DNA from: a virus
Lineage: Duplodnaviria; Heunggongvirae; Uroviricota; Caudoviricetes
Reading direction: 5' to 3' (one strand)
Length of the DNA stretch: 64,000 bases
Virus record (IMG/VR): IMGVR_UViG_3300035547_000249
The translations under genes and the position numbers were made by a program. Each line of letters begins with the position of its first letter. Position 1 is the stretch's first letter. This document shows, piece by piece, positions 1 through 64,000 of the stretch. The notes beneath the pieces were generated by a model. The model had not been told where the DNA came from, made no database searches, and was given only the letters and a program-made list of their open reading frames with translations.

Positions 1-219
1 ATTATATTATAATCTACTTTGACATTATATTATAATCTACCTTGATTATATTATAATCTACTTTGACATTATATTATAATCTACCTTGATTATATTATAA
101 TCTACTTTGACATTATATTATAATCTACCTTGATTATATTATAATCTACTTTGACATTATATTATAATCTACTTTGACATTATATTATAATCTACCTTGA
201 TTATATTATAATCTACTTT
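1..219. repeat. Tandem direct repeats alternating a 23-bp unit (ATTATATTATAATCTACTTTGAC) and a 21-bp unit (ATTATATTATAATCTACCTTG), about 10 units
   Basis: Repeats read directly in the sequence. Each 23-bp unit contains TTGACA. The array ends just before an AAGGAG RBS and the ATG at 234. Confidence 0.9.
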
Positions 220-233
220 TAAGGAGAATAAAC

Positions 234-428
234 ATGTATTTCTTTGGTGACGACTATGAAGAGGAAGAATACTATACGTTGTTAGGTGTAAATCCCCATT
301 ATGGAGGATCATCCATAAAGGTTGAGGAACTAAAAGACCCTGAAATAACGCTCATATATAGTGATGGTATGAAAGAGACAATAGATTTAGTTCAAGAAAG
401 GAGCAAGGAAAATGTCGGAAAAGATTGA
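234..428 (+). CDS. hypothetical small acidic protein
   Basis: ORF with AAGGAG 7-8 nt upstream of the ATG; no recognisable motif. Confidence 0.4.
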   Translation: MYFFGDDYEEEEYYTLLGVNPHYGGSSIKVEELKDPEITLIYSDGMKETIDLVQERSKENVGKD

Positions 429-1155
429 TGTATCAAAACATAAAGTAATTATAGTAAACCATTCTAACGGTGTCAATGCACCTGTAGATATTGAGGGTAT
501 AATACTATATATATCTATTCTTAAAGATACCCCTACAGTTACAAGTAAACGTATAGTAACCCTTATAAACGAAGGGCAGATTGATAAAGTCATTACCTCT
601 CCATTTGTATCAAAAAGAATAAAACTTCATGTACGTTGGGGGAATGATACTAAGACAACATTTAAACCTTCTGATATTCTTATTAGAAGTAAGGTAGTAT
701 TATGTAATAATATATGGGGCAGTGATAGTGAAGACGATGACTGTCTCAAATATTCGATAGACGTCAGAGAATACCATGAACTAATGCCCTCTACTGCTTA
801 CATGGGAAATAAAATAGTATTACGTAGTTTATTCGATTACAAAGATCATATTGACAAAATAACTACCGGTTGGAGAAAAATTAATGGACCTAATGGGGAA
901 ATTAGCGAAGTCTGTTTTAGTGGAGATGTAACAATAGATACTGTAGAGGGAACAAGAAAACATAGTAAAAAATCCAGAATAGAAGAACTTTCCAATGAAT
1001 ATGGTAATTATAATGAAGTAATAGGAAGAGATTATAGTACAGTCGCATATAATACATTTTCAAGCAGTAATCCTTGTGGCGAGAGTTTTACAACCACTAT
1101 GTCTCATGAAATACCTACATATTTTTCATATACTATAGCAAACAATCAAGATTAG
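412..1155 (+). CDS. hypothetical protein (247 aa)
   Basis: Long ORF with AAGGAAA upstream; overlaps the end of the previous ORF; no motif recognised. Confidence 0.5.
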   Translation: MSEKIDVSKHKVIIVNHSNGVNAPVDIEGIILYISILKDTPTVTSKRIVTLINEGQIDKVITSPFVSKRIKLHVRWGNDTKTTFKPSDILIRSKVVLCNNIWGSDSEDDDCLKYSIDVREYHELMPSTAYMGNKIVLRSLFDYKDHIDKITTGWRKINGPNGEISEVCFSGDVTIDTVEGTRKHSKKSRIEELSNEYGNYNEVIGRDYSTVAYNTFSSSNPCGESFTTTMSHEIPTYFSYTIANNQD

Positions 1156-1427
1156 CCCTTAATAGCCCAGATTACCTAACAAAATTCCTTTTCCCGCGCA
1201 AAAAAGCCCACTTTCAGCAACAAAACACCTTAAACAGTTTATTTTTTTGATTGATTAAGCAACAAAATCACCTATATTACCCAAATATAGTATAAAACAA
1301 GTAGTATTAAGGTAAACCCCATATACCCCTCCTTTTCCCTAAATAACTAAAAAATAAGTATAAGTAGTATTAATACTGTATAATATACCAAAGTTCTTAT
1401 GGAGTTTGAACACTTATTGGAGTAATA

Positions 1428-1500
1428 GTATATTATATTATACTCTACTTTGACATTATATTATAATCTACTCTATAGTATATTATATTATACTCTACTA
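1428..1500. repeat. Partial copies of the 1-219 repeat unit (…CTACTTTGACATTATATTATAATCTAC…)
   Basis: Sequence identity to the unit of the first array. Confidence 0.7.
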
Positions 1501-1747
1501 TAGTATGAAGGTATCCGTATACGGACGGTTGTGTGCTGGAGCACTATTATATAGATACTATTTATGCTATGTGGGGTCGATGCTGGTTATGTGAGAGATT
1601 GATACTTCTTTATCATGGTTATATAATTATTACTACTATAGATTTCGAAAGAATTCGAAACAATTTCAATACGAATGAATTCGAGGTGAATTCGAGCCAC
1701 CCTTTATTGGTAAGGTTCTTGTGTTAAATAGTTAATAAATAATAAAT

Positions 1748-2215
1748 AAAGTAGTATTAATCTATACAATATCATAGTATTAATCTATACAATATCATAG
1801 TATTAATCTATACAGTATCATAGCATTAATCTATACAGTATCATAGCATTAATCTATACAGTATCATAGCATTAATCTATACAGTATCATAGCATTAATT
1901 GTATAAATAAAGTAGTATTAATCTATACAGTATCATAGCATTAATTAACACAGTATAGTAGTATTAATCTATACAGTATCGTAGTATTAATCTATACAGT
2001 ATCATAGTATTAATTGTATAAATAAAGTAGTATTAATCTATATAGTATCGCAGTATTAATCTATACAGTATCATAGTATTAATCCATACAGTATCATAGT
2101 ATTAATTGTATAAATATAGTAGTATTAATCCATACAGTATCATAGCATTAATCTATACAGTATCGTAGTATTAATCTATAAGCACCGTAGTATTAATCCC
2201 TATAGTATCATAGCA
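1748..2215. repeat. About 20 tandem copies of a 23-bp direct repeat (AGTATTAATCTATACAGTATCAT with variants); iteron-like array
   Basis: Read directly. The units are contiguous with no spacers. Punctuating variants such as AGCATTAATTGTATAAATAAAGT recur every 6-7 units. Confidence 0.9.
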
Positions 2216-2552
2216 CCAATTAAACCAATGACACAGTATCAATTAAGATAGTAGCGTATATCATTAAATCACAGAATTTGTTTGTTATGTTTGGATTGTA
2301 TAGTATATTATATTATGGGTGTTGATTATAGTATAATTGAATAGTATATTATATTATAATGTTATTATTGTTTGTTTATGGTGTTCTTGAAGGGTTTTTA
2401 TTATTGTTTGTTATATTATTGGTGTTTACATTAGAACAGTTGATATACTTGCTTCTTCAGACCTTGGGAAACGTTTATTCGCGCGGGCTGTAAAATTGTA
2501 TGTGTAGGTGTTACAGGTAGTGATAGTGGCGGTGTTGGTGAAAACCGCGTAT

Positions 2553-2591
2553 ACCAATGCTTTTGCGTGTGTTTTTTGTAAGAGCATTGGT
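2553..2591 (+). other. Stem-loop with a 9-bp perfect stem (ACCAATGCT/AGCATTGGT) and a 21-nt loop, inside a G/T-rich non-coding stretch
   Basis: Inverted repeat read directly; it sits in the 2240-2660 non-coding region upstream of the first gene of the array. Confidence 0.4.
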
Positions 2592-2675
2592 ATAAGCTGT
2601 TTTCTCTAAAATGGGTATAGTAGTATAGTAATTAAATAGTATTAAATAGCATTAAATACAAGGAGTTTTGATAAA

Positions 2676-3035
2676 ATGAGTAGTATGTATTCAATTAGAG
2701 AAATAAAAGAAAGTGCTATGGCTTATGCTAATGAGGATATAGATATTAAGGATACTTATATATATAATAGAAAAGTTTCTGTTTATAATTTTAAGCTTTT
2801 TTTGGATTCTTATATAATGACTAAAAGAAAACATGGGGCACATATCTTTCTCAGTGAAATTGGTTTAATGGTTGGAAAGACTTCTAATGCCGGCGAATTG
2901 ATTGATCATGCCATTTCATTTATATCACAAAGGATTAGTTGTGGAATGCCTTCGGTTGGAAACTATGATGATATAATAAAATGGTATCATGCATCTAAAG
3001 ATAGTACTGACAATAATATTAATAGTATATGGTGA
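2676..3035 (+). CDS. NS[IV]W-tail family, subfamily A (119 aa), ends …NNINSIW
   Basis: RBS AAGGAG. Shares an N-terminal S(I/P)REI(K/M)ESA(M/I)(A/S)YA…D(T/A)(Y/F)IYN…YDIG(I/V)LL(S/G)Y core with neighbouring genes. C-terminal N-S-I-W followed by TGA. Confidence 0.6.
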   Translation: MSSMYSIREIKESAMAYANEDIDIKDTYIYNRKVSVYNFKLFLDSYIMTKRKHGAHIFLSEIGLMVGKTSNAGELIDHAISFISQRISCGMPSVGNYDDIIKWYHASKDSTDNNINSIW

Positions 3036-3039
3036 TAAT

Positions 3040-3411
3040 ATGAGTTATCCAATTAGAGAAATAATGGAAAGTGCTATATCTTATGCTCATAGAGATATTA
3101 GAATAAGAGACACTTTTATATATAATAATGCTGTTACTTTTGCTAATCTTAAGATCTTTATTGATAATTATATAAGGGTTAGGAATGAAATAAGTAATAA
3201 GAAAGCTGAATTTTATGATATTGGTATTTTGCTAGGATATATTAGTAATGGTGAATTTATGCTTGGATCTGTTGTTTCATACTTATTAAAGAAACGTTCG
3301 AATGGGCTTATAATAAACGGAGAGCCAGAAGATACAAAAAAGGGTTTCTGTTTCTTGCGCAAGCTTACTTCTTCTTCAAGAAACCGTACAAAATTAAAAA
3401 GTATATGGTGA
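3040..3411 (+). CDS. NS[IV]W-tail family, subfamily A paralogue, ends …KLKSIW
   Basis: Start chosen at ATG 3040 (MSYPIREIMESAISYAH…), which parallels the previous gene's N-terminus. The tracked ORF from 2989 is the same frame extended upstream. Confidence 0.6.
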   Translation: MSYPIREIMESAISYAHRDIRIRDTFIYNNAVTFANLKIFIDNYIRVRNEISNKKAEFYDIGILLGYISNGEFMLGSVVSYLLKKRSNGLIINGEPEDTKKGFCFLRKLTSSSRNRTKLKSIW

Positions 3412-3415
3412 TAAT

Positions 3416-3820
3416 ATGGGAACATATAGCGGTATTATAGAAAGCAGTTGGTCAGGCATAAGAGGTTTTAAGGATGGCAAAAGATATGGCAGCAGACTTG
3501 TCCATATCGGTGAGACTTTTATATATAAAAAAGAAGTAACCAGACATGAGTTTAGAAGTTTCATGAATGGTTATGTTAATGCAAGATATAGAAATGAAGA
3601 TAACCGAGCCTCGTTTAATGATATAGGTGTTCTATTATCATATACTACTAATGGAAAAGCCTTGATTGAAGACATCATAATTTATGCAAAAATTTCATTT
3701 TGGATGAATGAAAAAGTGAGTGGTAATTATGGTGATATCAGGGCTGGCTTTAATATGGCGTCTAATAATATTAAAGAATATAAGGCTGAAGAAATAAACA
3801 AATTTAATAGTATATGGTGA
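3416..3820 (+). CDS. NS[IV]W-tail family, subfamily A paralogue, ends …KFNSIW
   Basis: Conserved F(I/L)Y…F…Y…(F/Y)(N/Y)DIGVLLSYTTNG core and C-terminal NSIW. Confidence 0.6.
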   Translation: MGTYSGIIESSWSGIRGFKDGKRYGSRLVHIGETFIYKKEVTRHEFRSFMNGYVNARYRNEDNRASFNDIGVLLSYTTNGKALIEDIIIYAKISFWMNEKVSGNYGDIRAGFNMASNNIKEYKAEEINKFNSIW

Positions 3821-3824
3821 TATT

Positions 3825-4211
3825 ATGAATTGCATATGGACAACAGGTAAGGCAGCTAACAATGGAAGAAATTATGCTTTAGGCAAGATTAGCTTAAAAG
3901 AAACCTATTTATTTAATAATACTGTCTCCACTAATTGTACTAGAATATTTATCAATAACTATGTATTTTACAGCAGCCACAAGAAAAAAGTATCATATTA
4001 TGATATAGGAATTCTTATTTCATATACCAAGAACAATCTAGAATTTGTTAACAGTGTTTATGTATATTTGAATAATAAATATACTAGAACTCCTAATCCT
4101 GTTATTCGTGATATGTTGATTGGTAAACTTGATGACTTCATAGATGGGTATAACAACAGCATTCAACATGGTTGTGGTTATAATACACCAGAAAGGGTGA
4201 ATAGTATATGA
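3825..4211 (+). CDS. NS[IV]W-tail family, subfamily A variant ending …RVNSI-stop (terminal Trp lost)
   Basis: Same core (YYDIGILISYTKNN) but the 3' end reads AATAGTATATGATAA instead of AATAGTATATGGTGA. It could equally be annotated as a decaying copy. Confidence 0.45.
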   Translation: MNCIWTTGKAANNGRNYALGKISLKETYLFNNTVSTNCTRIFINNYVFYSSHKKKVSYYDIGILISYTKNNLEFVNSVYVYLNNKYTRTPNPVIRDMLIGKLDDFIDGYNNSIQHGCGYNTPERVNSI

Positions 4212-4430
4212 TAAATTCAATGACGTCAGAGAAATGGTTTTGGATAATGGACTATTGTAAAAGAAAACATATTTCGCCCGCGAGAGAATGGGCATGGAGA
4301 GAAGCTGAAGAAGAATATGACAAAATAGTTAGAAAGAAAACTAATAAAAATAACAATATGAAAAGTGTGTGGTAAATACAAATGTTTTTATTTAATAGAC
4401 AATAAACACCAAAGAAAGGAAAAGAAAAAA

Positions 4431-4712
4431 ATGATTAAATGGGGGTTATACACAATAATTGTAGTATATAACATACTAGATGTGTGGCAGACTCACTTAT
4501 TGTTGATGTTAGGAGCAAAAGAATTAAACCCAATATTCAATTTCTTGGGTCAATATTTTGGTATTATTCCGTCTATTATATATGTTAAGGTAATTTTGTT
4601 AGGGTTTTTAGGTGTATTGCTCTACAACTATAAGACAGTAAAATATATCAAAGAGATCGATAAAGATATAATGTCAATGAAAAAAGACTTATTTGAAATG
4701 GAAAAACTATAA
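4431..4712 (+). CDS. small integral membrane protein (about 3 TM segments)
   Basis: Hydrophobic segments; start taken at ATG 4431 after AAGGAAAAG. Confidence 0.5.
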   Translation: MIKWGLYTIIVVYNILDVWQTHLLLMLGAKELNPIFNFLGQYFGIIPSIIYVKVILLGFLGVLLYNYKTVKYIKEIDKDIMSMKKDLFEMEKL

Positions 4713-4730
4713 AAAGATTAGGAGGTATAT

Positions 4731-5198
4731 ATGGGCTTTATTATAATATTAATAATTATTAGTGCAGTTGCTGGAATTATAACTGGACTTTATGATGAGA
4801 AAAAAGAAGATCCGTTTTGGAATGGGTTTGTTTGTTCTGGAGGGGCATGTATGGCGGTAAGTGTATTTATATGTCTTTTTATATTCACTATATCATATTT
4901 TAATTATGTAGGATTGATGCAGTGGAAAACAGAGATCGAAAGTGTTCAAAATCAGGCATTAAGCGTATATATTTCATATGCAAACACTCCTCTGGGTGCA
5001 GAAGGTAAAATTGTATCAGATCTTAATGATAAGAAATATGAAAATTTCCAAAACAACCTGTTCTCAATGATAAAAGATTTAAAGAACACTATAACAAAGT
5101 ATAATGATAGACTTATCTCCAAACGTGTTTACAAGAATACCTGGTTTTGGGGGGCTTTAATTGTATTGCCTGAAGATCCTGGTATTTATGAACTTTAA
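4731..5198 (+). CDS. membrane protein with two N-terminal TM segments
   Basis: RBS AGGAGG; hydrophobic N-terminus. Confidence 0.5.
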   Translation: MGFIIILIIISAVAGIITGLYDEKKEDPFWNGFVCSGGACMAVSVFICLFIFTISYFNYVGLMQWKTEIESVQNQALSVYISYANTPLGAEGKIVSDLNDKKYENFQNNLFSMIKDLKNTITKYNDRLISKRVYKNTWFWGALIVLPEDPGIYEL

Positions 5199-5351
5199 TA
5201 ATTATAAGTAAAAAGAATATTATGATATTGTTTATACTTATAATTTTAAACATAGTTGCATTTATTGCAGCGGCTGATGTACTATTTGCTATTGCATATT
5301 TAGGTTGGTTTCAATTTATAGGAATAAAAAAAATTATAAAGGAGTATTACC

Positions 5352-5810
5352 ATGAAAAAGTTATCAAGTATTAACCACAGCTTAATTTTGTCTTTAATCG
5401 TTGCCCTCATCGCATTCAGTGTAATTTGTTCCACTGCATGGGCTGAGACAATTGGAGAATCAAAATCATCAGGTCTTTTGCTTAAGGATACAATAAGTGT
5501 AAATGCTTTCGATGATCCTGATTATTCAAGTATAGTATGTTATACAACAAATGTTGAAATTGGGGGACCCAACCTTGAAAATCCCTCTAATTCGTCAATT
5601 TCATGCAGGATGATTGATCATTTTAAGGGAACTCCAAAATCAAGGAATGATGTGTTCTCTAAGGCAAAGAGTCCGTTCTTTAAGAAGTTAACAGTGGATA
5701 GGTTTTATGATAAGAAACGCAATGTTCTGGTATACCTGTCCTATACAAAAAAGATGTCAGGGAGTAACGCGTCACATTCAGTGAGTGTGGTTCCTCTAGG
5801 GATAAAATAA
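5352..5810 (+). CDS. secreted protein with an N-terminal signal peptide (…TAWA/ET)
   Basis: RBS AAGGAG; N-terminal basic-hydrophobic segment with an AxA-like cleavage motif. Confidence 0.5.
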   Translation: MKKLSSINHSLILSLIVALIAFSVICSTAWAETIGESKSSGLLLKDTISVNAFDDPDYSSIVCYTTNVEIGGPNLENPSNSSISCRMIDHFKGTPKSRNDVFSKAKSPFFKKLTVDRFYDKKRNVLVYLSYTKKMSGSNASHSVSVVPLGIK

Positions 5811-5826
5811 TAGGAGAAAATAGACA

Positions 5827-6156
5827 ATGATACAGTTTTTATTTGCAACATTAGGTGCGTGGGTAATTTGGGTAATATATATCGTTATCAATACCCTGGC
5901 ATGGGCAATTTGTATGGAACACTGGGATGATATGATTTCTAACCTCGCAGATGAGGAAGAAATTGATGTCGGTGAATTTATTTTCGCGGCGGGCTCTTGG
6001 TTATTCTTTCCGATTATACTGGTAGTGATATTGTTTTGCAAAATATCGGTATTTATTATAAACCAAATCGTTGAGCCAGGTTTCAAAAAGTTCCTTAAGG
6101 CATTGCTGAAAATTATCCCAAAGTTTGAATTCAAAGTTAAATTTAAAGGAGATTAA
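5827..6156 (+). CDS. small membrane protein
   Basis: Three hydrophobic segments. Confidence 0.45.
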   Translation: MIQFLFATLGAWVIWVIYIVINTLAWAICMEHWDDMISNLADEEEIDVGEFIFAAGSWLFFPIILVVILFCKISVFIINQIVEPGFKKFLKALLKIIPKFEFKVKFKGD

Positions 6157-6322
6157 TACGGATTTTGAATCTGAGGTCACCAAAATTGTTGAAGAATACG
6201 GAGCACCTGAAGATATCACAAACGAAATAGTTGAATTTCTTATTAATAGTGGGAACATATATACTATTATAGAAATCGCAAAAGAAATGGATATCTAAGT
6301 AAAATTAAAAAGGAGTATTACC

Positions 6323-7039
6323 ATGAAGATAGGAATTACAGAGCGTGGAGATGCAGCATTGGATATGTCGTGGGTCAATAAGATGGATACTGTTGATGGG
6401 GCGATATTGATTACGAAAGCGGTGTCATCCAAAGAGTTTCAGAATGCTGTAAAAGAATTCAAAGACAAGGTTATTATCCATGCTACTATTACTGGTTATG
6501 GCGGTACTCCTATTGAACCAAATGTTCCAAGTCACGAAGAAACGATGGATAGTTTGTATGAACTAGAATCTTTTATGCCTGAGGGGCATGTTGTTCTTCG
6601 TATTGATCCTGTTATACCAAACGATGCTGGTAGAACTTGGATACCTTATTTGATAAACAAGTTGCCTACCTCAATCAAAAGAGTAAGATTTAGCATAATT
6701 GACAATTATAAACATCTTTCTGCGCGGGGGCTGGAATTGCCTTGGAAGACGTTCCATGCCCCACCTCAATTAATATCTAATGTTGTCAATGACTTTATGA
6801 AATTTTCACATACACATAGTATAGAATGCTGTGGTGAAGATCACCCATTAATACCAATGGTGTGGAAAAAAGGATGTATATCAGATTGGGATTTGATACT
6901 TCTTGGATTAGATTTCATGCAAGTTCCAAAAGTCACATCAAATCAACGTAAATCGTGCAGATGTTTGTCTGTAAAAACAGAATTATTAACCAGAAGAAAA
7001 CAATGCCGCCATGGCTGTTTATATTGTTATTGGAGATAA
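6323..7039 (+). CDS. Cys-rich putative Fe-S protein (DUF1848-like C-terminal CxC…CxxGCxYCY cluster)
   Basis: RBS AAGGAG; C-terminus …CRCLSV…CRHGCLYCYWR. The family assignment is from memory only. Confidence 0.35.
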   Translation: MKIGITERGDAALDMSWVNKMDTVDGAILITKAVSSKEFQNAVKEFKDKVIIHATITGYGGTPIEPNVPSHEETMDSLYELESFMPEGHVVLRIDPVIPNDAGRTWIPYLINKLPTSIKRVRFSIIDNYKHLSARGLELPWKTFHAPPQLISNVVNDFMKFSHTHSIECCGEDHPLIPMVWKKGCISDWDLILLGLDFMQVPKVTSNQRKSCRCLSVKTELLTRRKQCRHGCLYCYWR

Positions 7040-7045
7040 TAAACT

Positions 7046-7501
7046 ATGGACACTAAAACTAATAAAAAATACAGACCGTCAACCATTGTAAACAGTAAAG
7101 AGTATATATCACTAGACTTAGATACCTTAAGGCATGTTGATAACGGAGGTATGTTTGCTATAGGTTTAATTAATATAGAAGGAACTATTATATATCGAAA
7201 AGATATGGACAGCTATAAAGCTGCTTATTTTATTATTGGGTATATAAACACATCAGCACACTACTGTATCAATCTAAATGATGAAGAGGAACTTCCGGGT
7301 CTTTATGAGGTTGGAACTATTCTATCTTATACTGCAAACTGCGACGATATTATGACAGAAGTAGCAAATACCTTAATAAACTATTATAGCAATCCATCAA
7401 GGCATAATTTGTTAGGAACAATGATTGATTTTCATAAAGGTGTCATAGATGGTAGCAATAAACATTTTAACAAAGAAATCGAACTAAACAGTATATGGTA
7501 A
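7046..7501 (+). CDS. NS[IV]W-tail family, subfamily A paralogue, ends …LNSIW
   Basis: Core …YRKDMDSYKAAYFIIGYINT…VGTILSYTANCDD…; C-terminal NSIW then TAA. Confidence 0.6.
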   Translation: MDTKTNKKYRPSTIVNSKEYISLDLDTLRHVDNGGMFAIGLINIEGTIIYRKDMDSYKAAYFIIGYINTSAHYCINLNDEEELPGLYEVGTILSYTANCDDIMTEVANTLINYYSNPSRHNLLGTMIDFHKGVIDGSNKHFNKEIELNSIW

Positions 7502-7520
7502 TAATTGGGAGAATAGGAGT

Positions 7521-7904
7521 ATGGGTAATATTACTAAATCAAAAATGTCAATGGTTACTACAAGCATGCTTGGGGACCTTGGGGCATATTTATATTACAA
7601 CAAAAGATTTCCTGGTGATACATCCAACGATATACAAAGAAAATGTTTTTGTTTAGATGATTTTATTAAATTACTTAATGGTTACATATTATGTAAAAAC
7701 ACAGACAGTAATTATACCAATAGTATAAGTTATATTGAGATTGGAGAGGTATTATCACATATAAAAAACGGAGAAGACTTAATTAACAGACTAGAAGGTT
7801 ATTTTATGGTAATTGGTGAGGTGCTAGCTATAAAAGGTTCTATTGATGATATTACTGTAGGATTTAATAATAAAAAACAAGACAGTATAAACAGTATATG
7901 GTGA
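7521..7904 (+). CDS. NS[IV]W-tail family, subfamily A paralogue, ends …INSIW
   Basis: RBS GGAG; core …IEIGEVLSHIKNGED…; the stop TGA lies in the conserved 3' context. Confidence 0.6.
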   Translation: MGNITKSKMSMVTTSMLGDLGAYLYYNKRFPGDTSNDIQRKCFCLDDFIKLLNGYILCKNTDSNYTNSISYIEIGEVLSHIKNGEDLINRLEGYFMVIGEVLAIKGSIDDITVGFNNKKQDSINSIW

Positions 7905-7909
7905 ACAAT

Positions 7910-8299
7910 ATGAAAGAAAAAACCAACACAAAACGTAGTTTGTGCCGCCGCACAATCGGCAAAAGTTCTTTTGATGAAGGTATGGATCTGTATAAAAAGT
8001 ATTTATATAATCAACCAGTCAAAAGACAAGAAGAACCAATACCATTTACAGAACTTTTATCTATAATTAATGGATTTAGAATCGCCAAAATATCAAATCT
8101 AAGGATGTCTGGACATGATGGCCCAGAATTGAAAACTCTGTGCGCTATAAATTACGAAGAAATAAAATTTATGATAAACATATTTCCGAACAGAGATGCT
8201 TTGTTTATTGAATTGGTTAAAAAAAGTGTTATCGATGTTAATGATGAATTAGAAATAATAGATAAACAAACACAACCCCCAATTAACAGTGTATGGTGA
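7910..8299 (+). CDS. NS[IV]W-tail protein (divergent body), ends …INSVW
   Basis: Start taken at ATG 7910 in the recurrent TGA-ACAATATG junction; C-terminal N-S-V-W. Confidence 0.55.
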   Translation: MKEKTNTKRSLCRRTIGKSSFDEGMDLYKKYLYNQPVKRQEEPIPFTELLSIINGFRIAKISNLRMSGHDGPELKTLCAINYEEIKFMINIFPNRDALFIELVKKSVIDVNDELEIIDKQTQPPINSVW

Positions 8300-8425
8300 A
8301 TAATATGGATAATATAAAAATAACTGTTCTATTATTAGCAATACCTATTGTCGGTGGGCTATTGGTTATCAAATATGTAATACCAATAGTAAACAGACTA
8401 TTTTTGCTGTTGTAAGGAATGTAAT

Positions 8426-8791
8426 ATGAGTATTGCTTCATACGTATTAAAAGGATGGGAATATCACAAAGGAATAGCTTCTGTTGAAAACTTAAACATT
8501 ACCAACAAAGAATTGAATGACCTTGAAATAGAAAGCTTTCTAACAGGTTATTTTGACAACGAAGATATAATTCCTGTTAAAACCAACAAACTACGTGAAT
8601 CAGTAAGAAACCTTTCTCCTGTAGTAGATGTTGTTGGAAACAAATTAACATTTATTAGTATGACACTAAAATTCATTATAACGAAAATAGTAAAAGGAAA
8701 ACTAACTTACGCAGAATATATGGAGCTGTATGAAATAATGAACAAAAGATATGAGGAGATAAACGATGGGACATTCAACAGTATATGGTAG
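8426..8791 (+). CDS. NS[IV]W-tail protein, ends …FNSIW (TAG stop)
   Basis: C-terminal NSIW; the body is divergent. Confidence 0.55.
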   Translation: MSIASYVLKGWEYHKGIASVENLNITNKELNDLEIESFLTGYFDNEDIIPVKTNKLRESVRNLSPVVDVVGNKLTFISMTLKFIITKIVKGKLTYAEYMELYEIMNKRYEEINDGTFNSIW

Positions 8792-8947
8792 TAACATATT
8801 TGTCAATTTTTGTCATATATATGCTGTATTTCTAATTGTAGTAATGATGATCAGAAATATTGTTGCTATATATCATGTAGTATATGAAAAAGTTCCTGAT
8901 TCAGAAGCATGTGTTGGTATATATGGAAGGGACTGTATAGGAATAAT

Positions 8948-9433
8948 ATGGATAGCCGCAGCGATAATATCATGATGACTGACAATTTTGATGAAAACAA
9001 ACAAATTTTCTTTAAAAAGGGTAAAGAGTTTTATAGAAGATATACTTTCAATAAAACGCTACCTAAATTTGGAGATATATCAATAAAAGATTTTACACAG
9101 TTTACTAAAGGATTTGAAAAGGCTAAAGCTAATAGTTTAAGAATGACTGGTCACAGTGAAAAGAGTGTTAGAATATTATCTATTTTAAATTTTGAAGAAA
9201 AAGGCATCATTATAAACTCTTTTTCAAATAAATTGTATCTTATAAGGTCTATTTCTTCAGAAGAAGGTAATCCTATAGAATTAGCAAAATTCATCAGAAA
9301 AAGCTTGGCAAAATCCATTAAAAAAGCACAATTAAAAAGAAATTACTACAGAGATAATACTTTACCTTATGAGGCAACTGAAGAAGGCCCTTATGAGATA
9401 ACCGAAGAAGGAACAATAAAAAGTATATGGTAA
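8948..9433 (+). CDS. NS[IV]W-tail protein, ends …IKSIW
   Basis: Start taken at ATG 8948 in the AATAATATGGATA context shared with other array members. The tracked ORF from 8909 is the same frame. Confidence 0.5.
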   Translation: MDSRSDNIMMTDNFDENKQIFFKKGKEFYRRYTFNKTLPKFGDISIKDFTQFTKGFEKAKANSLRMTGHSEKSVRILSILNFEEKGIIINSFSNKLYLIRSISSEEGNPIELAKFIRKSLAKSIKKAQLKRNYYRDNTLPYEATEEGPYEITEEGTIKSIW

Positions 9434-9460
9434 TATAACTATATACAAAAGGAGGTCACC

Positions 9461-9793
9461 ATGAATTTAGTATTTAGTTCTGTACATGATTGGGAAAATG
9501 ATCCTGCAGTTAAACAAGTTCTTGTTTTTTCATGTAATAAAGCGGTAGATCACTTCAATGAAAAGTATAAAAAGCGGGAAATCGAAACCATACCTGCACT
9601 CAGGTTATCGATAGATAGTGATTGCGGCGCAATATTCAAACTTAGAGCAGTGAAACTGTCTGATGATAAATATATGCCATTATTGAGATGCGGTGTAACT
9701 GGATACCTACTATCACAAAACCACACAGAGTTTGATGATTTTGAAGAAGCCATAGAAGCTGCCAAAGAATTATTGATTAATTATTTAAAATAA
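9461..9793 (+). CDS. hypothetical protein (110 aa)
   Basis: Strong RBS AAGGAGG. Confidence 0.55.
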   Translation: MNLVFSSVHDWENDPAVKQVLVFSCNKAVDHFNEKYKKREIETIPALRLSIDSDCGAIFKLRAVKLSDDKYMPLLRCGVTGYLLSQNHTEFDDFEEAIEAAKELLINYLK

Positions 9794-9820
9794 AAACCAA
9801 CAATACAGGAGATAAGAAAA

Positions 9821-10507
9821 ATGAGTTTATATCAATGTAGTAAATGTAATGAATTTTATACTAAATCAGCAGTTCAAGAAAACTATGACATAGATATGGC
9901 TAAGAAATATCAAACCAGTGTCTCAGTAATAATTTGTTCTTGTGGAGCAAAACATGTTTGTGGTTATGAGAAAATGGAAGATGGTTATTATAGTTGGGGA
10001 AATTCATATAATAACTACAACGGTGATAAGAACAATTTATTAAGATTTAAGGCAATTATGTTAAAAGAAGTAGGAGAAAATGATTTTCATACAGCAAAAA
10101 CAATAGAAGGGAGTATATATGACCCAAAAAGAAAAAGTAGGCCCCTATTCTTGTCTATTGATACAGATAAGTATATATTAAATAATACTGTTGAATGTTA
10201 TAACACAAGAGACGTAATGGAAAGCTTTGGACTAGGTCAAATAAGAATTGGTAACATTCATAAAATGGTGGCGTGTTCTATTAAGAACAGTATACAGTTT
10301 CGTTTTGCTAAACGTGTGATAGCCATAGACAACGAGACTTGGGGAACACGCAACATTAAAGCTGACCACGACAAATTATTTGTATTTATTATGCACAACA
10401 TATTTCCATCAAAAGTGCCAGAATATAGAATGGAAAAATTATGGAAAGAGGTAGATGGTATGAAAAAAATAAATGCTAACACAAAAAATCAAAATGATAT
10501 TAAATAA
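9821..10507 (+). CDS. hypothetical protein with an N-terminal CxxC…CxC zinc-ribbon-like motif
   Basis: RBS AGGAG; N-terminus CSKCNEF…CSCGAKHVC. Confidence 0.5.
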   Translation: MSLYQCSKCNEFYTKSAVQENYDIDMAKKYQTSVSVIICSCGAKHVCGYEKMEDGYYSWGNSYNNYNGDKNNLLRFKAIMLKEVGENDFHTAKTIEGSIYDPKRKSRPLFLSIDTDKYILNNTVECYNTRDVMESFGLGQIRIGNIHKMVACSIKNSIQFRFAKRVIAIDNETWGTRNIKADHDKLFVFIMHNIFPSKVPEYRMEKLWKEVDGMKKINANTKNQNDIK

Positions 10508-10519
10508 GGAGTAAAAAAA

Positions 10520-11038
10520 ATGAAAAATAAAAGTATTATTATAATTTTAATCGTAGGATTGTCCTTGTTGTTTACAACAGCTTATGCCAACACAACAGAG
10601 GATAATACCGTAGCAGAAAACGTAAGCGACATTAGTAAAAGTGTGGCTACCAAGATAGGAGAAGTCGCAAAAGTTCTAAATGTGGAAGTAAATGAATTTG
10701 TAAAGAGTCCGGTAGGCTTAGGGGCATCGATACTTATCATATACAAACTTATTGGCGATGAAGCCATCGGTGCAATTAAGATGATCATATGGGTGCCGAT
10801 ATATTTAATACTGGTGTTTTCAATTGGAATGATGGCAAAAACAGTTTATGTAGGAAAGAAAATAGCATTCACTGCTAAAAGTTATATTCGTGACGGCACA
10901 GAATATAAAGACGTTACTGGAAAAAAGTATACTGAACCGTTGGTAAAAATAGATAGCGAAGCAGGATTTCTTACAGCTGTAGGTTTTATTATTGTACTAT
11001 CCATATTATCCATTCCAACATTTATAATGTTTGCATGA
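10520..11038 (+). CDS. membrane/secreted protein (signal peptide plus C-terminal TM segments)
   Basis: RBS AAGGAG; hydrophobic N-terminus and two C-terminal hydrophobic stretches. Confidence 0.5.
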   Translation: MKNKSIIIILIVGLSLLFTTAYANTTEDNTVAENVSDISKSVATKIGEVAKVLNVEVNEFVKSPVGLGASILIIYKLIGDEAIGAIKMIIWVPIYLILVFSIGMMAKTVYVGKKIAFTAKSYIRDGTEYKDVTGKKYTEPLVKIDSEAGFLTAVGFIIVLSILSIPTFIMFA

Positions 11039-11046
11039 TAAATAAA

Positions 11047-11244
11047 AGTGTCGGTAGCTCAAACGGATAGAGCGCACGTAAAACGGAACGTGTAAGGAGT
11101 AAAATCCGGCAATGAAACAATATTTTGTATGGTTGCAGAAGCACCGAACCTGCCAGTAAGGGCTTAGTAGGGAAGCGCGTTTCCAAGAAATATTGTACTT
11201 GGGAGTAATGCCCCAAGCAATTGCTTTGTGGGTTCGAGTCCCAC
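11047..11244 (+). tRNA. Non-canonical tRNA-like gene. It has a perfect 7-bp acceptor stem (GTGTCGG/CCGACAC), a D arm (GCTC-AAACGGATA-GAGC) and a T arm (GTGGG-TTCGAGT-CCCAC), but carries about 140 nt inserted between the anticodon-arm region and the T arm
   Basis: Base pairing read directly. The region is locally GC-rich (about 50%) against a 30% background. Two internal hairpins have 8-nt loops and no U33-like anticodon loop. No 3'-CCA is encoded. The anticodon is indeterminate. Confidence 0.5.
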
Positions 11245-11267
11245 CCGACACACAAATAACATAAGGA

Positions 11268-11975
11268 ATGATTATGATAGTAATGATTGAAGTCACAAGA
11301 CAATGCAACCTTAAGTGTGATCATTGTTTAAGAGGTAAGCAAGAAAATATATCAATAAACCCTTATGATGTTGATACTCTATTCTCACAAATTAAATATA
11401 TTGAAGTACTGGTATTAACGGGAGGAGAGCCAGCACTGCACCCACATAGGATAAGAGCTATAACATCTATAGCTAGAAGGAAAGGGGTCACAATAAATAA
11501 CTTCTATATTTCTACGAATGGCACAATATCAACAAATGATTTTCTGAGTAGTATATTCGACTTGTGGATGTATTGTAGCGTTAATGATGAATCATGTCTA
11601 GAGATATCTAATGATGTGTTCCATGATATGAAAAAGATACATCAAAACATTGGCAGATTGTCTGTATTTTCATTTACCAGATTCAGGTATAGACCAAACG
11701 AATTTGAATTGTCAGATAAATTTCCGGGGTATGTTTATGATTATGAAGGTAAAAAGGATATCATAAGCGAAGGAAGAGGAAAAAAGTATAATGACTTCCA
11801 AATACCAGTACCAAACTTCAAGAGAACAATTGAAAGAGGGGAATCTTTTGATATATATTTAAACAGTAAGGGTAATATAGTTCTTGGGTGCGATTGGTCG
11901 TATGAAACACAGGATAAAAACTACTTATGTCATGTATCAGAGTTAAGGTCATACTTGGAAAGACAGAAAAAATGA
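11268..11975 (+). CDS. radical SAM enzyme (CNLKCDHC = CxxxCxxC)
   Basis: N-terminal …TRQCNLKCDHCLRG… and a glycine-rich …VLTGGEPALHP… SAM-binding motif. Confidence 0.7.
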   Translation: MIMIVMIEVTRQCNLKCDHCLRGKQENISINPYDVDTLFSQIKYIEVLVLTGGEPALHPHRIRAITSIARRKGVTINNFYISTNGTISTNDFLSSIFDLWMYCSVNDESCLEISNDVFHDMKKIHQNIGRLSVFSFTRFRYRPNEFELSDKFPGYVYDYEGKKDIISEGRGKKYNDFQIPVPNFKRTIERGESFDIYLNSKGNIVLGCDWSYETQDKNYLCHVSELRSYLERQKK

Positions 11976-12826
11976 AAACAAAATGCAATTGTTGTGACGG
12001 TATTTATAATTCTTTTGATGTACATTTTACCAGTGCTTGTGATAATAAATGTGCCCATTGTGTTGATCTTTGTTATAATGGTTTAGGAATTAATAAACCA
12101 GATATTAGTGCAATTATTAATACAATTATAGAAAATGAAGACGGTGTTGATGATGTTCTTTTTCTGGGTGGAGAACCTTGTTTATACTTAAATGAATTAA
12201 TATCGTGTATAATTCAAATAAAAAAGAAAACAAATCTTAAGGTGTATGTAACAACCTCTATACCAAAGACCTGTTATACTGATAGAAATAAATTCATCAG
12301 ATTAATAGAAGAGGTAGATGGAATCAATCTATCTGTACAACACTATCGAGAGGATATAGCAGATCAGATAAGAAGAACAGTTTCAAAGTATGACAGACAA
12401 AGTTTCTATTCAGGTCTTCCTCACAAAGAAAAGATCAGAATCAATATAAATATTGTTAAACCCTTTCTTTATACTAAAAGAGATATATCTAATTGTTTAA
12501 GGCATTATGATAAAATGGGGTTTAATTCAATAAAGCTATCAGAGATACAACACGGAAAGGATGTGTATGTATCATTCTGTGATATTTTTGGTATAAAAAT
12601 GGGGTCTGCTTATTCTAATGGGTGTCAATCTTATTTAGAGATGGATAAAATATTGCCCGGATTTGTGACACCGGTATTGCTTAAGAGATCTTGTTTTTTG
12701 TGTGAAGACAGTCTAAAAGCATCAATTTTCGATGGTATTAAAATGTTATCAAAATTAATTAATACACCAGATAACAAATATGGTGTAATATATGAAAATG
12801 GACAATTAATGAAAGGATGGATATAA
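11972..12826 (+). CDS. radical SAM enzyme (CDNKCAHC)
   Basis: Start taken at ATG 11972 overlapping the upstream stop (ATGA). Motifs …FTSACDNKCAHCVD… and …LFLGGEPCLY…. Confidence 0.65.
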   Translation: MKTKCNCCDGIYNSFDVHFTSACDNKCAHCVDLCYNGLGINKPDISAIINTIIENEDGVDDVLFLGGEPCLYLNELISCIIQIKKKTNLKVYVTTSIPKTCYTDRNKFIRLIEEVDGINLSVQHYREDIADQIRRTVSKYDRQSFYSGLPHKEKIRININIVKPFLYTKRDISNCLRHYDKMGFNSIKLSEIQHGKDVYVSFCDIFGIKMGSAYSNGCQSYLEMDKILPGFVTPVLLKRSCFLCEDSLKASIFDGIKMLSKLINTPDNKYGVIYENGQLMKGWI

Positions 12827-12869
12827 ATGTTTACTACACTTTTGAGAAAATTAAATAAGTTTTTGATTA

Positions 12870-13391
12870 TTGTATCAGGGCATTGCGGATCTGGGCATTG
12901 CTCATAAAAAAAAGAAACATCTCATGGATTTAAAAGATAAAATAGAAAAAATTATACAGATTGAAACGAATGTAATAAAGGAAGCCGCCAAACAAATAAT
13001 TAAGTATTGTGAAGAAGATGAAAGTATAAATGAATTTGTTGAAATAATTACTGACACCAAAGAATATGGTGAAAGTTTTTATGAATACAAACGAAGTTTC
13101 CTAAACATGGTTCTTTATAAACTTGGCTACCAGTTCCACATAAATGAATTCCATGATACTGATTCGCTTAGCAATCTAGCATCTTTTATAGGAAATTATT
13201 GTTATGATGACGCTTATTATGTTATATACGATGATGATTATTTCTATGGCGGAATAAAACATCCTGATAATGATGATGAAAAACAGCTTCAGGGGGTAGA
13301 ACATCTATTAAAATTAGCAGAAAAGAAAGCAAAAAGAGAAATAGAAAGATTTAACAAACTTAGAAATCTACTTAATAACGAGGAGAAGTAA
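12870..13391 (+). CDS. hypothetical acidic protein
   Basis: ORF only. The start is uncertain; the alternative ATG at 12924 is in frame. Confidence 0.4.
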   Translation: MYQGIADLGIAHKKKKHLMDLKDKIEKIIQIETNVIKEAAKQIIKYCEEDESINEFVEIITDTKEYGESFYEYKRSFLNMVLYKLGYQFHINEFHDTDSLSNLASFIGNYCYDDAYYVIYDDDYFYGGIKHPDNDDEKQLQGVEHLLKLAEKKAKREIERFNKLRNLLNNEEK

Positions 13392-13392
13392 A

Positions 13393-14355
13393 GTGAAAAT
13401 AAAAGACGTATTGTATCTTCCAAGTGGCAGGGTCTTTATCCAGGAAATGCATGATGGCTACATCATAGAATCAACGGAAATGAGAGATGTAGCTGTAGAT
13501 GGTAAGTTACATGCAGAAGTAAGAGAAACACAAAATCCTCAGAAAGTATGGAAACATCTTGTGCCATACGAGAAGAAATGGTTATTAACAGTTAGCACAC
13601 AAAAGGGCTGTGTACATAACTGTAAATTCTGTGATGTTGCCAACCTACCCTTTAAAGGAAATCTGGAACAACATGAAATTGAAAAACAGGTATTTAACCT
13701 GTTAACATCAAGCCCATATGTAACAAAAAGCAATAAAGTTAAAATTGGGTTCGCAAGAATGGGAGAGCCTGCATGGAATATTGAAAATGTTCTTGGTGCT
13801 ATGAAGAATCTTCCTTCAATATCTGATTTAATGGGAATGAGTTTTAAATGGCTGCCCTGCTTTAACAGTATATTGCCAAGAAAAGCCAATGTTTTGGAAG
13901 AAGTGATAGATTTTAAAGAAAGCGTTTATGATGGTGTGTTGCATTTTCAAATATCCTGTAATTCAACAAACGAAGAAAAGAGACAGGAGCTTTTTGGCGG
14001 GGCTGATGTTCTTTCGCTAGATGAAATAATTCCAATAGTAAATAAGCAAAAAATTACAAACAGAACTATTACCCTTAACTTTATTGTTATGAAAGGGGTA
14101 GAAGTTTCAGTAGAAAAACTCAGAAAAATGGGCTTAAACGGAGATAAGTTCACAGTAAAATTAATACCACTCAACAACACAAAAAACGCAGAAAACAATG
14201 AACTCGAAACATTCGCTAACTATTCAAATTACGAAGATTTAATTAAGTTAGGCGAAGAATTCAATAAAAACGGTGTTCCTGTAGTAATTGACGCAATAGC
14301 TAAATGCGAGGAGGCTGGATTATGCTGCGGACAACTTGCCCAAATATATCTGTAA
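13393..14355 (+). CDS. radical SAM enzyme with an RlmN/Cfr-like cluster motif (…VSTQKGCVHNCKFCDVANLPFKGNL…)
   Basis: GTG start after AGGAGAAG. The motif closely parallels the RlmN/Cfr …SSQVGCxxxCxFC…G(F/L)xRNL… segment. At 320 aa the protein is shorter than RlmN. Confidence 0.6.
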   Translation: MKIKDVLYLPSGRVFIQEMHDGYIIESTEMRDVAVDGKLHAEVRETQNPQKVWKHLVPYEKKWLLTVSTQKGCVHNCKFCDVANLPFKGNLEQHEIEKQVFNLLTSSPYVTKSNKVKIGFARMGEPAWNIENVLGAMKNLPSISDLMGMSFKWLPCFNSILPRKANVLEEVIDFKESVYDGVLHFQISCNSTNEEKRQELFGGADVLSLDEIIPIVNKQKITNRTITLNFIVMKGVEVSVEKLRKMGLNGDKFTVKLIPLNNTKNAENNELETFANYSNYEDLIKLGEEFNKNGVPVVIDAIAKCEEAGLCCGQLAQIYL

Positions 14356-14951
14356 TAACTAATTTCGGGTGTCGTGCTAATTGTTGGTACTGTATTTGGA
14401 AAGGTCACAAACTGCAGAATATAAATGACCCAACTGATTGGGTAAAACTAAGAAAATTCCTTCATGATAATAAGAGCAAGGGCAAGGTTTCAGTATCAGG
14501 AGGAGGCGATTGTTTGTATAGATTTGATGAGTATTATGAATGGTGGGTAAATTTCTTTAAAATTACTCGCGAATTGAATATGTTGGTTGATATACATTCA
14601 AGGGAAAAATTTCTAAATAGTTTATTCTGGAAAGGCAGCGTCAACAGAAGTGTTTTTTCAAGCGATAGGTTGGAGGATGATGTAGATTATTTGCGTTATT
14701 TAAGAAAGTTTACGCAAGTTAGAATAACTCATTTAGTCACATTTGATACTACATTTAACATGATAGACGACTATTTAAAATTTCAGAAAGAAATAGATTG
14801 TCAGTTCACTATTAAAGAATTAATAGGGTATGATGATGGAGGTATGTATAAGAAAATAAGGGAAAAGTATCCAGATATATATCATTTGGATGAAGGTGAC
14901 TATAATATATACTATATGCCAAACAACACAGTAACCGACAGTTTTCTTTAA
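14322..14951 (+). CDS. small radical SAM enzyme (…GCRANCWYC…; …VSVSGGGDCLY…)
   Basis: Start taken at ATG 14322 after GAGGAGG. CxxxCxxC plus a glycine-rich SAM motif. Similar in size to QueE or activase-type radical SAM proteins. Confidence 0.6.
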   Translation: MLRTTCPNISVITNFGCRANCWYCIWKGHKLQNINDPTDWVKLRKFLHDNKSKGKVSVSGGGDCLYRFDEYYEWWVNFFKITRELNMLVDIHSREKFLNSLFWKGSVNRSVFSSDRLEDDVDYLRYLRKFTQVRITHLVTFDTTFNMIDDYLKFQKEIDCQFTIKELIGYDDGGMYKKIREKYPDIYHLDEGDYNIYYMPNNTVTDSFL

Positions 14952-14981
14952 AGGAACTAAGCAAATACGGAGAATAAAAGA

Positions 14982-15260
14982 ATGGATAATCAACCAAATA
15001 TTAAAATAAATAACTTCAATTACAGAACTTGTATGGGAAAAGCTGCAGGACAACTTACAGCACAGTTACCATTTCTATCTAAAGAAGAGCATAAAGAGAT
15101 GGACCTTATAGGATATACAGGAAAAAATTCTTCAGGCGTAAGAACATCGTTTGAAAAATATTTAAATACATTAGGTAAAGGTAAATTTAGTGTAGTACAA
15201 ACTAAATTTGGCTCAGACGACTTCATAGAAAAATACATGATAACCAGGGCCTGGGCATAA
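14982..15260 (+). CDS. hypothetical protein
   Basis: RBS ACGGAGAA; ORF only. Confidence 0.45.
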   Translation: MDNQPNIKINNFNYRTCMGKAAGQLTAQLPFLSKEEHKEMDLIGYTGKNSSGVRTSFEKYLNTLGKGKFSVVQTKFGSDDFIEKYMITRAWA

Positions 15261-15283
15261 TTAATATAAAAGGGACACATATA

Positions 15284-15493
15284 ATGAGTGATAAAAATTC
15301 AAAATTTGTAGTGCTTGAAGGATTAGAACATGGAAATGTGTTTTATACAAGCAATGATTCCAACGAACCTGAACCAGAAAAAGTAAAATCTGCCCATGGC
15401 GATGTCTGGTATAAGATAGTTGGTTATGCTGATACCAGCAAAGAAGCACTGAGTAAAATAAACAAGAGAATATCAAAAAGTATGTTCTTTTAA
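15284..15493 (+). CDS. hypothetical protein
   Basis: ORF only. Confidence 0.4.
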   Translation: MSDKNSKFVVLEGLEHGNVFYTSNDSNEPEPEKVKSAHGDVWYKIVGYADTSKEALSKINKRISKSMFF

Positions 15494-15546
15494 TCAATAA
15501 GAAAGGAAAATAAAATAAATAATAATACTGAAATAATGAGGTAGAA

Positions 15547-15699
15547 ATGGAACATATTTGTAAAAATTGTAAGGAAGAAGAGTATAAATTAATTTGTGGA
15601 GAAGTTATAGGTAGATGCAAAGAATGTGTCTGTTATACGCAAAATGAAAAAGACTTGGACTATTTCGTAGCAAAAGAACCTATTATAAAAAATAGGTGA
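15547..15699 (+). CDS. small zinc-ribbon protein (CxxC…CxxC), 50 aa
   Basis: Translated by eye: MEHICKNCKEEEYKLICGEVIGRCKECVCY…; RBS GAGGTAG. It is below the ORF-track size cutoff. Confidence 0.4.
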   Translation: MEHICKNCKEEEYKLICGEVIGRCKECVCYTQNEKDLDYFVAKEPIIKNR

Positions 15700-15754
15700 C
15701 TAAAGCTATAATAGAAAGATTCAACAAATTAAGAGAACTAGTTAGGAGTTTGAA

Positions 15755-16033
15755 ATGAATATGGATATGAATATAGTAGAAAAAATAATTTATGGCGACA
15801 TCAATGAAACACCTCTCAAAACACTGGGCGGGCACTATAGAGAAAACATGTTGTATGATGACGAGCAGACGCTAAGGTTACACATTGCCGCAACAGTAAA
15901 GAAAATGACAGATAAAATCATATCAATAATAGAAACAGCCCAAGGAAAAGATAGAACAAAAAGGGATCTTACGGATCTGTCAATCAACTATAATGCTTTA
16001 AGAGATGTTGTAAAAGTAATAAATAAACAATAA
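15755..16033 (+). CDS. hypothetical protein
   Basis: RBS AGGAG; ORF only. Confidence 0.45.
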   Translation: MNMDMNIVEKIIYGDINETPLKTLGGHYRENMLYDDEQTLRLHIAATVKKMTDKIISIIETAQGKDRTKRDLTDLSINYNALRDVVKVINKQ

Positions 16034-16053
16034 AAAATAGGATAATATTAAGT

Positions 16054-16305
16054 ATGTATAAAAAATTCTATAGAGAGGATTATGAATCTCTGAATGATAT
16101 GGGAAACCAGGCAGATAAAGAAATTTACGATGCTTTGGAGCCCATCATTAAAAAATGGGTAGATGCTAACTATTCTACTATCGAACTGGAAAGTCTAATT
16201 GGTGGTACTGTTAGTTGTATTATTTTGTCAAGCAGACTTTCAAGGGCTTGTAATCTTTCTAAATTAAGAAGAAAGAAAAAAAACAATAGGGGAGGTATAA
16301 AATGA
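16054..16305 (+). CDS. hypothetical protein
   Basis: ORF only. Confidence 0.4.
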   Translation: MYKKFYREDYESLNDMGNQADKEIYDALEPIIKKWVDANYSTIELESLIGGTVSCIILSSRLSRACNLSKLRRKKKNNRGGIK

Positions 16306-16544
16306 AAAACTTTTTTAGAACATTAAAAATGGAACTGTGTTTTTTCATCAAGGGGTATCTTCACGTTATATTCGTTTTATTAGCAGTACCGATTGGGGTA
16401 TGGACACCATATTTCTTTCACAAAATATTTAACCTTGATATAAATTGTGATTATGGCATATTCTTGGCAATTACTTATACCTGGTTTTGGGTAGCATATG
16501 TCTTTATTATTTCAAAGATAGCAAATAGTATAAGAGAGAGATAA
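16302..16544 (+). CDS. small membrane protein
   Basis: RBS GGGAGG; the start overlaps the upstream stop (ATGA); two TM segments. Confidence 0.45.
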   Translation: MKNFFRTLKMELCFFIKGYLHVIFVLLAVPIGVWTPYFFHKIFNLDINCDYGIFLAITYTWFWVAYVFIISKIANSIRER

Positions 16545-16547
16545 ATT

Positions 16548-16787
16548 ATGGAAAAGTTATTGATAGAAGGAAAAGAAGTTGAAGTTAGCAAAACATTAAG
16601 TGCTACGGTGGGAGAGTATGTAGTATTCGGTGGAAGATTACTCCGCTGCACTGGCAGCGAAGGTTATGGTAGGGACTTTTCTCTAAAATTAGAAAAAGAG
16701 TCCACCGGCGAAACCGTCTGGGTTAAAAGACCTTGGACGAGATATGTTAGACCAATAATGAGACCAAAAGGATATATTAAAACATGA
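16548..16787 (+). CDS. hypothetical protein
   Basis: ORF only. Confidence 0.4.
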   Translation: MEKLLIEGKEVEVSKTLSATVGEYVVFGGRLLRCTGSEGYGRDFSLKLEKESTGETVWVKRPWTRYVRPIMRPKGYIKT

Positions 16788-16951
16788 AAAAATTATTCTT
16801 AATATCTGTGTGTTTTATATTGTTAAAGTTATTTGGTATCATTAATTCGCCATGGTGGATAGTATTTCTTCCAATATGGGCAATAATTATACCAGTAATA
16901 ATTTATTCAATAGGAATTGTTCTTTACCTAGACACAGGAGACAACCCATGA
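16784..16951 (+). CDS. small membrane protein (55 aa)
   Basis: Translated by eye: MKKLFLISVCFILLKLFGIINSPWWIVFLPIW…; ATGA overlaps on both ends. Confidence 0.35.
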   Translation: MKKLFLISVCFILLKLFGIINSPWWIVFLPIWAIIIPVIIYSIGIVLYLDTGDNP

Positions 16952-17457
16952 CACCTGAATACATAACAGCAGCAGCAGTTAAAAGAAATGATGGAGTAAT
17001 AGTTGAGGATAAAGACCACTCAAGATGTATAAACAAATCACCAAAAGGTACTTGCGTCGGAAAGACTGTTGAGCAGGGTTTCATGACATCTGAAGGAAGG
17101 TTTGTAAACAGAAGAGAGGCGGGAAAGATAGCTTTTTGTGAAAAACAGATTAAAAATGATCCCAAAGGCGGTGTTATATTTTCTGAAGAAATATGGGTAA
17201 CAGGAAATTGTAAATGGTCAGACACTTCTAAAAAATACATATTTACCAAAAACATTGATCTTATAGAGTGGTTTGATCCGTATAACGAAAAACATATAAC
17301 CGCCTACAAACACTTGAACAAACACGGAGTGTGGCCCAAGGGATTTATACCAGAATATGTAACTGTAGAACCAAATTGGAACTTGCTAATTATTAATAAA
17401 TTGGCAGACTGTTGGATTAAGCATTTTGATTTTACAAATTTTATAAAAGGAAATTGA
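16948..17457 (+). CDS. hypothetical protein
   Basis: Start taken at ATG 16948 after GGAGACAACCC. The tracked ORF from 16852 lacks an RBS and overlaps the small membrane ORF. Confidence 0.45.
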   Translation: MTPEYITAAAVKRNDGVIVEDKDHSRCINKSPKGTCVGKTVEQGFMTSEGRFVNRREAGKIAFCEKQIKNDPKGGVIFSEEIWVTGNCKWSDTSKKYIFTKNIDLIEWFDPYNEKHITAYKHLNKHGVWPKGFIPEYVTVEPNWNLLIINKLADCWIKHFDFTNFIKGN

Positions 17458-17786
17458 CCATGTTTCAATTTAAAGCAGAACCAGGACCGCACGATGGTCA
17501 AATGTGTATTCAAATTAGAAATCCGCCAGAAGAAATAAGAGAAATAGTGAAAATCATAGTTGGATGTAGTTGGATAGACTCAAAAGAATATAAAGTGTCT
17601 CGAAAAGCTGGAGCCTTTCTTCAGTGTGACTATAAGGATTATATACTTGTTGAGTTTTGGAAAAAGGATTATCAGGACTTTATTAATTTTGTAAATACAC
17701 AATTAAAGAGGTTGACTGAATGCCCCAATTGTGGAAAGAAAACATTGCCTGGTATATATTGTATGAAATGTTTTAATAACTTTTGA
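17454..17786 (+). CDS. hypothetical protein with a C-terminal zinc ribbon (CPNCG…CMKC)
   Basis: Cys motifs; the start overlaps the upstream stop. Confidence 0.45.
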   Translation: MTMFQFKAEPGPHDGQMCIQIRNPPEEIREIVKIIVGCSWIDSKEYKVSRKAGAFLQCDYKDYILVEFWKKDYQDFINFVNTQLKRLTECPNCGKKTLPGIYCMKCFNNF

Positions 17787-17802
17787 AAGAAGAATATATT
17801 AA

Positions 17803-18483
17803 ATGTATGTAATAAAAGCTTTCGATAACTATTTTATAAGAGATGATGGAGATAAATTATCTGAGACATATAACTTATATAATGCCACCAAATTTAAAAC
17901 AAAAGAAGAAGCTGAAGATGTGTGCGCATCATGTAATATATCAGAATATTTTAAGATAATTCCTTTTTCATCTGCTAAAATAAAATATGACAAATGGGCA
18001 GAAGAAGGTATGGTAAGGAGAAAAATAAACAAAATAGATAGAAAAATATCTAAGAAATATGAAGGAGGAGGACTAAAAGAAGTATTAAATTTTCGAGTTC
18101 AACACATTAAAAACGAAAATCTAATTGCTTATAGCGACTACAAAACATGGCCACAGTTATATGGTGTAAGTGAGTATTTGAATAATGTGTCATCATACAC
18201 TGATGGTAGATTAACTGTTGAAATACAGATTAAAAAAGATGGTGTATTTAAAGATTTCTACAAAGAAATTATAATCTGTATACCATTCATAACTCACATC
18301 GAAAGCAATTATTATGTGTTACCAATAGTTGACCATGAGTTAAGTGAATTTGAATCAAGGTACCTTTGTATTCATAAGGATTTAAAACACGGTCTCATAA
18401 GAAATAGCAGAAAAGTTCTAATTCATGAAGAGGACAAATTAGAAAATTGTTTTGAATATATAAAAAAATATTTCTGGTATTAA
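17803..18483 (+). CDS. hypothetical protein (226 aa)
   Basis: ORF only. Confidence 0.5.
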   Translation: MYVIKAFDNYFIRDDGDKLSETYNLYNATKFKTKEEAEDVCASCNISEYFKIIPFSSAKIKYDKWAEEGMVRRKINKIDRKISKKYEGGGLKEVLNFRVQHIKNENLIAYSDYKTWPQLYGVSEYLNNVSSYTDGRLTVEIQIKKDGVFKDFYKEIIICIPFITHIESNYYVLPIVDHELSEFESRYLCIHKDLKHGLIRNSRKVLIHEEDKLENCFEYIKKYFWY

Positions 18484-18518
18484 TAAATTTTTATAACGTA
18501 ACTAAAGGAGAATCAAAT

Positions 18519-19544
18519 ATGAAAACTTTAATAGTTGGTGGAGATATTAACAAAAGAAAATCAAAAATCATTTCAATGATTTCAAAAAGTCTTAATGCTG
18601 TTGAAGCAAACGGTATTCTTCCAAGTAGTATAAAAGGATTTGATTTGACAATATGGATGCCAAACATTGGAAACGATAAAGAAAAAGTATATCCAGCAAA
18701 AAATAAAGGAAGTGTATTAATCTGTTCAAAAGTAATGAGAGAGGGGTATACAAGAATTGATTCAGTGTCTCGTATATTCAAAACTCATGCTAATGCCGTA
18801 ATCGAAGTATATAAAGAGGAAAACAGAGTTCGTTTCCAGCTGGTTGATGCTTTGGGGAATGAATGGGGAAAAACAACGGAAGATATAGACATCTTGTGTA
18901 AAAATATAATGTCTCTATATAAGTGGACAAAAGGTAGTATAAGAAAAAGTTTGACGCAGGTGTCTGAAATTAACTCAATTATGTATATTCATGGCTTCAA
19001 CATAAATATGCTTGAGGATTTCATGGTAATTAACAACAGAATAGCACAAAAATGTGCTGTTAGCTGCGGTAACAGGTACTTCGGTAATTATTCTACAAGG
19101 TGTACTAAGCTGTTCCCATCAATGAGAAACAAGGGAACTTGTTACTTCCTTTTTTCACCAAGAAACACAGATAAGAGGTATGTAACTTCATCTGACATGG
19201 TGGTTGTTAATGATCTAAATCAGTTTTATGGAAATAAGCCAAGTGTTGATACACCAGTACAACTTGAAGTATATAAAACATTTAAGAATATCAATTTCAT
19301 GATTCATGGACATGCTTATATAAAAGGTGAAATAAAACCACTAATAGATCCAAGTGCAGTCAGTAATGCTCCATTCACTAAAAACTATTATCCGTGCGGA
19401 GATCTCAGAGATGTAGATGAAATATGTAAATTGGTATCTAAAGGACACAAAGTTATAAACCTTATAAATCACGGGTTTTTAATTTTGGCCGAAGAATTAG
19501 AAGAATTTGACAAACCTATGACTTTCTTACCATTAAACAGATAG
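18519..19544 (+). CDS. hypothetical protein (341 aa)
   Basis: RBS AAGGAG; contains one copy of a 48-bp segment that is duplicated at 25405. Confidence 0.5.
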   Translation: MKTLIVGGDINKRKSKIISMISKSLNAVEANGILPSSIKGFDLTIWMPNIGNDKEKVYPAKNKGSVLICSKVMREGYTRIDSVSRIFKTHANAVIEVYKEENRVRFQLVDALGNEWGKTTEDIDILCKNIMSLYKWTKGSIRKSLTQVSEINSIMYIHGFNINMLEDFMVINNRIAQKCAVSCGNRYFGNYSTRCTKLFPSMRNKGTCYFLFSPRNTDKRYVTSSDMVVVNDLNQFYGNKPSVDTPVQLEVYKTFKNINFMIHGHAYIKGEIKPLIDPSAVSNAPFTKNYYPCGDLRDVDEICKLVSKGHKVINLINHGFLILAEELEEFDKPMTFLPLNR

Positions 19545-19553
19545 GAGAATAAC

Positions 19554-19790
19554 ATGTTTAATTCAATAGGTATTAATTTCGGCAAGAAATCAGATGTAAA
19601 TAATATATTTAAAAACTTGGTGCCTTTAAATGAATGCCCAGCAGACCTAAATATGGTGAGTTTATGTCCTTATTGTGGAATAAAGAAAAACCGCCAATCA
19701 ACAATAGGTTTTAATAAAAACGGGTCTATATTGTATACAAACATAATTGATACATGTGGCTGTGGTTCTGAAGAAATGGTTAATTTTTAA
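19554..19790 (+). CDS. small zinc-finger protein
   Basis: RBS AGGAGAA; CPYCG…CGCG. Confidence 0.45.
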   Translation: MFNSIGINFGKKSDVNNIFKNLVPLNECPADLNMVSLCPYCGIKKNRQSTIGFNKNGSILYTNIIDTCGCGSEEMVNF

Positions 19791-19802
19791 GGGGTATTAA
19801 AT

Positions 19803-19988
19803 ATGGAATCAATTATTATAGAGGAAAAGAAAAATTTGGCAGAAGAATACATTAAGTATATTACTGAAAATGAAATAAAAGATAAAACATGGAACGACTT
19901 TTTTGAATATGCAAAGGTGCCAATGAAACATAGAACAGATTTTGCTATAGCATCTATACTTAAACAAGTAATGGAGAAAAATAAATGA
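19803..19988 (+). CDS. hypothetical protein
   Basis: ORF only. Confidence 0.4.
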   Translation: MESIIIEEKKNLAEEYIKYITENEIKDKTWNDFFEYAKVPMKHRTDFAIASILKQVMEKNK

Positions 19989-21139
19989 AATTAAGTGAAT
20001 TATATGCGTTGTTGCTGATGGTAATGTGTTTAGTAATTGCAGTGTATGCTATAATTTACTTAGTATATACTGCAATAATAGAAACCAAAGAAATAATCAA
20101 AAAAGATTGTGTGAGAGAAGATGAGAATGAGGGGGAGCTAATATCTATAATCAGAAATTTGGAAAAGACAAACGACATGAAAGTTGTTTACCTGTCTATT
20201 GTTGGTTCTAAGTTATTTGGAACTGATACTAAGGACTCGGATACTGATTACAGAGGAATTTTTATACCTTCGGTCAATTCATGTATAACAAAAACATGTG
20301 AAGACAATATAATATTTAAAACAAAGAATGACGACAGCAAAAACAACTCAGAAGATTTAGATGTACAATTATGGTCAATACAACATTTCCTTAGCTTGTT
20401 GTCTTTTGGAGATGTTAATGCTATAGATCTACTGTTTTCTTATACAAAAAAGGATGCTGTGGTTATAAATACTAAAGAATTCAATAAAATAATAGAAAAC
20501 AGAAATATTTTGTTTAATATGAAGGATGCTGCTAATTATCTTGGTTTCTCCAGACAACAAGCCATAAAATATGGTTTAAAAGGTAGAAGGTATGGCAAAA
20601 TAAAAGATGTACACAACTATGTTAAATCTCTCAATACGAAGAATGACTCCAAACTGAAAGATGTCATGTTTGATATAGTTAATAAATTCGGGGAATACCC
20701 ATTGTGTTTCATTAAAAAACAAAAAGACTATTTAAATAGAGAAAATACTTTTATAGAAATATGCGGAGTTATGCATCAGGATACAATATCTATAAAAGAA
20801 TTTCTTAATAGAATGGAACCAAAAAGAGATGGGTATGGAGAAAGAGCTAAATTAGCAGAAGTAAATGAGGGTGAAGACTATAAAGCTCTGTCACATTCTA
20901 TCAGATGTATTTATCAAGTAGAAATGTTATTTAAAACTGGAAAAATAATCTTTCCTTTACTTCAAGCAGATTATTTAAGAGACATAAAGCTTGGAAAAAT
21001 AAGTAAAGAAGATATTAACAAAGAATTCAACAGTAAAATAGACGTACTCACACACAAAGCGGCCAATATGGGCGATTATCCAGTTAATAAGGGTACAATC
21101 AATAATTTTATAATGATGTTTTACAAGGATATCACATAA
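19985..21139 (+). CDS. predicted nucleotidyltransferase (pol-beta superfamily; …YLSIVGSKLFGTDTKDSDTDYRGIFIPS…) with an N-terminal TM segment
   Basis: The GS-x-L-F/Y-G-x-D-x-D-S-D-x-D-x-R-G motif resembles the RNA-ligase-associated 'predicted nucleotidyltransferase' family; assignment from memory. Confidence 0.5.
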   Translation: MKLSELYALLLMVMCLVIAVYAIIYLVYTAIIETKEIIKKDCVREDENEGELISIIRNLEKTNDMKVVYLSIVGSKLFGTDTKDSDTDYRGIFIPSVNSCITKTCEDNIIFKTKNDDSKNNSEDLDVQLWSIQHFLSLLSFGDVNAIDLLFSYTKKDAVVINTKEFNKIIENRNILFNMKDAANYLGFSRQQAIKYGLKGRRYGKIKDVHNYVKSLNTKNDSKLKDVMFDIVNKFGEYPLCFIKKQKDYLNRENTFIEICGVMHQDTISIKEFLNRMEPKRDGYGERAKLAEVNEGEDYKALSHSIRCIYQVEMLFKTGKIIFPLLQADYLRDIKLGKISKEDINKEFNSKIDVLTHKAANMGDYPVNKGTINNFIMMFYKDIT

Positions 21140-21161
21140 CGTCGGTAGATATAGGTGATAA

Positions 21162-21482
21162 ATGCATGAATTAATTATGGGATTGATTTTTATATCAATA
21201 GCAATTATTGTGATATTGGTAGTTATATTAATAAAATACCTAAATATAGATTATATAGATTGTGCTAATCAAAGCAATAGTTTTATATATAAACACTCAA
21301 ACATAAATGATAATTATCAAGGTACATACATGTCCAAATCAAGCAGAAAAAGATCAAGAAGAAGAAGAAAAAAAGAGAAACTAGAAAAAATAAGCAAGGG
21401 TTTAGTTACAAATAATATGTTTAGAAAAATAGGCATATTAACGGAAATAGATGATAAGGAGAACACAGATGGAAAGAATTAA
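21162..21482 (+). CDS. membrane-anchored protein with a highly basic stretch (KSSRKRSRRRRKKEK)
   Basis: TM N-terminus; Arg/Lys run. Confidence 0.4.
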   Translation: MHELIMGLIFISIAIIVILVVILIKYLNIDYIDCANQSNSFIYKHSNINDNYQGTYMSKSSRKRSRRRRKKEKLEKISKGLVTNNMFRKIGILTEIDDKENTDGKN

Positions 21483-21723
21483 AATAAAAAATATCGCCGA
21501 AGTACTTTTTGAAAGTAATTATATAAGTGTGGATGAATACCATAAAATAAATGGGTTTATTAACAGAAATAGATTTAATGCTGTAATAGGGGCACTGTCT
21601 ATGATCGGAATTAAAATAAAACAGAGTAATTTTCCTATTTCAGGACCGGCCAAGCTAACAGCTGATTCCGAACTAATTGTTCCTGGAATAAACACTAAAA
21701 AATACATCAATAATATGAGATAG
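21469..21723 (+). CDS. hypothetical protein
   Basis: Start taken at ATG 21469 after AAGGAGAA. Confidence 0.4.
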   Translation: MERIKIKNIAEVLFESNYISVDEYHKINGFINRNRFNAVIGALSMIGIKIKQSNFPISGPAKLTADSELIVPGINTKKYINNMR

Positions 21724-21735
21724 GAGATAATTATT

Positions 21736-21915
21736 ATGAAAAGAAGAGCATTAACTCCAAACGTCAGTTCTAGTATACTTAAATCAGTAGAAAAAAGCAC
21801 TATGTGTAAATGTAACAGTTTAAACATAGAACTGTTTCCAATAAGCAGGTTTAGCAAACATTCTACCATTTGTCCTGTACATATAAGATATATGGAGAAA
21901 ATAAAGAAAGGTTAA
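21736..21915 (+). CDS. small Cys-containing protein (59 aa)
   Basis: Translated by eye: MKRRALTPNVSSSILKSVEKSTMCKCNSL…ICPVH…; RBS AGGAGA. Confidence 0.35.
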   Translation: MKRRALTPNVSSSILKSVEKSTMCKCNSLNIELFPISRFSKHSTICPVHIRYMEKIKKG

Positions 21916-21919
21916 TAGC

Positions 21920-22315
21920 ATGAATAAATACCTTAGAAGAATGGCAAAGACAGCTACAAAAATAAACGAAACAGAACAAGGCATAATAAAAGAAAATAAA
22001 GAAATAAAAAACGGTAGATTGCTTTACAATGATAGTTACGCTGAATCAGTTGTTATAAAAAGTCTGAACAAAGGTGTTTATGTAGTAATACATGGTAACA
22101 ACATTATTATTCCTGAAGATGATGAGCACCTGCAAAAGATTTGCAAAAACAGTAAAATAGCTACTATACACAACGTTAAATTCATACAAAAAAATAAAGT
22201 AGTGCATATAAAAAGTGTGATAGTCTCAGTGGACAACATGCTAATAGAATATGAATCTGATGATGTCATACATTTTTTCGAAGAACCAAAAACAAAATAT
22301 AACAGTATATGGTAA
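21920..22315 (+). CDS. NS[IV]W-tail protein, ends …KYNSIW
   Basis: C-terminal NSIW-TAA followed by GGAGAA and the next ATG. Confidence 0.55.
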   Translation: MNKYLRRMAKTATKINETEQGIIKENKEIKNGRLLYNDSYAESVVIKSLNKGVYVVIHGNNIIIPEDDEHLQKICKNSKIATIHNVKFIQKNKVVHIKSVIVSVDNMLIEYESDDVIHFFEEPKTKYNSIW

Positions 22316-22325
22316 GGAGAATTGT

Positions 22326-22544
22326 ATGTTGATAGCTAAAGCAGTAAAAAGTGATAGTGGTTTAAAGAAGAACAAAAAATACTATATTGGCGGAATGGTG
22401 CAAGGTAGTAGAAATCTTGTTTTAATGGATATGAAATTTAATATAGTTCCTGGAAATTTTTCAACAGAGCTGTTTGATTCTACACCTGAAGAAGTTTTAA
22501 AAGCCATAGAAGAAGGAAAGTATGAATTAAAACAAAAGGATTAA
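22326..22544 (+). CDS. hypothetical protein
   Basis: Start taken at ATG 22326 after AAGGAGAA. Confidence 0.45.
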   Translation: MLIAKAVKSDSGLKKNKKYYIGGMVQGSRNLVLMDMKFNIVPGNFSTELFDSTPEEVLKAIEEGKYELKQKD

Positions 22545-22548
22545 TATT

Positions 22549-23076
22549 ATGAATAAAGAGGAAGTTTATGTAACAAATGATTTTATTGTAGAAACTGGAA
22601 ACAAAAATGTGTATGGTTTATTTTTTAGGAGTCCGATACAAAAGGTAGTATATGAACACAATGATGTTTCAAACTATTCACCATCTTCTGCAACTAAGTG
22701 GTTGTTTTGGGCCAGAATATTAATAATTCCATACCTATTAAATTTTAAGTCTTTTAGTAATAAAAGAGATTTTATCCACAACAGAAGAAACGCAGCAGGT
22801 ATAATAGTAAATGAACTAGCTATGCCCATATATTTCAGAAGAAATATTAGATATATGGAGTGCTGCATAAATAATGAAAATATAAATATATCTAAAATAA
22901 CATCAAAAGGATACGGTAAATATAAAAGTGATGATATAGGTATGTGTCATAAAGAAATAACTAAATTACATTTCAGAAACGGAAAGACAAAAAAGATAGT
23001 AAGAAGAGAAACATATTATTTCACTTATACTCACATAATGAAAAAGGTGATAAACGACATTGATTACTATCAATAA
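22549..23076 (+). CDS. hypothetical protein
   Basis: ORF only. Confidence 0.45.
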   Translation: MNKEEVYVTNDFIVETGNKNVYGLFFRSPIQKVVYEHNDVSNYSPSSATKWLFWARILIIPYLLNFKSFSNKRDFIHNRRNAAGIIVNELAMPIYFRRNIRYMECCINNENINISKITSKGYGKYKSDDIGMCHKEITKLHFRNGKTKKIVRRETYYFTYTHIMKKVINDIDYYQ

Positions 23077-23181
23077 AAAAGAGATAAAAAAGTGGCTAAT
23101 TTCTGTAGTAGTTTTTGTATTATTGCAGTTAATTATGTTCTCTATAATTAAACCATAATAGTAAATGAGGAGATATATAAA

Positions 23182-24288
23182 GTGTACACACAAGAATTAA
23201 TAAAAGAAAAAGGCATAGAGGCTCTAAAGGATCTCGATATAATTATCAAAGAGTATAATGATAGGTTATGTCTAAAATACACACTAATGTCTCCTAAATT
23301 TAATCCTGTAGTTAAAGAATGTAGAGGATTAATATTATCCCTCCCTGATCTTAATATTATAAGCAGACCTTTCGATAAATTTTTTAATTATGGAGAAGAT
23401 CCGGACGGCCAGTCATTTTTTGATTGGGAAAATTCAATAGTGTTTGAGAAAAGAGATGGTACTCTTATACATGTCTATAATTATAAAAATAAATGGTTTG
23501 CAGGTACAACTGGCACAGCATACGCAGAAGGAAGTCCTCAGCTCACAATAGAAACTGGTAACAAAGAAACATTTTATAATTTGTTTTTAGAGGCATTGAA
23601 CCTTTCTGGTTGTGATGGTATAGACGATCTTATGGTAAATCAACCAAAAGAATTTACCTATCTTTTTGAATTAACAAGCCCAAAAAACAGAATTGTTACC
23701 AGATATGATAAGACAGAACTTAGATTATTAGCTATAAGGAATAACAGAACCGGTAAATACATTGATTATAACTTTATTGCTAAAAACGGATTCAGTGAAA
23801 TAACTGACTTTTGTCCGCTGGTAAAAATTTATGATCTAAAAAACCTTAAAGACATAGAAGAATTTATATCCTCTTTACAAAACACAGAAGAAGGTGTGGT
23901 TTGTTATGACTATATTAATCAAATGAGGATAAAAATTAAAAATCCAGAGTATGTAAAACTTCATTATTTAAGAGGTAATTCTTTAAATAGAAAGTCAGTC
24001 ATAAGCTTACTTGTTAGCGGAGAGATTGATGAGTACTTATCATATTTTCCTGAAGATATAGAAATATTGAATTCATATATCAACAGGTATAACAATATGG
24101 TTGATGAAATAATGAAAGTATATGAAAATTTAAAAGAAATAAAAAATCAAAAAGAGTTTGCAAGAGAAGCAATAAAATATAAGTTTCAAAGTGCATTATT
24201 TTCTCTCAGGAGAGGTAATACCTTGAAAGATTTTTTTAGCTACAACGAAATGAATTATGTAAGGAAACTTTTCTATGATCATTATTGA
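23182..24288 (+). CDS. rnlA: ATP-dependent RNA ligase, T4 RnlA (Rnl1)-like
   Basis: GTG start after GAGGAG. Motifs …KECRGLIL…RPFDKFFNYGEDP…EKRDGTLI… parallel T4 Rnl1 …ECRGIMFE…RPMEKFFNLNENP…TKEDGSLV…, including the KxDG adenylylation lysine. Confidence 0.7.
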   Translation: MYTQELIKEKGIEALKDLDIIIKEYNDRLCLKYTLMSPKFNPVVKECRGLILSLPDLNIISRPFDKFFNYGEDPDGQSFFDWENSIVFEKRDGTLIHVYNYKNKWFAGTTGTAYAEGSPQLTIETGNKETFYNLFLEALNLSGCDGIDDLMVNQPKEFTYLFELTSPKNRIVTRYDKTELRLLAIRNNRTGKYIDYNFIAKNGFSEITDFCPLVKIYDLKNLKDIEEFISSLQNTEEGVVCYDYINQMRIKIKNPEYVKLHYLRGNSLNRKSVISLLVSGEIDEYLSYFPEDIEILNSYINRYNNMVDEIMKVYENLKEIKNQKEFAREAIKYKFQSALFSLRRGNTLKDFFSYNEMNYVRKLFYDHY

Positions 24289-24562
24289 TTCGGGCGTAGA
24301 AGTAAAATTAAACGAAAAGGTCAAACTTCTTGACAGAGATCATAAATATAAACCTTCAACAGTCAATCCAATTATGAAAAGTAAATATGAATGTATAGGA
24401 CGAATAACTTCAATTAGCACAACTTCGTCATTCGAAAGTCAAACCGTTAATACTAATAGAGGTTTTGTGGTTTACTGGGAAAACGGTAAAAGTAATATTT
24501 ACTTTGAAGGAGACTTAGTTAAATACAGAGACACATTAGATTCTATAAACAGTATCTGGTAG
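24275..24562 (+). CDS. NS[IV]W-tail family, subfamily B (95 aa), ends …INSIW
   Basis: Shares a K(Y/F)EC(I/C/S)G…(I/V)…W(E/D)NG…N(I/T)Y core with the next two genes; the Ile is encoded ATC here, ATA elsewhere. Confidence 0.55.
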   Translation: MIIIDSGVEVKLNEKVKLLDRDHKYKPSTVNPIMKSKYECIGRITSISTTSSFESQTVNTNRGFVVYWENGKSNIYFEGDLVKYRDTLDSINSIW

Positions 24563-24572
24563 GAGAAAAGAT

Positions 24573-24806
24573 ATGACTATATTCAGAGTTAATGATAGAG
24601 TGTTTTTGGCTAGTAAAAATGAATTGGGCAGGTCTCCAAATAATCCAAAAATTGGATCTGAATATGAGTGTTGTGGGACAGTAGCAGAAATAGGAAGACG
24701 TTCGGCTTTACCAATAATAGTCGAATGGGACAATGGAACTCATAACACTTATGCAGCCAGACATTTGATTAAAAAAGAAGAAACCACTTTAAATAGTATA
24801 TGGTAA
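24573..24806 (+). CDS. NS[IV]W-tail family, subfamily B (77 aa), ends …LNSIW
   Basis: R-N-D-x-V…NPKIGSEYECCG…VEWDNG…HLIKK core. Confidence 0.55.
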   Translation: MTIFRVNDRVFLASKNELGRSPNNPKIGSEYECCGTVAEIGRRSALPIIVEWDNGTHNTYAARHLIKKEETTLNSIW

Positions 24807-24810
24807 TAAT

Positions 24811-25053
24811 ATGGATAAATTTAAACGTAATGATAAAGTACGTCTTGACTCTTTTTCAAACTTTGTTGCATCATCACGTAATCCAAAAATGGGCACTATT
24901 TATGAATGTTCTGGAAAAGTAATAAATATTATAGGTACGCCCTATAAAAAAATAATAGCTGTCGAATGGAAAAACGGAGCTATTAATAATTATATGTCCA
25001 ATCATTTGATAAAAGATGATGAATCGGAACCAAATATAAATAGTGTATGGTAA
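24811..25053 (+). CDS. NS[IV]W-tail family, subfamily B (80 aa), ends …INSVW
   Basis: R-N-D-x-V…NPKMGTIYECSG…VEWKNG…HLIKD core. Confidence 0.55.
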   Translation: MDKFKRNDKVRLDSFSNFVASSRNPKMGTIYECSGKVINIIGTPYKKIIAVEWKNGAINNYMSNHLIKDDESEPNINSVW

Positions 25054-25072
25054 TTCATAGGAGACTTAAAAA

Positions 25073-25423
25073 ATGATGAGCAAAAAATATAATAATATTG
25101 TTGAACACACAGAAGAACTTTGTGATTTTGTAATAACACTGGTCGCGTTTATACTGCCTTTTTATATCATATTTTTTATGTTTGGTGTTATGGGTATAGT
25201 TTTTTTACAGGAAATATTTGGCCCAGCCACAGGTTATCATATATTGCTACCTTTTTGGTCCTCTCTTACTATAATCAGTATTTTTATAATTAGAATTAGA
25301 AAAAAGTATTTTAAAGAAGATATTATTTTTAAAACTTTTTATACTCTAATTGGATTATATAACTTATTTCACACTCTTAAAAAACTAAATGACTATATTG
25401 TATCAGGTGAAATAAACCACTAA
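25073..25423 (+). CDS. membrane protein (3 TM segments), apparently truncated by a 1-nt indel inside a 48-bp duplicated segment
   Basis: Hydrophobic segments; the 3' end lies inside the repeat shared with 19323-19372. Confidence 0.45.
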   Translation: MMSKKYNNIVEHTEELCDFVITLVAFILPFYIIFFMFGVMGIVFLQEIFGPATGYHILLPFWSSLTIISIFIIRIRKKYFKEDIIFKTFYTLIGLYNLFHTLKKLNDYIVSGEINH

Positions 25424-25584
25424 TAGATCCAAGTACAGTTAATAATGTCTATGGTTTTGGAGAAAAAATAATAGTGGTGTTAATTATTATAGCAATATTG
25501 TTTTTAATGATAGAAGGTATGATACATATATGGTATACATGGGGAAATAAAAAACGTTTATTCATAAAAATTTAAGGGGGAAAA

Positions 25585-25917
25585 ATGGGATATATAAGAA
25601 AATTAAAATCGTATTTTAGCTTAACCAAAATTATAAATAAAAGAAATAAAAAATTTGAAGAAAAAGTAGAATTCTTGAACCAGCTGATAAAATCAATAAA
25701 TAAAAGTTTTGGTTATACTGTATTATTCCTAAGAGTAAGAGATGATAAATCATTATTTTTAATGCATAAACAAAAGGATAATTTAGTGGTTTCAATATGT
25801 CAAGGAAGAATAGATATAATTGAAAGCACTATAATTGGAATAATGATAGGTCTCTCGTGGGCTTCTGAGAGAACCAGAAAAAATTTTGATAAAAAAGTAA
25901 TAAACATGGAGAAATAA
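25585..25917 (+). CDS. hypothetical protein
   Basis: RBS GGGGGAAAAATG; ORF only. Confidence 0.45.
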   Translation: MGYIRKLKSYFSLTKIINKRNKKFEEKVEFLNQLIKSINKSFGYTVLFLRVRDDKSLFLMHKQKDNLVVSICQGRIDIIESTIIGIMIGLSWASERTRKNFDKKVINMEK

Positions 25918-25918
25918 T

Positions 25919-26296
25919 ATGTCATATGAAGGAGCAAAACAAAGGTTTAAAAAAGAATTACACGAATATATGGAAAAAAATCCTTCGCTAAGAAAAGGGC
26001 AAGCAACATTTAATTTGATGTATATGAAATACCCAAATTTTGTTGACAATAAAACAGACCCTTTTTATCACGATGAACTTACCAATGACTTCATAGATGA
26101 ATGCTTCAGAAACATGAGCATGAAGCTTTATTGCCCAGAGTGTGGTACATATGATAATTCCATACATTGTGTAATATACCATAAGGACGGTTGTATTAAA
26201 ACTCAGTGTTTAGTGTGTGGAAAAGTGTTTGAGATAAAAGTAGTTAAAGATTTTGATGCTGAGAAAGAGTTAGAAGAAATGACAAAAGGAGAATAG
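25919..26296 (+). CDS. zinc-ribbon protein (CPECG…CLVCG)
   Basis: Cys motifs. Confidence 0.45.
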   Translation: MSYEGAKQRFKKELHEYMEKNPSLRKGQATFNLMYMKYPNFVDNKTDPFYHDELTNDFIDECFRNMSMKLYCPECGTYDNSIHCVIYHKDGCIKTQCLVCGKVFEIKVVKDFDAEKELEEMTKGE

Positions 26297-26300
26297 TTAA

Positions 26301-27368
26301 ATGTCTTATAACATGGCTTTGGAAACACTAAAATTATTCCACCAGTTCGAAAATGGTGAGATAGTTAAATTAATGAACGATACTTCACATCATGACGGTA
26401 TAAATTATATATCCGAAAACCACACAGAGGGCAGTGTGTGGGCTCATACTATGATGTGTTTAAACTATTTCTTAACTACCAATAAAAAGGTATATTATAA
26501 TGATGATGTGTTTATAGCCATTGTTATATCAATACTTTGTCATGACATAGGAAAAGTTTACACGAGAGAAGTAAAAGACAGCGGAAAAGTAACATTTCAT
26601 AATCATCCAGCCAACTCTATATTCAAAACAATAGATTTTATGTATTTTATAAGGAATGCTGGAATTATATCAAACTTCGATTACACTATTAATTTGGTTC
26701 TGCCGGCGGTATCAAATCATATTAATTTGTACAATGACAGCAAAAACAAACACTTATACTTTAACAATAATCAAGATCTTTATGAAGTGAGTTTACAATT
26801 AGGTATGAGTGATTCAATGGGGTCACTAAGTAAAAATAGAAAATTTAAGTTAGTAGATTATAAAGAGAAGGATAAGAAGAAAGAATATGATAGAACATGT
26901 TATGTGTTTTGTGGCCTTCCTGGAGTAGGAAAAGATTATTTGGCTGCAAAAAAAGGTCTTCTTATATTATCTTTTGATGATGAGAGGCTTGATATATATA
27001 AGAATTCATCACACTATGTAGACGGATTAAGTGAACTTGAAACTTATAGAAAAGCGCACGAATATTGTGACGAAAGAAAAATCAATTTATTAAAACTGAT
27101 AGCCAGAAGAGCTAAAGGGTGGGTTGGTAATATAGCAGTTTGCAATAAAAATCTTAGTGCTAAGGCAAGAAGATCTATTATTAACTCATTCGGAAACTAC
27201 AATTTTGAATGCATTTATGTGGTATCTGATATGGACACCATTATAGATAGAAATAATAAAAGAAAAAGTAGATCAATAGGTAAAGATATAATATTAAATA
27301 CTGCTATGAAACAAACAATTCCCTCTATAAGAGAAGGATTTGATACAATAAACATAGTAGCAAACTAA
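26301..27368 (+). CDS. HD-domain phosphohydrolase fused to a P-loop kinase (polynucleotide kinase-like)
   Basis: N-terminal …H…ILCHDIGK… (HD motif); C-terminal …CYVFCGLPGVGKDYLA… (Walker A). This is a Pnk-like domain combination found next to RNA ligases. Confidence 0.55.
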   Translation: MSYNMALETLKLFHQFENGEIVKLMNDTSHHDGINYISENHTEGSVWAHTMMCLNYFLTTNKKVYYNDDVFIAIVISILCHDIGKVYTREVKDSGKVTFHNHPANSIFKTIDFMYFIRNAGIISNFDYTINLVLPAVSNHINLYNDSKNKHLYFNNNQDLYEVSLQLGMSDSMGSLSKNRKFKLVDYKEKDKKKEYDRTCYVFCGLPGVGKDYLAAKKGLLILSFDDERLDIYKNSSHYVDGLSELETYRKAHEYCDERKINLLKLIARRAKGWVGNIAVCNKNLSAKARRSIINSFGNYNFECIYVVSDMDTIIDRNNKRKSRSIGKDIILNTAMKQTIPSIREGFDTINIVAN

Positions 27369-27381
27369 GGAGTTTGAAAAT

Positions 27382-27981
27382 ATGATAGTCATAGGAGATG
27401 TACACGGGGATTATGAAGCATTAATGGATTTAATGGAAATACTTCCACAAACAGAAAAAATTTGTTTTGTAGGGGATCTAATAGATAGGGGTCCTAAATC
27501 AAAAGAAGTTTTACAGTTTGTTATGGATAATAAATTTAAGTCTGTTTTAGGAAACCACGAAGACATGATGCTTTACGATAGAAGGTTGTGGCACAGCAAT
27601 GGTGCTAGAGAAACAATAAAATCATTTGGCTCAATGGAAGAATTGCTAAAATCAAAAGCATATAAATGGGTAGAAAAATTACCTATAATGATAGAACATA
27701 AAAACTTTCTTATTACCCATAGCTATGCTTATGATGGAGAAATAACTCCTCCAATAGACATATTGTGGGGAAGAAGAATAATAAAAGATCTTCCTCCAAG
27801 TGTGACAAATATATTCGGTCATACCCCATTTAAGGAAGTTAAAAAAGTATACGACAGGCACTATTGTATTGACACTGGATCTGTTTATGGAAATAAATTG
27901 TCTGCCATAGATCTTAAAAATATGAAAATATACAGTGTTCCTGGCGGAAAATTTAGAAATGTAGGAGGACTAAGCCAATAA
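27382..27981 (+). CDS. calcineurin-like metallophosphoesterase (lambda-phosphatase/ApaH-like)
   Basis: GDVHGD…GDLIDRGP…GNHE motif triad; RBS AAGGAG. Confidence 0.7.
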   Translation: MIVIGDVHGDYEALMDLMEILPQTEKICFVGDLIDRGPKSKEVLQFVMDNKFKSVLGNHEDMMLYDRRLWHSNGARETIKSFGSMEELLKSKAYKWVEKLPIMIEHKNFLITHSYAYDGEITPPIDILWGRRIIKDLPPSVTNIFGHTPFKEVKKVYDRHYCIDTGSVYGNKLSAIDLKNMKIYSVPGGKFRNVGGLSQ

Positions 27982-28095
27982 AGAATTATAAATAAGTGAG
28001 AAATCAAAAATAATATGATGGAGGGTGTGGAGCTATTAGTGCTCAAAACGCTAATTAATTACTAATATATATAGTAAACCATAAAGGATTATAAA

Positions 28096-28374
28096 ATGGA
28101 TTTGGCTGAAATAAATATAAAACAAATAAGTGTGGAAAACTCGCCAAATAATGATAAATCTGTAGAAATAATTTGTGAAGTAATCATTAAAGATATTGAT
28201 GATAACGTAACCGTTATAGACGTTGTTTTCGAAAATGAAAGATTAATAACGGTAAGTAGAGAAGCCACTACAACAGTATCTAAGAGTGTATTTAATAAGA
28301 TAAGAGAATCACTTATAATATACTCAAACGGACTCATTGGTAAGAGCAAAATAACATTAAATATTAAGGATTAA
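28096..28374 (+). CDS. hypothetical protein
   Basis: RBS AAGGA; ORF only. Confidence 0.45.
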   Translation: MDLAEINIKQISVENSPNNDKSVEIICEVIIKDIDDNVTVIDVVFENERLITVSREATTTVSKSVFNKIRESLIIYSNGLIGKSKITLNIKD

Positions 28375-28381
28375 GCTCATC

Positions 28382-28645
28382 ATGGTAAAAATGAAAAAGA
28401 TGTTAACTTATATGACAGATAACGGAAAAGTAAATAAAATTATAGAGATTGCAAATATAGTGACTTGTGATAGTTGTGGAAATGAGATGAGATTTACTGT
28501 CACATCTCCGTCAACTTGTCATAAGTGTTTTGCTACTATAGTAGCAGATGATTTTATATTTTCCAATAAAAAGAGTAGGTTGGAATACCATGATAACTAT
28601 GGTTTTGGTTGCGGAGAGAGTTTTCCTGGATATTATTATTTATAA
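28382..28645 (+). CDS. zinc-ribbon protein (CDSCG…CHKC)
   Basis: Cys motifs. Confidence 0.45.
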   Translation: MVKMKKMLTYMTDNGKVNKIIEIANIVTCDSCGNEMRFTVTSPSTCHKCFATIVADDFIFSNKKSRLEYHDNYGFGCGESFPGYYYL

Positions 28646-28744
28646 GAAAAAAAACAGGCAAAAAAATTATTGTAACGTGCTGACTGCCTGTTAAATATAA
28701 AGATAGCCAAGACCCCAATTCTTGGTTATCAAAAGGAGGTAAAA

Positions 28745-28942
28745 ATGATGGAAAATTACACAAAGTCTATTATGAGAGATAACTTTACCAGTACTACAAC
28801 TGAGTCTCATAAAAATTTATCGGAATGTATGGAAAGTGTTATAAAAGGAATAGATGCTGCCAAAGATCCGGAAAATATAGACATCATAAAGTTGAAAATG
28901 ATAAAAGGTAACATTATAGATGAAGGAGTTGAAATATGCTAA
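28745..28942 (+). CDS. hypothetical protein
   Basis: RBS AAGGAGG. Confidence 0.45.
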   Translation: MMENYTKSIMRDNFTSTTTESHKNLSECMESVIKGIDAAKDPENIDIIKLKMIKGNIIDEGVEIC

Positions 28943-29178
28943 AAAACTCAGTTTTATATGTATTTGTAACTTTATCCGTATTTCTGGTTATATATGTTGT
29001 TGGAGCACTAACACCAGAGCTAATAAGTGCTAAAGATACATTAACAGTGGTTATTGGATTTATTACACTGTCTGTTTTGGTGCCAATTTATATAGCTTTT
29101 GTAGTAAAAATTGTATTGGGCGTATTAAAAACAAAAAACAACAAAAAAGGAGTAGAAGAAAATGAAATTCAGAATTAA
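28936..29178 (+). CDS. small membrane protein (2 TM segments)
   Basis: Hydrophobic segments; basic C-terminus. Confidence 0.45.
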   Translation: MLKNSVLYVFVTLSVFLVIYVVGALTPELISAKDTLTVVIGFITLSVLVPIYIAFVVKIVLGVLKTKNNKKGVEENEIQN

Positions 29179-30037
29179 AAATTATGTTATGTTAGTATTG
29201 ATGATTGTAATGTTGGTAATGTCAGGTTATGGTTGTTCAAAGGTACCAGCAGGTAATGTAGGTGTAAAGGTATATCTGCTCGGAACAGAAAAAGGTGTGG
29301 ACGACACTGAAGTTCTTGAGCCAGGAAGATACTTTATTGGATGGAATAGAGATCTATTCATCTTTCCTACATTTACTCAGAACTATACATGGACAAAAAG
29401 TATTGATGAACAATCTACTACTGATGAATCAATTACATTTCAAACAATGGAAGGATTAGATGTAAATACAGATATCGGTATCACTTATAGAATTGAAAAA
29501 TCCAAAGTTACCGAGGTGTTTCAAAAATATAGAAAAGGTGTTGATGAAATTACCAGTGTTTATCTAAGAAACATGGTAAGAGATTCTTTTATCAAAGTAG
29601 GTTCAATGTATCCGGTTGAATATGTATACGGTAAAGGAAAAAATGAGCTGATTACAAAAATTACAGAAGAAACAAAGAAGCAGGTAGAAGATATTGGTAT
29701 TATTGTAGAAAAAATCTATTTGGTTGGATCTATGAGGCTACCTGGCGAAGTAATTAAAGCTCTTAATGCAAAGATTTCGGCAACACAAAAAGCCCAGCAA
29801 AGAGAAAATGAACTTAGAGAAGCAGAAGCAAATGCCAAGAAAAAAGTGGCAGAAGCTGAAGGCGAGGCTCTATCAATTATCACAAAAGCAAAAGCTCAGG
29901 CAGAGGCAAATATTTTACTGTCAAGATCAATCACTACTGAGCTAGTTCAGTATGAAGCTATCAAGAAGTGGGATGGTATTCTTCCGAAAGTCGGTTCTAC
30001 TGCAGGAATTATTCCAATGGTTGACCTCAAAGAATAA
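29162..30037 (+). CDS. SPFH/band-7 (HflK/C/prohibitin-like) domain protein with an N-terminal membrane anchor and a C-terminal coiled coil
   Basis: N-terminal hydrophobic segment; Ala/Glu/Lys-rich heptad-like stretch (…AQQRENELREAEANAKKKVAEAEGEAL…); overall architecture. Confidence 0.55.
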   Translation: MKFRIKNYVMLVLMIVMLVMSGYGCSKVPAGNVGVKVYLLGTEKGVDDTEVLEPGRYFIGWNRDLFIFPTFTQNYTWTKSIDEQSTTDESITFQTMEGLDVNTDIGITYRIEKSKVTEVFQKYRKGVDEITSVYLRNMVRDSFIKVGSMYPVEYVYGKGKNELITKITEETKKQVEDIGIIVEKIYLVGSMRLPGEVIKALNAKISATQKAQQRENELREAEANAKKKVAEAEGEALSIITKAKAQAEANILLSRSITTELVQYEAIKKWDGILPKVGSTAGIIPMVDLKE

Positions 30038-30052
30038 ATAGTTATAGTTATT

Positions 30053-30080
30053 GGCAGTGTTGTGTAAAAGCAGCACTGCC
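30053..30080 (+). other. Hairpin with a 7-bp stem (GGCAGTG…CACTGCC), intergenic; candidate terminator or processing site
   Basis: Inverted repeat read directly. It is followed by an A-rich tract and the AAGGAG RBS of the next gene. Confidence 0.35.
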
Positions 30081-30101
30081 ACAAAAATAAAAGGAGAGAT
30101 A

Positions 30102-30500
30102 ATGACAAATAAGTTTTTTGTTTATGGCACTCTGAAGGTTGGAGGAAGATTTTCTCATTATTTTAATAATGTTAGAAAAAATGTTTCAAAGGCAAAAGTA
30201 AAAGGATTTGATCTATATGAAGTAGCTAATGGATCATCTGGATTTCCTGGAATAGTAAAAGGTGATGGCACAGTAATTGGAGAGGTACATGAGTTTGGTA
30301 ATGATGTCTTAGAAGACATCGTAGATGCCATGGATCAAATAGAGGGCTGCGACCCAAGATATCCTGAAAGAGGATTATATAGAAGAGAAATTGCCAAAGT
30401 TGAATTAGAAAATGGAGAAGAAATTGATGCTAATATCTACATCTATAATGGTGTAACTTATAAAGCATCAAAAATAAAAAACGGAAACTGGGAAATATAA
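30102..30500 (+). CDS. gamma-glutamyl cyclotransferase-like (AIG2/GGCT fold) protein
   Basis: N-terminal …FFVYGTLKVGG… signature; start taken at ATG 30102 after AAGGAG. The tracked ORF begins at an upstream TTG. Confidence 0.6.
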   Translation: MTNKFFVYGTLKVGGRFSHYFNNVRKNVSKAKVKGFDLYEVANGSSGFPGIVKGDGTVIGEVHEFGNDVLEDIVDAMDQIEGCDPRYPERGLYRREIAKVELENGEEIDANIYIYNGVTYKASKIKNGNWEI

Positions 30501-30532
30501 CAAATATAATAATAGTTCTAGGAGGAAGTAAA

Positions 30533-32164
30533 ATGAAATACAACAAACACATAAATTTAAGAAGTACACCTCAAACAGAACCGATCTTAGGAAAAAATAT
30601 GAAGCCCAATAACTCTGGTGGTTATGGGTTTGAAATTACCGATAAAATGACATTGGATCGTTTTCTAATATTGGGAACCGAAGGCGGAACATACTATGTT
30701 GGAGAAAGAAAATTAACAGTTGACAGTGTAAAAAGTGTCATTAAGTTAATCAAAGAAGACGGTCAGTATGTAGTAGACAGGGTTGTAGAAATATCAAGTC
30801 AAGGAAGAGCTGCGAAGAATGGTCCTGCTTTATTCGTACTATCCTTATGTACAGCACCAAGTTTCGCAGATGTCGATACTAGGAAAAAAGCATTTGATTG
30901 CTTACCAAAAGTAGCTAGAATTCCAACCCATCTTTTCGAATTCTTAGAATATATGAAATCATTCAGGGGTTGGGGTAGAATGGCTAAAAATGGAATTCAA
31001 AACTGGTATCAAAGTAAACCTGTAAAACAATTAGAATTCCATATGGTAAAATACAGACAAAGAGACGGATGGACGCATAACGATGTCTTGAGGCTGGCCA
31101 AACCAATCCCTGTAGACATTGAGCACGATATGTTGTATGAATTCGCAAAAAAGGATAGAATTGACAGAGAAAACAACTTCAAATTAATTGAAGGTTATAT
31201 AAAAGCTAAAGAAGCCAAAACAGAAAAAGAAGTAGTTTCATTAATTAATGAATATAATATTCCGATTGAAACAATTCCTACTCAATTCAAGAACTCTAAA
31301 ATGGTATGGGAGGCAATGTTACCAAATCTTCCAATAACAGCAACTATTAGAAATCTAAAAAATATGGCTGTTTATGGATTGTTAAAACCGTTCAGTGACT
31401 CTTCTAAAATGGTAGCTGACAAAATTAGCAATAAAGAAGTCATAGAAAAAGGAAGAGTACATCCAATTCAGTTTTTGAATGCAATTATGACGTATCCTAA
31501 AGGAAGAGATAGAATTTTCCAAGGCGCGTTTGGTGCATTTGCGAACAAAAACAACAAACCATTAGAATGGGTAGTGGATAAAGATATTGTAGAAGCTTTA
31601 AACGCAGGGTTTTACCATGGATTCAGAAATGTAATTCCATCCAATAAAAGAATACTGGTTGCATTAGATGTTTCTGGTAGTATGGGATGGCAGCCGTGTT
31701 TGGGGATGAAAACAGTTAATCCAAGAGAAGCATCAGCAGCCTTGGCATTAACAACAGTGAACACGGAGCCTAATCACCTTATAGGGGTATTTACCAGAGA
31801 GTTTGAGCAATTCAATGGTATAAAGCAAGGTATGGATATAAATTCTGCTATTAAAACAATATCAAATTTAAAGTTTGGTTCAACTGACATATCATCGCCA
31901 ATTCATTGGTTAGAAAAACACAAAATAGAGGTAGATGCTATAGTGTGTTATACTGACAATGAAACTTATTGGAAACAAAGTGACCATCCGTGTCAAGCTT
32001 TAAGCAAATACAGACAAAAATTTGGCTTAAACACCAAACTGGTATCTGTATCAATGTGTGCAAATAAAACAACTGTTGCAGATCCTGAAGACCCAAATAT
32101 GTTGGATATAGTGGGTTTTGATACTGCTACACCAAAAGCCATTTCAGAATTCTTAAATATGTAG
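30533..32164 (+). CDS. rsr: Ro60/Rsr orthologue (TROVE domain + vWA domain)
   Basis: …DRFLILGTEGGTYYVGERKLT… and …GRAAKNGPALFVLSLC… parallel Ro60 TROVE motifs. C-terminal …ILVALDVSGSMGW… is a vWA MIDAS motif. RBS GGAGG. Confidence 0.75.
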   Translation: MKYNKHINLRSTPQTEPILGKNMKPNNSGGYGFEITDKMTLDRFLILGTEGGTYYVGERKLTVDSVKSVIKLIKEDGQYVVDRVVEISSQGRAAKNGPALFVLSLCTAPSFADVDTRKKAFDCLPKVARIPTHLFEFLEYMKSFRGWGRMAKNGIQNWYQSKPVKQLEFHMVKYRQRDGWTHNDVLRLAKPIPVDIEHDMLYEFAKKDRIDRENNFKLIEGYIKAKEAKTEKEVVSLINEYNIPIETIPTQFKNSKMVWEAMLPNLPITATIRNLKNMAVYGLLKPFSDSSKMVADKISNKEVIEKGRVHPIQFLNAIMTYPKGRDRIFQGAFGAFANKNNKPLEWVVDKDIVEALNAGFYHGFRNVIPSNKRILVALDVSGSMGWQPCLGMKTVNPREASAALALTTVNTEPNHLIGVFTREFEQFNGIKQGMDINSAIKTISNLKFGSTDISSPIHWLEKHKIEVDAIVCYTDNETYWKQSDHPCQALSKYRQKFGLNTKLVSVSMCANKTTVADPEDPNMLDIVGFDTATPKAISEFLNM

Positions 32165-32371
32165 GTGGAGAAAATGACAATTAAAATTACCAAAAGCGGT
32201 ATGACAAAAACAGATGTATTAAAATCGTTAACACTAGGCATTCAACAACTATCATTCGAAGGAAAAGATTCAGAAACATATGTAGCTGAAACAAAACAGA
32301 CAAAGGATGGCATTGTTGTAGAATGTGTAGATGGTACCGTGATAGAATTGGAATTGAAAAAACTTGAATAA
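32165..32371 (+). CDS. hypothetical small protein
   Basis: RBS GGTGGAGAA; ORF only. Confidence 0.4.
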   Translation: MEKMTIKITKSGMTKTDVLKSLTLGIQQLSFEGKDSETYVAETKQTKDGIVVECVDGTVIELELKKLE

Positions 32372-32390
32372 TTGATATTATGATTGGTAT

Positions 32391-32412
32391 ATGCCCACCT
32401 AAGTGTGGGCAT
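32391..32412 (+). other. Hairpin with an 8-bp perfect stem (ATGCCCAC-CTAAGT-GTGGGCAT)
   Basis: Read directly; it lies between the 32165 ORF and the likely start of the next gene. Confidence 0.4.
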
Positions 32413-32431
32413 TACCAAAAAGGGCAGAATA

Positions 32432-32869
32432 ATGTATAAACCAATAGATGAAAAAACCCCACAACAAATGGTTGATAATGATAACATCAAAATAATTCCT
32501 ATGAATAATATTCATGGAGAACATTTTTTATCATTAAGTAATGAAAAAGTAATGTTAAAGTTATTCAATTTCAAGCTTAATGGTTTCAGAAACAATTACA
32601 TGTGTCTGAATTTGAAGGCAAGTAGTTATGTCAATACACAGGAAAAGTTTGAATTGTATATGTTATCATTAATACATATATTAAAAGGAATGGTGTCTTC
32701 AGAAGATGGTAGAGGTTTTATAAGCATAAAAAGTAAAGACGAAAGGGTCCTCGAAGCATTGTATGAAAGTGGATTCAGTAAGATAAGGGCTGGTAAAAAC
32801 CTTAGCTCGGGGGAAACAGACACAATTTATTCAGGAATGGGGTTTTTCGGAGATAAGGGGGTAGTATGA
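32432..32869 (+). CDS. hypothetical protein
   Basis: Start taken at ATG 32432, downstream of the hairpin. The tracked ORF from 32384 would translate through the hairpin. Confidence 0.4.
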   Translation: MYKPIDEKTPQQMVDNDNIKIIPMNNIHGEHFLSLSNEKVMLKLFNFKLNGFRNNYMCLNLKASSYVNTQEKFELYMLSLIHILKGMVSSEDGRGFISIKSKDERVLEALYESGFSKIRAGKNLSSGETDTIYSGMGFFGDKGVV

Positions 32870-34044
32870 TTGTACCTTCAATAATGAGTGTAATGGCTGA
32901 TTCACTAAATATTGATGATTTATATATTAAATTGAGTAGAAACGACAATTTAATTGTAAACAACGCATGGCTGGTGGGGGATAATGGATCTTTATTCATA
33001 ACTAGAAAACCAGAAGCAAACCCCATCGATTCTATAGCAGATGAATGCAGTATGATGATGATATCAGAAGATAACGTCGGTAATATAAATATAATAGCTA
33101 AATCCATGGATAGGATGTATGAATTTGGCGGAGAATTCAGCTCAATCAACATCATAAATCATTCAAATCCTGTTATGGTAGAAGAATGGCTGCCAGGAAA
33201 ATGTGCAATGTGTTACATTGTTGAAGATGTTACATATGTATCAACTAAAGACAGTGTATATGGCAATGAAGAGATAGGAGAAAACAAACGTTCTATTAGT
33301 TCATTGGTATCGAGTAAGCTAACTTCAAACAAAAACCTGAAGTATCAAAACATGAAGTCAGCATTAAAAAACCAATCTCTAATATTGAATATAACACCAA
33401 ACAATGATAGTTCTGACTTTGATATCTATTTAATAGATGTTATTGATATGGACGATTTTTCATCAGTAACAGATATTAGATTGAAGATTATAGCCAAAGA
33501 GTTAGGATTAAAAACACCTAACAAAATAGTTATAAAAAGCGAAAATAGATTGACAAAGGCGATAGGTGATCTGATATATAGAAACCCATCCATAAAAGGT
33601 GTAATATTAAAAAATAAATTTGGAGAAAGAGATAAGATATCCATAAAGGGGTATGATGTCTCTAGCTACATTACACCGTTTTCTAAGAAATATATAAGTA
33701 CAGCTATAAACTGTATCATGAAAGAAGTTTATTTTGGAATAGATAATGAGCTGACAACACTGCTTAGAAAATCTGTAAAAGAAATTGAATTAGAGGCACA
33801 AAGTAAATATGATTCTGTGAGAGGAATTAAGTTAAAAAGACACTTTTATCATAGAATAAAAGATTTTCCAGCCCCATATCTATTAATATGGATGAGGGAA
33901 AACAGTGTAAATAACGTAAGTGAAGCTCTAAAGAATGTAGATGCCTCTAAAGTAATAAAACATATTATGAAAATTAAAAAAGAAGAAATAACAAAAGCTG
34001 TTAATATATTGGAAAGGAGAAGTGATGAGTCTAAGAAAAGTTGA
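32866..34044 (+). CDS. hypothetical protein (392 aa)
   Basis: RBS GGGGG; ORF only. Confidence 0.5.
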   Translation: MIVPSIMSVMADSLNIDDLYIKLSRNDNLIVNNAWLVGDNGSLFITRKPEANPIDSIADECSMMMISEDNVGNINIIAKSMDRMYEFGGEFSSINIINHSNPVMVEEWLPGKCAMCYIVEDVTYVSTKDSVYGNEEIGENKRSISSLVSSKLTSNKNLKYQNMKSALKNQSLILNITPNNDSSDFDIYLIDVIDMDDFSSVTDIRLKIIAKELGLKTPNKIVIKSENRLTKAIGDLIYRNPSIKGVILKNKFGERDKISIKGYDVSSYITPFSKKYISTAINCIMKEVYFGIDNELTTLLRKSVKEIELEAQSKYDSVRGIKLKRHFYHRIKDFPAPYLLIWMRENSVNNVSEALKNVDASKVIKHIMKIKKEEITKAVNILERRSDESKKS

Positions 34045-34816
34045 ATGGTTAAAAAGTACATCACCTTTATCAGAAATCTATCAAGATGTAGCTATGAAGT
34101 TTTCATTGGCTAATGAGATAGATGGTAGAATAAAACAATGTCATCCATGGGTAAAATGTAGAGATTTCATCCATGATGTTATAAGAGGAAGTTTAACAAA
34201 AAGTACTGTATCTATTTATGGCCTGAAATATGTTCCAAGTAAGCATCCTGAGGTTAGTGTAGAAAAATCCATGATGTTAATTACTATGGACGGTATTGAA
34301 CCTATTGGTTTCAGGAAAAAACTAAACAGTGCGATGATGATGATAAATAGATATGAGAATTTGGTTGGACAAAATTTAAGCAAATTGTCCAAGGTTGCTG
34401 GAAGTAACACTTATAAACATGTATGGCTTTTCTCAGGGCCAAAGATGTGGATTGCACAACCTCACATGATATCACTATTAACCCTTTTATTCAGGCTTCC
34501 GATTGAGTTTGGAAAGGAAAAATATTCTAATAGAAGCAATGAAGAAATATTTAACAGTATCGTAAAAAATAACGAGGGGCTTAAAGACACTAACAACCTT
34601 AAATATATTAAGGCAATAAAAAGCAGAGTAGAAAATGTTGTAAAACACATTAACATGTTTCCAGTGGATGAAAAAGGAATGTCAACTGCATATAAAGACG
34701 CAAACATCAATTTAGGATCATTTCATGATAGACTTGGAATAGTCAGTGTTTGTTCAATGTGTTCAGGAAGTGAAAAAATTAACGAAGTGGTTAACGAAAT
34801 AAATAAGGAGAAGTAA
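34022..34816 (+). CDS. hypothetical protein, paralogue of the next gene
   Basis: Shared segments …HVWLFSGPKMWIAQPHMISLLTLLFR… versus …CFLLTGSKNWMAAPQLISMVGLIMR…. Confidence 0.5.
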   Translation: MMSLRKVEWLKSTSPLSEIYQDVAMKFSLANEIDGRIKQCHPWVKCRDFIHDVIRGSLTKSTVSIYGLKYVPSKHPEVSVEKSMMLITMDGIEPIGFRKKLNSAMMMINRYENLVGQNLSKLSKVAGSNTYKHVWLFSGPKMWIAQPHMISLLTLLFRLPIEFGKEKYSNRSNEEIFNSIVKNNEGLKDTNNLKYIKAIKSRVENVVKHINMFPVDEKGMSTAYKDANINLGSFHDRLGIVSVCSMCSGSEKINEVVNEINKEK

Positions 34817-34819
34817 ATT

Positions 34820-35608
34820 ATGACCAAAAAATTAATTAGATTAAAACCAGCTTCAGAATATGCAGATTCTGCTGGATACAACATGTCATTTGGAATGGCA
34901 GGAGAAAACACAGGCACAATTAAAGATAGTTATAAGTACAGACAACTTATAACCAGCCTCACTACATGTAGAGAATCGCTTGTACACTCACTTAGAAATG
35001 CTATGCTTGCTAACGATGAAAGTAGAAAGCCAGATGTAAACAACTTAAGGCTTGTGATGGCTTTTAGTTCAAAAGACAACGATCATATAAAAGAAATAAT
35101 TTTCTATGCCAAGCAAGCATTAAATATGATGGAAACGAAGGTTGGGTGGGAAAATTCTGTAATAACAACAGCTAAATACATTGGAAATGACAATATTACT
35201 TGTTTTTTACTGACAGGAAGTAAGAATTGGATGGCTGCTCCCCAATTAATTTCCATGGTGGGATTGATAATGAGATCTATATATCTTTATATTAAAAGTG
35301 AAGACAGGGGTCAATTGGAGGTAGAGCTAAATAATATAGAAGATGTAAGAGCCTTGTTTAATAAAATTGCAAAAGGAGACGAAAGAGACGCAGAGTATAT
35401 TGGAATCTGTAGAAAGCATTTTTACAATATAATGGAAAATTACAATAAAATCTTTGAAGAAGGACCAGATTTTTTCTTTGATATTAATAGAAAAGATGCG
35501 GACAGAAAAGTATACAACTATAATTCTGGATATGGTGGAATTGCCTCATTTTGTCAGAATTCCAGCGGTAGTCTTTTAGAAAAAAGATTCTCAATGTTTG
35601 TTAAATAG
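34820..35608 (+). CDS. hypothetical protein, paralogue of the previous gene
   Basis: See previous entry; RBS AAGGAGAAG. Confidence 0.5.
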   Translation: MTKKLIRLKPASEYADSAGYNMSFGMAGENTGTIKDSYKYRQLITSLTTCRESLVHSLRNAMLANDESRKPDVNNLRLVMAFSSKDNDHIKEIIFYAKQALNMMETKVGWENSVITTAKYIGNDNITCFLLTGSKNWMAAPQLISMVGLIMRSIYLYIKSEDRGQLEVELNNIEDVRALFNKIAKGDERDAEYIGICRKHFYNIMENYNKIFEEGPDFFFDINRKDADRKVYNYNSGYGGIASFCQNSSGSLLEKRFSMFVK

Positions 35609-35619
35609 GAGATAAAGAA

Positions 35620-36549
35620 ATGTCAAAAAGAAAAATCATGATTGGAACAGATCCTGAGTATTTTATGGCTAGACGAGATTCTAAAAAATTGGTATCAGCC
35701 ATTCCGTTTATAAAAGGCGGTAAACATGACCCGATTAAATTACCGTCAGGAGCAAGCCTTCAATCAGATAATGTTGCAGTAGAATTTGCAACCCAACCTG
35801 CAAATGACAGCAAAGATTTCATTAATAAACTTAAGACGGCGTTGACAGAAACATATAAGTCAATTCCAGCAGGATACGATCTTATTGCTACACCGTCAGC
35901 CAAGTTTGATCCAGAAGAGCTAAAAGATCCCAAAGCATGTGAATTTGGATGTATGCCTGACTATTGTGCTTGGGAGATGAAAGTGAATGAACCTCCGATG
36001 CATGAAGATGCAACATTTAGATCCTGCGGTGGTCATATCCATGTAGGTTGTCTTGATGAAAATGGAGAATTAATTAGCGAAGACACTTCTTTCCTTCTGG
36101 AAGTAGAAGGAAAAGTAAAAATGGTAAAGGGAATGGATCTTTTCCATGGTATTATTTCTACAGTATTGGACAGTTCTCCTGAAGCTGTAGAAAGAAGAAC
36201 TCTTTATGGAAAGGCTGGATGCCATAGACCTACTGAATATGGCGTTGAATACAGAGCTCTAAGCAACTATTGGACTAAAACACCTTATTCTTCTATGCTT
36301 ATGTCAAGCCTGACAGATGATGTTATAGATGTAATTTTGACTGGAGAACTTGATGGGTTGATCGAAGAAGTTGGTTCCGAAGACATTAGAAGGATTATTA
36401 ACACAGGTAATGTCGAAGACGCCAAAGCAGTGATTGAAAAAGTTTTGTATAAATTTATGAGTAAAGACTCTAAATTTTATTTTGATGAGTGTATAGAAAA
36501 ACTTAACAAAGCAACAGACATGGCCAAAGAATGGTCAATTTCTATTTAA
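35620..36549 (+). CDS. amidoligase (glutamine-synthetase/GCS2-fold carboxylate-amine ligase), paralogue 1
   Basis: N-terminal strand …IGTDPEYFM… (G-x-D/E-x-E-x-F), a central …GGHIHVG… and a C-terminal …GVEYRAL… (E-x-R). This parallels the GCS2/YbdK motifs GxExE, HVHVG and E…R. RBS AGGAGA. Confidence 0.55.
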   Translation: MSKRKIMIGTDPEYFMARRDSKKLVSAIPFIKGGKHDPIKLPSGASLQSDNVAVEFATQPANDSKDFINKLKTALTETYKSIPAGYDLIATPSAKFDPEELKDPKACEFGCMPDYCAWEMKVNEPPMHEDATFRSCGGHIHVGCLDENGELISEDTSFLLEVEGKVKMVKGMDLFHGIISTVLDSSPEAVERRTLYGKAGCHRPTEYGVEYRALSNYWTKTPYSSMLMSSLTDDVIDVILTGELDGLIEEVGSEDIRRIINTGNVEDAKAVIEKVLYKFMSKDSKFYFDECIEKLNKATDMAKEWSISI

Positions 36550-36568
36550 TAAAGGAGATATAATTATT

Positions 36569-37465
36569 ATGAATATTGCAGTTCCCACAAACAACGTAGC
36601 AGATAATACAGAAACGCCCAAAAGATCTCAGAACGCAGCATATTGTAAATATTTAAAGGCTGCCGGTCTGAACCCAATCCTTATTCCTATGGAAGCGGAT
36701 ACCAAAGATGTGGCCAAGATTTGTGACGGCTTACTGTTGGCAGGTGGGATTGATATTGATCCCATTTATTATGGTGTAAGTAATTCAATGTCAATGTCAG
36801 TAGACCCTGAAAAAGATGCTCATGAAAGACACCTGTTTCACAGTTTCAGAATGCTGAAGAAACCTGTGTTTGGTATTTGCAGAGGATTTCAGTTGATTGC
36901 AAGAGAGCTACTCTTCTATAATAAAGATGTAAATAGGTATATCTTCTACATGGAGAATATTGAAAGACATACACAAACTGGAGGGCTTAATGTTCCGAGA
37001 AGATTTCCCTCTCATATGGTGAAGTCAAACACAGGTTCATTGTACAGCGGTAAAGATGACAAGGATTTTACCATTCATCCGGTGAACAGTATGCATCATC
37101 AGGCTGTGTGTTTTATGTTTAATAAACTGGCAAAAGATGCAATTCAGGAAGAATACAAAAAGAAAGATTTCGATAAAGGAGAGCCTTCCGTAAGCAGATT
37201 TAAAATTGGAAAACTCGATATTGATATCGTTTCATGGACTATGAGGGGAGTTAAATATCCCAGCAATGTGTCCAAAGAGGCTCAATGGGCGATCGTAGAA
37301 GGAATTAAAATCGGTAATTGGGGCTCTAGTATTATGGGGGTCCAATGGCACCCAGAAGAAATGATGGACGTCTCTTTGGTGAGAAATTTCTTTGAAAACA
37401 ACAAAACAAAACCAAAGAATGATGAAAAGGTGAAACAAAATGAGAATGTCGCTGGAAACGGATGA
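36569..37465 (+). CDS. class-I glutamine amidotransferase-like / gamma-glutamyl hydrolase (peptidase C26) family protein
   Basis: Nucleophile elbow …GICRGFQL… and …VQWHPE… (His of the triad). RBS AAGGAG. Confidence 0.6.
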   Translation: MNIAVPTNNVADNTETPKRSQNAAYCKYLKAAGLNPILIPMEADTKDVAKICDGLLLAGGIDIDPIYYGVSNSMSMSVDPEKDAHERHLFHSFRMLKKPVFGICRGFQLIARELLFYNKDVNRYIFYMENIERHTQTGGLNVPRRFPSHMVKSNTGSLYSGKDDKDFTIHPVNSMHHQAVCFMFNKLAKDAIQEEYKKKDFDKGEPSVSRFKIGKLDIDIVSWTMRGVKYPSNVSKEAQWAIVEGIKIGNWGSSIMGVQWHPEEMMDVSLVRNFFENNKTKPKNDEKVKQNENVAGNG

Positions 37466-37667
37466 TGGAGATAGAATATCAACAATATTAAAAACAAGTG
37501 ATATAAAAAAAATAATCGAATCTCAGGATGTTTCTGATGAGGAGAAACTAACGTGGACTGATAACAAAATCGGTTTATTGACCAAATATCTCATGAAATT
37601 GGATGAATCTCTCAGTATGGATGATGTGTCCTATATAAAAATGGATGGGTCTAAGTTAATAAAATGA
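37440..37667 (+). CDS. hypothetical small acidic protein
   Basis: ORF only. Confidence 0.4.
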   Translation: MRMSLETDDGDRISTILKTSDIKKIIESQDVSDEEKLTWTDNKIGLLTKYLMKLDESLSMDDVSYIKMDGSKLIK

Positions 37668-37680
37668 AATGGAGATTAAA

Positions 37681-38421
37681 ATGTTATATGGCTCTATCAT
37701 AAGTAACACCAAAAAAGTAAACTCTATACACATTCCTTGGATGATGGAGGTTATAGAGGAAAAATTTGACGATATAATGTCAATTATAGACAGTCGTTGT
37801 GTAATTTATGGCGGCGCCGTAAGAGACATTGTAGCTGGCAAAAAAATAATGGGTGACATAGACATACTTGTTAGAAGAGAAGATCTAAAAAGTATCACCC
37901 AAATATTCGAAAACTGTTCCAGATGGGTGAAATCCAACAAAAAGTTGGTAAATGAAGAATATGAAAGATTGGCTATTATAAATGGCACTATTTCATATGA
38001 GAACCCAAGCGGAAACATAGCGCAATTGATAATTCCTGATAATAGGTCCAATAAAATTAGGCAAAAGCTGCTAAATAAAAGCAGAAAAAATCTACCACCC
38101 TCAATAACAAATGGAAAGGATCAGTACTCAATAGGTCCGGCACAGCCAGAGTTTACAGTTATATTAGAAAATACAGACATAGTTTGCTGTGGTTTATTTT
38201 CTGATATTTTCGGTAATGTTTATGAAGTAGTTGAAGGTGCTATAGACGATTGTAAAAGCGGTATCATAAGACTAAATGAAAATTCAATTTTCTTGAAAAG
38301 CACAAGAAAGTTAGCTATTAACAGAGTTAATAAGCTTATCGAAAGAGGATGGATTTGGTCTTATGATGAAAGTATTGAAAACAAAATAGATGAAAGAATA
38401 AAGGAGAGCAACAATGGCTAA
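37681..38421 (+). CDS. pol-beta-type nucleotidyltransferase domain protein (…IYGGAVRDIVAGKKIMGDIDILV…)
   Basis: GG-x-VRD…GD-x-D motif as in CCA-adding/poly(A) polymerase heads and minimal NTases. Start taken at ATG 37681 after GGAG. Confidence 0.5.
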   Translation: MLYGSIISNTKKVNSIHIPWMMEVIEEKFDDIMSIIDSRCVIYGGAVRDIVAGKKIMGDIDILVRREDLKSITQIFENCSRWVKSNKKLVNEEYERLAIINGTISYENPSGNIAQLIIPDNRSNKIRQKLLNKSRKNLPPSITNGKDQYSIGPAQPEFTVILENTDIVCCGLFSDIFGNVYEVVEGAIDDCKSGIIRLNENSIFLKSTRKLAINRVNKLIERGWIWSYDESIENKIDERIKESNNG

Positions 38422-38752
38422 GAAAACAATCATTAATTCGATTCTTGCAAGTGACATTCCCTATGACTTTGCAGCTGTATATTTTACAGTAGGCGGAGTT
38501 CCATTAAAGAAAGACGGTCAACCGTGTATTGATGCAAATGGAGAACCTCTTTTTCCGCCGGTAAAAGAAATTAAACACTGTAGAGATAGGTTTGGAACTG
38601 GCGCATACGTAGATCAGCCCTGTTATGACATTCATTTTGAGGATAATCCGCAGAGAATTCTGGTTCCTGTAAAGAAGTGTTCTCAGATCGGTATTGTTGT
38701 AGTTGAGGAAGAACAAGAAAACAATACTCCAGAATTACCTGAAGCAGATTAA
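38414..38752 (+). CDS. hypothetical protein
   Basis: RBS AAGGAG; ORF only. Confidence 0.45.
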   Translation: MAKKTIINSILASDIPYDFAAVYFTVGGVPLKKDGQPCIDANGEPLFPPVKEIKHCRDRFGTGAYVDQPCYDIHFEDNPQRILVPVKKCSQIGIVVVEEEQENNTPELPEAD

Positions 38753-38768
38753 TTAAAAAGGGAAATAA

Positions 38769-39425
38769 ATGAAAAATAAGATATTGGTTGTCAATGGAAT
38801 GTGCTGCAATGGCATTATGTCAGAAATTGGTGATGTAACAAACGAGGTTGAAGAATTTACCAGAAACCCGAAAAATTTTAAACTGGTACTATTTACTGGT
38901 GGAGAAGACGTAACACCGAAACTTTATGGACACAAAAGCCCAAAAGGCCTGTGTAGATCTAGTTTATCAAGAGATATGGAAGAAATGGAGATATTCTCTA
39001 CTGCTCTGTTGGGCGAAGTATTGTGTGCAGGTATTTGTAGAGGATTTCAGTTTCTTAATGTCATGGCTGGTGGTACATTAATCCATCATGCATCGAACCA
39101 CGGAGGTTCTGTTCATGACGTTACTACCGTTTATGGTGAAAATTTTGAGGTGAATTCTCTACATCATCAAATTGTAGTACCAACAGAAGAGAACAGTGAT
39201 GTAATAGCTTGGAGCAAAAATAAGATTTCAAGTTATTATTATGGCGACATGGATGAGAAGATCGAAGATCCTGATAAAGAAGTTGAAGCAGCTGTATTCA
39301 AGAAAATCAATTCTATTGGTGTGCAATGGCACCCAGAGTTTTTAAGAAGGGGTTCAGAAGGATACAACTGGTTTCTCGAATTTGTAGATAGCTTTTTAGG
39401 AAACAAAACAGTAACAGCAAAATAA
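38769..39425 (+). CDS. class-I glutamine amidotransferase-like / peptidase C26 family protein (second copy)
   Basis: …CAGICRGFQFLNV… and …VQWHPE…. Confidence 0.6.
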   Translation: MKNKILVVNGMCCNGIMSEIGDVTNEVEEFTRNPKNFKLVLFTGGEDVTPKLYGHKSPKGLCRSSLSRDMEEMEIFSTALLGEVLCAGICRGFQFLNVMAGGTLIHHASNHGGSVHDVTTVYGENFEVNSLHHQIVVPTEENSDVIAWSKNKISSYYYGDMDEKIEDPDKEVEAAVFKKINSIGVQWHPEFLRRGSEGYNWFLEFVDSFLGNKTVTAK

Positions 39426-39446
39426 TTATTAAGGGGTGATGTATTA

Positions 39447-39869
39447 ATGGAATATGCCAATATAGCCCTAATTGATACAATAGGTAGGGTATGCGTTCAT
39501 AAAACTGATAGAGTCAATGATTCTATGTATTCAGTAACTACTGATTTGTTTATAGACAAAGAAGGGCATGCATTAGATGAGGCAATAAAAGAATTATCTA
39601 CTGTGGTTGGTATAAGTCCTTCAGCATTGCTCAACAGTTCGAAGATAACTAAACGCAAAGAGGTGGAGAACTTTTGTAGAATACTGAGAAACAAAAGAAT
39701 TCACCTCTTTGTGTGTCAAATAATGAAAAATACAAGTATAAAAATAGACAAATCTGTAGGTGATATAAGGTTCGTTCATGTGGATGTTGTTAGTAATATG
39801 TTGAAAGAAAACAAAATAAACATGAACATGTATGGTAAAGAAATGATTAAATTCATTAAACAAAAATAG
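39447..39869 (+). CDS. hypothetical protein
   Basis: RBS AAGGGG; ORF only. Confidence 0.45.
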   Translation: MEYANIALIDTIGRVCVHKTDRVNDSMYSVTTDLFIDKEGHALDEAIKELSTVVGISPSALLNSSKITKRKEVENFCRILRNKRIHLFVCQIMKNTSIKIDKSVGDIRFVHVDVVSNMLKENKINMNMYGKEMIKFIKQK

Positions 39870-39878
39870 GAAATCGAC

Positions 39879-40451
39879 ATGTCAAAAGAAGTATATTTAG
39901 TTGTATTAAACTATATAGAGCCGACAGAATTTGATATGACTGGAGACAAAGAAGAATATGATGAATTAACATTCTCTTCAGATCAGTCAGAGGTTTATGT
40001 ATATAACACACTTGAGGAAGTAAACGAACATGTGGTAACAGAATCATTTGGAGAACCTTCATTAGATGGAGACTATATAAAAGTTTTCCATGGGGTTATA
40101 GTTCCTGCAAGCTATATACCTGAAACATTCAATGGGTGTACCCCTTTCTTATATGTGAAACACCCCCTAAGGTATACTGAAGATTTACATAAACATGAGG
40201 CTTATTTCAGAAAAATATCAGAAGGCACAGATGTTCTTGTTAAAGTAATAGAAGAACTGATGACTTATCATGTTTATGACTCTTTAAAGGGTAGGTCATA
40301 TAAACTCATTATTAAGGACGCAAACATATTTCTTGGTTATGAGCTCCAAATGGCTTTACACTGTCCAGAACAAAGCTCTGATGAAGAGGCTATATACAGA
40401 ATTAAAAAATTGAGAGACAAGATATTATCAAACAATAATCAGGAGAAATGA
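39879..40451 (+). CDS. hypothetical acidic protein
   Basis: ORF only. Confidence 0.45.
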   Translation: MSKEVYLVVLNYIEPTEFDMTGDKEEYDELTFSSDQSEVYVYNTLEEVNEHVVTESFGEPSLDGDYIKVFHGVIVPASYIPETFNGCTPFLYVKHPLRYTEDLHKHEAYFRKISEGTDVLVKVIEELMTYHVYDSLKGRSYKLIIKDANIFLGYELQMALHCPEQSSDEEAIYRIKKLRDKILSNNNQEK

Positions 40452-40876
40452 TAATGACAACAAATGTAAAATTAAAGATATATGAAGATGATGATAAAAA
40501 AGAAAAGCATGTTCTTATCGGAAGATTGCTTGGAGCAGTAAGCACTGAAGAAGCAAAACATTTGGTAGGTAACCTAAAAATAGCAGCAAAGGTATCCACT
40601 GCTGAGTCAAAAAGTATAGAAGATGTCCAAAAAGCACTGCTTAAAGGCATTAACACAAAAGAAAATGATGACGGTACAGACAGAATTGTTTTGGCTATAA
40701 AACAAATTTCATCTCCCGAAACCAATATTATGTTGGATACTTTTACCAGACAATTGTTTGTAAGCGACAGAGTAAGTATGGTAAAAGAATCTCATATAAA
40801 ACCAGGAAGAAACGGGTCTAGGATGACGTTGTGGTGCAGAAAAGAATCGCTCATAATCTGTGAAGAGGAGGAATAA
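40448..40876 (+). CDS. hypothetical protein
   Basis: RBS CAGGAGAA; ATGA overlap. Confidence 0.45.
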   Translation: MIMTTNVKLKIYEDDDKKEKHVLIGRLLGAVSTEEAKHLVGNLKIAAKVSTAESKSIEDVQKALLKGINTKENDDGTDRIVLAIKQISSPETNIMLDTFTRQLFVSDRVSMVKESHIKPGRNGSRMTLWCRKESLIICEEEE

Positions 40877-40878
40877 CA

Positions 40879-41811
40879 ATGAGTATTAAAGTAACAAGTA
40901 ATATCAGAAGACCTGGTACAGATTTTTCCGTCATTGATGGAATGAACAATACGTCTCTACTTACAGGTTCAAAAGGAGTAATTTCCTACGTACTTGGTTC
41001 TGATCATGGATGCCCTAATGTGTTATTCCAAAACTGTGTTGTGTCAAGAAGAGGAAAAGGCGGAAAAGACAGAATGGAACAAGTATCGTTAATTAGTCCT
41101 TTGATTAACGTAAACTGCTTACCGATGGATATATTAATACCAGATCATGATAAATACAAACAACTTGTCACAATCGAATCAAACTTTGATTCTGTTGATT
41201 TAGACCATATGAGTGTTAATGGTTATATAAACTGGTTATTTGCCAATTTATTGTTTGTAAGAGAACTGGCAAACGTCAAATTAAATAAAAACAGCAAACT
41301 TCCCATGAAGCTGCCAATCAACCAAGACAGAATGATTCGTTTATGGAGAATTGATGATGGAAATGAGCTCATAATGTCTTTCATGGAAAACATAGTAGAC
41401 CTGTTTGAGAGCGGCGGTGATGAGGATTTAAAATATATTTATAACAACTATATTAACCACAATTCAGCATTAACTTCTATGCTGAGAGAGTTGTATCATA
41501 GAACTACTTTAGTTAATATAGAGTATAGAACCAAAACCATGGCGCTTGAGATTAGTGCATTAGAATACATTATGAAAGTAGTGGCGTCTAAGAAAGAATC
41601 TTTAAAGGGCGTTGATGTAGATGATTTGTTTGGCAAATTGAAAGATAAAAAAGAATTGATAAAAACCATGAAAAGCGGTTTGGATAAAAAACTGGATAGA
41701 AAGCTTTCTATGTTTAGTAAAAATATGTCCAATTATGCAAAAAATAAGGAAAAAATTATGGGTTTAAAAGTAAATAAGCCCATGATGGCAACAGCAACAT
41801 TTGACCTATAA
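40879..41811 (+). CDS. hypothetical protein (310 aa)
   Basis: RBS GAGGAGG. Confidence 0.5.
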   Translation: MSIKVTSNIRRPGTDFSVIDGMNNTSLLTGSKGVISYVLGSDHGCPNVLFQNCVVSRRGKGGKDRMEQVSLISPLINVNCLPMDILIPDHDKYKQLVTIESNFDSVDLDHMSVNGYINWLFANLLFVRELANVKLNKNSKLPMKLPINQDRMIRLWRIDDGNELIMSFMENIVDLFESGGDEDLKYIYNNYINHNSALTSMLRELYHRTTLVNIEYRTKTMALEISALEYIMKVVASKKESLKGVDVDDLFGKLKDKKELIKTMKSGLDKKLDRKLSMFSKNMSNYAKNKEKIMGLKVNKPMMATATFDL

Positions 41812-42670
41812 ATACAAAGTTGGGATGGTTATGATATTTCAAGGAGAAAAGGTGGAAGTAATAGCGTCTTATACAAACGGTAAAGGCGCTAAAATAAGAG
41901 TAGGCAGTAAAGGATACATAACTAAAACTCACCCAAATGTAACACATTTAACAAATAATAGGGGAAATCGCATAATTCTGATTCCTGCTGAAATAGTTTT
42001 TTCCAGGTATGGTTTTGAAAAAAGAAGTAGAAGCGAAAGAAAGCTTGTAGATCTTATATATCCTGGATACAGGGGTATTGGGAATAATAACATAACCAAT
42101 ATGAAAAAGTTTCTTGATTCCTCTATAAATTTTGCTATGTCAGCTAGTTCTGGTGACAAAAAGAAGGTAGTTGCGATAAGAAAAAGTCAAGAGCCAATAA
42201 ATCTATTATACAGTAGATCAGAAAGAGTGTCTTGGTTAAAAAGTGTTACAACCAAAGATTTAAGTAAATATACATATCCTATGGAATTAAGAGATAAGCT
42301 AAAATTTACAAGCGAAGTAGAGAGAGTGGACAAGAATGCTTTAGTTATTATAGAAGATCTTGTTAACTCAGTAATAAACTGGGATCATAAAAGAGAAATG
42401 CTATTAATTAATTGTGTTGCTGATGATATGGATATGTTCAAAAGTATATACATAATTATTAAGTCGCTCTTATCAAATACGGCTAGGCACTCAATTATAA
42501 ACATCAACAAAAGAAAAAGAAACAGGATTAGCACCGATGCAATTTACTCTTCATATCTACAGTTGGCTATGAATGGGTTATACAAATATCTGAGCATAGG
42601 TAATGCCAATGGTAAAATGAAAGATTACGCTTATAGGATTGCCAATATTTACAAAAAAATGGAAATTTGA
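41801..42670 (+). CDS. hypothetical protein (289 aa)
   Basis: ORF only. Confidence 0.45.
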   Translation: MTYKYKVGMVMIFQGEKVEVIASYTNGKGAKIRVGSKGYITKTHPNVTHLTNNRGNRIILIPAEIVFSRYGFEKRSRSERKLVDLIYPGYRGIGNNNITNMKKFLDSSINFAMSASSGDKKKVVAIRKSQEPINLLYSRSERVSWLKSVTTKDLSKYTYPMELRDKLKFTSEVERVDKNALVIIEDLVNSVINWDHKREMLLINCVADDMDMFKSIYIIIKSLLSNTARHSIININKRKRNRISTDAIYSSYLQLAMNGLYKYLSIGNANGKMKDYAYRIANIYKKMEI

Positions 42671-42688
42671 CAAGATTGGAGTGAATTT

Positions 42689-45600
42689 ATGGGCTTTGTG
42701 TCGGAAATGCAGAAGTTGGCGAATTTGGTAAAATCTCAATTTGAATCCAGAACAATCACTCAATCAAAAAGAACTGGACGAGATTTTAGAGATGTTTTAA
42801 TGACTAATAGTATTTCAAACAATATGCTAACCATAGAAGTAACTACAAACAACTCTAATCATGTTCTAACTATACCAGTACCGTACACTAAGAATAATGT
42901 AACACTAATTAAGAATAATGAAATAGAAAGAGCTGTTTGTAACTATTTTGATGTTAAAGCAGATAGAATTATTTCGTATACAGATATTATGTATGAAATA
43001 TTCATGGGAGATTTTTCTACTTTTGTTAAGGAAATAAAGAAAAAGAAAGTTGTTTTTGTACAACAACTTGCTTATTCTATTATTAATGATAATATATCAG
43101 TTATCATGTATAATCTTCAAAAGGCAATAAATGAAGTAGTAAATAAAATGCCTCTACATGAAACAGATATGTTGAGTTGGGTCATGAACAGTAGACTCAT
43201 GATGTTAGATTATGACTTTGATAAATTAAATGACCCAGAGCAAAAACTGTACTATCAGATAGATAAAAATAGAAAATACTTCAATAGGGGGTGGACATCT
43301 ATTGGATTATCAGACGGAACTCTCTCGGACAAGAATTATATTTTAACTGATAACATAAGAAAATACAGCCCCTTTGGATTAAAATATCATAACCCTCAAA
43401 GAAACCTTTACTCTACTTTATGTATGAAAGGAGACGAAGATCAAGCTATAAGAACTTGTTCTTATCAAGATCTTGTAGATAAAGGCACAAAGAGAAAGGG
43501 CTGGAATTGGTTTACTGCTTATGTTGATGTACCAGACACTTTTGAAGACCAAATATTGGTTAGCAAAAGACATTCAGATAAATATATTACGTCATACAGA
43601 AGAATTTTCTGTTATGGTGATGTTTTAGTAAAAGTCGGTCAACACATAAAGTTTGGGCAGAAATTATGTAAATCCATAGACGGAAAAGTAACAAGATATG
43701 AAATAAGAGCAGATAACTCTAAAGTTATTAATATAAAGTCAGAAAAAGTGGTAATAGGGGGAAAAGATAAACAGGCTTGGTCAATAAAGGTCAGACTGAG
43801 AAGAAATCTAAAGGATGCCACTAAAATAACCAATACCCATGGAAATAAAGGTGTAATCAGGCTGATGGACCTCGGTTACGCTATAGACCCTGTAACAGGT
43901 AAAAAGAGAGACATAGATGTAATTGTATCAGCTAAGACTATACCAAAAAGAGAGAATTTTGGTCAATTGTTAGAAGCCCTAACCAATGACATCATTGAAA
44001 GAACACACAAGAATAGAAAAGTACACCGTACCGGAAGTTCTTGGACTTCTTCAGATCAAAGTATTGGAGTAACACACAGGTGTGAACATGAGAGAAAACA
44101 TGTAGTGATCCAAGATGACTTTGATCCAGGAGTAGAAAACATAAAAAGAAACCTTACCTCTTTAGGTTTTAATGAAACCTTGAGTTGGAAATGCAATACC
44201 TATATAGGAGAAGTAAATGCCTGTTGTGGTAATGTTTTCTGGGGAGTATCAAAAGAAGCAGAGGATCAGTTGTGGGAAAAAGGAGATTCCCTTAGAAAGA
44301 ACAATCAGGACTTAAGGACTGCTGGATTAAAACTATCCACAGTAGAATTTAAAGCGCTTGAAACTAATTTCGGGAAAGATAATTCCATTATAAGAGAGGT
44401 GTTATCTCATACTCAGGGATCTGATATATTATCAGAAAAGATGAGAATAACCAAAAGTAAATTGGGAGAATTCCCATCAAACACTCCTGTTGTAGATATT
44501 AGGGACGTTAAAACAATAGATCAAACCAACGGCACCATGTTTGATGAATCAGAAATAGTAAACACTGTTGCAGATGAGAATTACTTCGAAAATGGGTTTT
44601 TAATAAGTCTCCCATTAAAATATCAGACAGCCGTTGGAGTAGATAAGTCCTTAGATCACGAAGGCGGTGTTGTTTTATATGAAGGAGGGTTTGACCCGGA
44701 GTTATACAAACACATATTCTTAACTGACAAAATATATGTACCATATGGTATACTAAGAAGGTGTTGGAGACATAGTTCAGGCATGTATGGCATGAACCCT
44801 ATAACAACACTTATTAATAATGTAGTGGTTATGGCAAACAAGTATATTAATGACCCAGAAGACCCAATTAATATTTCAATGTATTATATGGCTCTTAGAT
44901 CTTACTTTAATAGGGTATTAAAATCCTTAGTAGGAAAGTCTGGAGATATTAATAACTATGCTCTGTCAGTAAGATACCCGTTTTCTGCTAAAGCAGTAGC
45001 TACTTTAAGTAGTACTCTTCCTGATAACACAATACAAATACACAGAAACATGGCAGAAATATTGGGAGCCAATGAGGGAGATTTCTTGTTAGTAGAAAGA
45101 TTCCCGTGCTTGGGTTTCATGGGTGTAAGATCACAAAAAGTTACTATTACCGACGATCCTATGTGCAAATATACTATACGAGTGAGTGGTAATAGCTTGG
45201 TATCTCAAAACCTGGATTTTGATGGTGATGTTATATATGTAGCGTCGTTTAAGACAAAGGAAGCTAACTCTTTATTAAAGAAAGAATGGGAAAATCCTAA
45301 TCAAGCATATTGGAGGCATGTAGATTGGTTGAATAATAGAAAAGGTAAACCTACGGTCAATTGTTTCAATTTTGATGATTATAAAGTCAAAGCGTTTGAG
45401 GATTTAGACGCTAATAGCCATTCAGAGATAATAAGTAAATCTACTGGTGTAAAAGCGTTGACGGGTCCAATGATGGCAATGGCTTATAATTTGATGAGGA
45501 TAACAGAAACAGTAGGTGGTCAAGTAGATCAGTATATGCAAACGGACATAGAAATGTTCATTGAAAAAGCTGGTCAGTCTGTATTTGAACAGAAACATGG

Positions 45601-45967
45601 TGGAGTATCATTACACGAAATTGTAATAGATGCAATCTGTACTGGTAATGTGGAATTACTGGTTAAAAGCGGTTTCAACGAGAATGTATCAAGATTTATA
45701 TGTGACGTTATAAAGATGAAAGCATTATCTCTTGGTATAAAAGACCTATCTTCATACCATGCTAAATGTAAAGAGTTAGGATGTTCAAATATAGTAAACA
45801 AGATAGTAAAGAACGAAAATAAATTATATTTTGCCAGCAGATCTAATATTGATTTGATCAGTTTATTGAATACAATAAACATCCCTTCTGTGGATTTGCC
45901 TAGCAGGATATTCAAATTAACAACTTTCGATAAATTCGAACAAGGAGAAAATTATTATGGCTATTGA
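42689..45967 (+). CDS. single-chain two-barrel (multisubunit-type) RNA polymerase: a beta-like DPBB (…ITNTHGNKGVIRL…) followed by a beta-prime-like DPBB (…QNLDFDGDVIYVA…)
   Basis: HGNKGV matches the RpoB …RHGNKGV… lysine motif and DFDGD matches the RpoB' NADFDGD catalytic motif, both in one 1092-aa polypeptide in beta then beta-prime order. This is the YonO-like arrangement; RBS TGGAG. Confidence 0.65.
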   Translation: MGFVSEMQKLANLVKSQFESRTITQSKRTGRDFRDVLMTNSISNNMLTIEVTTNNSNHVLTIPVPYTKNNVTLIKNNEIERAVCNYFDVKADRIISYTDIMYEIFMGDFSTFVKEIKKKKVVFVQQLAYSIINDNISVIMYNLQKAINEVVNKMPLHETDMLSWVMNSRLMMLDYDFDKLNDPEQKLYYQIDKNRKYFNRGWTSIGLSDGTLSDKNYILTDNIRKYSPFGLKYHNPQRNLYSTLCMKGDEDQAIRTCSYQDLVDKGTKRKGWNWFTAYVDVPDTFEDQILVSKRHSDKYITSYRRIFCYGDVLVKVGQHIKFGQKLCKSIDGKVTRYEIRADNSKVINIKSEKVVIGGKDKQAWSIKVRLRRNLKDATKITNTHGNKGVIRLMDLGYAIDPVTGKKRDIDVIVSAKTIPKRENFGQLLEALTNDIIERTHKNRKVHRTGSSWTSSDQSIGVTHRCEHERKHVVIQDDFDPGVENIKRNLTSLGFNETLSWKCNTYIGEVNACCGNVFWGVSKEAEDQLWEKGDSLRKNNQDLRTAGLKLSTVEFKALETNFGKDNSIIREVLSHTQGSDILSEKMRITKSKLGEFPSNTPVVDIRDVKTIDQTNGTMFDESEIVNTVADENYFENGFLISLPLKYQTAVGVDKSLDHEGGVVLYEGGFDPELYKHIFLTDKIYVPYGILRRCWRHSSGMYGMNPITTLINNVVVMANKYINDPEDPINISMYYMALRSYFNRVLKSLVGKSGDINNYALSVRYPFSAKAVATLSSTLPDNTIQIHRNMAEILGANEGDFLLVERFPCLGFMGVRSQKVTITDDPMCKYTIRVSGNSLVSQNLDFDGDVIYVASFKTKEANSLLKKEWENPNQAYWRHVDWLNNRKGKPTVNCFNFDDYKVKAFEDLDANSHSEIISKSTGVKALTGPMMAMAYNLMRITETVGGQVDQYMQTDIEMFIEKAGQSVFEQKHGGVSLHEIVIDAICTGNVELLVKSGFNENVSRFICDVIKMKALSLGIKDLSSYHAKCKELGCSNIVNKIVKNENKLYFASRSNIDLISLLNTINIPSVDLPSRIFKLTTFDKFEQGENYYGY

Positions 45968-46292
45968 TATAAACGAGTGTATTTTAAGTGGAACAGTAGT
46001 TGAAGACCCACAAATTGTAGGAGAGGCACCTAATGCCTGGGTATTTATGAGACTTATGACAAGTTATGTAAAACAAAACCCTGATGGTTCTTATTCAGAT
46101 CACGAACAGCCAGTATTGATAGCTTCTGATATCCAGAGGCACGTCACTACAGCACAAAAATATATCAAACAGGGTAAAGCTTTGGCTGTAACATGTTACT
46201 ATAGAACCTGGGTAGCAGACGGAGTAGAACAACATGGTATGTTTGTTAAGAAATTCATTTTTGCTAAAGCAAATTATGGATCAAATCAGTAA
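45957..46292 (+). CDS. hypothetical protein
   Basis: ATGG overlap with the RNAP stop; ORF only. Confidence 0.45.
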   Translation: MAIDINECILSGTVVEDPQIVGEAPNAWVFMRLMTSYVKQNPDGSYSDHEQPVLIASDIQRHVTTAQKYIKQGKALAVTCYYRTWVADGVEQHGMFVKKFIFAKANYGSNQ

Positions 46293-46624
46293 TGGTAGGA
46301 GACCTTAGCAAAATAGAGGTGGGCAAAAAAGCCCTAATAACAACCGACTCTTGGTTTTTTGCTCCTGATGGAGATCAATACAGAGCTATTTTTGGAACTG
46401 TTCATGGTATAGAAACAGATGACCAGCTTCTTGGTGTTAAAACCAATGAAAGGTCAACAAATTGGTATGTTATTATAGGAAACATGACAATTGCTGGGTG
46501 TCAAATACACTATGCCATTAGAACAGATAATGTTTTCAAACATGCACCTACTGTAGAGATAAAACATGAAGATAAATTGGTAGAGGTAAAGTCAAATAAA
46601 AAGACTATTTATATAGCTGATTAA
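46292..46624 (+). CDS. hypothetical protein
   Basis: ORF only. Confidence 0.45.
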   Translation: MVGDLSKIEVGKKALITTDSWFFAPDGDQYRAIFGTVHGIETDDQLLGVKTNERSTNWYVIIGNMTIAGCQIHYAIRTDNVFKHAPTVEIKHEDKLVEVKSNKKTIYIAD

Positions 46625-46677
46625 AATAATAGTGCTCATCCAAGAATTTTTTTGGGTGAGCACTAAAAGGAATAATT

Positions 46678-46947
46678 ATGAGTAAAATAAATAAAGACGG
46701 TATACCGATAGGAACAAATTTACATTCTGCAATTAAATTTCCAGACGGTAAAGTTCCTGTAACAATAACTGCTTATAGAAAATTTTACAAACTCACAGAA
46801 GTGGGAGGCACTGATATAACGCAAGGTAAAGAGTTCAATTCTTTGTCTTCTGCAGCAGAATTTTTCAGTAGAGTAAAAAGAATTAATGGTTGGAATTATT
46901 GGAAATTAAAATCAGGAAATACAGCTAAAGAGGAGTTTAGGGGATAA
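46678..46947 (+). CDS. hypothetical protein
   Basis: RBS AAGGAA; ORF only. Confidence 0.45.
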   Translation: MSKINKDGIPIGTNLHSAIKFPDGKVPVTITAYRKFYKLTEVGGTDITQGKEFNSLSSAAEFFSRVKRINGWNYWKLKSGNTAKEEFRG

Positions 46948-47396
46948 TGCTAAGTAAAGAGGATTTCTTCAGATTTTATTGCTGCTCTTGTTTAGGGTGT
47001 AGAGCCTATTCAGCACTAAACTTTTGCTATAGGGGTTATTTAGTTTCTCCAGAAGCCTTTAATGTGTCTATTTTTACAAAAATAAAAATGAATAGGGGAG
47101 ACTTACTTTCAATAATCCAAGGTGATTATAGTATAAAAAACATAAGGAAACGTAAAGTATTTAAAATGGTATTTTGCGATAATCTTAATTGTCCAAGATG
47201 TTTTGCTGATGACATAGATATTGACTTATGTGCTTATGATTTTGGCGGAAAAACAATTAATCAAGAAGAACAATATGATGAGGTTGAAGATGAAAAAAAC
47301 GAAATTTGTTTAATACTTAGCGACAACGATGATTTTAAAAAGGAGTTTTATAAAATAATTGAAGATAATAATAAACAACGAGATAAGGATAATTGA
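46947..47396 (+). CDS. Cys-rich (zinc-binding) hypothetical protein
   Basis: CCSCLGC…CPRC motifs. Confidence 0.4.
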   Translation: MLSKEDFFRFYCCSCLGCRAYSALNFCYRGYLVSPEAFNVSIFTKIKMNRGDLLSIIQGDYSIKNIRKRKVFKMVFCDNLNCPRCFADDIDIDLCAYDFGGKTINQEEQYDEVEDEKNEICLILSDNDDFKKEFYKIIEDNNKQRDKDN

Positions 47397-48768
47397 TTGC
47401 CCTGAGATATTAACAAAGAGACTTGTGGAAACATTAACACACGATAACCCGGAATATGTGAATGCAAAAAAGTATGGTAACAGTGTTTATGGAGTACCAA
47501 AACTAATATATAATTTCAGATTCGATAATCAGAAAAACATAGTGATACCAAGAGGTATGATGGATGAATTACTCTATATTTGCAAAGAATTAGGTATAGA
47601 TGTATCTAATATTGATGATAATAGATCAGTAGTTGATACTAAATATATATCTGATAAAAATCTTGCTTATAGAAATTATCAACTTGATGCTATGGTAGAA
47701 TTGGTAACTAATCACGATTATGGTATATTAGTGTCACCTGCTGGAAGCGGAAAAACTATAATGGGTTTAAGTCTTCTTCCAATACTTATGCAATCTACAC
47801 TATGGTTAACACATACAGATGCGCTGCTGAATCAAAGTATGGCTAGATATAAAGAGGTATTCCCAGATTTTGAAGAGGAAGATATAGGCATAATTGGTTC
47901 AGGAGAATGGACTATAGGTAAAGTTATAACCTTTGGAATGATTCCTACATTAATCAGAAATCTTGAAAAACTGTCAGAAATAAAAAATTCTTTCGGATTA
48001 ATGATATTGGACGAAGCCCATCATAGTCCAGCTTCTACATTTAAACATATTATTAATCAGATAAACTCAAGGTATTTTTATGGATTAACAGCTACTGCTT
48101 ATAGACTAGACGGATTAGAAAGTGTTATGTTTCAATGTATAGGACCAATAAGGTACGAAATACCTAAGGAAGAGGTAGTATCTCATGGAGGTATTATTCA
48201 ACCAAAAGTAATAGTAAAACAGATATCTTTTGGACCTATAGTTGATGACAACAATGTACATAGAATATCCAAAAACTACATAATAAACAATAATGAGAGA
48301 AATAACTATATAGCAAACGATGTAGTTGAGGAAGCCAAAAAAGGTAACTTTTGTATTGTTGCGTGTGGGACTAGAAGGCACTGCGACATACTATACAAAA
48401 TAATTAAAAAAGATTGGGTGAGGATTGGGGTAGCCACTGGTAAATACAATAAGAAAATAATAAACTCTGTTATAGAAGAACTAACTAAAAAGAGTATAAC
48501 TGTGTTAGTTACAACAGCTGAATTGTTAGGAGAAGGTTTTGATGTTGACTTTTTAAACAGATTATTTATGGCTACTTCATTAAGATCAGAAGCAAAGGTT
48601 GAGCAGTTGGTGGGCAGAATTCAGAGAACCCACGAAGATAAAAAAGACGCATTGATCTATGATTATGTTGATAAGAATATAGGAATTTATAATAATCAAT
48701 TCAGAAGCAGGTTTGGCAATTGTAGATATAATGTGTATAAAAGATTGGGGCTTAAAGTAGTAATATAA
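47359..48768 (+). CDS. superfamily-2 DEAH-box helicase
   Basis: Walker A …SPAGSGKTIMGL…, DEAH box …MILDEAHHSP…, and a C-terminal helicase motif VI-like …QLVGRIQR…. The start is uncertain because the ORF overlaps the upstream gene. Confidence 0.65.
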   Translation: MKIIINNEIRIIDCPEILTKRLVETLTHDNPEYVNAKKYGNSVYGVPKLIYNFRFDNQKNIVIPRGMMDELLYICKELGIDVSNIDDNRSVVDTKYISDKNLAYRNYQLDAMVELVTNHDYGILVSPAGSGKTIMGLSLLPILMQSTLWLTHTDALLNQSMARYKEVFPDFEEEDIGIIGSGEWTIGKVITFGMIPTLIRNLEKLSEIKNSFGLMILDEAHHSPASTFKHIINQINSRYFYGLTATAYRLDGLESVMFQCIGPIRYEIPKEEVVSHGGIIQPKVIVKQISFGPIVDDNNVHRISKNYIINNNERNNYIANDVVEEAKKGNFCIVACGTRRHCDILYKIIKKDWVRIGVATGKYNKKIINSVIEELTKKSITVLVTTAELLGEGFDVDFLNRLFMATSLRSEAKVEQLVGRIQRTHEDKKDALIYDYVDKNIGIYNNQFRSRFGNCRYNVYKRLGLKVVI

Positions 48769-48804
48769 AATTAACAACTCAGAAGTCAGCACGGAAAGGC
48801 TTCT

Positions 48805-49989
48805 ATGTCTAGTATTAAAATAAAGAAATCATATCTCATGACATCTAATTCTGGTAAATATCAAAATGAGAATGGTTTAATAAGAATTCCAGAAAAACTA
48901 ATGTCCAGTATAGGATTGTCTGTAGGAAAATATGTCAAATTAATGTCAACCAATGGCAGAATTATTCCGCTTATGGTTGACTTCGCGTATAAAGAGGACG
49001 AAGAAATAGACAATTATATATGTTATGTCACAGACAGCGTGTTTGGGGACGTAAATATAGACGGTACAAATTACTCGAAAATAGAAAAAACACGAGAAAT
49101 CACTCTTGGTTGCGATCCAGAATTCTTTTTCGTAGATAAGAACAATGGTAACTTATTAAGAGCTAACTCGTTTTTACATAAATATGGTGAAGTTGGAAAT
49201 GATGGTATATTGGTTGAAATAAGACCAAGACCAAGCACAACTCCAATTGGCTTATACAAAAACATAAAAAAATTACTATTATCGACAAGGGAAATAATAA
49301 GCCATAATACCATATATAATCACGAAGATATCATGTTATATGGAGCGTCATCATATAAGAATATAGAGGCAGGTTTCCATTTACATTTTGGATTACCAAA
49401 CAGATTATTAGGCAAAAAGCCAACAAGCATAGCTGTATTAAGACAAGTAGCGAAAGTTATGGACTATTATATAGGTATGTTATCTGTGATATCTGAAGGA
49501 AGTAGTGATTGTAAAAGAAGAACTTCAATGTATGTTAATTATGGAAAACCAAGCGATTTTAGAGTAGATAACAGAACTATGGAATACAGAGTTGTAGGTG
49601 GAAATCTATTAAGACATCCAACGCTAACTCTTGGAATAATAACTGTTGGGGCAATAGTGGTCCAAGATATAGTGGATAAGTTTAATTCTTTGACACATGG
49701 TTTTAAAGATCTACATTGGGCCATGAATGACAGGAGGTTATTAGATGTATACCCAAACATAACTAATACAATAAATACTTATAATCTCATATGTAGTCCA
49801 ACTGATTATAACGCTAGATCAGTTCTTGGAAACATAATTAAGGATATAAGATTAATGAGTAAATATAAAGAAAACATGCAACAAACAGAAAACTTTTTTA
49901 CATCTTTAGTAGAAAATTACCAATATTCTAACAATATAGAAGAAAACTGGGGGAGTATCCATCATGGAAAATCAAGTTGTTTTTATTAA
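48805..49989 (+). CDS. amidoligase (GS/GCS2-fold), paralogue 2
   Basis: …ITLGCDPEFFF…, …GFHLHFG…, …TMEYRVVGG…. Confidence 0.55.
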   Translation: MSSIKIKKSYLMTSNSGKYQNENGLIRIPEKLMSSIGLSVGKYVKLMSTNGRIIPLMVDFAYKEDEEIDNYICYVTDSVFGDVNIDGTNYSKIEKTREITLGCDPEFFFVDKNNGNLLRANSFLHKYGEVGNDGILVEIRPRPSTTPIGLYKNIKKLLLSTREIISHNTIYNHEDIMLYGASSYKNIEAGFHLHFGLPNRLLGKKPTSIAVLRQVAKVMDYYIGMLSVISEGSSDCKRRTSMYVNYGKPSDFRVDNRTMEYRVVGGNLLRHPTLTLGIITVGAIVVQDIVDKFNSLTHGFKDLHWAMNDRRLLDVYPNITNTINTYNLICSPTDYNARSVLGNIIKDIRLMSKYKENMQQTENFFTSLVENYQYSNNIEENWGSIHHGKSSCFY

Positions 49990-51688
49990 CGATAAGAGAA
50001 GAAAAAATCTTACTGCACAAGAGGTTAACTACTGGAAATTAAATCTTAACAGAATTCTGAAGGTTGGCGCCGAATTTGAATTTAATCTTCCAGAAAAATC
50101 GTCTGGTTCATGTGAAGGAAATAGTTATGTTTGTTCTTGTAAAAACTACAGGAATAATGAAATGACTTGTTGGAAAGAATGTCAAACGAAAGAAATATGC
50201 GCAAAAATTCCTAACAAGAATACATGTGCTATTAACTTGTCTGGTAAATGTAAGAAGCAGGAGTGCGATAATTGTAAAGATTATAAATTTGTATGTCATG
50301 GAGAAATGTGCTCATCTTTCTCATCACCTTGTCTGGTATGCGACTCCTTTGAACCAGACTGTGATGTATGTAAATACAAGTCCGATCCTAAGAAAAATCC
50401 TGATGCAATTAGAACTATGTGTAGTAATTATTTTAATCCCAGTGGATCATATGGTATTATGAGCTCCTCAGGTGTTCATAATGTTACAACAGACGGATCT
50501 CTTCTTGGCAAAAAAGGAATGGAAGTTATTACTACTGGAAGAAGAATTGATTACTGGGAATTTTTCAATATGTCAAAAAACATTATTGAGAATTCAGTAA
50601 ACAAAGGAGCATATGTTAACGAAAGATGTAGCATTCATATGCATGTTCTTGCCAGCTACTACGGAAAAGTTGTAGGAACTGGAACAGCAAACAATCCTTT
50701 TACAAGTAATCAAGGCCATCCTACCAGAGTTAGCGAACTTGAGAAATCAATGCCAGAAATTATTATGATCAATTTACATCAGTTGGTCAGAAAATATCAA
50801 AACGCTATTACATGGATGACTTCCGGGCTTAGTGATACAGACAAACTAACCAGATGGGAAAAGTTTAGAGTATCTGTTCTTAAAGTGTCTCCTAACAATA
50901 AAAGCATGAGAAGCGTCATCCAGAGCGTTATTGACACATGTGGTGGAAGTAAATACAGCTGGATTAACTATAAGTTCTGTGAGTTTGACGAAAATGATTG
51001 GTTAAAGAGACTCCATGTTGAATTTAGAACTATGGACGGACTTCTTTCTCCGAGTGCGGTATCGGCTTTTGCTTGCCTATACTATGCTTTAATGATAAAG
51101 GCTGTAGAGTTATCAAGATATGGAGTAATTGATATTGATAATTCTGAGGGCGGAAAATGGTTAGAAAGATCCACCATTATCAAAAAAGCTTTGATGAATA
51201 ACTGTTCCAATTGGCAAGAAGGCAATAAATATGGCAGGTTTAGTGATACGTCTGAATTAGGTCCCTTTGTTGAAAAGTTGGTGGCTGAGTCATACGAACT
51301 TATTTCTAACCTTAAACATATTCTGGCCCCAGTAGGTCCTGCATATGAGGTATTGGAAAAACTGGCAGAATCTCCTTGCTCAGTAAGAAGATGTAATGGT
51401 GACTCTTGGGAAAAGATCGAGAGAGACCTAATGGTTGAACTTACTGAAGAAGGCGTGTTCGAATACGAACTCAATAAGCTCATTGACACAAGAGCAGTCA
51501 CAGGTACAAAGAGTGTATCCGACTGGTTAAGTAATGTGTCAGATATTATTGCTGGAATGAATCAGGTTAATACATCTAAAATGAAAAAACAAGAAATCAT
51601 GAACATGATTAACAACTATGTTTGTGAAAAACAATCTAATGGTAAGATGATTTGGGCTGACAAAATTGGGTCTGTCATTTCTATCTAA
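49964..51688 (+). CDS. amidoligase (GS/GCS2-fold), paralogue 3, with a Cys-rich N-terminal domain of about 120 aa
   Basis: …KVGAEFEFNL…, …CSIHMHVLA…, …HVEFRTMDGLL…. The N-terminus has more than 20 Cys in CxC/CxxC spacing. Confidence 0.5.
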   Translation: MENQVVFINDKRRKNLTAQEVNYWKLNLNRILKVGAEFEFNLPEKSSGSCEGNSYVCSCKNYRNNEMTCWKECQTKEICAKIPNKNTCAINLSGKCKKQECDNCKDYKFVCHGEMCSSFSSPCLVCDSFEPDCDVCKYKSDPKKNPDAIRTMCSNYFNPSGSYGIMSSSGVHNVTTDGSLLGKKGMEVITTGRRIDYWEFFNMSKNIIENSVNKGAYVNERCSIHMHVLASYYGKVVGTGTANNPFTSNQGHPTRVSELEKSMPEIIMINLHQLVRKYQNAITWMTSGLSDTDKLTRWEKFRVSVLKVSPNNKSMRSVIQSVIDTCGGSKYSWINYKFCEFDENDWLKRLHVEFRTMDGLLSPSAVSAFACLYYALMIKAVELSRYGVIDIDNSEGGKWLERSTIIKKALMNNCSNWQEGNKYGRFSDTSELGPFVEKLVAESYELISNLKHILAPVGPAYEVLEKLAESPCSVRRCNGDSWEKIERDLMVELTEEGVFEYELNKLIDTRAVTGTKSVSDWLSNVSDIIAGMNQVNTSKMKKQEIMNMINNYVCEKQSNGKMIWADKIGSVISI

Positions 51689-51703
51689 GGAGATAAATAA
51701 AAA

Positions 51704-52543
51704 ATGTGTGGAATTTTTGGAATAGCTGTTTTCGAACACAGCGAAGTTAGGGCTACTGTTCTTAGAGTAATTCTAAGATCTTTAGCCCTAAAGAATGAGA
51801 TAAGAGGTACAAATTCAACTGGTTATGCTTTTACATCCAAAGAAGGGGTAAAAATTTTTAAGTCCCCAGACAAAGCATCTGATTTTGTTAAGATTTCAAA
51901 CTATAGAAAAACATTCAGAGATATGGTAAAATCGGAGTTTGGTAATCCTTACTCAGTAATTGGTCATACAAGACAACAGACTAAGGGCAGTTATCTGATA
52001 AATGTAAATAATCATCCCATTAAGGCTGGATCAATTGTGGGAGTTCACAACGGATATATATCAAACGATGATGAAATATTCGAGTGGTTAAAAACAAAAC
52101 AAGACTATTATAGGAAAAGGGCAGGGCAGGTAGACAGTGAGGCCATTTTCGCTTTAGTAGACTATTTATCCAAAACATCACGTTTCGACAAAGAAGGTTT
52201 TGGATTAAATAAGAACAAATGTGATAACCCAACAACAACAGCTATTATTGATGCAGCTGATAAAATAACAGGCAGTTATGCTTATGCGATGGTAGACTCT
52301 TGCAATGCTAAAATGCTATGGCTTGTGAGAAACCAAGGCCCTATCTCAATTAATTATTACAAAAAAGAAGGTATACTAATATTTTCTTCTATAGCTAGCC
52401 ATATCGAAGAATCTACCAGCATAGCTGGCTTCTCTGACCCAGAGGAAATTAGTTTAGACCCTTTATCAGTAATGAGTGTGAACATAAAAGAGTGTTCATA
52501 TAATATTGATAAATTAGAAAAGAATGTTAATCAAATAAGATAA
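51704..52543 (+). CDS. class-II (Ntn) glutamine amidotransferase, N-terminal Cys nucleophile (MCGIFG…)
   Basis: Met-Cys-Gly-Ile start, …HTRQQTKG… and …NHPI…GVHNGYISN… fit the GATase-2 pattern. RBS AAGGAGA. Confidence 0.6.
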   Translation: MCGIFGIAVFEHSEVRATVLRVILRSLALKNEIRGTNSTGYAFTSKEGVKIFKSPDKASDFVKISNYRKTFRDMVKSEFGNPYSVIGHTRQQTKGSYLINVNNHPIKAGSIVGVHNGYISNDDEIFEWLKTKQDYYRKRAGQVDSEAIFALVDYLSKTSRFDKEGFGLNKNKCDNPTTTAIIDAADKITGSYAYAMVDSCNAKMLWLVRNQGPISINYYKKEGILIFSSIASHIEESTSIAGFSDPEEISLDPLSVMSVNIKECSYNIDKLEKNVNQIR

Positions 52544-52609
52544 TGTGTGGGTGTTGGTATAAGATATACTTACAAAAATCCAATCTTAACACTAGGAGAT
52601 AAATAAAAA

Positions 52610-54565
52610 ATGTGTGGAATTATCGGTGTCTTAAATTATGGAAGTAATGAGGATGAAAACAGAGAATCAGCTCTATATCTTACATCCACTTTAGTAGAAT
52701 TTACAGAACCTCGTGGAAAAGACGCTACAGGGGTAGCAGCTCTTTTTGATGATGGTAACTTTGTCTGCCAAAAAGGTGCAATTAGTGCATCAAAGTTTGT
52801 TGCAAGGTTCGGAAAAGAACCTACAGACTTTAACGGTTTCTTATCTGTGCTTAGACTAAGAGAAGAACCACTTAGAACAGTAATTGGCCATTGCAGAAAG
52901 AAGTCTGTTGGCAGATCGGCCAATAATGCAAACAATCATCCAATTAAAGCTGGAAATATTGTTGGTGTTCATAACGGTACTTTAAAGAACGACGATATCA
53001 TCTTCGAAAAGCTAAAGTGCGCTAGGGACGGACAAGTTGATAGCGAAGCTATTTTCAGATTGTTCGATCATTACACCAAAAATGGTAAAGAACCTTTTAC
53101 CATGGAAATGGTAGAAGAAGTCATAAAAAGGCTTGAAGGCTCATTTAGTATTCTTACATTTAATGCCAACAATCCTAACCAAGTTATTGCGGCAAGGGAT
53201 CAGAGGCCGGCAGAATTTTGCTTTATTAAGCCCCTAAAGCTTATGTTGGTAGCATCAGAAAAGAAGTTTATTGAAAATTCAATTTGGAACTACAATAAAC
53301 TTGCGTATCATTTTAACATGAATGGGTTTATTCAGCTTAAATATGGAGACGTAGAATACTCTACGTTAAAAGATGACGGGGCTGCAATATTTTACTTAAA
53401 TAGAGAGATCAAAGAAGATACAAAAATAGAAGATCTCTATGAAGCCAAAGATATGCCAAAATCTGTAAATAGAATCTGGAAAACTCCAGTTCAAACATAC
53501 AACTATGGTAATACTTACGGCAATAATTATAGACAAAACAATTATGCAAACAGAAACAACACAAACACCACACAAACAAATGTGAATTCGAACGTTAATA
53601 CAAATAAAACCAATGTGAGCACTGATAAAAAAGAAGATTCGAATGATAAAGCTCCCACTGATTTTGTTGGAAGAGTTTGGAGTGCAACTATCCATAAATT
53701 TGTGAAAACTCAAAGCCCTGCTAGACCTGTACTTAATGTTGGAAAAAGCCATACTGTAGTAGATACCGAAAAAAAAGTAATTATGTCGTTGTCTGAGGCT
53801 GCAAAGGAGAATGAGGAAGACAATATTGTAACCACAGAAAATTTTTCTGATATTGACGAAACAAATTTAGAAGATAAATACAAAGAACTGACTGTATCAG
53901 GAAAGTCGGTGGAAAATTGTAAAGATAGTTGTTTCGTTCCAATTTCTTCTATAGAGGCCGTAAGATCAAATAACAGCAAAGTAACAGAAGAAAAAGAAGA
54001 GAGGGAAGAAGAAAATATCCTGCCAAAAAAAGGACAAAACGTACTTTTATTAGAGCATATAAAAAAAGGAGCAAAAAAGGGCAAAGACACTATGTCGGAT
54101 GAGATGAATTTACACAAAGAGTCTAATGAGGCTCTATCTGAATTTGAAAAATTTGAGACAGCAGATGAAGTAGCTGAGTTGTGTAACACAGACAGAAATA
54201 GTTTGGAATCTTTACCTGTCCAATTTCTAGCTAATAGAGTAGTTAGACATGTGTTCAATAAGATATTTGCACTTGGTTGGCTCTCTAAGAAAAAAGATGT
54301 GTATGATTCTGGCATAAACAGCCATAAATACATTATTGCACTGAAAAACGTAGCTTATGCTCTTGATAAGCTAATAGAACATAGATCTGGAGCTCCAATT
54401 GATCACAATGATGTTAAGAAAGTGATAAATGAACTAGGTATATGTAATAAAACAGAAATGGAGCATATTAGTTCGTTATTCAGTAAGGGTGATTTATTAA
54501 ACAATAAAAACATAAAACATATAGTAAATCATTATATTCAAAGCGTCTCAGAAAATGAACGTTAG
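52610..54565 (+). CDS. class-II (Ntn) glutamine amidotransferase domain (MCGIIG…) plus a roughly 400-aa low-complexity/unknown C-terminal extension
   Basis: N-terminal 250 aa parallels the previous gene (…NHPIKAGNIVGVHNGTLKND…). Its 28-nt leader, including the RBS, is identical to that of 51704. Confidence 0.55.
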   Translation: MCGIIGVLNYGSNEDENRESALYLTSTLVEFTEPRGKDATGVAALFDDGNFVCQKGAISASKFVARFGKEPTDFNGFLSVLRLREEPLRTVIGHCRKKSVGRSANNANNHPIKAGNIVGVHNGTLKNDDIIFEKLKCARDGQVDSEAIFRLFDHYTKNGKEPFTMEMVEEVIKRLEGSFSILTFNANNPNQVIAARDQRPAEFCFIKPLKLMLVASEKKFIENSIWNYNKLAYHFNMNGFIQLKYGDVEYSTLKDDGAAIFYLNREIKEDTKIEDLYEAKDMPKSVNRIWKTPVQTYNYGNTYGNNYRQNNYANRNNTNTTQTNVNSNVNTNKTNVSTDKKEDSNDKAPTDFVGRVWSATIHKFVKTQSPARPVLNVGKSHTVVDTEKKVIMSLSEAAKENEEDNIVTTENFSDIDETNLEDKYKELTVSGKSVENCKDSCFVPISSIEAVRSNNSKVTEEKEEREEENILPKKGQNVLLLEHIKKGAKKGKDTMSDEMNLHKESNEALSEFEKFETADEVAELCNTDRNSLESLPVQFLANRVVRHVFNKIFALGWLSKKKDVYDSGINSHKYIIALKNVAYALDKLIEHRSGAPIDHNDVKKVINELGICNKTEMEHISSLFSKGDLLNNKNIKHIVNHYIQSVSENER

Positions 54566-54610
54566 AATGGTGGAAATTAATTGCTAAAATTTAGGAGATG
54601 ATCTACCAAA

Positions 54611-55897
54611 ATGGGAAAATTGTTATTAGTTGTGTCTGATAAAATGGACACGAACAAAAAACCTGATCGGGAGGAAAATATCTTGATCAGGTTGCCGAAA
54701 AAAGCGAGAGAAAGTGTAAATCTCCCTTTAATAAATCTGGGTGTAGGTAAACCAAGATTAAAGGTGTTTGAAGCTTTCTCTCAAGATATAAAATCTGTAA
54801 TTAACAAAGGTATTTGTGACAAAGAAACCATTGGCAACGTAGCTTTTGTTACATCAACTACTTTTAAGAAAGTATTTCCTAATTCTAACGACACATTTGG
54901 GGAAATAAATTACCTTAAAACAACAGATACAGATGAAGTAAATATAACAATAGGTGCCGATCCTGAATTTTTGTTATTTAACGATGAAGGAAATGTCATA
55001 AGAGCAAACAATATTATGGCCAAAGGCGGAAAAATAGGCTCTGATGGAGCAATGGCTGAAGTTAGACCAGATCCATCAGATGACCCTGTCGTGGTATCAA
55101 ATAATATATCAGATATCTTCTCCAATACAGAGCTAATTAAGCCAATTGAAAACTTTATCTGGAAAGCTTCTGTATATTTTAAGGATGTTCAAAGAGACTA
55201 TCCAGTTGGAGGACACATACATCTTGGAAACACTCAATTTGTTGATGGTATTCCTATGCCTACCAGAAACATTTTGTTTTCTACAATGAATAAAATTCTT
55301 GATGAACTTTTGGCGCTTCCTATGATTAAGATAGACGGTAAAGATGAGGGGAAGAACAGAAGGTCAAATTGTCAAATGGCGTTGGGAAATCAGGGCTATG
55401 GATATTATGGAGAATGGAGAATGTGTTCTGGCAGATTAGAGCATAGAACTCTTAGCGGCTTGTGGTTAATGCATCCAACGATTGCGTCTGGTGTATTAGC
55501 AGCTGCAAAAACTATAACAGAGGAGGCTCATAGATTTCTTCTTAGTGGTGGTTATAATCCTAAATTATTTACACACCGCGAGGTTAATACCAAGAATTAC
55601 AGGATTATGTATAACGATGAGTTTGATGGTTGGTCATCAATACCATTGGCCAAAGAAATGGGATGCATTAAATCATCTTCATACATGAAAAACGTACTTA
55701 ATAACTCTACATCTTCATCCATAAATGCCAAATTTTTAAAGAGTTGGTATAACAAGATGAAAAACATGGCTGGTTATAAAAAGTACCCTGATCAGATAGA
55801 TGCTTTACATGAAATATTGTCTATGCCCAGAAAAGAAGTAGTCAAGGTTGGTATGGATATTAAGGAAAACTGGTTAAACAAAAAAGAATTATTATAA
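54611..55897 (+). CDS. amidoligase (GS/GCS2-fold), paralogue 4
   Basis: …ITIGADPEFLLF…, …GGHIHLG…, …RLEHRTLSGLW…. Confidence 0.55.
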   Translation: MGKLLLVVSDKMDTNKKPDREENILIRLPKKARESVNLPLINLGVGKPRLKVFEAFSQDIKSVINKGICDKETIGNVAFVTSTTFKKVFPNSNDTFGEINYLKTTDTDEVNITIGADPEFLLFNDEGNVIRANNIMAKGGKIGSDGAMAEVRPDPSDDPVVVSNNISDIFSNTELIKPIENFIWKASVYFKDVQRDYPVGGHIHLGNTQFVDGIPMPTRNILFSTMNKILDELLALPMIKIDGKDEGKNRRSNCQMALGNQGYGYYGEWRMCSGRLEHRTLSGLWLMHPTIASGVLAAAKTITEEAHRFLLSGGYNPKLFTHREVNTKNYRIMYNDEFDGWSSIPLAKEMGCIKSSSYMKNVLNNSTSSSINAKFLKSWYNKMKNMAGYKKYPDQIDALHEILSMPRKEVVKVGMDIKENWLNKKELL

Positions 55898-55920
55898 CAC
55901 AACAAAAAGGAAATAAAAAG

Positions 55921-57054
55921 ATGAACAAAAAAGACATTTATATTTATTACAGCGGAGCAACTGACATCACCGGCCAAAAGCTTGTAGAAACATTAGGAGT
56001 AAATGGTGGAAAAACAGCACCCAAATCAGGTACCAAAATGGTTATTGGTTGGGGAGCTAAAACCAAGGATAAAACAAATTTCGTAAAATCTGTTACTGAG
56101 GTACTCAATCATCCTGATGCAATCAGGGACAATAGGAATAAGCTTAAGTCAAGCCAAATCATGCTTGAAAAAATTGGAGACAAACATGTGGCTAAGATCG
56201 TTGAAGCCAAGGACGTGTTAGCTAATTTGTCAAGTAAATCAATCAGCCTTCCTCTTATCGGAAGAACAAAATATCATCAAGGCGGAAAAGGCTTCTGGAG
56301 CTGTCCTACCATTGTTCAGGTAAATGAAGCAATTAATTCAGGCGCTAATTACTTTCAAGAAATTGTACCTGTCAGAGATGAATACAGACTTCATGTTTTT
56401 TGCGGCGAGGTAATTCATGCTGTTAAGAAAGTTAAAAGAACTGATGCTGAATTCGAAAAAGCATTCATCGAGGACGAACTTGCTAGACAGAAGTCATTGT
56501 CTTCTAAGAATGGCGATGCGTTTGATGAAGACACTGCAATCAGGTTTCTTAAAAGACAGGCCAAAAGTGCTACTGCTGGTGGAGCCAATATGCTACTCAG
56601 AAGCAATCGTCTTGGATGGAAGTTCTCAATCGTAAAGAAATACGATGATGGATTATCAAAAGTCGCTATCGATGCTGTGGAAGCCATTGGTCTTAATTTC
56701 GGTGCGGTTGACTGTTGTACTGATATTAATGGTAATCATGTTGTTTTTGAAGTTAACTCTGGACCTGGTCTTGAGGCCACTACGTTTGATAAGTATATTG
56801 AAGCATTTAAGGGCTACTTTGAGATACTAGAACTTAAAACTGTAAGCAAAACAGCAACTGCTCAGAAGAATGGTGGTCTTATTAAAAAGACAGAAAAAGA
56901 AAACAAAACTGTTGATAAAGATAAGAAAGTAAGTGAAAAAGAATTCATGAAAATACAAATTTCAAGATTTCAGGACATTTTGGAAGAAACATCTGATGAA
57001 AATATTGAGATTGTCAAGAGACTTGGTAACAAACTCATCTTTGGCGGCCAATAG
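55921..57054 (+). CDS. ATP-grasp ligase (RimK/glutathione-synthetase-like)
   Basis: C-terminal …GLNFGAVDCCTDINGNHVVFEVNSGPGLE… ATP-grasp signature; …YHQGGKGF… glycine-rich loop. Confidence 0.65.
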   Translation: MNKKDIYIYYSGATDITGQKLVETLGVNGGKTAPKSGTKMVIGWGAKTKDKTNFVKSVTEVLNHPDAIRDNRNKLKSSQIMLEKIGDKHVAKIVEAKDVLANLSSKSISLPLIGRTKYHQGGKGFWSCPTIVQVNEAINSGANYFQEIVPVRDEYRLHVFCGEVIHAVKKVKRTDAEFEKAFIEDELARQKSLSSKNGDAFDEDTAIRFLKRQAKSATAGGANMLLRSNRLGWKFSIVKKYDDGLSKVAIDAVEAIGLNFGAVDCCTDINGNHVVFEVNSGPGLEATTFDKYIEAFKGYFEILELKTVSKTATAQKNGGLIKKTEKENKTVDKDKKVSEKEFMKIQISRFQDILEETSDENIEIVKRLGNKLIFGGQ

Positions 57055-57484
57055 AAACAACAAGTTTAACATAGCATTGGGTAGCTGTACTATAGCCAAT
57101 CAAATAGCACAGTTACTCAATCAAAACAACAAATTAAATATCATACACAGTGATAGGTCAATAATAAGTAACAACGTTAAGTATTTTGTAGAATTCAATG
57201 GTAAACAAATAATAGGTTGTGTGGGATTAATAGACTTCCATACTATTGATAAAATAGTTCATTTAAGTGTAGACAGTAAGTTTAGAAATATGGGGATAGG
57301 AAATGAATTATTAAAAACTGCTGTCAATAAATCTGATAAATTAGAATTGTTTATGCAAATAAGATCAGATAATCAAAGCAGTATGAAATTATCTATTAAA
57401 AACGGATTTATGCCCATAGCCTATATTCCAAAGAAGTTCTATAATATAATAACACTACATTTTGATAGGAGAAAAAATGTTTGA
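56996..57484 (+). CDS. GNAT-family acetyltransferase
   Basis: …IIGCVGLID… and …FRNMGIGNELL… (motif A, R/Q-x-x-G-x-G/A). The start is uncertain: the tracked ATG overlaps the upstream gene by 58 nt. Confidence 0.5.
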   Translation: MKILRLSRDLVTNSSLAANRNNKFNIALGSCTIANQIAQLLNQNNKLNIIHSDRSIISNNVKYFVEFNGKQIIGCVGLIDFHTIDKIVHLSVDSKFRNMGIGNELLKTAVNKSDKLELFMQIRSDNQSSMKLSIKNGFMPIAYIPKKFYNIITLHFDRRKNV

Positions 57485-58160
57485 TAATGTTAAAAAACTG
57501 GATTATGTTTCAGTAGAGGTCATTAAGAAGAATTCTGATAATAAACTGGATTTGAATGTTGGTCTGTTTTCAGGATATTATAGAAGAGAGTCTGATGTTA
57601 GGGTAGTAAGCCCAATTAAAAACACAGCTTTTGATAAAATTCTTTTCCTATTAGCATTGACATGTAAAAGAGATGCTATATGTTATTTTGACATGATGTC
57701 TTATACAATAGTATCTATTGAATATGTAATTGATAAGGTTAAACACATCACCGTATTTAATAAGGATAAGGAAGACCAGCTGGCTGCTTTGAGGCTGCTT
57801 GAGAGAATTACCAGATCTATGGTAGAGCATAAAATGGCTAGAGAAATTAACGGAACTCTAGGCAAGTCCATAGTCATCGAGCCAACCAAATATGAAAATT
57901 ACCCTACTGATGTTATAGACAGTGATAACAATAAAAACAATAACAACAGTGATAGTAAATCATATAGTTACAATAATAATAACAATAACAAATCATACAC
58001 ACCAAAAGAGGAAGTTACTGTTATTAATAGAAAGGGGAAATTACCGTCAAAGAAATTCTTGAATGAAATGAAGAAAAAGGTAGAATTGGTGTCAAAAGGT
58101 GAGTTAAAAGTAAAATTACCAAAAATAGAAGAAGATGAAATTGCGAAGGAGCATTACTAA
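57462..58160 (+). CDS. hypothetical protein with an Asn-rich low-complexity stretch
   Basis: ORF only; poly-N region. Confidence 0.45.
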   Translation: MIGEKMFDNVKKLDYVSVEVIKKNSDNKLDLNVGLFSGYYRRESDVRVVSPIKNTAFDKILFLLALTCKRDAICYFDMMSYTIVSIEYVIDKVKHITVFNKDKEDQLAALRLLERITRSMVEHKMAREINGTLGKSIVIEPTKYENYPTDVIDSDNNKNNNNSDSKSYSYNNNNNNKSYTPKEEVTVINRKGKLPSKKFLNEMKKKVELVSKGELKVKLPKIEEDEIAKEHY

Positions 58161-58174
58161 TATAAGGAGGTTAA

Positions 58175-59161
58175 ATGACCCCAATAGGTAATGATAATAC
58201 AAAAAATAGAATAAATATGGCAGTTAAATCTGCAATGCACAGAAATACTTGTGTTCCTCACATGCTATTATCTGGTGCTGCTGGATGTGGTAAAACCACG
58301 ACAGCTGGGTGGATTGCTGGTATAGGACAATATGATTATATTCCAGCATCTCCTCTTGAAATGAAAACAAAAAAAAGTGTTTATTCTTTGCTTGAAAAAT
58401 TAAATACGGTAGGGTATAATGAAAAAGGTGATAGAGTAGGAAAAATTAAACCCACTATCGTATTTTTTGATGAAATACATCAGATGCCAATTATAGGTCA
58501 AGAAATACTTGGATTGGCCATGGAAAGATTTATATTGGATTCTGATCTACCAAACAAAATGATATGGTTACCATATTTCACCATAATTGGTGCTACCACA
58601 GACGATGGTAAATTAACCAAACCGTTTAGAGATAGGTTTAAGATGAGGTTCATATTCGAACCTTACAAAAAAGAAGAAATATGTAAAATGGTAAGATTAC
58701 ATGCTTACAAAAACAAGATACAAATAAATGATGAAGGTATCTTCAGTATAGCTAAAAGGAGTAGAGGGGTTCCTAGAGTAATGGTTAGTTACTTAGAAAA
58801 TATAAGGGATTTCATGATAAACTCTGGAAGTTGTATAATAACAGAAAAAATAGCAGAAGAAGCGTTTAAAATTATGGGCATAGATGACACAGGACTAACC
58901 AACGTGGAAATAAAAATATTAAAAACACTTATGAATAGTAAAGGTCCGATAGGGTTGGATAATTTGTCTATAGTAACAAATGAGTCTCCAAAAGCTATTA
59001 CACAGTCAATAGAGCCGTTTTTGATAAGAAGGGGTCTAATACTGAGAACTGGTAAAGGTAGGGAGTTAACAGAGGATGGAAGAAGATATTTGGAAGATAG
59101 AAATCATGTGAGCAATAACTCCGATAAAAAGTTTATAGATGCAAATTATACAAGAGGGTAA
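58175..59161 (+). CDS. RuvB-like AAA+ ATPase
   Basis: Walker A …LLSGAAGCGKTTTA…; Walker B …IVFFDEIH…; C-terminal winged helix …EPFLIRRGLILRTGKGRELT… parallels RuvB …EPYLIQQGF(L/I)xRTPRGR…. RBS AAGGAGG. Confidence 0.55.
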   Translation: MTPIGNDNTKNRINMAVKSAMHRNTCVPHMLLSGAAGCGKTTTAGWIAGIGQYDYIPASPLEMKTKKSVYSLLEKLNTVGYNEKGDRVGKIKPTIVFFDEIHQMPIIGQEILGLAMERFILDSDLPNKMIWLPYFTIIGATTDDGKLTKPFRDRFKMRFIFEPYKKEEICKMVRLHAYKNKIQINDEGIFSIAKRSRGVPRVMVSYLENIRDFMINSGSCIITEKIAEEAFKIMGIDDTGLTNVEIKILKTLMNSKGPIGLDNLSIVTNESPKAITQSIEPFLIRRGLILRTGKGRELTEDGRRYLEDRNHVSNNSDKKFIDANYTRG

Positions 59162-59162
59162 T

Positions 59163-59960
59163 ATGAAAAAAGATTTATACGATGTAGTAGACATCAAAGA
59201 AGTAAAAAAGGACAATAATAAGTCGAATTACCCAAAACATTTGCTAGGAGAAAGTGCAAAAGAAGCACAAGAAACATTTGAAGAGTTTAAGGGTATGATT
59301 AACAATATGGTTAGATCATACTCAAAAGCGACAGGAGTTCATAGAGAAGATTTATTTAATGAATGTATTTTTGCGTTAGCAAAGGCAAAGAGGGACTATG
59401 ATAAAAGCAAAGGTAATTCATTAAAAACTTATGCCAAATATAGTATGGTAGACGCTATATGTGATTATATAAGAAAGAATGTATCACAAGTAAATATACC
59501 GTCTTATATAAATAAGGCTCATAGGTTAATTAATAGAATAAAATTTATCACCAAAAATAGAGAAGATTGGTTAGATTTTATTCTAAATAATGAAATTAAA
59601 AATGATGAATTGAATAATTGCATAAATTCTCTAAAAAATATGTCAATTAGGTGTGGTATAAGCTGCAAAGATCTGGTTGAAAGATCTGAGTTCATGCCCA
59701 CCCACTTGAATGAATGTGATGTAGACAGTATAGAATCAGATAGAAGTAATGTAATCACGAAAATACTAGTAAATGATATTCTATCTAACTTATCTGATGA
59801 GGAAAAATTAGTATCAAAAATGATCATGGAGGATATGAACTATACAGAAATGGCAAGAAAATTAAATAAATCTGATTCATATATTAAATCTAAAGTGAAC
59901 TCAATTAGGGATAAAGCAATAAAAATAATTAAAAAGGATATTGTGAATGAATTCGATTGA
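59163..59960 (+). CDS. sigma-70-family sigma factor
   Basis: Region 2-like …LKTYAKYSMVDAICDYIRKN… and region 4.2 HTH-like …YTEMARKLNKSDSYIKSKVNSIRDKAIK…. Start taken at ATG 59163 after GAGGGTAAT. Confidence 0.6.
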   Translation: MKKDLYDVVDIKEVKKDNNKSNYPKHLLGESAKEAQETFEEFKGMINNMVRSYSKATGVHREDLFNECIFALAKAKRDYDKSKGNSLKTYAKYSMVDAICDYIRKNVSQVNIPSYINKAHRLINRIKFITKNREDWLDFILNNEIKNDELNNCINSLKNMSIRCGISCKDLVERSEFMPTHLNECDVDSIESDRSNVITKILVNDILSNLSDEEKLVSKMIMEDMNYTEMARKLNKSDSYIKSKVNSIRDKAIKIIKKDIVNEFD

Positions 59961-61347
59961 GATACTGAAAAAATTAGAAAAAGACACTAAGAAAAAATAC
60001 GGAACTGAGGTTTTTATAACTGGAGGTTTTGTAAGAGATTTTCTTAGAAAAAAGAAAAATAATGATTTAGATGTTATAGTTAGGTTTATGCCTATGGACA
60101 AAGTTGAAAACTTTTTGTCTAAATATGGAAAAACCAAATCTATTAGCATACATAAAAACAATCCTATAGATATAATCATATTTCAATCTCCAACTGATGA
60201 TTTTGAAGTTCAGGTCATGCCGCCAAAAGGAAGAAAGAAAGGGCAAGACTCTGTTTTAAATACTCTAAAACAAGACAGTAAAGAAAGGGATTTTACAATA
60301 AACTCTATGTATGTTTCAGTGAACAACATATCTTACAAGAGCGTTATTGATTATTGGGGAGGAAAAGATAGTATAAAAAGTAGAATAATAATTACTGTTG
60401 GTAATCCAAACACTGTTATTAAGAAATCCCCAATAAGGATGCTAAGAGCTTTTTCTTTAGCAAGCAGAATTAGATATACTATATCTAAGGAGTTGTTTGA
60501 TTCTATAAAAAAGAATAAAGAACTCATAAGGAATTCATCGTTTGATGAAATCAGAAATGAATTTGTGGAGATTTTGTTATCTAAAGAGCCTTCCAAATAT
60601 ATAAAACTTATGCAAAAATCTGGGTTGTTGAAAATTATAATTCCAGAATTGGAAGACTGTGTAAAATGTTCCCAAGATAACAGATTTCATAAATATTCTG
60701 TGTTTAATCACTTAGTATATACATGTGATAATACAGAACCTGATGTAGTAATGAGGCTTGCTGGTCTATTTCATGATATAGGAAAGCCAGTTATAAAAGG
60801 TCACAAAGGAAACAAAATGACTTTTCATAAACATGAAGTTGTTGGAGCTAGAATTGCAGCTGTAATTATGAAAAGGCTTAGATTTAGTAATGAAATAATC
60901 TCCAAAGTCACCCACCTAATCAGAATGCATATGTATCATTACACAAGGGAGTATTCTGATGCCGGTGTTAGAAGATTTATTAATTCTTCTGGTGTCACTA
61001 AACAAGATTTGGACAATTTGAGTGAATTTCCACTATTCAAACTTAGAGTAGCAGATCGTCTTGGAAACGGTTATAAAAGTAAACCAGTAACAGCAAGACA
61101 GATTGATTTTGAAGAAAGGATAAAAAGAGTATACATTGAAAGTAATGGCCTAACGTTATCAGATCTTGCTGTTGATGGAAATGACATAATGACTACATTT
61201 TCAATTAAACCTTCAAAAAAGGTCGGCAACATACTCAAATATTTACTTGAACGTGTAATGGAAAATCCAAAACTTAATAACAGAAACGATTTATTACACT
61301 TAACGTTAGATTTGTTGGAGAAAGAAAGTGGTGATGAAAACAAATGA
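59947..61347 (+). CDS. cca: CCA-adding enzyme / tRNA nucleotidyltransferase with a C-terminal HD domain
   Basis: Head motif …VFITGGFVRDFLRKKKNNDLDVIV…; HD motif …GLFHDIGKP…. Confidence 0.7.
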   Translation: MNSIEILKKLEKDTKKKYGTEVFITGGFVRDFLRKKKNNDLDVIVRFMPMDKVENFLSKYGKTKSISIHKNNPIDIIIFQSPTDDFEVQVMPPKGRKKGQDSVLNTLKQDSKERDFTINSMYVSVNNISYKSVIDYWGGKDSIKSRIIITVGNPNTVIKKSPIRMLRAFSLASRIRYTISKELFDSIKKNKELIRNSSFDEIRNEFVEILLSKEPSKYIKLMQKSGLLKIIIPELEDCVKCSQDNRFHKYSVFNHLVYTCDNTEPDVVMRLAGLFHDIGKPVIKGHKGNKMTFHKHEVVGARIAAVIMKRLRFSNEIISKVTHLIRMHMYHYTREYSDAGVRRFINSSGVTKQDLDNLSEFPLFKLRVADRLGNGYKSKPVTARQIDFEERIKRVYIESNGLTLSDLAVDGNDIMTTFSIKPSKKVGNILKYLLERVMENPKLNNRNDLLHLTLDLLEKESGDENK

Positions 61348-61349
61348 AG

Positions 61350-62170
61350 AATCAAAAATGGTTTTTGTGGAGGGTTTGGGAGTTGGTAGTAACAAGAACT
61401 GATATCGTGTGACGTTTTACGGTATTAGTCTTTATATAGTGTGTTAAGTTTCATAATAAAGACATTAAAAAGTATCATCAAATATACTTCTTGGCTCATG
61501 CCAATAAAATGGAGTATGATGAAGAACATAATGTAAATTATTATGTAAAACAGCTTCAAAGCATATACCAGGTGTTGATGCAACAATGTTTAATGTTTAT
61601 CCGGCTAGGAATTATTCTTTAGTTCGCGGGGTGGATTGGATTATATCGCTCCGATATAATTTAATGAAAACTGCGTGGGTCTTGAAATTGAACATTGTGA
61701 AATATGGTTCGAATCCATTTTGAAGTAAAATAATACACACAAAGAGGAATAGCGGTCATCCTGTTATTCCTCAAAAGTATCTCACATCTAATTTTATAAT
61801 CAATAGCCTACACCGAAAGATCTCGCAAACGAGTAGCACTATGTGAAAGTAACCGACATCGAATAAGTAAAAGTGCGTTATTATACTAGTTAGAGAGAGC
61901 TTAAGAACGAGTGGGTAGGTGGGTGGGAAAGTGCCGTTGTATGAGATATTATACATTCGGCACAAAAGACCTCTACATAGGGTAGAGTGATTATACATAC
62001 ATTACTTCTCCTTTTAAAGTGTATGGGTAGGATGCTTTTCACGATTTAGTATCCTACCAAAAGATAAAAAAATGGGGCCACAACATAAAAACAATCAAAA
62101 ATACTGTTTATGGGAGTTATAATGTTGTCTCCCTTAAAGGCCCCAACAAAAATATAAAATGTAGGAGTGG
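61350..62170 (+). other. 820-bp non-coding, highly structured region (several strong hairpins and a T-loop-like GGTTCGAATCC); candidate ncRNA or regulatory hub
   Basis: No ORF with an RBS. Perfect stems include AGGAATA/TATTCCT (61749-61775), GGTAGGAT/ATCCTACC (62018-62050) and nested GGGGCC…GGGAG/CTCCC…GGCCCC (62075-62150). Confidence 0.45.
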
Positions 62171-62174
62171 TATT

Positions 62175-62516
62175 ATGTTATATGAATATATGTTTGAAAA
62201 CGAAGATTTTTTCGATGATGAAGAACACCAAGAATCTTTTGATGACAACGAAAAATATCAAATAGATGAAAATAATGAAATTGATTACCCAGACGATATC
62301 GATCCATTTATAATAGGTGGTATTGTTGGTGGTATGATAAGCGACGAGCTACAAGACAATATTCCAAAAAGAAAAAGTATTTCTCTAAAGGAAGAAAGAG
62401 ATATATTGGAAGAAAAAAATGTAAATTCCAATAGAAGCAAGAAACTAAGACCTTTTGAACAATATGTTAAAGATGTAACATCTGGAAAAGTGAAATTGGA
62501 TAAACCGTATGATTAG
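62175..62516 (+). CDS. hypothetical acidic protein
   Basis: RBS GTAGGAG. Confidence 0.45.
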   Translation: MLYEYMFENEDFFDDEEHQESFDDNEKYQIDENNEIDYPDDIDPFIIGGIVGGMISDELQDNIPKRKSISLKEERDILEEKNVNSNRSKKLRPFEQYVKDVTSGKVKLDKPYD

Positions 62517-63261
62517 CATATATGGTAGACCAGGCTCACACGCAGTAAAAGAAATAGTAAAAGGCACAAGTCTGGTTAGATACAGAAAAGAGTGTACAAC
62601 TGTTGTAAATTACGGACTTGCTGGAAAAAGATTGGATTTTTTCAGAAAAAAATTTCCTAGTTCTATAAATAAACCAACAATTAATAGAAATATAGGAATA
62701 TCAAAATATAAAATGGTGAAGAGTGTAGAATCTATTGGATTACCTGTTCCAGATTCATATATAAAATTGCCAAACAGTCTTGATTATAATGAGTTCATAA
62801 TAAAGAAATTTAATTCTCAAGGCGGAAAAGGTATTAAGTATGCAACCAAAAGATCTCAAACAACAGGCTATTATTACCAGAGGTTCATAAATGAAAGACA
62901 ATACGAGTTAAGAGTACATGCTTTCTCATGGATAAGTGAAGATGGTTGGTTAGTACAAAAAAGGATTGGTGATAGAGATAAAATAGCGTGGAATTTTTCT
63001 GAGGGCGGAAAATTTTATACTATAACCAACAAAAAAACAAAGATTATAAAAGAAGCTATAAATATAACAGCAAAAGTATTAAAAAAGATGGATATGGGGT
63101 TTGGAGCTGCTGATTTTATATTGGACAACAATAACAGATTGTTTTTTATAGAAATTAATTCCGCTCCAGGATTTGAAAACTTAAGCAGACCTTATTACAT
63201 AGATGTGTTTAATCACCTGTGTAAACTTGATAAAAATAAGGTCCTATTTTATGCGACATAA
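62509..63261 (+). CDS. ATP-grasp ligase (second copy)
   Basis: …KFNSQGGKGIKY… and C-terminal …GFGAADFILDNNNRLFFIEINSAPGFENL…. Confidence 0.6.
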   Translation: MISIYGRPGSHAVKEIVKGTSLVRYRKECTTVVNYGLAGKRLDFFRKKFPSSINKPTINRNIGISKYKMVKSVESIGLPVPDSYIKLPNSLDYNEFIIKKFNSQGGKGIKYATKRSQTTGYYYQRFINERQYELRVHAFSWISEDGWLVQKRIGDRDKIAWNFSEGGKFYTITNKKTKIIKEAINITAKVLKKMDMGFGAADFILDNNNRLFFIEINSAPGFENLSRPYYIDVFNHLCKLDKNKVLFYAT

Positions 63262-63278
63262 TCGCACAGGAGTGTTAA

Positions 63279-64000
63279 ATGGATAAAAAAGATGAAAAAA
63301 TGATAATCGGGGCTCCGAGAAAAGGTAGCACATACAAAGCCTCTTTCGGCATGGCATTTGTGTCTGAAAGAAATGTTCAAGTTTGTGGTAGTACTAGCTG
63401 TAGAGACTATCTACATGACACCATTAGAACCTTTCTAAACAACAAAACAAGGACTGGTGCAGATGGACACCCATATTACCCAAAATTGGGTGATCCAGAC
63501 CTTTGTATGGATAAGTTGAGACTCCTTATTGAAATAGGCTCCAAGGAAAAAGATTCAGAAAAAAGAATGAACAGAGCTCTGAAGATGATTAACATCTTAG
63601 AGGATCTTGGAGAAATTCAAAAAACGACCATGTCAGTTGTAGATTTGGAAAAAATGCAAAACAAAAAAGGCATAAATTTTCTATTCGAAGGAAGTAAGGA
63701 GTATATGTACAATCCTCATCTACTTTCTTTATTGACTTTGATTATTAGGTTTATGTACCACAACAATATAGAGGTTACTGATGAAAACTCACTGTTCAAC
63801 TCCCACATTAATGCTGGTAAGGACAAATTGTTAATGGAGAGTTGTCATGATATTATCCATTTAATACTTAAAAACAGAAAAGAATTATTTAAAGATGTAG
63901 AAGTAAAAGATTTATTTCCTACCAGTATTGGATACTCTTTTCATTCTCAAGGCGGAATTCAGTCACTTTGTAGTATGAAAACGCCAAATACGGTTGTAAA
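63279..64000 (+). CDS. hypothetical protein (3'-partial at the window edge)
   Basis: RBS CAGGAG; the ORF continues past the window. Confidence 0.45.
   Translation, partial: MDKKDEKMIIGAPRKGSTYKASFGMAFVSERNVQVCGSTSCRDYLHDTIRTFLNNKTRTGADGHPYYPKLGDPDLCMDKLRLLIEIGSKEKDSEKRMNRALKMINILEDLGEIQKTTMSVVDLEKMQNKKGINFLFEGSKEYMYNPHLLSLLTLIIRFMYHNNIEVTDENSLFNSHINAGKDKLLMESCHDIIHLILKNRKELFKDVEVKDLFPTSIGYSFHSQGGIQSLCSMKTPNTVV

Follow-up and report, generated by a model that had tools for sequence, protein, structure and literature searches.

A radical-SAM gene block in a tailed phage: an orphan enzyme, a RiPP-like peptide cassette and a conserved enzyme pair, probably inherited independently

Gene content and organization of the radical-SAM block

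Within the window, that is, the whole stretch of 64,000 nucleotides analyzed here, a block of 3.7 kb comprises four radical-SAM genes (A to D), a short peptide gene and one further ORF (X):

11268-11975, plus strand: A, small single-cluster radical-SAM protein of 235 aa with a PF04055 match, belonging to an orphan phage family
11972-12826, plus strand: B, radical-SAM enzyme of 284 aa, putative peptide maturase with three further invariant Cys residues
12827-12907, plus strand: precursor-like peptide of 26 aa, MFTTLLRKLNKFLIIVSGHCGSGHCS, with a G-H-C ... G-H-C-x core behind a conserved leader
12924-13391, plus strand: X, acidic, Tyr-rich ORF of 155 aa, specific to this phage lineage
13393-14355, plus strand: C, RlmN/Cfr-type (class A) radical-SAM methyl-synthase-like protein of 320 aa, assigned by TIGR00048 and fold
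14322-14951, plus strand: D, minimal radical-SAM protein of 209 aa, recognized by its motifs, partner of C

Gaps between the genes of the block do not exceed 16 nt, and the block is probably co-transcribed as one co-directional unit. The start of B most likely lies at 11972, where an ATGA overlap with the stop of A occurs and from whose Met the B homologues align; the ATG of the peptide gene directly follows the TAA of B. C starts with GTG, 1 nt after the stop of X, and overlaps by 34 nt with D, for which the most likely start at 14322 is preceded by a GAGGAGG site. Tight gene packing is the norm across the window. For X, no family match was obtained in Pfam, NCBIfam, PHROG and PADLOC. It shows no radical-SAM features, its homologues were found only in the phage lineage of the window itself (loci L003 and L004), and its membership in the B-peptide or the C-D module is uncertain.

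Cluster and SAM motifs were read from the sequences of A (CNLKCDHC, TGGEPA), B (CDNKCAHC, LGGEPC), C (GCVHNCKFC, ARMGEPA) and D (GCRANCWYC, SGGGDC). The PF04055 model scored above its gathering threshold for A (E 7.8e-9) and B (E 4.2e-8) and below it for C (5e-4) and D (6e-4). Furthermore, AF2 models of C and D as well as the family profiles of A and B matched radical-SAM structures, the latter in PDB searches. Based on HMMs, and for C and D also on the predicted fold, all four proteins, each showing the cluster motif, SAM motif and fold of the superfamily, are radical-SAM enzymes. An earlier note on this DNA had described four consecutive radical-SAM genes; motifs and HMMs hold for all of them, but B and C are separated by the 26-aa ORF and X, so that the four do not strictly follow one another.

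Two further features of the surroundings had been brought into connection with these enzymes. Upstream of A, a sequence with tRNA-like ends by eye (approximately 11048-11253) terminates about 15 nt before the gene. It was not called by ARAGORN, reached 14 bits (E = 6) with the Rfam tRNA model and was seen only in the window's own phage lineage. Moreover, an [NK]S[IV]W ending is carried by 13 ORFs of the window; it recurs in L003 and L004 but in none of the other fetched A, B or C-D loci.

Gene B and its adjoining peptide

The B family comprises 294 representatives (50% identity level) at E <= 1e-3, and 72 viral loci with B homologues were found in IMG/VR, 68 of which underlie the peptide and neighbor counts. 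A Cys-rich short ORF starting between -70 and +150 nt from the stop of B was present in 55 of these 68 loci, compared with a background of 1.1% of all ORFs of at least 20 aa passing the same filter; in the remaining 13 loci no peptide passed. B and the 26-aa ORF constitute a RiPP-like cassette with the peptide gene conserved directly after B, and the 26-aa ORF, overlooked in the earlier note, is the predicted cognate peptide of the enzyme.

Among 27 distinct peptides with two HC motifs, the leader follows the pattern M-[YFW]-T-[KR]-h-L-[RK]-K, and 17-21 residues precede the first HC. Gly stands before HC in 52 of 54 instances, and 25 of the 27 peptides end one residue after their last HC. No matching family was retrieved in an NCBIfam search with the 26-aa peptide. 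The peptide type tracks the B subfamily: the HC type is associated with closer relatives of B, and a Cys/Gly/Ser type accompanies the subfamily of 40-46% identity. Furthermore, Lak megaphages carry a B homologue followed by a longer ORF of 166 aa with a Gly-Cys tail, ...SSGGCGN...WSGGC.

Invariant positions of B include N6-x-C8-D9, the cluster cysteines C23/C27/C30, GGEP, C218 and C241; C8, C218 and C241 were invariant across 39 sequences. In PDB searches, the B profile matched viperin-like enzymes (E 1e-16), SuiB and YydG over the core only. RiPP maturases for Cys-rich precursors (the SCIFF/ranthipeptide and sactipeptide synthases CteB, PapB and CcpM, as well as YydG/EpeE and SuiB) served as comparison group, and profile matches of B reach SuiB, YydG, CteB and SkfB. 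Like these maturases, B directly precedes a short precursor-like gene, whose product joins a conserved leader to a variable core rich in Cys and Gly, and its extra conserved Cys residues are consistent with an auxiliary cluster. In contrast to them, B has only 284 aa with no evident RRE and no match to PF13186 (SPASM/twitch) in a Pfam search, its three extra Cys residues are divided between the N-terminus and the C-terminus, the G-H-C...G-H-C-x core matches no NCBIfam family, and the cassette is phage-borne, Lak megaphages included.

In the proposed mechanism, B would recognize the conserved N-terminal leader of the 26-aa peptide, while C8, C218 and C241 may hold a second Fe-S cluster. In the G-H-C...G-H-C-x tail, the Gly-flanked Cys, possibly also the His, would then be modified by B by means of the 5'-deoxyadenosyl radical, most likely to give a C-S cross-link such as a thioether. 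A RiPP-like peptide modification, as envisaged in the earlier note, is retained for B with its conserved adjoining peptide, but the NS[IV]W array is very unlikely to be its substrate.

Protein C and its partner D

C matched the RlmN model TIGR00048 with E 2.6e-21 and 76 bits versus a cut-off of 290, the alignment beginning at model position 64, and the Cfr models with 53-54 bits versus cut-offs of 468-550; phrog_24834 was matched with E 2.5e-37. Its structure model (pLDDT 90) gave 6fz6, 3rfa, 5hr7, 9p0p and Cfr as top Foldseek matches. With phmmer, ...VSTQKGCVHNCKFC aligned with ...VSSQVGCALECKFC. Like RlmN/Cfr (PDB 3RFA, 5HR7, 6FZ6, 9P0P; Foldseek E ~1e-13), C combines the same fold with the S-x-Q-x-GC-x3-C-x-FC cluster signature, the MGEP SAM motif and a C-terminal C-G-Q loop carrying the methyl-carrier Cys. 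The latter, C312 (CCGQL), aligns with AACGQL of 6fz6, corresponds to C355 of RlmN and is invariant in 17 of 17 diverse C homologues; the CGQ motif is invariant, too.

Unlike RlmN/Cfr, C lacks the N-terminal domain of about 60 residues, its score stays below that of the curated RlmN family, and it is phage-carried and obligately paired with a second radical-SAM protein. Moreover, the resolving Cys is absent: T66, seven residues before the first cluster Cys, takes the place of C118 of wild-type RlmN (3rf9) and of the equivalent Cys of Cfr and 6fz6. The Cys at the C118 position is needed for product release in RlmN and Cfr. In the C family, Thr is invariant at this position, also in Bacteroides phage Versailles, and C156 and C311 are conserved within the D-linked clade but not beyond it. 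The RlmN/Cfr signature reported previously is present in motif and fold, but with Thr instead of Cys seven residues upstream. Judged by its sequence and predicted fold, C is best described as a class A (RlmN/Cfr-type) enzyme devoid of the N-terminal domain and the resolving Cys.

D is a minimal radical-SAM core and the conserved partner of C, with C110 and C160 as further conserved Cys residues. The C family comprises at least 120 clusters at an identity of at least 64%, and on the contigs that they share, members of the C and D families show 60-80% identity. C and D neighbor each other, in either order, in 63 of 68 viral loci and in six of eight loci from genome collections, where close relatives were confined to a few contigs: a search of 185,579 species genomes gave only nine matches, mostly on MAG contigs. 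In the Versailles and Moorella types, C-like proteins are found without a D partner, and in one homologue of the C/D families an intein is inserted at the third cluster Cys. C-D is an obligate two-enzyme module of linked genes, widespread in phages and apparently restricted to them. D is fused to an NMNAT-like nucleotidyltransferase in four sequences (P0160, P0177, L025 and L078), and in 34 loci a DxDxT HAD-like gene, assigned from motifs and sub-threshold matches, lies between D and C; these 34 loci form one clade and count as about one observation.

Gene A and the probable separate inheritance of three modules

The A family is small, with 54 clusters. Its profile matched the epimerase YydG/EpeE best (E 1.4e-11), followed by viperin, and its members share a C-terminal YLNxxGxIxxGCDWSYETQ motif; no conserved extra Cys cluster was found in the family. 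In loci L007 and L009, A homologues stand alone among small accessory genes, and the search for a conserved peptide beside A homologues retrieved none. A is an orphan single-cluster radical-SAM enzyme of a small phage family. The resemblance of A and B to peptide maturases stated earlier was confirmed, their profiles being nearest to YydG/EpeE and SuiB, and also to viperin.

In 68 viral (IMG/VR) C loci, neither A nor B was found within 10 kb of the C homologues; in 68 B loci, neither A nor D was found within 6 kb of B, and a C-like gene was located near B in only one or two. Since the families of A, B and C-D are distributed separately, the genes do not appear to form one pathway, and the single pathway suggested in the earlier note is not upheld. 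We regard the block as a lineage-specific build-up of three independently inherited phage modules, namely A, B with the 26-aa peptide, and C-D, and assign a probability of roughly 0.6 to this reading.

An unlikely alternative is a composite RiPP cluster, in which A, B, C and D (perhaps also X) would all modify the GHC peptide in this phage. A would then act in an epimerase-like manner, B as cross-linker and C as class A methylase targeting a carbon of the His imidazole, a position whose chemistry resembles that of adenine C8. The genes share one direction and are tightly packed, overlapping or abutting at A/B, B/peptide, X/C and C/D, the peptide epimerase YydG/EpeE is the best match of the A profile, and in one B locus (L146) a Versailles-type C-like gene, B and the GHC peptide form one overlapping operon, a possible sign that the peptide is at times a substrate of an RlmN-like enzyme. 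Such packing is, however, common throughout the window, about 66 of 68 B loci are devoid of a C-like gene and all 68 of A and D, no peptide neighbors the A homologues, and no GHC-type peptide was present within 10 kb of C-D in other C loci. Still far less probable is the proposal that the NS[IV]W-ending paralogues or the upstream tRNA-like RNA are the substrates of A to D. Both are close by in the window, but the tag is missing from the fetched loci outside the lineage of L003 and L004, and the RNA was seen only in that same lineage and is unrecognized by ARAGORN or Rfam. Participation of the enzymes with the tRNA-like RNA or the amidoligase cluster had also been suggested; no link of the radical-SAM families to either was found in other genomes.

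It is likewise highly improbable that A, B and D represent activases of glycyl-radical enzymes (NrdG/PflA type) or viperin-type nucleotide dehydratases. Some family members carry the JGI label 'organic radical activating enzyme', weak matches to NrdG2 and prokaryotic viperin models were obtained, and viperin-like enzymes are the best PDB matches of the B profile. These scores are far under the family cut-offs, and the matches are confined to the common core, stopping short of the region C-terminal to it in viperin; moreover, the three extra invariant Cys residues and the conserved peptide partner of B are not features of viperin. As activase model, TIGR02495 yielded 21.6 (A), 25.6 (B) and 12.7 (D) bits against a cut-off of 131 and was rejected, and no glycyl-radical enzyme of the NrdD/PFL type was found among the scanned large ORFs of the window. 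The viperin models were rejected as well, NF038283 scoring 34.8 (A) and 31.2 bits (B) versus a cut-off of 180 and TIGR04278 21.7 versus 450, with only partial matches to PADLOC pVip. The HMM classification proposed in the earlier note thus upheld the radical-SAM assignment, and refutation by an NrdG/PflA-type identity (13-26 bits versus 131) does not apply.

Possible substrates of the C-D pair

With neither the canonical resolving Cys nor an N-terminal domain for RNA binding, C probably differs from RlmN in substrate or release chemistry. It keeps the methyl-carrying Cys and may attach a one-carbon unit to an sp2-hybridized carbon of a ring. The NMNAT-like fusions of D and the HAD-type phosphatase gene between D and C weakly favor a small, nucleotide-like molecule over rRNA or tRNA as substrate, a nucleic-acid target being nearly as likely. 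A more specific version, in which C-D would constitute a previously unknown, phage-specific pathway to a C-alkylated purine nucleotide or NAD-like dinucleotide, joined in some lineages by the NMNAT-like adenylyltransferase or the HAD phosphatase, is speculative and rather unlikely.

It is possible, if doubtful, that C-D modifies RNA or DNA in the manner of RlmN/Cfr. C would then methylate one particular adenosine of host rRNA/tRNA or phage nucleic acid at C2 or C8, and D would assist or add a second mark; such a modification could weaken the action of a host toxin, an anticodon nuclease or a restriction system. RlmN and Cfr are the only significant sequence and structure relatives of C, all of its solved relatives are RNA methylases, and neither the methyl-carrier Cys nor the CGQ motif varies among its homologues. 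In the D-linked clade, the conserved C156 or C311 could stand in for the missing resolving Cys, so that ordinary methyl transfer to RNA could still take place. Furthermore, the phage of the window encodes a large RNA-repair/tRNA-maintenance set (RlaP, Rnl1, HD-kinase, Ro60 and a CCA-adding enzyme). RNA-repair genes are, however, not enriched near C-D in other phages (0-4 of 68 loci), and a modification of this kind is also countered by the truncated match to TIGR00048, by the invariant Thr at the C118 position, and by the NMNAT-like fusions and the HAD-like neighbor, which indicate a phosphorylated small molecule.

Precedent and significance

The earlier note considered four radical-SAM genes unusual in a phage, for which a precedent exists: Campylobacter phage CP220 encodes 11 radical-SAM genes, five of them in one module (PMC2853527). 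The block described here resembles CP220 and CPt10 (PMC2853527) in the clustering of phage radical-SAM genes, a low-oxygen host and a function left unexplained. It differs in the families involved and in that a peptide cassette, an orphan and a conserved pair can be told apart within it.

No description of the B-peptide cassette was found in full-text literature searches, and no curated model matched the enzyme family or the peptide family. A RiPP-like cassette composed of a compact radical-SAM enzyme and a G-H-C-repeat precursor is spread across large uncultured phages, and the targets of the putatively modified peptide could be the host, competitors or metals. To our knowledge, phage-encoded modified peptides are barely explored. 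C is a naturally occurring variant of an enzyme whose mechanism has been studied in depth, and the identity of the substrate of C would extend the chemistry of class A radical-SAM enzymes. A C-alkylated nucleotide, if true, may be a counter-defence metabolite or a precursor of modified nucleic acid. The substrate of C-D might also reveal a new nucleic-acid or nucleotide modification of phages.

Organization of the radical-SAM gene block

Four genes encoding radical-SAM enzymes (A, B, C and D) were located at positions 11268-14951 of the window, all genes of this block being close-packed and encoded on the plus strand. The features of the block and of the element upstream of it are as follows.

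Features of the radical-SAM block and its upstream element
11048-11253, plus strand: tRNA-like element upstream of A; acceptor, D- and T-arm sequences convincing by eye
11268-11975, plus strand: gene A, 235 aa, with the motifs CNLKCDHC and TGGEPA
11972-12826, plus strand: gene B, 284 aa from the methionine common to homologues; ATGA overlap with the stop codon of A
12827-12907, plus strand: peptide ORF, 26 aa; ATG immediately after the TAA of B
12924-13391, plus strand: gene X, 155 aa, without radical-SAM features
13393-14355, plus strand: gene C, 320 aa; GTG start codon, GAGGAG upstream
14322-14951, plus strand: gene D, 209 aa; ATG start codon, GAGGAGG upstream; 34-nt overlap with C

All four CxxxCxxC and glycine-rich motifs quoted in the earlier note were recovered, and the model PF04055 matched each of the proteins, exceeding its gathering score for A and B and staying under it for C and D. 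The genes described there as four in a row are real, but they are not strictly consecutive, as X and the 26-aa peptide ORF, which had been overlooked, lie between B and C. Moreover, the presence of several radical-SAM genes, regarded at that stage as unusual for a phage, has been seen before in Campylobacter phages CP220 and CPt10, where 11-12 such genes occur, five of them in one module (PMC2853527). The radical-SAM finding itself is real and resolves into something more specific than had been proposed.

A RiPP-like cassette formed by B and a cysteine-rich peptide

The best-supported part of the analysis is an undescribed phage cassette in which B and the peptide encoded directly downstream have the anatomy of a RiPP system. 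The B family comprises 294 representatives at the 50% identity level, and 72 B loci were available in IMG/VR. In almost all of these a short ORF follows the stop codon of B, and neither A nor D was ever found near B. A filter for Cys-rich ORFs starting between -70 and +150 nt from the stop codon of B was passed in 55 of 68 B loci (39 peptides of the HC...HC type, 15 of a Cys/Gly/Ser-rich type and one of a CH type), compared to a background of 1.1% of all ORFs of at least 20 aa in the same loci. Furthermore, the peptide type tracks the B subfamily.

A common leader, M-[YFW]-T-[KR]-h-L-[RK]-K-h-V, was deduced from 27 distinct two-HC peptides, in which 17-21 residues precede the first HC and a Gly-rich spacer of 3-14 residues separates the two. 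Gly stands before HC in 52 of 54 instances, and exactly one residue follows the last HC in 25 of the 27 peptides. The window peptide, MFTTLLRKLNKFLIIVSGHCGSGHCS, fits this two-HC pattern exactly, and longer forms contain four Gly-His-Cys (GHC) units. None of six precursor peptides tested belonged to an NCBIfam family. One subfamily dispenses with His, whereas Gly-flanked Cys occurs throughout, and we infer from this that Cys is the residue modified in these peptides.

Besides the radical-SAM cluster, B has the invariant N-terminal residues N6-x-C8-D9 and, towards its C-terminus, C218 and C241. The invariance of C8, C218 and C241 points to a possible second cluster ligated by these three Cys residues. 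Among solved sequences, viperin-like enzymes were nearest to the B profile, with the peptide maturases SuiB and YydG coming next, all similarities being confined to the common core. In PADLOC, A and B gave pVip matches that were partial only.

Within a collection of 50,697 GenBank phage records, Lak megaphages (MAGs) were the sole carriers of B, their homologues showing 34-35% identity, as represented by Prevotella phage Lak-B1 (locus L171, record positions 10282-11650). The Lak homologue is followed by a 166-aa ORF with the tail ...SSGGCGN...WSGGC, which in L171 ends in ...SSGGCGNTYGSPYHHWSGGC; judging from this arrangement, the substrate of B can possibly also be a longer, Gly-Cys-tailed protein. 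In a further B subfamily at 40-46% identity (about 15 loci, among them L121-L130), genes for a NadR-like NMN adenylyltransferase/kinase (362 aa) and a PnuC-like membrane protein (219 aa) are located directly upstream of B, and a Cys/Gly/Ser-rich peptide and baseplate genes are located downstream.

Distribution and linkage of the C-D pair

C is interpreted as a probable variant of the class A radical-SAM methylases that is restricted to phages and tied to D, another radical-SAM enzyme; the association of the two genes is well supported. The metagenomic C family is large, its best 120 clusters being 64-100% identical to C, and the D family comprises 221 clusters at 62-72% identity on contigs equal in length to those of the C family. 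When the ORFs of 68 fetched IMG/VR loci with a C homologue were searched with A, B, X, C and D, D adjoined C in 63 loci, and A, B and X were present in none. In some loci D is directly downstream of C and overlaps it, as in the window; in a clade at 40-42% identity a 142-aa gene separates C from D, which is upstream. When all ORFs of the neighbourhood were clustered, no further family common to several clades emerged near C-D, and no conserved third gene or peptide stood beside the pair except this clade-specific HAD-like gene. One clade has, approximately 2 kb downstream of its D-HAD-C module, another radical-SAM gene (L043 11871-12770 and 11 related loci), encoding a protein of about 295 aa with the motif CDGGCAWC and only weak MoaA and NrdG-like matches.

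A pattern scan of prokaryotes, in which a single genome represented each of 185,579 species, yielded nine loci, all labelled as MAGs except that of the gut isolate Bacterium 1xD42-87. Clear C homologues were present in eight of the nine, and D in six of these eight. In view of so few and mostly MAG-derived prokaryotic loci, the C-D pair is considered essentially phage-borne. D was absent from the cultured phages of the 50,697-record collection. A single, more distant C-like gene (24-33% identity) is carried by various phage records, among them Bacteroides phage Versailles, Moorella phage MTATph1, a crAss-like Bacteroides phage and phages of Pectobacterium and Yersinia. The gene of MTATph1 (L002 5827-6789) is divided into a 275-aa ORF and a separately annotated 40-aa ORF bearing the methyl-carrier motif AACGQL, representing either a frameshift or a genuinely split gene.

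Comparison of C with RlmN and Cfr

C matched the RlmN model TIGR00048 with an E-value of 2.6e-21 and 76 bits (cut-off 290), and Cfr models at E ~1e-14, far under their cut-offs. Pairwise alignments to solved RlmN/Cfr sequences placed C312 of C at the position of RlmN C355, the methyl-carrying Cys, and T66 at that of RlmN C118, the Cys resolving the enzyme-substrate methylene adduct. Both T66 and C312 are invariant in 37 C-family members and the Versailles protein. Furthermore, the TIGR00048 alignment begins at model position 64, and C therefore lacks the RlmN N-terminal domain. The designation of the third radical-SAM gene as RlmN/Cfr-like holds for sequence and fold; two defining features of RlmN/Cfr membership, the Cys at the C118 position and the N-terminal domain, are absent.

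Because the carrier Cys and the fold are conserved, C probably resembles a class A methyl synthase in the first half-reaction. Only the three cluster ligands and C312 are Cys residues conserved in all 17 diverse C homologues, and C156 and C311 are conserved solely in the D-linked clade. C would have to release its product through a different residue, C156 or C311, or with the help of a partner, unless the reaction ends in another way. One C homologue (L031 8723-10786) is interrupted exactly ahead of the third Fe-S cluster Cys (NCQF|C...HN|CDV) by an intein that contains a LAGLIDADG homing endonuclease; sites of this kind are favoured by inteins in proteins under functional constraint.

D and the substrate of the C-D pair

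D represents a bare radical-SAM core with two additional conserved Cys residues, C110 and C160. Its family profile matched no PDB sequence, and only generic radical-SAM matches were obtained in BFVD. In four diverged sequences (P0160, P0177, L025 and L078) D is fused to an HxGH nucleotidyltransferase with GRFQPxHKGH and ISSTxIR-like motifs, for which NMN adenylyltransferases were the best family matches. The 142-aa gene of the D-upstream clade, located at 9562-9993 in L048, encodes the HAD phosphatase motifs FDFDNT, LILST and MLDD; its assignment is based on DxDxT, S/T and DD motifs recognized by eye and on sub-threshold TIGR01681 and TIGR01662 matches (HAD-IIIC, HAD-IIIA), nothing having been obtained from Pfam or PDB. 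The two accessory enzymes both act on small-molecule phosphate esters, which leads us to lean slightly towards a nucleotide-like substrate, with the HAD evidence coming from one clade and the D fusions being few. RNA is a possible target as well; RNA-repair genes showed no enrichment near C-D in other loci, which removes the contextual argument for a tRNA target.

A and possible cooperation of the modules

A is an orphan enzyme. It belongs to a small family (54 clusters), contains one cluster and a conserved C-terminal motif, YLNxxGxIxxGCDWSYETQ, and the closest match to its family profile is the peptide epimerase YydG/EpeE (E 1.4e-11). Only four real relatives of A came out of the viral scan, which relied on a generic pattern. 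Homologues elsewhere stand alone among small accessory genes, with neither a conserved partner nor a recognisable peptide beside them. A may possibly act on the GHC peptide in the phage represented by the window, although co-occurrence lends this no support.

Cooperation of the B cassette with the methylase was also considered. At locus L146 (2210-4144), one overlapping operon comprises an RlmN-like gene of the Versailles type (340 aa), a gene for a 281-aa B homologue and that for the peptide MKTKIAKIINKIRKAISHCSGGHCN, so that an RlmN-like gene is juxtaposed with a B cassette in two independent cases, L146 and the window. In the rival explanation of a composite cluster, the class A methylase would act on a His ring carbon of the GHC peptide. 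The other C-D loci contain no GHC peptide within 10 kb, and we judge this explanation to be rather unlikely. Separate modules, namely the B cassette, C-D and the orphan A, are preferred. An RlaP-like gene is located approximately 1 kb downstream of the L146 operon.

Genomic surroundings of the block

The window is AT-rich (~32% G+C), with the phage region coded on a single strand. Neither near-identical DNA nor a close relative was found among the 50,697 GenBank phage records; metagenomic contigs as long as 118 kb also carry genes of the window. The window additionally encodes a fused RNA-polymerase-like protein, a RuvB-like ATPase and a sigma-like protein, and no glycyl-radical enzyme was detected among the large ORFs scanned. 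Further gene sets were as follows.

Further gene sets of the window
6323-7039, plus strand: DUF1848 protein (PF08902, E 1.7e-23) with the C-terminal motif CRHGCLYCYW
19985-32164, 37669-38421 and 59947-61347, plus strand: dense set for RNA repair/surveillance and tRNA maintenance, comprising an RlaP nucleotidyltransferase, T4-type RNA ligase 1, an HD and AAA_33 (P-loop) kinase-like protein, a Band 7 protein, Ro60 (TROVE and vWA), a PolyA_pol-head protein and a full CCA-adding enzyme
35620-39425, 48805-57054 and 62509-63261, plus strand: unusually large complement of amidoligase-type genes, with three phiEco32-type COOH-NH2 ligases, two or three RimK/ATP-grasp proteins and four glutamine amidotransferases (two of Peptidase_C26 and two of GATase_6/7 type)

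The DUF1848 protein also matches the PADLOC model RTasDUF1848 (E 1e-14), which stands for a partner protein of defence-associated reverse transcriptases, and it may be a fifth Fe-S enzyme of the region. The Ro60 gene suggests that this phage may have a Y-RNA-like partner.

The proposed ties of the radical-SAM enzymes to their surroundings did not persist. In other loci, neither C-D nor B was associated with RNA-repair, Ro60, amidoligase or DUF1848 genes, which leaves participation in the amidoligase cluster unsupported. Thirteen ORFs ending in [NK]S[IV]W (~55-175 aa, plus strand, 2646-9433 and 21905-25053) are present in the window, and among the fetched loci the tag recurred only in L003 and L004, which belong to the same lineage. 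The array is a lineage-specific feature without association with the radical-SAM enzymes. Given the many ATP-grasp and COOH-NH2 ligase genes of the window, the tag may be a C-terminal signal for sorting, processing or amidoligase tagging. Likewise, no link was found for the tRNA-like element. It features the acceptor stem GTGTCGG/CCGACAC, a D arm and an anticodon-like stem with an 8-nt loop, followed by a ~145-nt insert and a canonical T arm (GTGGGTTCGAGTCCCAC), with a folding-energy z-score of -3; ARAGORN and Rfam made no call for it, and nothing reached threshold across the window.

Implications

Full-text searches of a limited library returned no description of the B cassette or the C-D module, which constitutes absence of evidence, and a comparative paper on jumbo phages does not mention radical SAM (PMC7824862). 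Both the B cassette and the C-D pair provide directly testable ideas.

What the first reader, a model, noticed from the sequence alone, without database searches (positions are those of the whole stretch)
19985..61347. Dispersed RNA repair and surveillance toolkit: RnlA-like ligase, HD-kinase, metallophosphoesterase, two nucleotidyltransferases, CCA-adding enzyme and Ro60/Rsr
- 23182..24288 matches T4 Rnl1 motif for motif.
- 26301..27368 combines an HD phosphohydrolase with a P-loop kinase (Pnk-like end healing).
- 27382..27981 is a calcineurin-like phosphoesterase (2',3'-cyclic phosphate or 3'-phosphate removal).
- 19985..21139 is a pol-beta-type nucleotidyltransferase of the kind associated with RNA ligases, and 37681..38421 is a second pol-beta-type nucleotidyltransferase.
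- 59947..61347 is a CCA-adding enzyme.
- 30533..32164 is a Ro60/Rsr TROVE-vWA protein.

From established T4 biology (RnlA + Pnk reversing PrrC anticodon-nuclease damage), this set looks like a counter-defence against host tRNA- or rRNA-targeting nucleases, for example PrrC, RloC, colicin-type tRNases, or retron/PARIS-type tRNA cleavage.

Ro60 in bacteria normally works with a Y RNA encoded next to it. No such RNA is evident beside rsr here, so the partner RNA may be elsewhere. Candidates are the tRNA-like element at 11047 and the structured 61350-62170 region.
Basis: partly seen in the sequence, partly recalled or inferred. Interest (0 to 1): 0.65.

Follow-up and report, generated by a model that had tools for sequence, protein, structure and literature searches.

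The report
Large-phage RNA repair gene kit
An uncultured large phage carries a recognisable set of genes for mending broken RNA ends and tRNA tails, a kind of kit already described in jumbo phages, but its Ro60 protein lacks the usual neighbouring Y RNA and the genome holds two unexplained tRNA-like RNAs.

Summary
All seven ORFs exist at the stated coordinates. Five pass curated Pfam cut-offs: RlaP, T4-type Rnl1 with every catalytic residue, a lambda-phosphatase/Pnkp-type metallophosphoesterase, Ro60/Rsr with an intact MIDAS motif, and a class II tRNA nucleotidyltransferase with an HD domain. The HD-kinase is supported by invariant HD and Pnk motifs and a confident model that best matches polynucleotide kinases. 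The 250-aa "second nucleotidyltransferase" is supported only by its GGxVRD...DxD motif. The "CCA-adding" label is not secure, because templating motif D reads KSPIR rather than EDxxR. RlaP, Rnl1, HD-kinase, phosphoesterase, CCA-type enzyme and SPFH recur together in unrelated phages, so a heal-and-seal RNA repair kit is the best reading. Its counter-defence role is inferred. Such kits, including TROVE proteins, are already described in jumbo phages. No YrlA lies near rsr, and a positive control worked. Both proposed partner RNAs are real tRNA-like elements, but neither meets Y RNA criteria. The element downstream of the nucleotidyltransferase gene is a covarying RNA family with no Rfam match, and it also occurs in two relatives that appear to lack Rsr. 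Verdict: new member of a known kind, with unexplained RNAs attached.

The parts
19985..21139 (+). RlaP, an RNA-ligase-associated Pol-beta nucleotidyltransferase. Its N-terminal ~35 residues are hydrophobic.
   Evidence: Pfam PF10127 at 2.8e-15, above the cut-off. phrog_388 at 3e-60. Pol-beta motif GSKLFGTDTKDSDTD. A 32%-identical homologue lies beside Rnl1 and the HD-kinase in L092.
23182..24288 (+). T4 Rnl1-type ATP-dependent RNA ligase
   Evidence: PF09511 at 1.3e-19. phrog_562 at 1.5e-55. phmmer to T4 Rnl1 (2C5U) at 1.8e-16 with all catalytic residues aligned, including the KxDG lysine. Below the NCBIfam equivalog cut-off, 94 against 242 bits.
26301..27368 (+). HD-Pnk-type end-healing enzyme: N-terminal HD phosphohydrolase and C-terminal P-loop polynucleotide-kinase-like domain
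   Evidence: AAA_33 at 3.6e-7. HDIG at 8.6e-4. Invariant H49, HD81-82, H102, H140, D171 plus GxxGxGK and SxDDxR. AlphaFold pLDDT 93.6. Foldseek top hit is mouse PNKP kinase, followed by C. thermocellum Pnk and Trl1 kinase. phrog_6931 'unknown function' at 4e-33.
27382..27981 (+). Binuclear metallophosphoesterase of the lambda-phosphatase / Pnkp-phosphatase clade, 14 nt downstream of the HD-kinase
   Evidence: Metallophos at 2.1e-13. Lambda phosphatase 1G5B at 2.4e-16 and C. thermocellum Pnkp phosphatase 4J6O at 8.7e-12. NCBIfam bacter_Pnkp partial hit at 1.4e-16. Motifs DVH, GDLIDRG, GNHE, GH. Metallophos is also adjacent to the HD-kinase in L255.
29162..30037 (+). SPFH/Band-7 lipoprotein, a possible scaffold member of the kit
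   Evidence: PF01145 at 7.9e-22. Lipobox-like N-terminus ...MSGYGC. Band-7 homologues lie beside a CCA-type enzyme and Rnl1 in L154 and near Rsr in L239. An SPFH gene is embedded in the P. aeruginosa rtc locus (PMC13086221). Absent near rsr in L008 and L009.
30051..30500 (+). GGACT/AIG2-like protein, the conserved immediate upstream neighbour of rsr in this clade; its role is unknown
   Evidence: PF06094 at 4.5e-19. Found directly upstream of Rsr in the window, L008, L009 and L175 at 45-48% identity.
30533..32164 (+). Ro60/Rsr (TROVE ring plus vWA domain)
   Evidence: TROVE at 2.3e-39 and vWA_Ro60 at 1.4e-51. NCBIfam Rsr at 1.6e-132 but below the equivalog cut-off. MIDAS motif DVSGS...T451...D475 is invariant. 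About 40% identical to actinophage Ro-like proteins in 359 records.
37669..38421 (+). 250-aa protein with a class II nucleotidyltransferase head motif only; weak assignment, and it lies outside the repair neighbourhood
   Evidence: PolyA_pol at 8.6e-4, below the cut-off. YGGAVRD...GDIDI is conserved in clade homologues. hhalign against the CCA-enzyme profile gives 62% probability, E = 7.5e-5, over 42 columns. The single-sequence AlphaFold model failed, pLDDT 31.
59947..61347 (+). Class II tRNA nucleotidyltransferase with a C-terminal HD domain (CCA- or CC-adding type; specificity unresolved)
   Evidence: PolyA_pol, PolyA_pol_RNAbd, HD and tRNA_NucTran2_2. Best PDB match 3WFO at 1.3e-33 over both halves. 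Motif A GGFVRD..DLD and motif B ERDFTIN are present, but motif D is KSPIR rather than EDxxR, with the Ser invariant in the clade.
61553..61727 (+). tRNA-like RNA 'element B': acceptor, D-arm and T-arm, with a 12-bp arm and ~90-nt variable insert where the anticodon arm should be. It is a member of a conserved RNA family that lies directly downstream of the nucleotidyltransferase gene.
   Evidence: Fold z-score -3.1. Homologues at the syntenic site in L005, L006, L090, L091, L095, L010, L011, L097 and L098. 94% of cells paired and 16 of 21 pairs with changes on both sides, against 40-49% paired and 4-5 pairs in slid controls. No Rfam or ARAGORN call.
11048..11252 (+). tRNA-like RNA 'element A': canonical acceptor, D-arm and T-arm, a 6-bp hairpin with an 8-nt loop, then a ~135-nt insert
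   Evidence: Read from the sequence. Fold z-score -4.5. Rfam tRNA only 14 bits. ARAGORN calls it only in intron mode, as Asn(att) with a 110-nt intron. Architecturally similar elements occur in L319. No homologue was found for comparison.

Best explanation
The window comes from a large, uncultured, low-GC phage, with relatives on contigs up to 318 kb. It encodes a T4-like 'heal and seal' RNA repair pathway, plus tRNA 3'-end repair and an RNA-quality-control scaffold.

**Proposed mechanism**
1. A host nuclease cuts a tRNA or other RNA and leaves 2',3'-cyclic-phosphate or 3'-phosphate and 5'-OH ends.
2. The HD domain of the HD-kinase, and/or the adjacent lambda-phosphatase-type metallophosphoesterase, removes the 3'-terminal phosphate.
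3. The P-loop domain phosphorylates the 5'-OH.
4. RlaP can restore a nucleotide lost at the break.
5. The Rnl1-type ligase seals the ends.
6. The class II nucleotidyltransferase with HD domain rebuilds damaged 3' termini. It also matures the phage's own tRNAs and tRNA-like RNAs, which do not encode CCA.
7. Rsr, and possibly the SPFH protein, act as scaffold or chaperone for damaged or misfolded RNA.

**Status of each step**
- Shown here: domain identities, catalytic residues, one confident fold, and recurrent gene association.
- Inferred: every enzymatic activity, the substrates, and the counter-defence purpose.
For: - Domain and family hits above curated cut-offs for RlaP, Rnl1, Metallophos, TROVE/vWA and PolyA_pol+HD.
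- A complete T4 Rnl1 catalytic residue set.
- HD-kinase: invariant HD metal ligands plus Walker A and the SxDDxR Pnk motif, pLDDT 93.6, and polynucleotide kinases among the top structural matches.
- The phosphoesterase is closest to lambda phosphatase and the C. thermocellum Pnkp phosphatase domain. That clade is reported to have 2',3'-cyclic phosphodiesterase activity (PMC2190708, abstract).
- Recurrent association in unrelated genomes: L092 has RlaP, Rnl1, HD-kinase, Thg1 and an aaRS. L093 has the HD-kinase and an Rnl2-type ligase. L255 has a CCA-type enzyme, NADAR, Metallophos and HD-kinase. Rnl1 lies 2-3 kb from the CCA-type enzyme in five IMG/VR phages. L154 has Band-7, a CCA-type enzyme and Rnl1.
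- Closer relatives keep the HD-kinase and Rsr on one contig, judged by matching contig lengths of 20955 and 30573.
- The review PMC7824862 describes exactly this repertoire (Rnl1/Rnl2/RtcB, RlaP, kinases and phosphoesterases, CCA-adding enzyme, TROVE) as counter-defence in jumbo phages.
Against: - No activity, expression or host data exist.
- Promoter and terminator scans are no better than shuffled sequence, so co-transcription is unknown.
- The set is not conserved as a block. Relatives with Rsr at 59-61% identity show no RlaP, Rnl1, HD-kinase or Band-7 within 10 kb.
- The phosphoesterase is equally similar to protein phosphatases and Ap4A hydrolases.
- T4 Rnl1 also has a tail-fibre attachment role (PHROG name).
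- Kinase fold matches include adenylate and gluconate kinases.
- The nucleotidyltransferase lacks the canonical templating Asp.
- Rnl1, Rsr and the nucleotidyltransferase all fall below NCBIfam equivalog cut-offs.
- No Y RNA was found for Rsr.
Confidence: 0.65

Rival explanations
1. The genes are unrelated passengers with separate roles. The nucleotidyltransferase only matures phage tRNAs that lack encoded CCA. The metallophosphoesterase is a NinI-like protein phosphatase or an Ap4A hydrolase. The HD-kinase acts on nucleotides. Rnl1 serves in tail-fibre attachment as T4 gp63 does. Rsr recruits host exonucleases to degrade host RNA for nucleotide salvage.
For: - phrog_246 'NinI-like serine-threonine phosphatase' at 1e-47 and phrog_562 'RNA ligase and tail fiber protein attachment catalyst'.
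- ApaH and PrpE hits for the phosphoesterase.
- The kinase fold also matches adenylate and gluconate kinases.
- Relatives carry tRNA arrays just downstream of the nucleotidyltransferase module.
- The genes are interspersed with many unrelated small ORFs and are not co-conserved in relatives at ~60% identity.
Against: - The same combinations recur in unrelated phages: RlaP, Rnl1 and HD-kinase in L092; Metallophos, HD-kinase and a CCA-type enzyme in L255; Band-7, a CCA-type enzyme and Rnl1 in L154.
- The HD-kinase and the phosphoesterase are separated by 14 nt.
- The kinase carries the Pnk-type SxDDxR motif.
Confidence: 0.2
2. Rsr in this lineage uses an unconventional partner RNA. The tRNA-like elements A and/or B would act as non-permuted Y RNA analogues, matured by RNase P and the phage nucleotidyltransferase, with the long arm or insert taking the place of the Rsr-binding stem.
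For: - Bacterial Y RNAs carry tRNA-like domains, and M. smegmatis YrlA is cut by RNase P and receives CCA (PMC4201824).
- Element A has the same GCUC/GAGC D-stem and G-rich T-stem seen in phage YrlA modules.
- This clade has no YrlA next to rsr, although 21 of 80 other phage rsr loci and the control do.
- The 238-kb IMG/VR relative carries both Rsr and element B.
Against: - Neither element has the GNCGAAN0-1G motif.
- Neither matches Rfam YrlA.
- Both have the normal D-then-T order.
- They lie 19 and 29 kb from rsr, against the usual 4 kb or less.
- Element B is present in L006 (128.8-kb contig) and L091 (190-kb contig), whose contig lengths do not appear among the Rsr hits.
- Element B is linked to the nucleotidyltransferase gene, not to rsr.
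Confidence: 0.1
3. The heal-and-seal enzymes serve mainly in processing the phage's own insert-bearing tRNA-like genes. That would be protein-dependent splicing: an endonuclease cuts, the HD-kinase and phosphoesterase heal the ends, and Rnl1 ligates, as yeast Trl1 does.
For: - Insert-bearing, otherwise canonical tRNA genes occur in this clade and in other large phages: L005:12015-12140 (Rfam tRNA 51.5 bits, ~52-nt insert), the window's element A, L319, and L325-L328.
- The inserts are far smaller than bacterial tRNA group I introns, which span 184-894 nt (PMC13011429).
Against: - No splicing endonuclease was identified.
- In A, L319a and L319b the anticodon position holds a closed 5-6 bp hairpin with a 4-8 nt loop.
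- In B the position holds a continuous 9-20 bp helix with no conserved anticodon across homologues.
- ARAGORN's intron models give inconsistent anticodons.
- The repair genes are absent near rsr in relatives that still carry element B.
Confidence: 0.05

Closest known systems
Phage T4 RnlA (Rnl1) plus Pnk, which repair PrrC-cleaved tRNA-Lys
   Same: An Rnl1-type ligase with the identical catalytic residue set, and end-healing by a 5'-kinase together with a 3'-phosphoesterase.
   Different: Healing is done by an HD-domain/P-loop fusion and a separate lambda-phosphatase-type esterase, not by T4 Pnk's HAD-type phosphatase. RlaP, Rsr, SPFH and a tRNA nucleotidyltransferase are added. The target nuclease is unknown.
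Jumbo-phage RNA repair repertoires (Iyer et al. 2021, PMC7824862; Burroughs & Aravind 2016, cited there)
   Same: The same 'syntax': ATP-dependent ligase, RlaP, kinase and phosphoesterase, CCA-type enzyme, an occasional TROVE protein, and phage tRNAs.
   Different: This lineage has no DNA or RNAP-protein match in 50,697 GenBank phages. Its HD-kinase belongs to a PHROG annotated 'unknown function'. Its Rsr lacks an adjacent Y RNA.
Runella slithyformis HD-Pnk (Munir & Shuman 2017, as described in PMC6097658)
   Same: An N-terminal HD 2',3'-phosphoesterase-type domain fused to a C-terminal 5'-OH polynucleotide-kinase-type P-loop domain, in the neighbourhood of an ATP-dependent ligase.
   Different: Direct sequence homology to the Runella protein was not tested. 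Here the ligase is a T4 Rnl1 type lying 2 kb upstream, not an overlapping gene. An extra metallophosphoesterase follows the kinase.
Clostridium thermocellum Pnkp (kinase, metallophosphoesterase and ligase in one polypeptide)
   Same: The kinase fold and the lambda-phosphatase-type esterase both match Pnkp domains (4GP6/4JT2 and 4J6O).
   Different: The three activities are on separate polypeptides here. No Hen1 methyltransferase partner was seen.
Rsr-YrlA modules of bacteria and actinophages (Chen et al. 2014, PMC4201824)
   Same: A full-length TROVE plus vWA Rsr with a MIDAS motif.
   Different: There is no YrlA within 4 kb or anywhere in the 64 kb, although the same tools find one 190 nt upstream of rsr in Mycobacterium phage PurduePete and in 21 of 80 IMG/VR phage rsr loci. 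In this clade a GGACT gene occupies the upstream position.
Aquifex aeolicus CC-adding enzyme (PDB 3WFO-3WFS; identity of these entries recalled from memory)
   Same: It is the best solved match over both the nucleotidyltransferase and HD halves, at 1.3e-33.
   Different: Motif D is KRDPVR in the structure and KKSPIR in the phage enzyme. Specificity is therefore uncertain.
T4 'species 1 and 2' stable RNAs in the tRNA gene cluster (from memory)
   Same: tRNA-like, non-decoding stable RNAs of unknown function encoded next to phage tRNA genes, comparable with elements A and B.
   Different: No sequence relationship was tested. Element B is specifically linked to the nucleotidyltransferase gene.

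Membership tests
T4 Rnl1 (RnlA) RNA ligase family | Motif I KxDG with the adenylylated lysine | tested here: met
   EKRDG aligns with T4 TKEDG (K99) in the phmmer alignment to 2C5U.
T4 Rnl1 (RnlA) RNA ligase family | Other essential residues: R54, K75, F77, E159, E227/G228, K240/K242 | tested here: met
   ECRG, DKFFN, FEL, EEG and IKIK align to the T4 positions.
T4 Rnl1 (RnlA) RNA ligase family | Curated family thresholds | tested here: inconclusive
   Pfam PF09511 scores 71.4 bits against a cut-off of 28.3, which is met. NCBIfam equivalog TIGR02308 scores 94 against 242, which is not met.
T4 Rnl1 (RnlA) RNA ligase family | tRNA-specifying C-terminal domain | tested here: inconclusive
   The alignment to T4 Rnl1 ends at query residue 292 of 368. 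The NCBIfam alignment reaches residue 330.
HD-Pnk bifunctional end-healing enzymes (Runella type) | N-terminal HD domain with the full metal-ligand set | tested here: met
   H49, H81-D82, H102, H140 and D171 are invariant in 26 sequences. HDIG at 8.6e-4. Pfam HD is below its cut-off in the window protein but present in distant homologues.
HD-Pnk bifunctional end-healing enzymes (Runella type) | C-terminal P-loop polynucleotide kinase domain | tested here: met
   GLPGVGKD and SFDDER motifs. AAA_33 above its cut-off. Foldseek top hits are PNKP, C. thermocellum Pnk and Trl1 kinase, though generic NMP kinases score similarly.
HD-Pnk bifunctional end-healing enzymes (Runella type) | Overlapping or adjacent ATP-dependent ligase gene | tested here: not met
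   Rnl1 ends 2 kb upstream with several ORFs between. The association exists only at neighbourhood level, as in L092 and L093.
HD-Pnk bifunctional end-healing enzymes (Runella type) | Sequence homology to the characterised Runella protein | not tested
The reference-genome scan uses only two peptide patterns and did not return Runella.
Lambda-phosphatase / Pnkp-type binuclear metallophosphoesterase | Motifs DxH, GDxxDR, GNH[ED], GH | tested here: met
   DVH, GDLIDRG, GNHE and GH. Best PDB hits are 1G5B and 4J6O.
Lambda-phosphatase / Pnkp-type binuclear metallophosphoesterase | RNA 2',3'-cyclic phosphodiesterase or 3'-phosphatase activity | not testable with these tools
   Requires biochemistry. 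ApaH and protein-phosphatase families score comparably.
RlaP | PF10127 match, Pol-beta G[SG]...DxD motif, and linkage to an RNA ligase | tested here: met
   57 bits against a cut-off of 23. GSKLFGTDTKDSDTD. Rnl1 lies 2 kb downstream, and the two co-occur in L092.
Ro60/Rsr | TROVE ring, vWA domain and MIDAS motif | tested here: met
   PF05731 and PF25045. DVSGS, T451 and D475 are invariant. NCBIfam equivalog score is 443 against a cut-off of 900, which is not met.
Ro60/Rsr | Cognate Y RNA within about 4 kb on the same strand | tested here: not met
   No hit at E <= 10 in 28600-33000 or at E <= 5 across the window. The control phage gives YrlA at 36 bits. The signature scan is negative for the whole clade.
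YrlA-type Y RNA (as applied to elements A and B) | 5' GNCGAAN0-1G motif; permuted order T-arm, hairpin, D-arm; proximity to rsr | tested here: not met
   No motif in either element. Both have D before T. They lie 19 and 29 kb from rsr. There is no RF02553 match.
Class II CCA-adding enzyme | Motif A GGxVRD...DxD, motif B RDFT, neck/body domains and HD domain | tested here: met
   GGFVRD..DLD, ERDFTIN and HDIGK. Four Pfam domains.
Class II CCA-adding enzyme | Motif D EDxxR nucleotide template | tested here: not met
   KSPIR in the window protein, with S161 invariant in 17 clade members. It aligns to RDPVR in 3WFO. All NCBIfam equivalog cut-offs are missed.
tRNA (as applied to elements A and B) | Rfam RF00005 or ARAGORN call and a 7-nt anticodon loop | tested here: not met
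   ARAGORN finds no genes in default mode. Rfam tRNA gives 14 bits for part of A and nothing for B. The anticodon position holds a closed hairpin in A and a 12-bp helix in B.

The most novel reading that the evidence does not exclude
In this phage lineage Rsr has lost the canonical adjacent, permuted YrlA. It would instead work with non-permuted tRNA-like RNAs (element B, next to the nucleotidyltransferase gene, and/or element A). These would be matured by RNase P and by the phage's own nucleotidyltransferase with its altered motif D. Alternatively, these insert-bearing tRNA-like genes are substrates of the phage heal-and-seal enzymes, which would amount to protein-dependent tRNA splicing in a bacterial virus.
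Probability: 0.1. Interest if true: 0.8.

Novelty: new member of a known kind. Interest (0 to 1): 0.4.

Why it matters
The gene kit itself adds another, very divergent, lineage to the known pattern of large phages carrying RNA repair genes against translation-targeting host defences.

It also gives a functional annotation, HD-Pnk-type end healing, to a PHROG family currently labelled 'unknown function'.

The more useful leads are side products:
- A Ro60 orthologue clade with no recognisable Y RNA. This makes the question of what phage Rsr binds directly testable.
- A covarying tRNA-like RNA family, with no Rfam match, fixed next to a tRNA nucleotidyltransferase whose templating motif is altered.
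- Recurrent non-decoding, insert-bearing tRNA-like genes in large phages.

Tried and rejected
- **Close relatives in GenBank phages.** Megablast of 19985-32200 and tblastn of the 1092-aa RNAP-like ORF both returned nothing.
- **Rfam on the window.** Searches at gathering and permissive thresholds gave only chance snoRNA-type hits.
- **Y RNA under the small ORF after rsr (32174-32371).** Rejected. The ORF has its own RBS and no Rfam hit, and the equivalent ORFs in L008 and L009 are unrelated proteins.
- **The 412-aa unannotated protein in L008 as a divergent ligase.** Rejected (BLASTP E = 0.34).
- **Group I intron explanation for the inserts.** Rejected on size and the lack of a model match.
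- **tmRNA reading of A and B.** ARAGORN makes no tmRNA call and there is no G3:U70 pair.
- **Decoding tRNA with an intron for B.** Rejected, because the would-be anticodon nucleotides differ among syntenic homologues and are base-paired.
- **Structure prediction of the 250-aa protein from a single sequence.** Failed, pLDDT 31.
- **Metagenome scan with the CCA-enzyme alignment.** It mostly returned bacterial enzymes at ~30% identity.
- **Searches for homologues of element A.** A pattern scan and a scan with the radical-SAM neighbour both found nothing.
- **Aldolase-anchored loci.** These showed the toolkit is not linked to that gene outside this lineage.
- **Promoter/terminator scans and the repeated GGAGGGT motif.** Not above chance.
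- **Test against Runella HD-Pnk.** The reference-genome scan did not recover Runella.

Full report
**Context**

The window is about 32% G+C with nearly every ORF on the + strand. It encodes:
- a 1092-aa RNAP-like protein that combines an Rpb2 domain-6 match with an NLDFDGD motif;
- a sigma-70 region-2 protein, a RuvB-like ATPase and an SF2 helicase;
- four radical-SAM ORFs;
- many COOH-NH2 ligase, glutamine-amidotransferase, ATP-grasp and GNAT genes.

It has no nucleotide match, and the RNAP-like protein has no tblastn match, in 50,697 GenBank phage records. The same phage occurs in several metagenome assemblies. Relatives with syntenic gene order lie on contigs of 129-318 kb. This is therefore a lineage of large uncultured phages.

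**The proteins**

Pfam confirms RlaP, RNA_lig_T4_1, Metallophos, TROVE with vWA_Ro60, and PolyA_pol with PolyA_pol_RNAbd, HD and tRNA_NucTran2_2, all above gathering scores. AAA_33 passes for the HD-kinase. PHROGs agree.

*Ligase.* It aligns to T4 Rnl1 (2C5U, 1.8e-16) with R54, K75/F77, the K99 of KxDG, E159, E227/G228 and K240/K242 all conserved.

*HD-kinase.* It has no PDB sequence match. Across 26 homologues, however, H49, H81-D82, H102, H140 and D171 are invariant, as are the GxxGxGK and SxDDxR motifs. The AlphaFold model is confident (pLDDT 93.6). Its kinase half matches mammalian PNKP first, then C. thermocellum Pnk and fungal Trl1 kinase. Generic NMP kinases score alongside these. This is the architecture described for Runella HD-Pnk (PMC6097658).

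*Phosphoesterase.* It starts 14 nt after the HD-kinase and carries the full metallophosphoesterase motif set. It is closest to lambda phosphatase and the Pnkp phosphatase domain.

*Rsr.* It has an intact MIDAS motif.

*RlaP.* It has the Pol-beta motif.

*Two calls are weaker.* The 250-aa protein shares only the GGxVRD...DxD head motif with class II nucleotidyltransferases, and its structure prediction failed. The 'CCA-adding enzyme' is clearly a class II tRNA nucleotidyltransferase with an HD domain. Its best solved match is 3WFO (1.3e-33), which I recall to be the Aquifex CC-adding enzyme. Its templating motif D is KSPIR rather than EDxxR, with the Ser invariant across the clade. Specificity is therefore open.

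**Is it a system?**

Only 19985-32164 forms a neighbourhood: RlaP, Rnl1, HD-kinase, phosphoesterase, an SPFH/Band-7 lipoprotein, GGACT and Rsr.

Conservation falls off with distance:
- Close relatives keep the HD-kinase and Rsr on the same contigs, judged by matching contig lengths.
- Relatives with Rsr at 56-61% identity keep GGACT immediately upstream of Rsr.
- The two relatives with 10-kb flanks (L008 and L009) also keep a phosphoesterase downstream, but show no RlaP, Rnl1, HD-kinase or Band-7 within 10 kb.

The 250-aa protein belongs to a conserved amidoligase block. The nucleotidyltransferase belongs to a conserved module of sigma, nucleotidyltransferase, tRNA-like RNA and tRNA array.

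The same genes do recur together in unrelated genomes:
- L092 has RlaP, Rnl1 and the HD-kinase within about 11 kb, beside Thg1 and an aaRS.
- L093 has the HD-kinase and an Rnl2-type ligase.
- L255 has a CCA-type enzyme, NADAR, Metallophos and the HD-kinase within 5 kb.
- Five IMG/VR phages have Rnl1 2-3 kb from their CCA-type enzyme.
- L154 has Band-7, a CCA-type enzyme and Rnl1.

An SPFH gene also sits in the P. aeruginosa rtc locus. This pattern is what the jumbo-phage review describes as RNA repair counter-defence. The mechanism is therefore well supported by homology and association. The biological purpose remains inferred, and the finding is a new member of a known kind.

**The Y RNA question**

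No Rfam family matches near rsr or anywhere in the window. The absence is meaningful, for two reasons:
- The same search finds YrlA 190 nt upstream of rsr in Mycobacterium phage PurduePete.
- A simple signature scan (T-arm, hairpin, D-arm) finds such modules 100-900 nt upstream of rsr in 21 of 80 IMG/VR phage rsr loci, but in none of this clade.

*Element A (11048-11252).* It has a perfect 7-bp acceptor and canonical D- and T-arms. A closed 6-bp hairpin with an 8-nt loop sits where the anticodon arm should be, followed by a ~135-nt insert. I found no homologue to compare it with. Architecturally similar elements exist in another large phage, L319.

*Element B (61553-61727).* It belongs to an RNA family found directly downstream of the nucleotidyltransferase gene in nine related loci. 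The family has a conserved D-loop (AUACCAGG), covarying acceptor, T-stem and basal-arm helices, and a long arm carrying a variable insert. Of the cells, 94% are paired, and 16 of 21 pairs change on both sides, against 40-49% paired and 4-5 pairs in slid controls. One caveat applies: my finder required pairing, and I chose one helix by hand.

Neither element has the GNCGAAN0-1G motif, the permuted order or the proximity that define YrlA. Element B also occurs on two long contigs with no Rsr among the hits. It is therefore tied to the nucleotidyltransferase, not to Rsr. The inserts are too small to be group I introns, and no consistent anticodon can be reconstructed.

**Verdict**

The kit is ordinary for a jumbo-type phage. 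The unexplained parts are the Rsr that lacks a Y RNA, the altered nucleotidyltransferase, and the tRNA-like RNAs.

Noticed in passing
window 2676-9433, 21920-22315, 24275-25053: At least a dozen small ORFs of 80-175 aa end in the same C-terminal motif...(I/F/L)NS(I/V)W followed by stop. They look like a multi-copy paralogous family and have no Pfam match.
   Followed up: no
window 1752-2213: An array of 20 tandem copies of a 23-nt unit (TAGTATTAATCTATACAGTATCA, 83% matches) lies inside a ~1.5-kb non-coding stretch that also holds repeated TATATTATATTATACTCTACT motifs. It could be an origin, an iteron array or a promoter array.
   Followed up: partly
window 42689-45967: A 1092-aa ORF combines an RNA polymerase Rpb2 domain-6 match with a beta'-type NLDFDGD motif, suggesting a fused or minimal multisubunit-type RNAP. 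It has no tblastn match in 50,697 GenBank phages.
   Followed up: partly
window 35620-37465, 38769-39425, 48805-57484, 62509-63261: A very dense set of peptide-bond-forming and -modifying genes: three to four phiEco32-like COOH-NH2 ligases, Peptidase_C26 and GATase genes, ATP-grasp/RimK-like genes, a GNAT, and the GGACT next to rsr.
   Followed up: no
window 11268-14951: Four consecutive radical-SAM / 4Fe-4S ORFs lie immediately downstream of tRNA-like element A.
   Followed up: no
window 61742-61772; L005 ~6017-6047: A hairpin just after element B has a conserved loop (CGGTCATCC), and its stem changes by compensatory substitutions between the window and L005 (GAGGAATA... against GAGGGGCGG...).
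   Followed up: no
window 61906-61935; L006 8170-8195: A non-coding motif, ACGAGTGGG(T)AGGTKGGTGGGAAA, is shared with relatives whose nucleotidyltransferase is only 57% identical. It is followed by a GTGCCG...CGGCAC hairpin and could be a promoter or an RNA element.
   Followed up: partly
L005:12015-12140; L319:18257-18381 and 18654-18840; L325-L328:1704-1826: Otherwise canonical tRNA genes carrying inserts of 40-110 nt recur in other large phages. ARAGORN misses them in default mode, and the inserts are too small for group I introns.
   Followed up: partly
L005:10598-10672: ARAGORN reports a tRNA with a four-base anticodon (tccg) in the tRNA array of the closest relative. It may be a quadruplet-decoding or aberrant tRNA.
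   Followed up: no
window 19985-20090: The RlaP ORF begins with a strongly hydrophobic, transmembrane-like segment (LLLMVMCLVIAVYAIIYLVYTAII) upstream of the Pfam-matched region. Either this is a membrane-anchored RlaP or the true start codon lies further downstream.
   Followed up: no
window 18519-19544: A 341-aa protein with a class II aldolase-like C-terminal domain is conserved at 40-50% identity in 25 IMG/VR phage contigs of up to 554 kb. It appears to be a marker gene of a wide group of huge phages.
   Followed up: partly
L091:6824-6905; L011:5744-5827; L095:4895-4976; L097:5286-5372; L006 ~7886-8012: In several relatives a second tRNA-like element of 82-127 nt, with a G/C-rich acceptor such as AGGAGGT/ACCTCCC, follows element B. 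The window has no equivalent.
   Followed up: no

What the first reader, a model, noticed from the sequence alone, without database searches (positions are those of the whole stretch)
30102..57484. Very large phage cluster of amide-bond-forming enzymes: four amidoligases, two GAT-II, two GAT-I/C26, two ATP-grasp ligases, a GGCT and a GNAT
Between about 30 kb and 57 kb, with one more ATP-grasp at 62.5 kb, the window encodes:
- four paralogous GS/GCS2-fold carboxylate-amine ligases (35620, 48805, 49964, 54611; shared G-x-[DE]-x-E-x-F, H-x-H-x-G and E-x-R motifs);
- two Ntn (Cys1) class-II glutamine amidotransferases (51704, 52610);
- two class-I GATase / gamma-glutamyl-hydrolase-like proteins (36569, 38769);
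- two RimK-like ATP-grasp ligases (55921, 62509);
- a gamma-glutamylcyclotransferase-like protein (30102);
- a GNAT acetyltransferase (56996).

Earlier comparative-genomics work (Iyer, Aravind and colleagues, 2009) noted the co-occurrence of amidoligase, GAT-II, GGCT and ATP-grasp in a few phages. It proposed synthesis of peptide-like metabolites or peptide tags on proteins. The multiplicity here (4+2+2+2) is far beyond that minimal set and suggests a multi-step pathway building an oligo-gamma-glutamyl or peptide-like adduct.

The target could be a small metabolite, the C-terminus of a protein (RimK and tubulin-tyrosine-ligase paradigm), a cell-wall precursor, or a nucleic-acid base (the phage thymidine hypermodification paradigm). 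All of these are hypotheses.
Basis: partly seen in the sequence, partly recalled or inferred. Interest (0 to 1): 0.92.

Follow-up and report, generated by a model that had tools for sequence, protein, structure and literature searches.

The report
Expanded amidoligase gene cassette, jumbo phage
An uncultured giant phage carries a doubled, elaborated version of a widespread phage enzyme set that makes and breaks glutamate-type amide bonds; the target has been unknown since 2009, and new domain fusions here hint that it is a protein or another macromolecule.

Summary

The set is not one block. Sub-cluster A spans 34.0-39.4 kb and sub-cluster B 48.8-58.2 kb; a GGACT gene (30.1 kb) and a second ATP-grasp gene (62.5 kb) lie outside both.

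The four ligases are not four close paralogues:
- g35620 is the orthologue of the classical small phage COOH-NH2 ligase, found in 316 cultured-phage records.
- g49964 is a divergent Amidoligase_2-like enzyme with a 115-residue cysteine-rich insert.
- g48805 and g54611 are paralogues that each carry an N-terminal CDC48/VAT-N-like double-psi barrel.

Five of the 12 enzymes (two Ntn GAT-II, two C26, one GGACT) break gamma-glutamyl or glutamine amide bonds rather than form them.

Sub-cluster B is syntenic in all 15 full-length related loci examined. Sub-cluster A is syntenic in all three related loci examined. These come from uncultured phage contigs of up to about 330 kb.

This is an expanded variant of the cassette predicted by Iyer and colleagues in 2009. 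No experimental function was found in the literature searched.

My best reading is a writer/eraser system for glutamate-based modifications on a macromolecule, probably protein. The target is not shown.

The parts
30051..30500 (+). GGACT / AIG2-like gamma-glutamyl(amine) cyclotransferase. The likely true start is ATG 30102.
   Evidence: Pfam GGACT 1e-20; YGTL motif present. The orthologue lies between the two C26 genes in L005 and L009 and next to Ro60 in L004. Weakly similar to the GGCT of PaP3 and CW02.
34022..34816 (+). Conserved protein of unknown function; first of a paralogous pair directly upstream of the small ligase.
   Evidence: Paralogue of g34820 (25% identity, 3e-8). Orthologues hold the same position in L004, L005 and L009. 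No Pfam, PHROG or PDB match.
34820..35608 (+). Second member of the unknown paralogous pair.
   Evidence: PaP3, 7-11 and cr108_1 also have two ~300-aa unknown genes at this position, but no homology to them was detectable.
35620..36549 (+). Small COOH-NH2 ligase (GS/GCS2 superfamily); orthologue of the classical phage cassette ligase.
   Evidence: PF14395 5e-10; PHROG 3815 2e-59. tblastn finds 316 phage records at 32-38% identity. 742 metagenomic homologues.
36569..37465 (+). Class-I GATase / Peptidase_C26-type Cys-His-Glu amidohydrolase, first copy; adjacent to the small ligase.
   Evidence: Peptidase_C26 2e-29. Best NCBIfam hit is gamma-Glu-GABA hydrolase PuuD, below its cut-off. Its gene overlaps the ligase gene in L005 and L009.
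37440..37667 (+). Small conserved-position ORF (75 aa), function unknown.
   Evidence: ORFs at the same position in L004, L005 and L009 are poorly conserved and share no C-terminal motif.
37669..38421 (+). Pol-beta / CCA-adding-type nucleotidyltransferase head domain embedded in sub-cluster A.
   Evidence: Pfam PolyA_pol 8.6e-4, below cut-off; GGAVRD...GDID motif. Orthologues are the N-terminal domains of 422-aa and 740-aa proteins in L005 and L009 (tblastn 9e-23 and 4e-21).
38414..38752 (+). Small ORF (112 aa), function unknown.
   Evidence: Orthologues in L004 and L005; C-termini not conserved.
38769..39425 (+). Class-I GATase / Peptidase_C26-type amidohydrolase, second copy; orthologue of the ~210-aa GATase of the canonical cassette.
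   Evidence: Peptidase_C26 2e-23. 33-34% identical to cr108_1 gp031 and CW02 gp2. Best NCBIfam hit is gamma-glutamyl-CDP-amidate hydrolase, below cut-off.
48805..49989 (+). COOH-NH2 ligase with an N-terminal double-psi beta-barrel (DPBB) domain.
   Evidence: PF14395 1.7e-21 at residues 101-289. Paralogue of g54611 from residue 12 onward. Its N-terminal domain hits CDC48_N at E 0.009.
49964..51688 (+). Divergent Amidoligase_2-like GS-fold ligase with a ~115-residue Cys-rich insert (residues ~46-160, 15 invariant Cys) and a C-terminal winged-helix-like domain.
51704..52543 (+). Stand-alone Ntn (Cys1) class-II glutamine amidotransferase-type amidohydrolase.
   Evidence: GATase_6 4.5e-11. NCBIfam hits the GlmS N-domain at 3e-21 and EgtC at 3e-6. 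MCGI, HTRxxTxG, HNGxIxN and DSE motifs are visible in the sequence.
52610..54565 (+). Ntn GAT-II domain (residues 1-~280), low-complexity linker and C-terminal helical domain of unknown function.
   Evidence: GATase_6 5e-12. Paralogue of g51704 (33% identity, 2e-27). The C-terminal region has no Pfam hit. 618-647-aa orthologues occur in L001 and L008, and a 579-aa one in L003.
54611..55897 (+). COOH-NH2 ligase with an N-terminal CDC48/VAT-N-like DPBB domain and a C-terminal helical domain.
55921..57054 (+). RimK / R2K-like ATP-grasp ligase.
   Evidence: RimK 2.9e-5 and R2K_2 6.6e-4. PHROG 2599 1.6e-28. NCBIfam rimK_fam 3e-7, below cut-off. Similar to the ATP-grasp of PaP3, CW02 and 7-11.
56996..57484 (+). 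GNAT acyltransferase; its gene overlaps the end of the ATP-grasp gene.
   Evidence: Acetyltransf_1, _7 and _10. The overlap with the ATP-grasp gene is conserved in L001 and L003. Present in 13 of 15 related loci.
57462..58160 (+). Unknown protein at a conserved position after the GNAT gene.
   Evidence: Counterparts of 232-268 aa in L001, L003 and L008. No family hit.
62175..62516 (+). Acidic small protein whose gene overlaps the start of the second ATP-grasp gene.
   Evidence: Positional counterparts in L001 and L008 share a C-terminal RPFEQYV..GK motif. No family hit.
62509..63261 (+). Second, short ATP-grasp ligase (RimK / YheCD / Ddl-like).
   Evidence: ATPgrasp_YheCD 2e-7, ATP-grasp_3 and RimK. 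PHROG 2599 8e-13. rimK_fam 1.3e-8 and LysX 8e-5, both below cut-off. Orthologues in L001, L003, L008, L015 and L016.

Best explanation
The window comes from an uncultured jumbo phage. It carries an expanded, partly duplicated version of the 'phage amidoligase cassette'.

Shown:
- Six ATP-dependent carboxylate-amine ligases: four with the GS/GCS2 fold and two RimK-like ATP-grasp enzymes.
- One GNAT.
- Five enzymes that cleave glutamine or gamma-glutamyl amide bonds: two Cys1 Ntn GAT-II, two C26 Cys-His-Glu hydrolases and one GGACT.
- One CCA-type nucleotidyltransferase.
- These genes lie in two co-directional, tightly packed sub-clusters set among transcription and replication genes. The order is conserved across a whole phage clade.

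Inferred:
- Every characterised GS/GCS2-fold ligase (GS, GCL, YbdK, PuuA, GmaS, PafA) activates a glutamate gamma-carboxylate. RimK-type ATP-grasp enzymes add glutamate. GAT-II, C26 and GGACT enzymes all recognise a gamma-glutamyl or glutamine moiety. So the common currency of the system is glutamate-type, gamma-glutamyl amide bonds.
- The ligases 'write' glutamyl or gamma-glutamyl links, possibly short chains that are N-capped by the GNAT or amidated using glutamine-derived ammonia. The hydrolases and the cyclotransferase either supply ammonia to their adjacent ligase or 'erase' and trim gamma-glutamyl groups.
- Two ligases carry a CDC48/VAT-N-type substrate-recognition barrel. A third carries a multi-cysteine module and a winged helix. 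I therefore think the substrate is a macromolecule, most likely host or phage protein(s) modified during early or middle infection, rather than a free metabolite.

The identity of the target and the exact linkage are not shown.
For: - Family and fold assignments.
- Catalytic residues are invariant in 34-36 homologues of two of the ligases. Glutamine-pocket motifs of GlmS-type GAT-II are visible in both Ntn proteins.
- Ligase and hydrolase genes sit next to each other, close or overlapping, in the jumbo clade and in the small phages: small ligase + C26; Amidoligase_2-like + GAT-II; GAT-II + DPBB-ligase.
- GGACT sits between the two C26 genes in L005 and L009.
- All seven enzyme genes of sub-cluster B are present in at least 13 of the 15 full-length related loci; six of them are present in all 15.
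- Macromolecule-binding modules: DPBB; winged helix and 15 invariant Cys. Phage 7-11's GAT-II carries CxxC zinc-ribbon repeats.
- The ATP-grasp enzymes are of the RimK/R2K type, predicted to modify proteins (PMC4431377), and one is paired with a GNAT.
- Cassette products are detected as early proteins in the phiEco32-like phage SU10 (PMC4281155).
Against: - No target was identified. No conserved small protein with a Pup-like or LysW-like C-terminus is present.
- All characterised stand-alone pairs of a GS-like ligase with a GATase-like hydrolase (PuuA/PuuD, IpuC/IpuF, AtdA1/AtdA2, EgtA/EgtC; my own knowledge) act on small molecules. GGACT and C26 enzymes are best known on small gamma-glutamyl compounds.
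- ATP-grasp and C26 matches to named equivalogs are far below the curated cut-offs, so substrate specificity cannot be transferred from them.
Confidence: 0.35

Rival explanations
1. Small-molecule pathway. The ligases gamma-glutamylate a free amine (for example a polyamine, an amino acid or a biosynthetic intermediate). The gamma-glutamyl group acts as a handle or protecting group, and the C26, GAT-II and GGACT enzymes later remove it. This is what happens in the Puu, Ipu, Egt and butirosin pathways. The product would be a metabolite that helps the phage, for instance through polyamine handling for packaging about 300 kb of DNA, or as a signalling or inhibitory peptide-like compound.
For: - All three known 'do/undo' enzyme pairings are present: GS-like + C26, GCS2-like + Ntn GAT-II, and ATP-grasp + GGCT.
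- The best NCBIfam neighbours of the C26 proteins are gamma-Glu-GABA hydrolase and gamma-glutamyl-CDP-amidate hydrolase. The GAT-II proteins also hit EgtC.
- Four radical-SAM-like genes, a DUF1848 gene and a class II aldolase gene lie 15-25 kb upstream and could tailor an intermediate.
- The GAT-II pocket residues for a free alpha-amino and alpha-carboxyl group are kept.
Against: - No oxidase, dehydrogenase, aminotransferase or transporter lies inside either sub-cluster.
- Three ligases carry DPBB, winged-helix or Cys-rich modules, which are unusual for small-molecule ligases.
- All NCBIfam scores are far below the equivalog cut-offs.
Confidence: 0.28
2. Peptidoglycan-precursor modification, the original prediction of Iyer et al. 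(2009) for the canonical cassette. The ligases would add or alter peptide linkages on the murein stem peptide (and amidate it) in the cytoplasm. The purpose would be to block superinfection or to prepare the wall for lysis.
For: - This is the published prediction for the orthologous cassette, as reported in PMC11945000 and PMC10580990.
- ATP-grasp, GNAT-fold and GATase enzymes all have precedents in murein synthesis (Ddl, FemX, GatD/MurT; my own knowledge).
- A lytic transglycosylase (SLT) gene lies a few genes upstream of sub-cluster A in L004, L005 and L009.
- DPBB domains of expansin/RlpA type bind glycan.
Against: - Amidoligase and GATase genes are reported in viruses assigned to Poseidoniales archaea, which lack murein (PMC11706807), and in phages of hosts with very different walls.
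- The ligases have no signal peptide or Mur-ligase domain.
- By sequence, the DPBB is closest to the AAA+ N-domain type.
- No experimental support was found after 16 years.
Confidence: 0.12
3. Nucleic-acid modification. The enzymes would build a glutamyl or peptidyl hypermodification on phage DNA bases, or on an RNA or tRNA end. The embedded CCA-type nucleotidyltransferase and the surrounding RNA-repair genes would take part.
For: - Lee et al. report amidoligase and amidotransferase genes co-occurring with thymidine-hypermodification genes in viral contigs (PMC8989533).
- A CCA-type nucleotidyltransferase is embedded in sub-cluster A, and such enzymes also accompany the cassette in SU10 and CW02.
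- Ro60, Rnl1, RlaP and a CCA-adding enzyme are encoded nearby.
- A winged helix and Cys-rich modules are present.
Against: - None of the roughly 60 window ORFs scanned with Pfam is a dUMP/dCMP hydroxymethylase, 5-hmU DNA kinase, glycosylase-fold transferase or TGT/DpdA.
- The complete 49-kb CW02 genome has the cassette but no annotated gene of those kinds.
- No tRNA or Rfam RNA is found in the window.
- Only about 20% of the genome is visible, so this is not excluded.
Confidence: 0.1
4. Glutamine-dependent amidation machines. Each ligase and its adjacent GATase form a two-subunit amidotransferase that converts a carboxylate into a carboxamide (R-COOH + ATP + Gln -> R-CONH2). Four ligases and four glutaminases would then neutralise up to four carboxylates on one substrate. 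This concerns the chemistry and is compatible with any of the targets above.
For: - The count is 1:1 (4 GS-like ligases, 4 GATases). Three ligase-GATase pairs are conserved as adjacent or overlapping genes, and the same pairing is seen in PaP3, 7-11 and cr108_1.
- Ammonia is the native nucleophile of glutamine synthetase itself (established knowledge).
- The glutamine-binding residues of GlmS-type GAT-II are conserved.
Against: - I know of no characterised GS-fold enzyme that receives channelled ammonia from a GATase subunit. The known GS-like/GATase-like pairs are ligase/hydrolase pairs.
- The C26 proteins score higher on Peptidase_C26 than on the generic GATase model.
- GGACT has no role in this scheme.
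Confidence: 0.1

Closest known systems
Canonical phage amidoligase cassette (Iyer et al. 2009): phiEco32, 7-11, PaP3/LUZ24 (Bruynoghevirus), Salinivibrio CW02, crAss-like cr108_1
   Same: - Same families: small COOH-NH2 ligase (orthologous, 33-38% identity), a second GS-like amidoligase, Ntn GAT-II, a ~210-aa class-I GATase (33-34% identity), a RimK-like ATP-grasp and a GGCT/GGACT.
- Two unknown ~300-aa genes lie just upstream of the small ligase.
- The cassette sits beside replication and transcription genes.
   Different: - Here the set is split into two sub-clusters and roughly doubled.
- It gains two DPBB-fused ligases that tblastn at E<=1e-5 does not find in any cultured phage, a second GAT-II, a second C26, a second ATP-grasp, a GNAT and an embedded nucleotidyltransferase.
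- The Amidoligase_2 counterpart has a Cys-rich insert and a winged helix and escapes Pfam.
Pupylation enzymes PafA/Dop (GS-fold protein ligase and deamidase)
   Different: - No Pup-like tag with a conserved C-terminal Gln or Glu.
- No proteasome or Mpa gene in the window.
- Similarity to YbdK and GCL is equal or higher, so this is resemblance at superfamily level only.
Gamma-glutamylation pathways for amines: PuuA/PuuD, IpuC/IpuF, EgtA/EgtC, BtrJ/BtrG
   Same: The same enzyme pairings occur: GS/GCS2-like ligase with a C26 or Ntn GAT-II hydrolase, and ATP-grasp with a GGCT-fold enzyme. The C26 and GAT-II proteins hit PuuD-type and EgtC-type models.
   Different: - Scores are far below the equivalog cut-offs.
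- No accompanying oxidases, dehydrogenases or carrier proteins.
- The setting is a phage, and the ligases carry macromolecule-binding domains.
RimK / R2K ATP-grasp protein glutamylases (with RimI/J/L-type GNATs)
   Same: The ATP-grasp enzymes fall in the RimK family neighbourhood. One overlaps a GNAT gene. R2K-type enzymes have been noted in phages and jumbo phages as probable protein modifiers (PMC4431377, PMC7824862).
   Different: Only the C-terminal nucleotide-binding part aligns. No ribosomal-protein link is shown. The PHROG name 'S6 glutaminyl transferase' is an annotation by homology, not a tested function.

Membership tests
Phage amidoligase cassette (Iyer et al. 2009 'peptidoglycan modification module') | Small PF14395 COOH-NH2 ligase orthologous to phiEco32/PaP3 | tested here: met
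   g35620: PHROG 3815 2e-59; 316 phage records at 32-38% identity; 33% to PaP3 orf48 and 35% to cr108 gp032.
Phage amidoligase cassette (Iyer et al. 2009 'peptidoglycan modification module') | Second GS-like ligase of the Amidoligase_2 (PF12224) type next to an Ntn GAT-II | tested here: inconclusive
   g49964 lies next to GAT-II g51704 and has the GS fold. It does not hit PF12224. With the Cys-rich insert removed, hhalign gives E 8.9e-5 (probability 60%) with shared GxExE, DGSL..GME and RCSxHxH motifs.
Phage amidoligase cassette (Iyer et al. 2009 'peptidoglycan modification module') | Ntn (Cys1) GAT-II, ATP-grasp and GGCT-fold genes in the same neighbourhood | tested here: met
   Weak but specific similarity to the PaP3, CW02 and 7-11 counterparts.
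Phage amidoligase cassette (Iyer et al. 2009 'peptidoglycan modification module') | Acts on peptidoglycan | not testable with these tools
   This is a prediction only, known here through citing papers. The 2009 paper itself could not be read.
GS/GCS2 carboxylate-amine ligase superfamily (all four ligases) | GS-like catalytic fold with conserved metal- and ATP-binding Glu, His and Arg residues | tested here: met
Pupylation-like protein tagging | Small tag protein with a conserved C-terminal Gln/Glu (GGQ/GGE) encoded with the ligase | tested here: not met
   The small ORFs in and next to the clusters have non-conserved C-termini.
Pupylation-like protein tagging | Proteasome or Mpa-type unfoldase partner | tested here: not met
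   None among the Pfam-scanned ORFs of the window. The only AAA+ protein is RuvB-like.
Thymidine hypermodification pathway (5-HMUDK / aGPT-Pplase) | dUMP hydroxymethylase or TET/JBP, 5-hmU DNA kinase and aGPT-Pplase genes | tested here: not met
   No such Pfam hit in the ORFs scanned, and none annotated in the complete CW02 genome. Only ~64 kb of a ~310-kb genome is visible, and small ORFs between 1 and 28 kb were not scanned.
Puu-type gamma-glutamyl amine catabolism | GS-like ligase and C26 hydrolase together with an oxidase and an aldehyde dehydrogenase | tested here: not met
   The ligase + C26 pair is present. No oxidase or dehydrogenase lies in either sub-cluster. The PuuD model scores 37 bits against a cut-off of 266.
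RimK family alpha-L-glutamate ligases | Full-length match above the family cut-off | tested here: not met
   rimK_fam scores 30 and 35 bits against a cut-off of 143. Pfam RimK matches only ~50-60 residues. These are members of the ATP-grasp superfamily; the RimK-like subfamily is only suggested.
Two-subunit glutamine amidotransferase | Physical complex with an ammonia tunnel between glutaminase and synthetase | not testable with these tools
   Only conserved adjacency or overlap of the genes could be shown. No complex prediction was available.

The most novel reading that the evidence does not exclude
A virus-encoded post-translational conjugation system with writers and erasers. GS-fold ligases equipped with CDC48-N-type substrate-recognition barrels, together with RimK-like ATP-grasp enzymes and a GNAT, would install gamma-glutamyl, oligo-glutamyl or amidated tags on specific host or phage proteins. 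Candidate targets include the transcription, replication or translation machinery encoded or used next door. Ntn, C26 and GGACT enzymes would remove the tags. This would be a phage analogue of pupylation or polyglutamylation, and it would also explain the smaller cassette in LUZ24-, phiEco32- and crAss-like phages.
Probability: 0.25. Interest if true: 0.85.

Novelty: new variant of a known kind. Interest (0 to 1): 0.6.

Why it matters
The small-ligase cassette occurs in hundreds of cultured phages, including therapy candidates of the LUZ24/PaP3 group, phiEco32-like phages and a crAss-like gut phage. In the literature I could search, it still has no tested function, 16 years after it was predicted.

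The jumbo-phage version is conserved across a large uncultured clade: 238 representative clusters for one ligase, on contigs up to ~330 kb.

It adds information the small cassettes lack:
- It shows which components travel in pairs.
- It shows that bond breakers are as numerous as bond makers.
- It shows that three ligases are fused to macromolecule-binding modules.

These features turn an open question into specific experiments, for example pull-downs with the DPBB domain and open-search proteomics for Glu/Gln additions.

If the target is a protein, this would be a new class of viral host-takeover chemistry. If it is a metabolite or a nucleic acid, it would be a new biosynthetic pathway.

Tried and rejected
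- **Searches of cultured phages.** Megablast of 48-58 kb found nothing. tblastn of the RNA polymerase, g54611 and g49964 also found nothing. Only g35620 has cultured-phage relatives.
- **Single-protein scan of IMG/VR with g54611.** It found nothing. The alignment-based scan worked.
- **Sequence links for g49964.** Pfam at E<=10, PHROGs, a PDB profile search and hhalign against the g54611 family were all negative. An HMM of the family against PaP3, 7-11 and CW02 amidoligases was negative until the Cys-rich insert was removed. Insert-less ~430-aa relatives also lack any Pfam hit.
- **The paralogous unknown pair g34022/g34820.** No Pfam, PHROG or PDB match. No detectable homology to the positionally equivalent pairs in PaP3 or cr108_1.
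- **Search for a Pup-, ubiquitin- or LysW-like tag among the small ORFs.** C-termini are not conserved.
- **Host assignment.** GTDB hits are bins labelled Woesearchaeota, Muribaculaceae, Stahlbacteria and Patescibacteria, plus an Asgard MAG. These are mutually inconsistent and therefore mis-binned viral contigs.
- **Promoter and terminator scans.** Counts equal those of shuffled sequence, so they are uninformative.
- **Rfam and tRNA scans.** Empty.
- **Literature.** The Iyer 2009 paper is not in the library. Seven full-text searches found no functional study of the cassette.
- **Idea rejected: gamma-glutamyl-CDP-amidate (MeOPN-like) chemistry.** It was suggested by the NCBIfam hit and the adjacent nucleotidyltransferase. 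I dropped it because the score is 37 bits against a cut-off of 250, and the nucleotidyltransferase is of the pol-beta/CCA type, not the sugar-nucleotidyl type.

Full report
**Gene names.** Genes are named by their window start coordinate, so g35620 is the ORF starting at 35620.

**1. Observation**

From 28 to 64 kb the window is one array of co-directional + strand genes. Intergenic gaps are short or the genes overlap; the only large gap is 61348-62174. GC content is about 32%.

Every coordinate in the finding matches an ORF. Pfam results:
- GGACT at 30051/30102 (1e-20).
- PF14395 COOH-NH2_lig at 35620, 48805 and 54611.
- Peptidase_C26/GATase at 36569 and 38769.
- GATase_6/7, with the protein beginning Met-Cys, at 51704 and 52610.
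- ATP-grasp at 55921 and 62509.
- GNAT at 56996.

NCBIfam and PHROGs agree at family level, although all matches to named equivalogs are far below the curated cut-offs. The catalytic motifs can be read directly in the translations:
- GICRGFQ and WHPE in both C26 proteins.
- HTRxxTxG, HNGxIxN and DSE in both Ntn proteins. From my knowledge of GlmS, these form the glutamine pocket.
- RxxGxG in the GNAT.

**2. The fourth ligase, g49964**

The 574-residue protein g49964 matched nothing in Pfam (even at E<=10), PHROGs or PDB sequences. A profile comparison with the g54611 family was also negative.

It has 539 metagenomic homologues at 45-82% identity, none with a Pfam domain. In 36 of them, E37, E39, H225, H227, E353 and R355 are invariant, as are 15 cysteines between residues 50 and 136.

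After removing the Cys-rich insert, the family aligns with the Amidoligase_2 proteins of PaP3, 7-11 and CW02. The hhalign E-value is 8.9e-5 (probability 60%), through the motifs GxExE, DGSL..GME and RCSxHxH.

So g49964 is a GS-fold ligase. It is probably a very divergent counterpart of the cassette's second amidoligase. It belongs to a sequence family that current libraries do not model. That family has 238 representative clusters in the 1.84-billion-protein library, including insert-less ~430-aa forms that also lack Pfam hits.

**3. The ligases are three kinds, and two carry a new domain**

- g48805 and g54611 are paralogues over nearly their whole length (29% identity, 2e-27).
- g35620 is only distantly related to them.
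- g49964 is not related to them by sequence.

The g54611 model is confident (pLDDT 92). Its core again matches YbdK-like, GCL, PafA, Dop and GS structures.

Its first ~100 residues form a double-psi beta-barrel (DPBB):
- A sequence profile of this domain hits the designed DPBBs at 1e-4.
- The g48805 N-terminus hits Pfam CDC48_N at 0.009.

This DPBB-ligase type was not found in any cultured phage by tblastn at E<=1e-5.

**4. Anatomy**

Sub-cluster A, 34.0-39.4 kb:
- Two paralogous unknown ~263-aa proteins (3e-8).
- The small ligase.
- C26, first copy.
- A 75-aa ORF.
- A pol-beta/CCA-type nucleotidyltransferase head domain.
- A 112-aa ORF.
- C26, second copy.

Five unknown genes follow. Then come a 1092-aa protein with beta-like and beta'-like RNA polymerase domains, four small genes and a ResIII helicase.

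Sub-cluster B, 48.8-58.2 kb:
- DPBB-ligase g48805.
- The g49964 ligase.
- GAT-II g51704.
- GAT-II with a C-terminal domain, g52610.
- DPBB-ligase g54611.
- ATP-grasp g55921.
- GNAT g56996 (its gene overlaps the ATP-grasp gene).
- A conserved-position unknown, g57462.

After that come a RuvB-like ATPase, a sigma-70 region-2 protein and a CCA-adding enzyme. After an 828-nt gap come an acidic 113-aa protein and the second ATP-grasp.

**5. Relatives**

The three ligase families have 420 to 742 metagenomic homologues, on contigs up to 318-330 kb. IMG/VR lists relatives of 228-269 kb as viral genomes.

- In 15 full-length loci centred on a g49964 or g54611 homologue, the six genes g48805 to g55921 are always present and the GNAT is present in 13. 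Helicase and RuvB are present in all 15, sigma in 13 and the CCA enzyme in 11. Identity is 28-64%.
- In three loci centred on the small ligase, the unknown pair, the ligase, both C26 genes and GGACT are present. The nucleotidyltransferase is present in two of the three; it is absent from L004.
- L008 and L009 are parts of one 311.6-kb contig that has both sub-clusters in the same order as the window.
- In the two more distant relatives, GGACT lies between the two C26 genes. This ties it functionally to sub-cluster A. In the window and in L004 it sits 4-5 kb upstream, next to Ro60.
- Relatives carry one further ~300-aa gene between the two GAT-II genes. It is missing here.

**6. Relation to what is known**

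g35620 finds 316 records among 50,697 cultured or deposited phages. They include Pseudomonas Bruynoghevirus (PaP3, LUZ24-like), Escherichia phiEco32-like phages, Salmonella 7-11, Salinivibrio CW02, a Planctomycete phage and the crAss-like cr108_1.

Their neighbourhoods show a recurring cassette:
- Two unknown ~300-aa genes.
- The COOH-NH2 ligase.
- A ~200-aa gene, which is a class-I GATase in cr108_1 and CW02.
- An Amidoligase_2.
- An Ntn GAT-II with a C-terminal extension.
- An ATP-grasp.
- A GGCT.
- Replication genes next to the cassette.

Papers citing Iyer et al. (2009) call this a putative peptidoglycan-modification module or a superinfection device (PMC11945000, PMC10580990, PMC11706807). 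The 2009 paper itself was not available.

Seven full-text searches found no experimental function. The 2021 jumbo-phage survey mentions only R2K ATP-grasp enzymes (PMC7824862).

The window therefore holds orthologues or counterparts of every canonical component. On top of these it has a second C26, a second GAT-II, a second ATP-grasp, two DPBB-ligases, a GNAT and an embedded nucleotidyltransferase.

**7. How it most likely works**

Shown: the enzyme classes, their intact catalytic residues, their pairing and their conservation.

Established knowledge of the families:
- Every characterised GS/GCS2-fold ligase activates a glutamate gamma-carboxylate, free or at a protein C-terminus. It joins it to ammonia or an amine.
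- RimK-type ATP-grasp enzymes add glutamate.
- GAT-II, C26 and GGACT enzymes all act on a glutamine or gamma-glutamyl amide.

Inference: the common chemistry is glutamate-type amide bonds, with six ATP-dependent makers, one acyl-transferase and five breakers.

The conserved adjacency of ligase and hydrolase genes fits two schemes:
- Do/undo pairs, as in PuuA/PuuD, EgtA/EgtC and BtrJ/BtrG.
- Glutaminase/synthetase pairs that amidate carboxylates.

I cannot separate these two here.

For the target, the new evidence is the macromolecule-binding modules:
- CDC48-N-type barrels on two ligases.
- A winged helix and a 15-cysteine module on a third.
- CxxC zinc-ribbon repeats on the 7-11 GAT-II.

Other points that bear on the target:
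- The ATP-grasp/GNAT pair is of the RimK/R2K type.
- Cassette proteins are detected as early products in SU10.

I therefore favour a protein-directed writer/eraser system (confidence 0.35). The alternatives are:
- A small-molecule gamma-glutamyl pathway (0.28).
- Murein-precursor modification (0.12).
- Nucleic-acid modification (0.10).

Arguments against the alternatives:
- Against the murein idea: the genes are reported in viruses assigned to archaea without murein.
- Against the thymidine-hypermodification paradigm: no hallmark genes among the ORFs scanned, and none annotated in the complete CW02 genome.
- Against a Pup-like mechanism: no conserved tag protein.

**8. Verdict**

- There are three ligase families, not four paralogues.
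- There are two sub-clusters, not one block.
- Nearly half the enzymes are hydrolytic.

This is a new, elaborated variant of a known but functionally unsolved phage system. It is interesting for the clues it adds and for its breadth in uncultured jumbo phages, but it is not a categorically new kind of system.

Noticed in passing
window 11268-14951 (+), and 6323-7039 (+): Four consecutive radical-SAM-like ORFs: 11268-11975 (7.8e-9), 11927-12826 (4e-8, plus Fer4_12), 13393-14355 (5e-4) and 14304-14951 (6e-4); the last two are weak matches. A DUF1848 protein (1.7e-23) lies upstream. This is an unusual density of radical-SAM enzymes for a phage. No link to the amidoligase clusters was established.
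   Followed up: partly
window 19985-27368, 30533-32164, 59947-61347: A large RNA-repair and quality-control set: an RlaP nucleotidyltransferase, an Rnl1 RNA ligase, an HD + AAA_33 (kinase-like) protein, a Ro60/TROVE + vWA protein and a CCA-adding enzyme with an HD domain. ARAGORN finds no tRNA gene and Rfam finds no Y RNA or any other family in the 64 kb.
   Followed up: partly
window 42689-45967 (+) and 59139-59960 (+): A single 1092-aa protein has a beta-like domain (Rpb2_6, residues 299-438) and a beta'-like domain (Rpb1_2, residues 794-859). It looks like a fused two-barrel RNA polymerase. It is conserved at 39-56% identity in all relatives and has no tblastn match in cultured phages. A sigma-70 region-2 protein is encoded 13 kb downstream.
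   Followed up: partly
window 61348-62174: An 828-nt stretch without any ORF of 60 aa or more on the + strand. It is the only large gap in the 28-64 kb gene array. A terminator-like hairpin lies at 61398-61429, just after the CCA enzyme gene. No Rfam match.
   Followed up: no
P0244 and P0296; L012-L016: Contigs of this phage clade sit in public MAG bins labelled Candidatus Asgardarchaeum, Woesearchaeota, Muribaculaceae, Stahlbacteria and Patescibacteria. The labels are mutually inconsistent, so these are almost certainly mis-binned viral contigs. No host could be inferred.
   Followed up: partly
L001 7049-8017, L003 7413-8264, L008 7125-8054: Relatives carry an extra ~280-320-aa gene between the two GAT-II genes. 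The window lacks it and has only a 66-nt gap at 52544-52609. Two of the three proteins, and the extended nucleotidyltransferase of L005, end in Ser/Thr-rich tails.
   Followed up: partly
L004 825-1601, 10927-11670 and 20576-20930 (- strand): HNH endonuclease genes are inserted on the opposite strand between cluster genes in one relative. One of them lies between the small ligase and C26. This suggests homing-endonuclease traffic within an otherwise rigid gene order.
   Followed up: no
window 37669-38421; PMC4281155 (SU10 gp74); CW02 gp33 (L017 9467-10042): A CCA-type or generic nucleotidyltransferase accompanies the amidoligase cassette in three unrelated phage groups: embedded in sub-cluster A here, detected among early proteins of the phiEco32-like SU10, and annotated in CW02. 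This may be coincidence or a real association.
   Followed up: partly
L010 11164-13113 (Salmonella phage 7-11 gp102): The C-terminal half of the 649-aa GAT-II of phage 7-11 contains several CxxC...CxxC zinc-ribbon-like repeats. In the jumbo clade a Cys-rich module sits instead inside the neighbouring ligase (g49964). Cys-rich modules therefore recur in the cassette on different proteins.
   Followed up: no
window 5352-5810, 18519-19544, 29162-30037: CreA-family protein (7e-26), class II aldolase/adducin-domain protein (9e-9) and an SPFH/Band 7 membrane protein (8e-22). These are accessory genes of unclear role in a phage.
   Followed up: no
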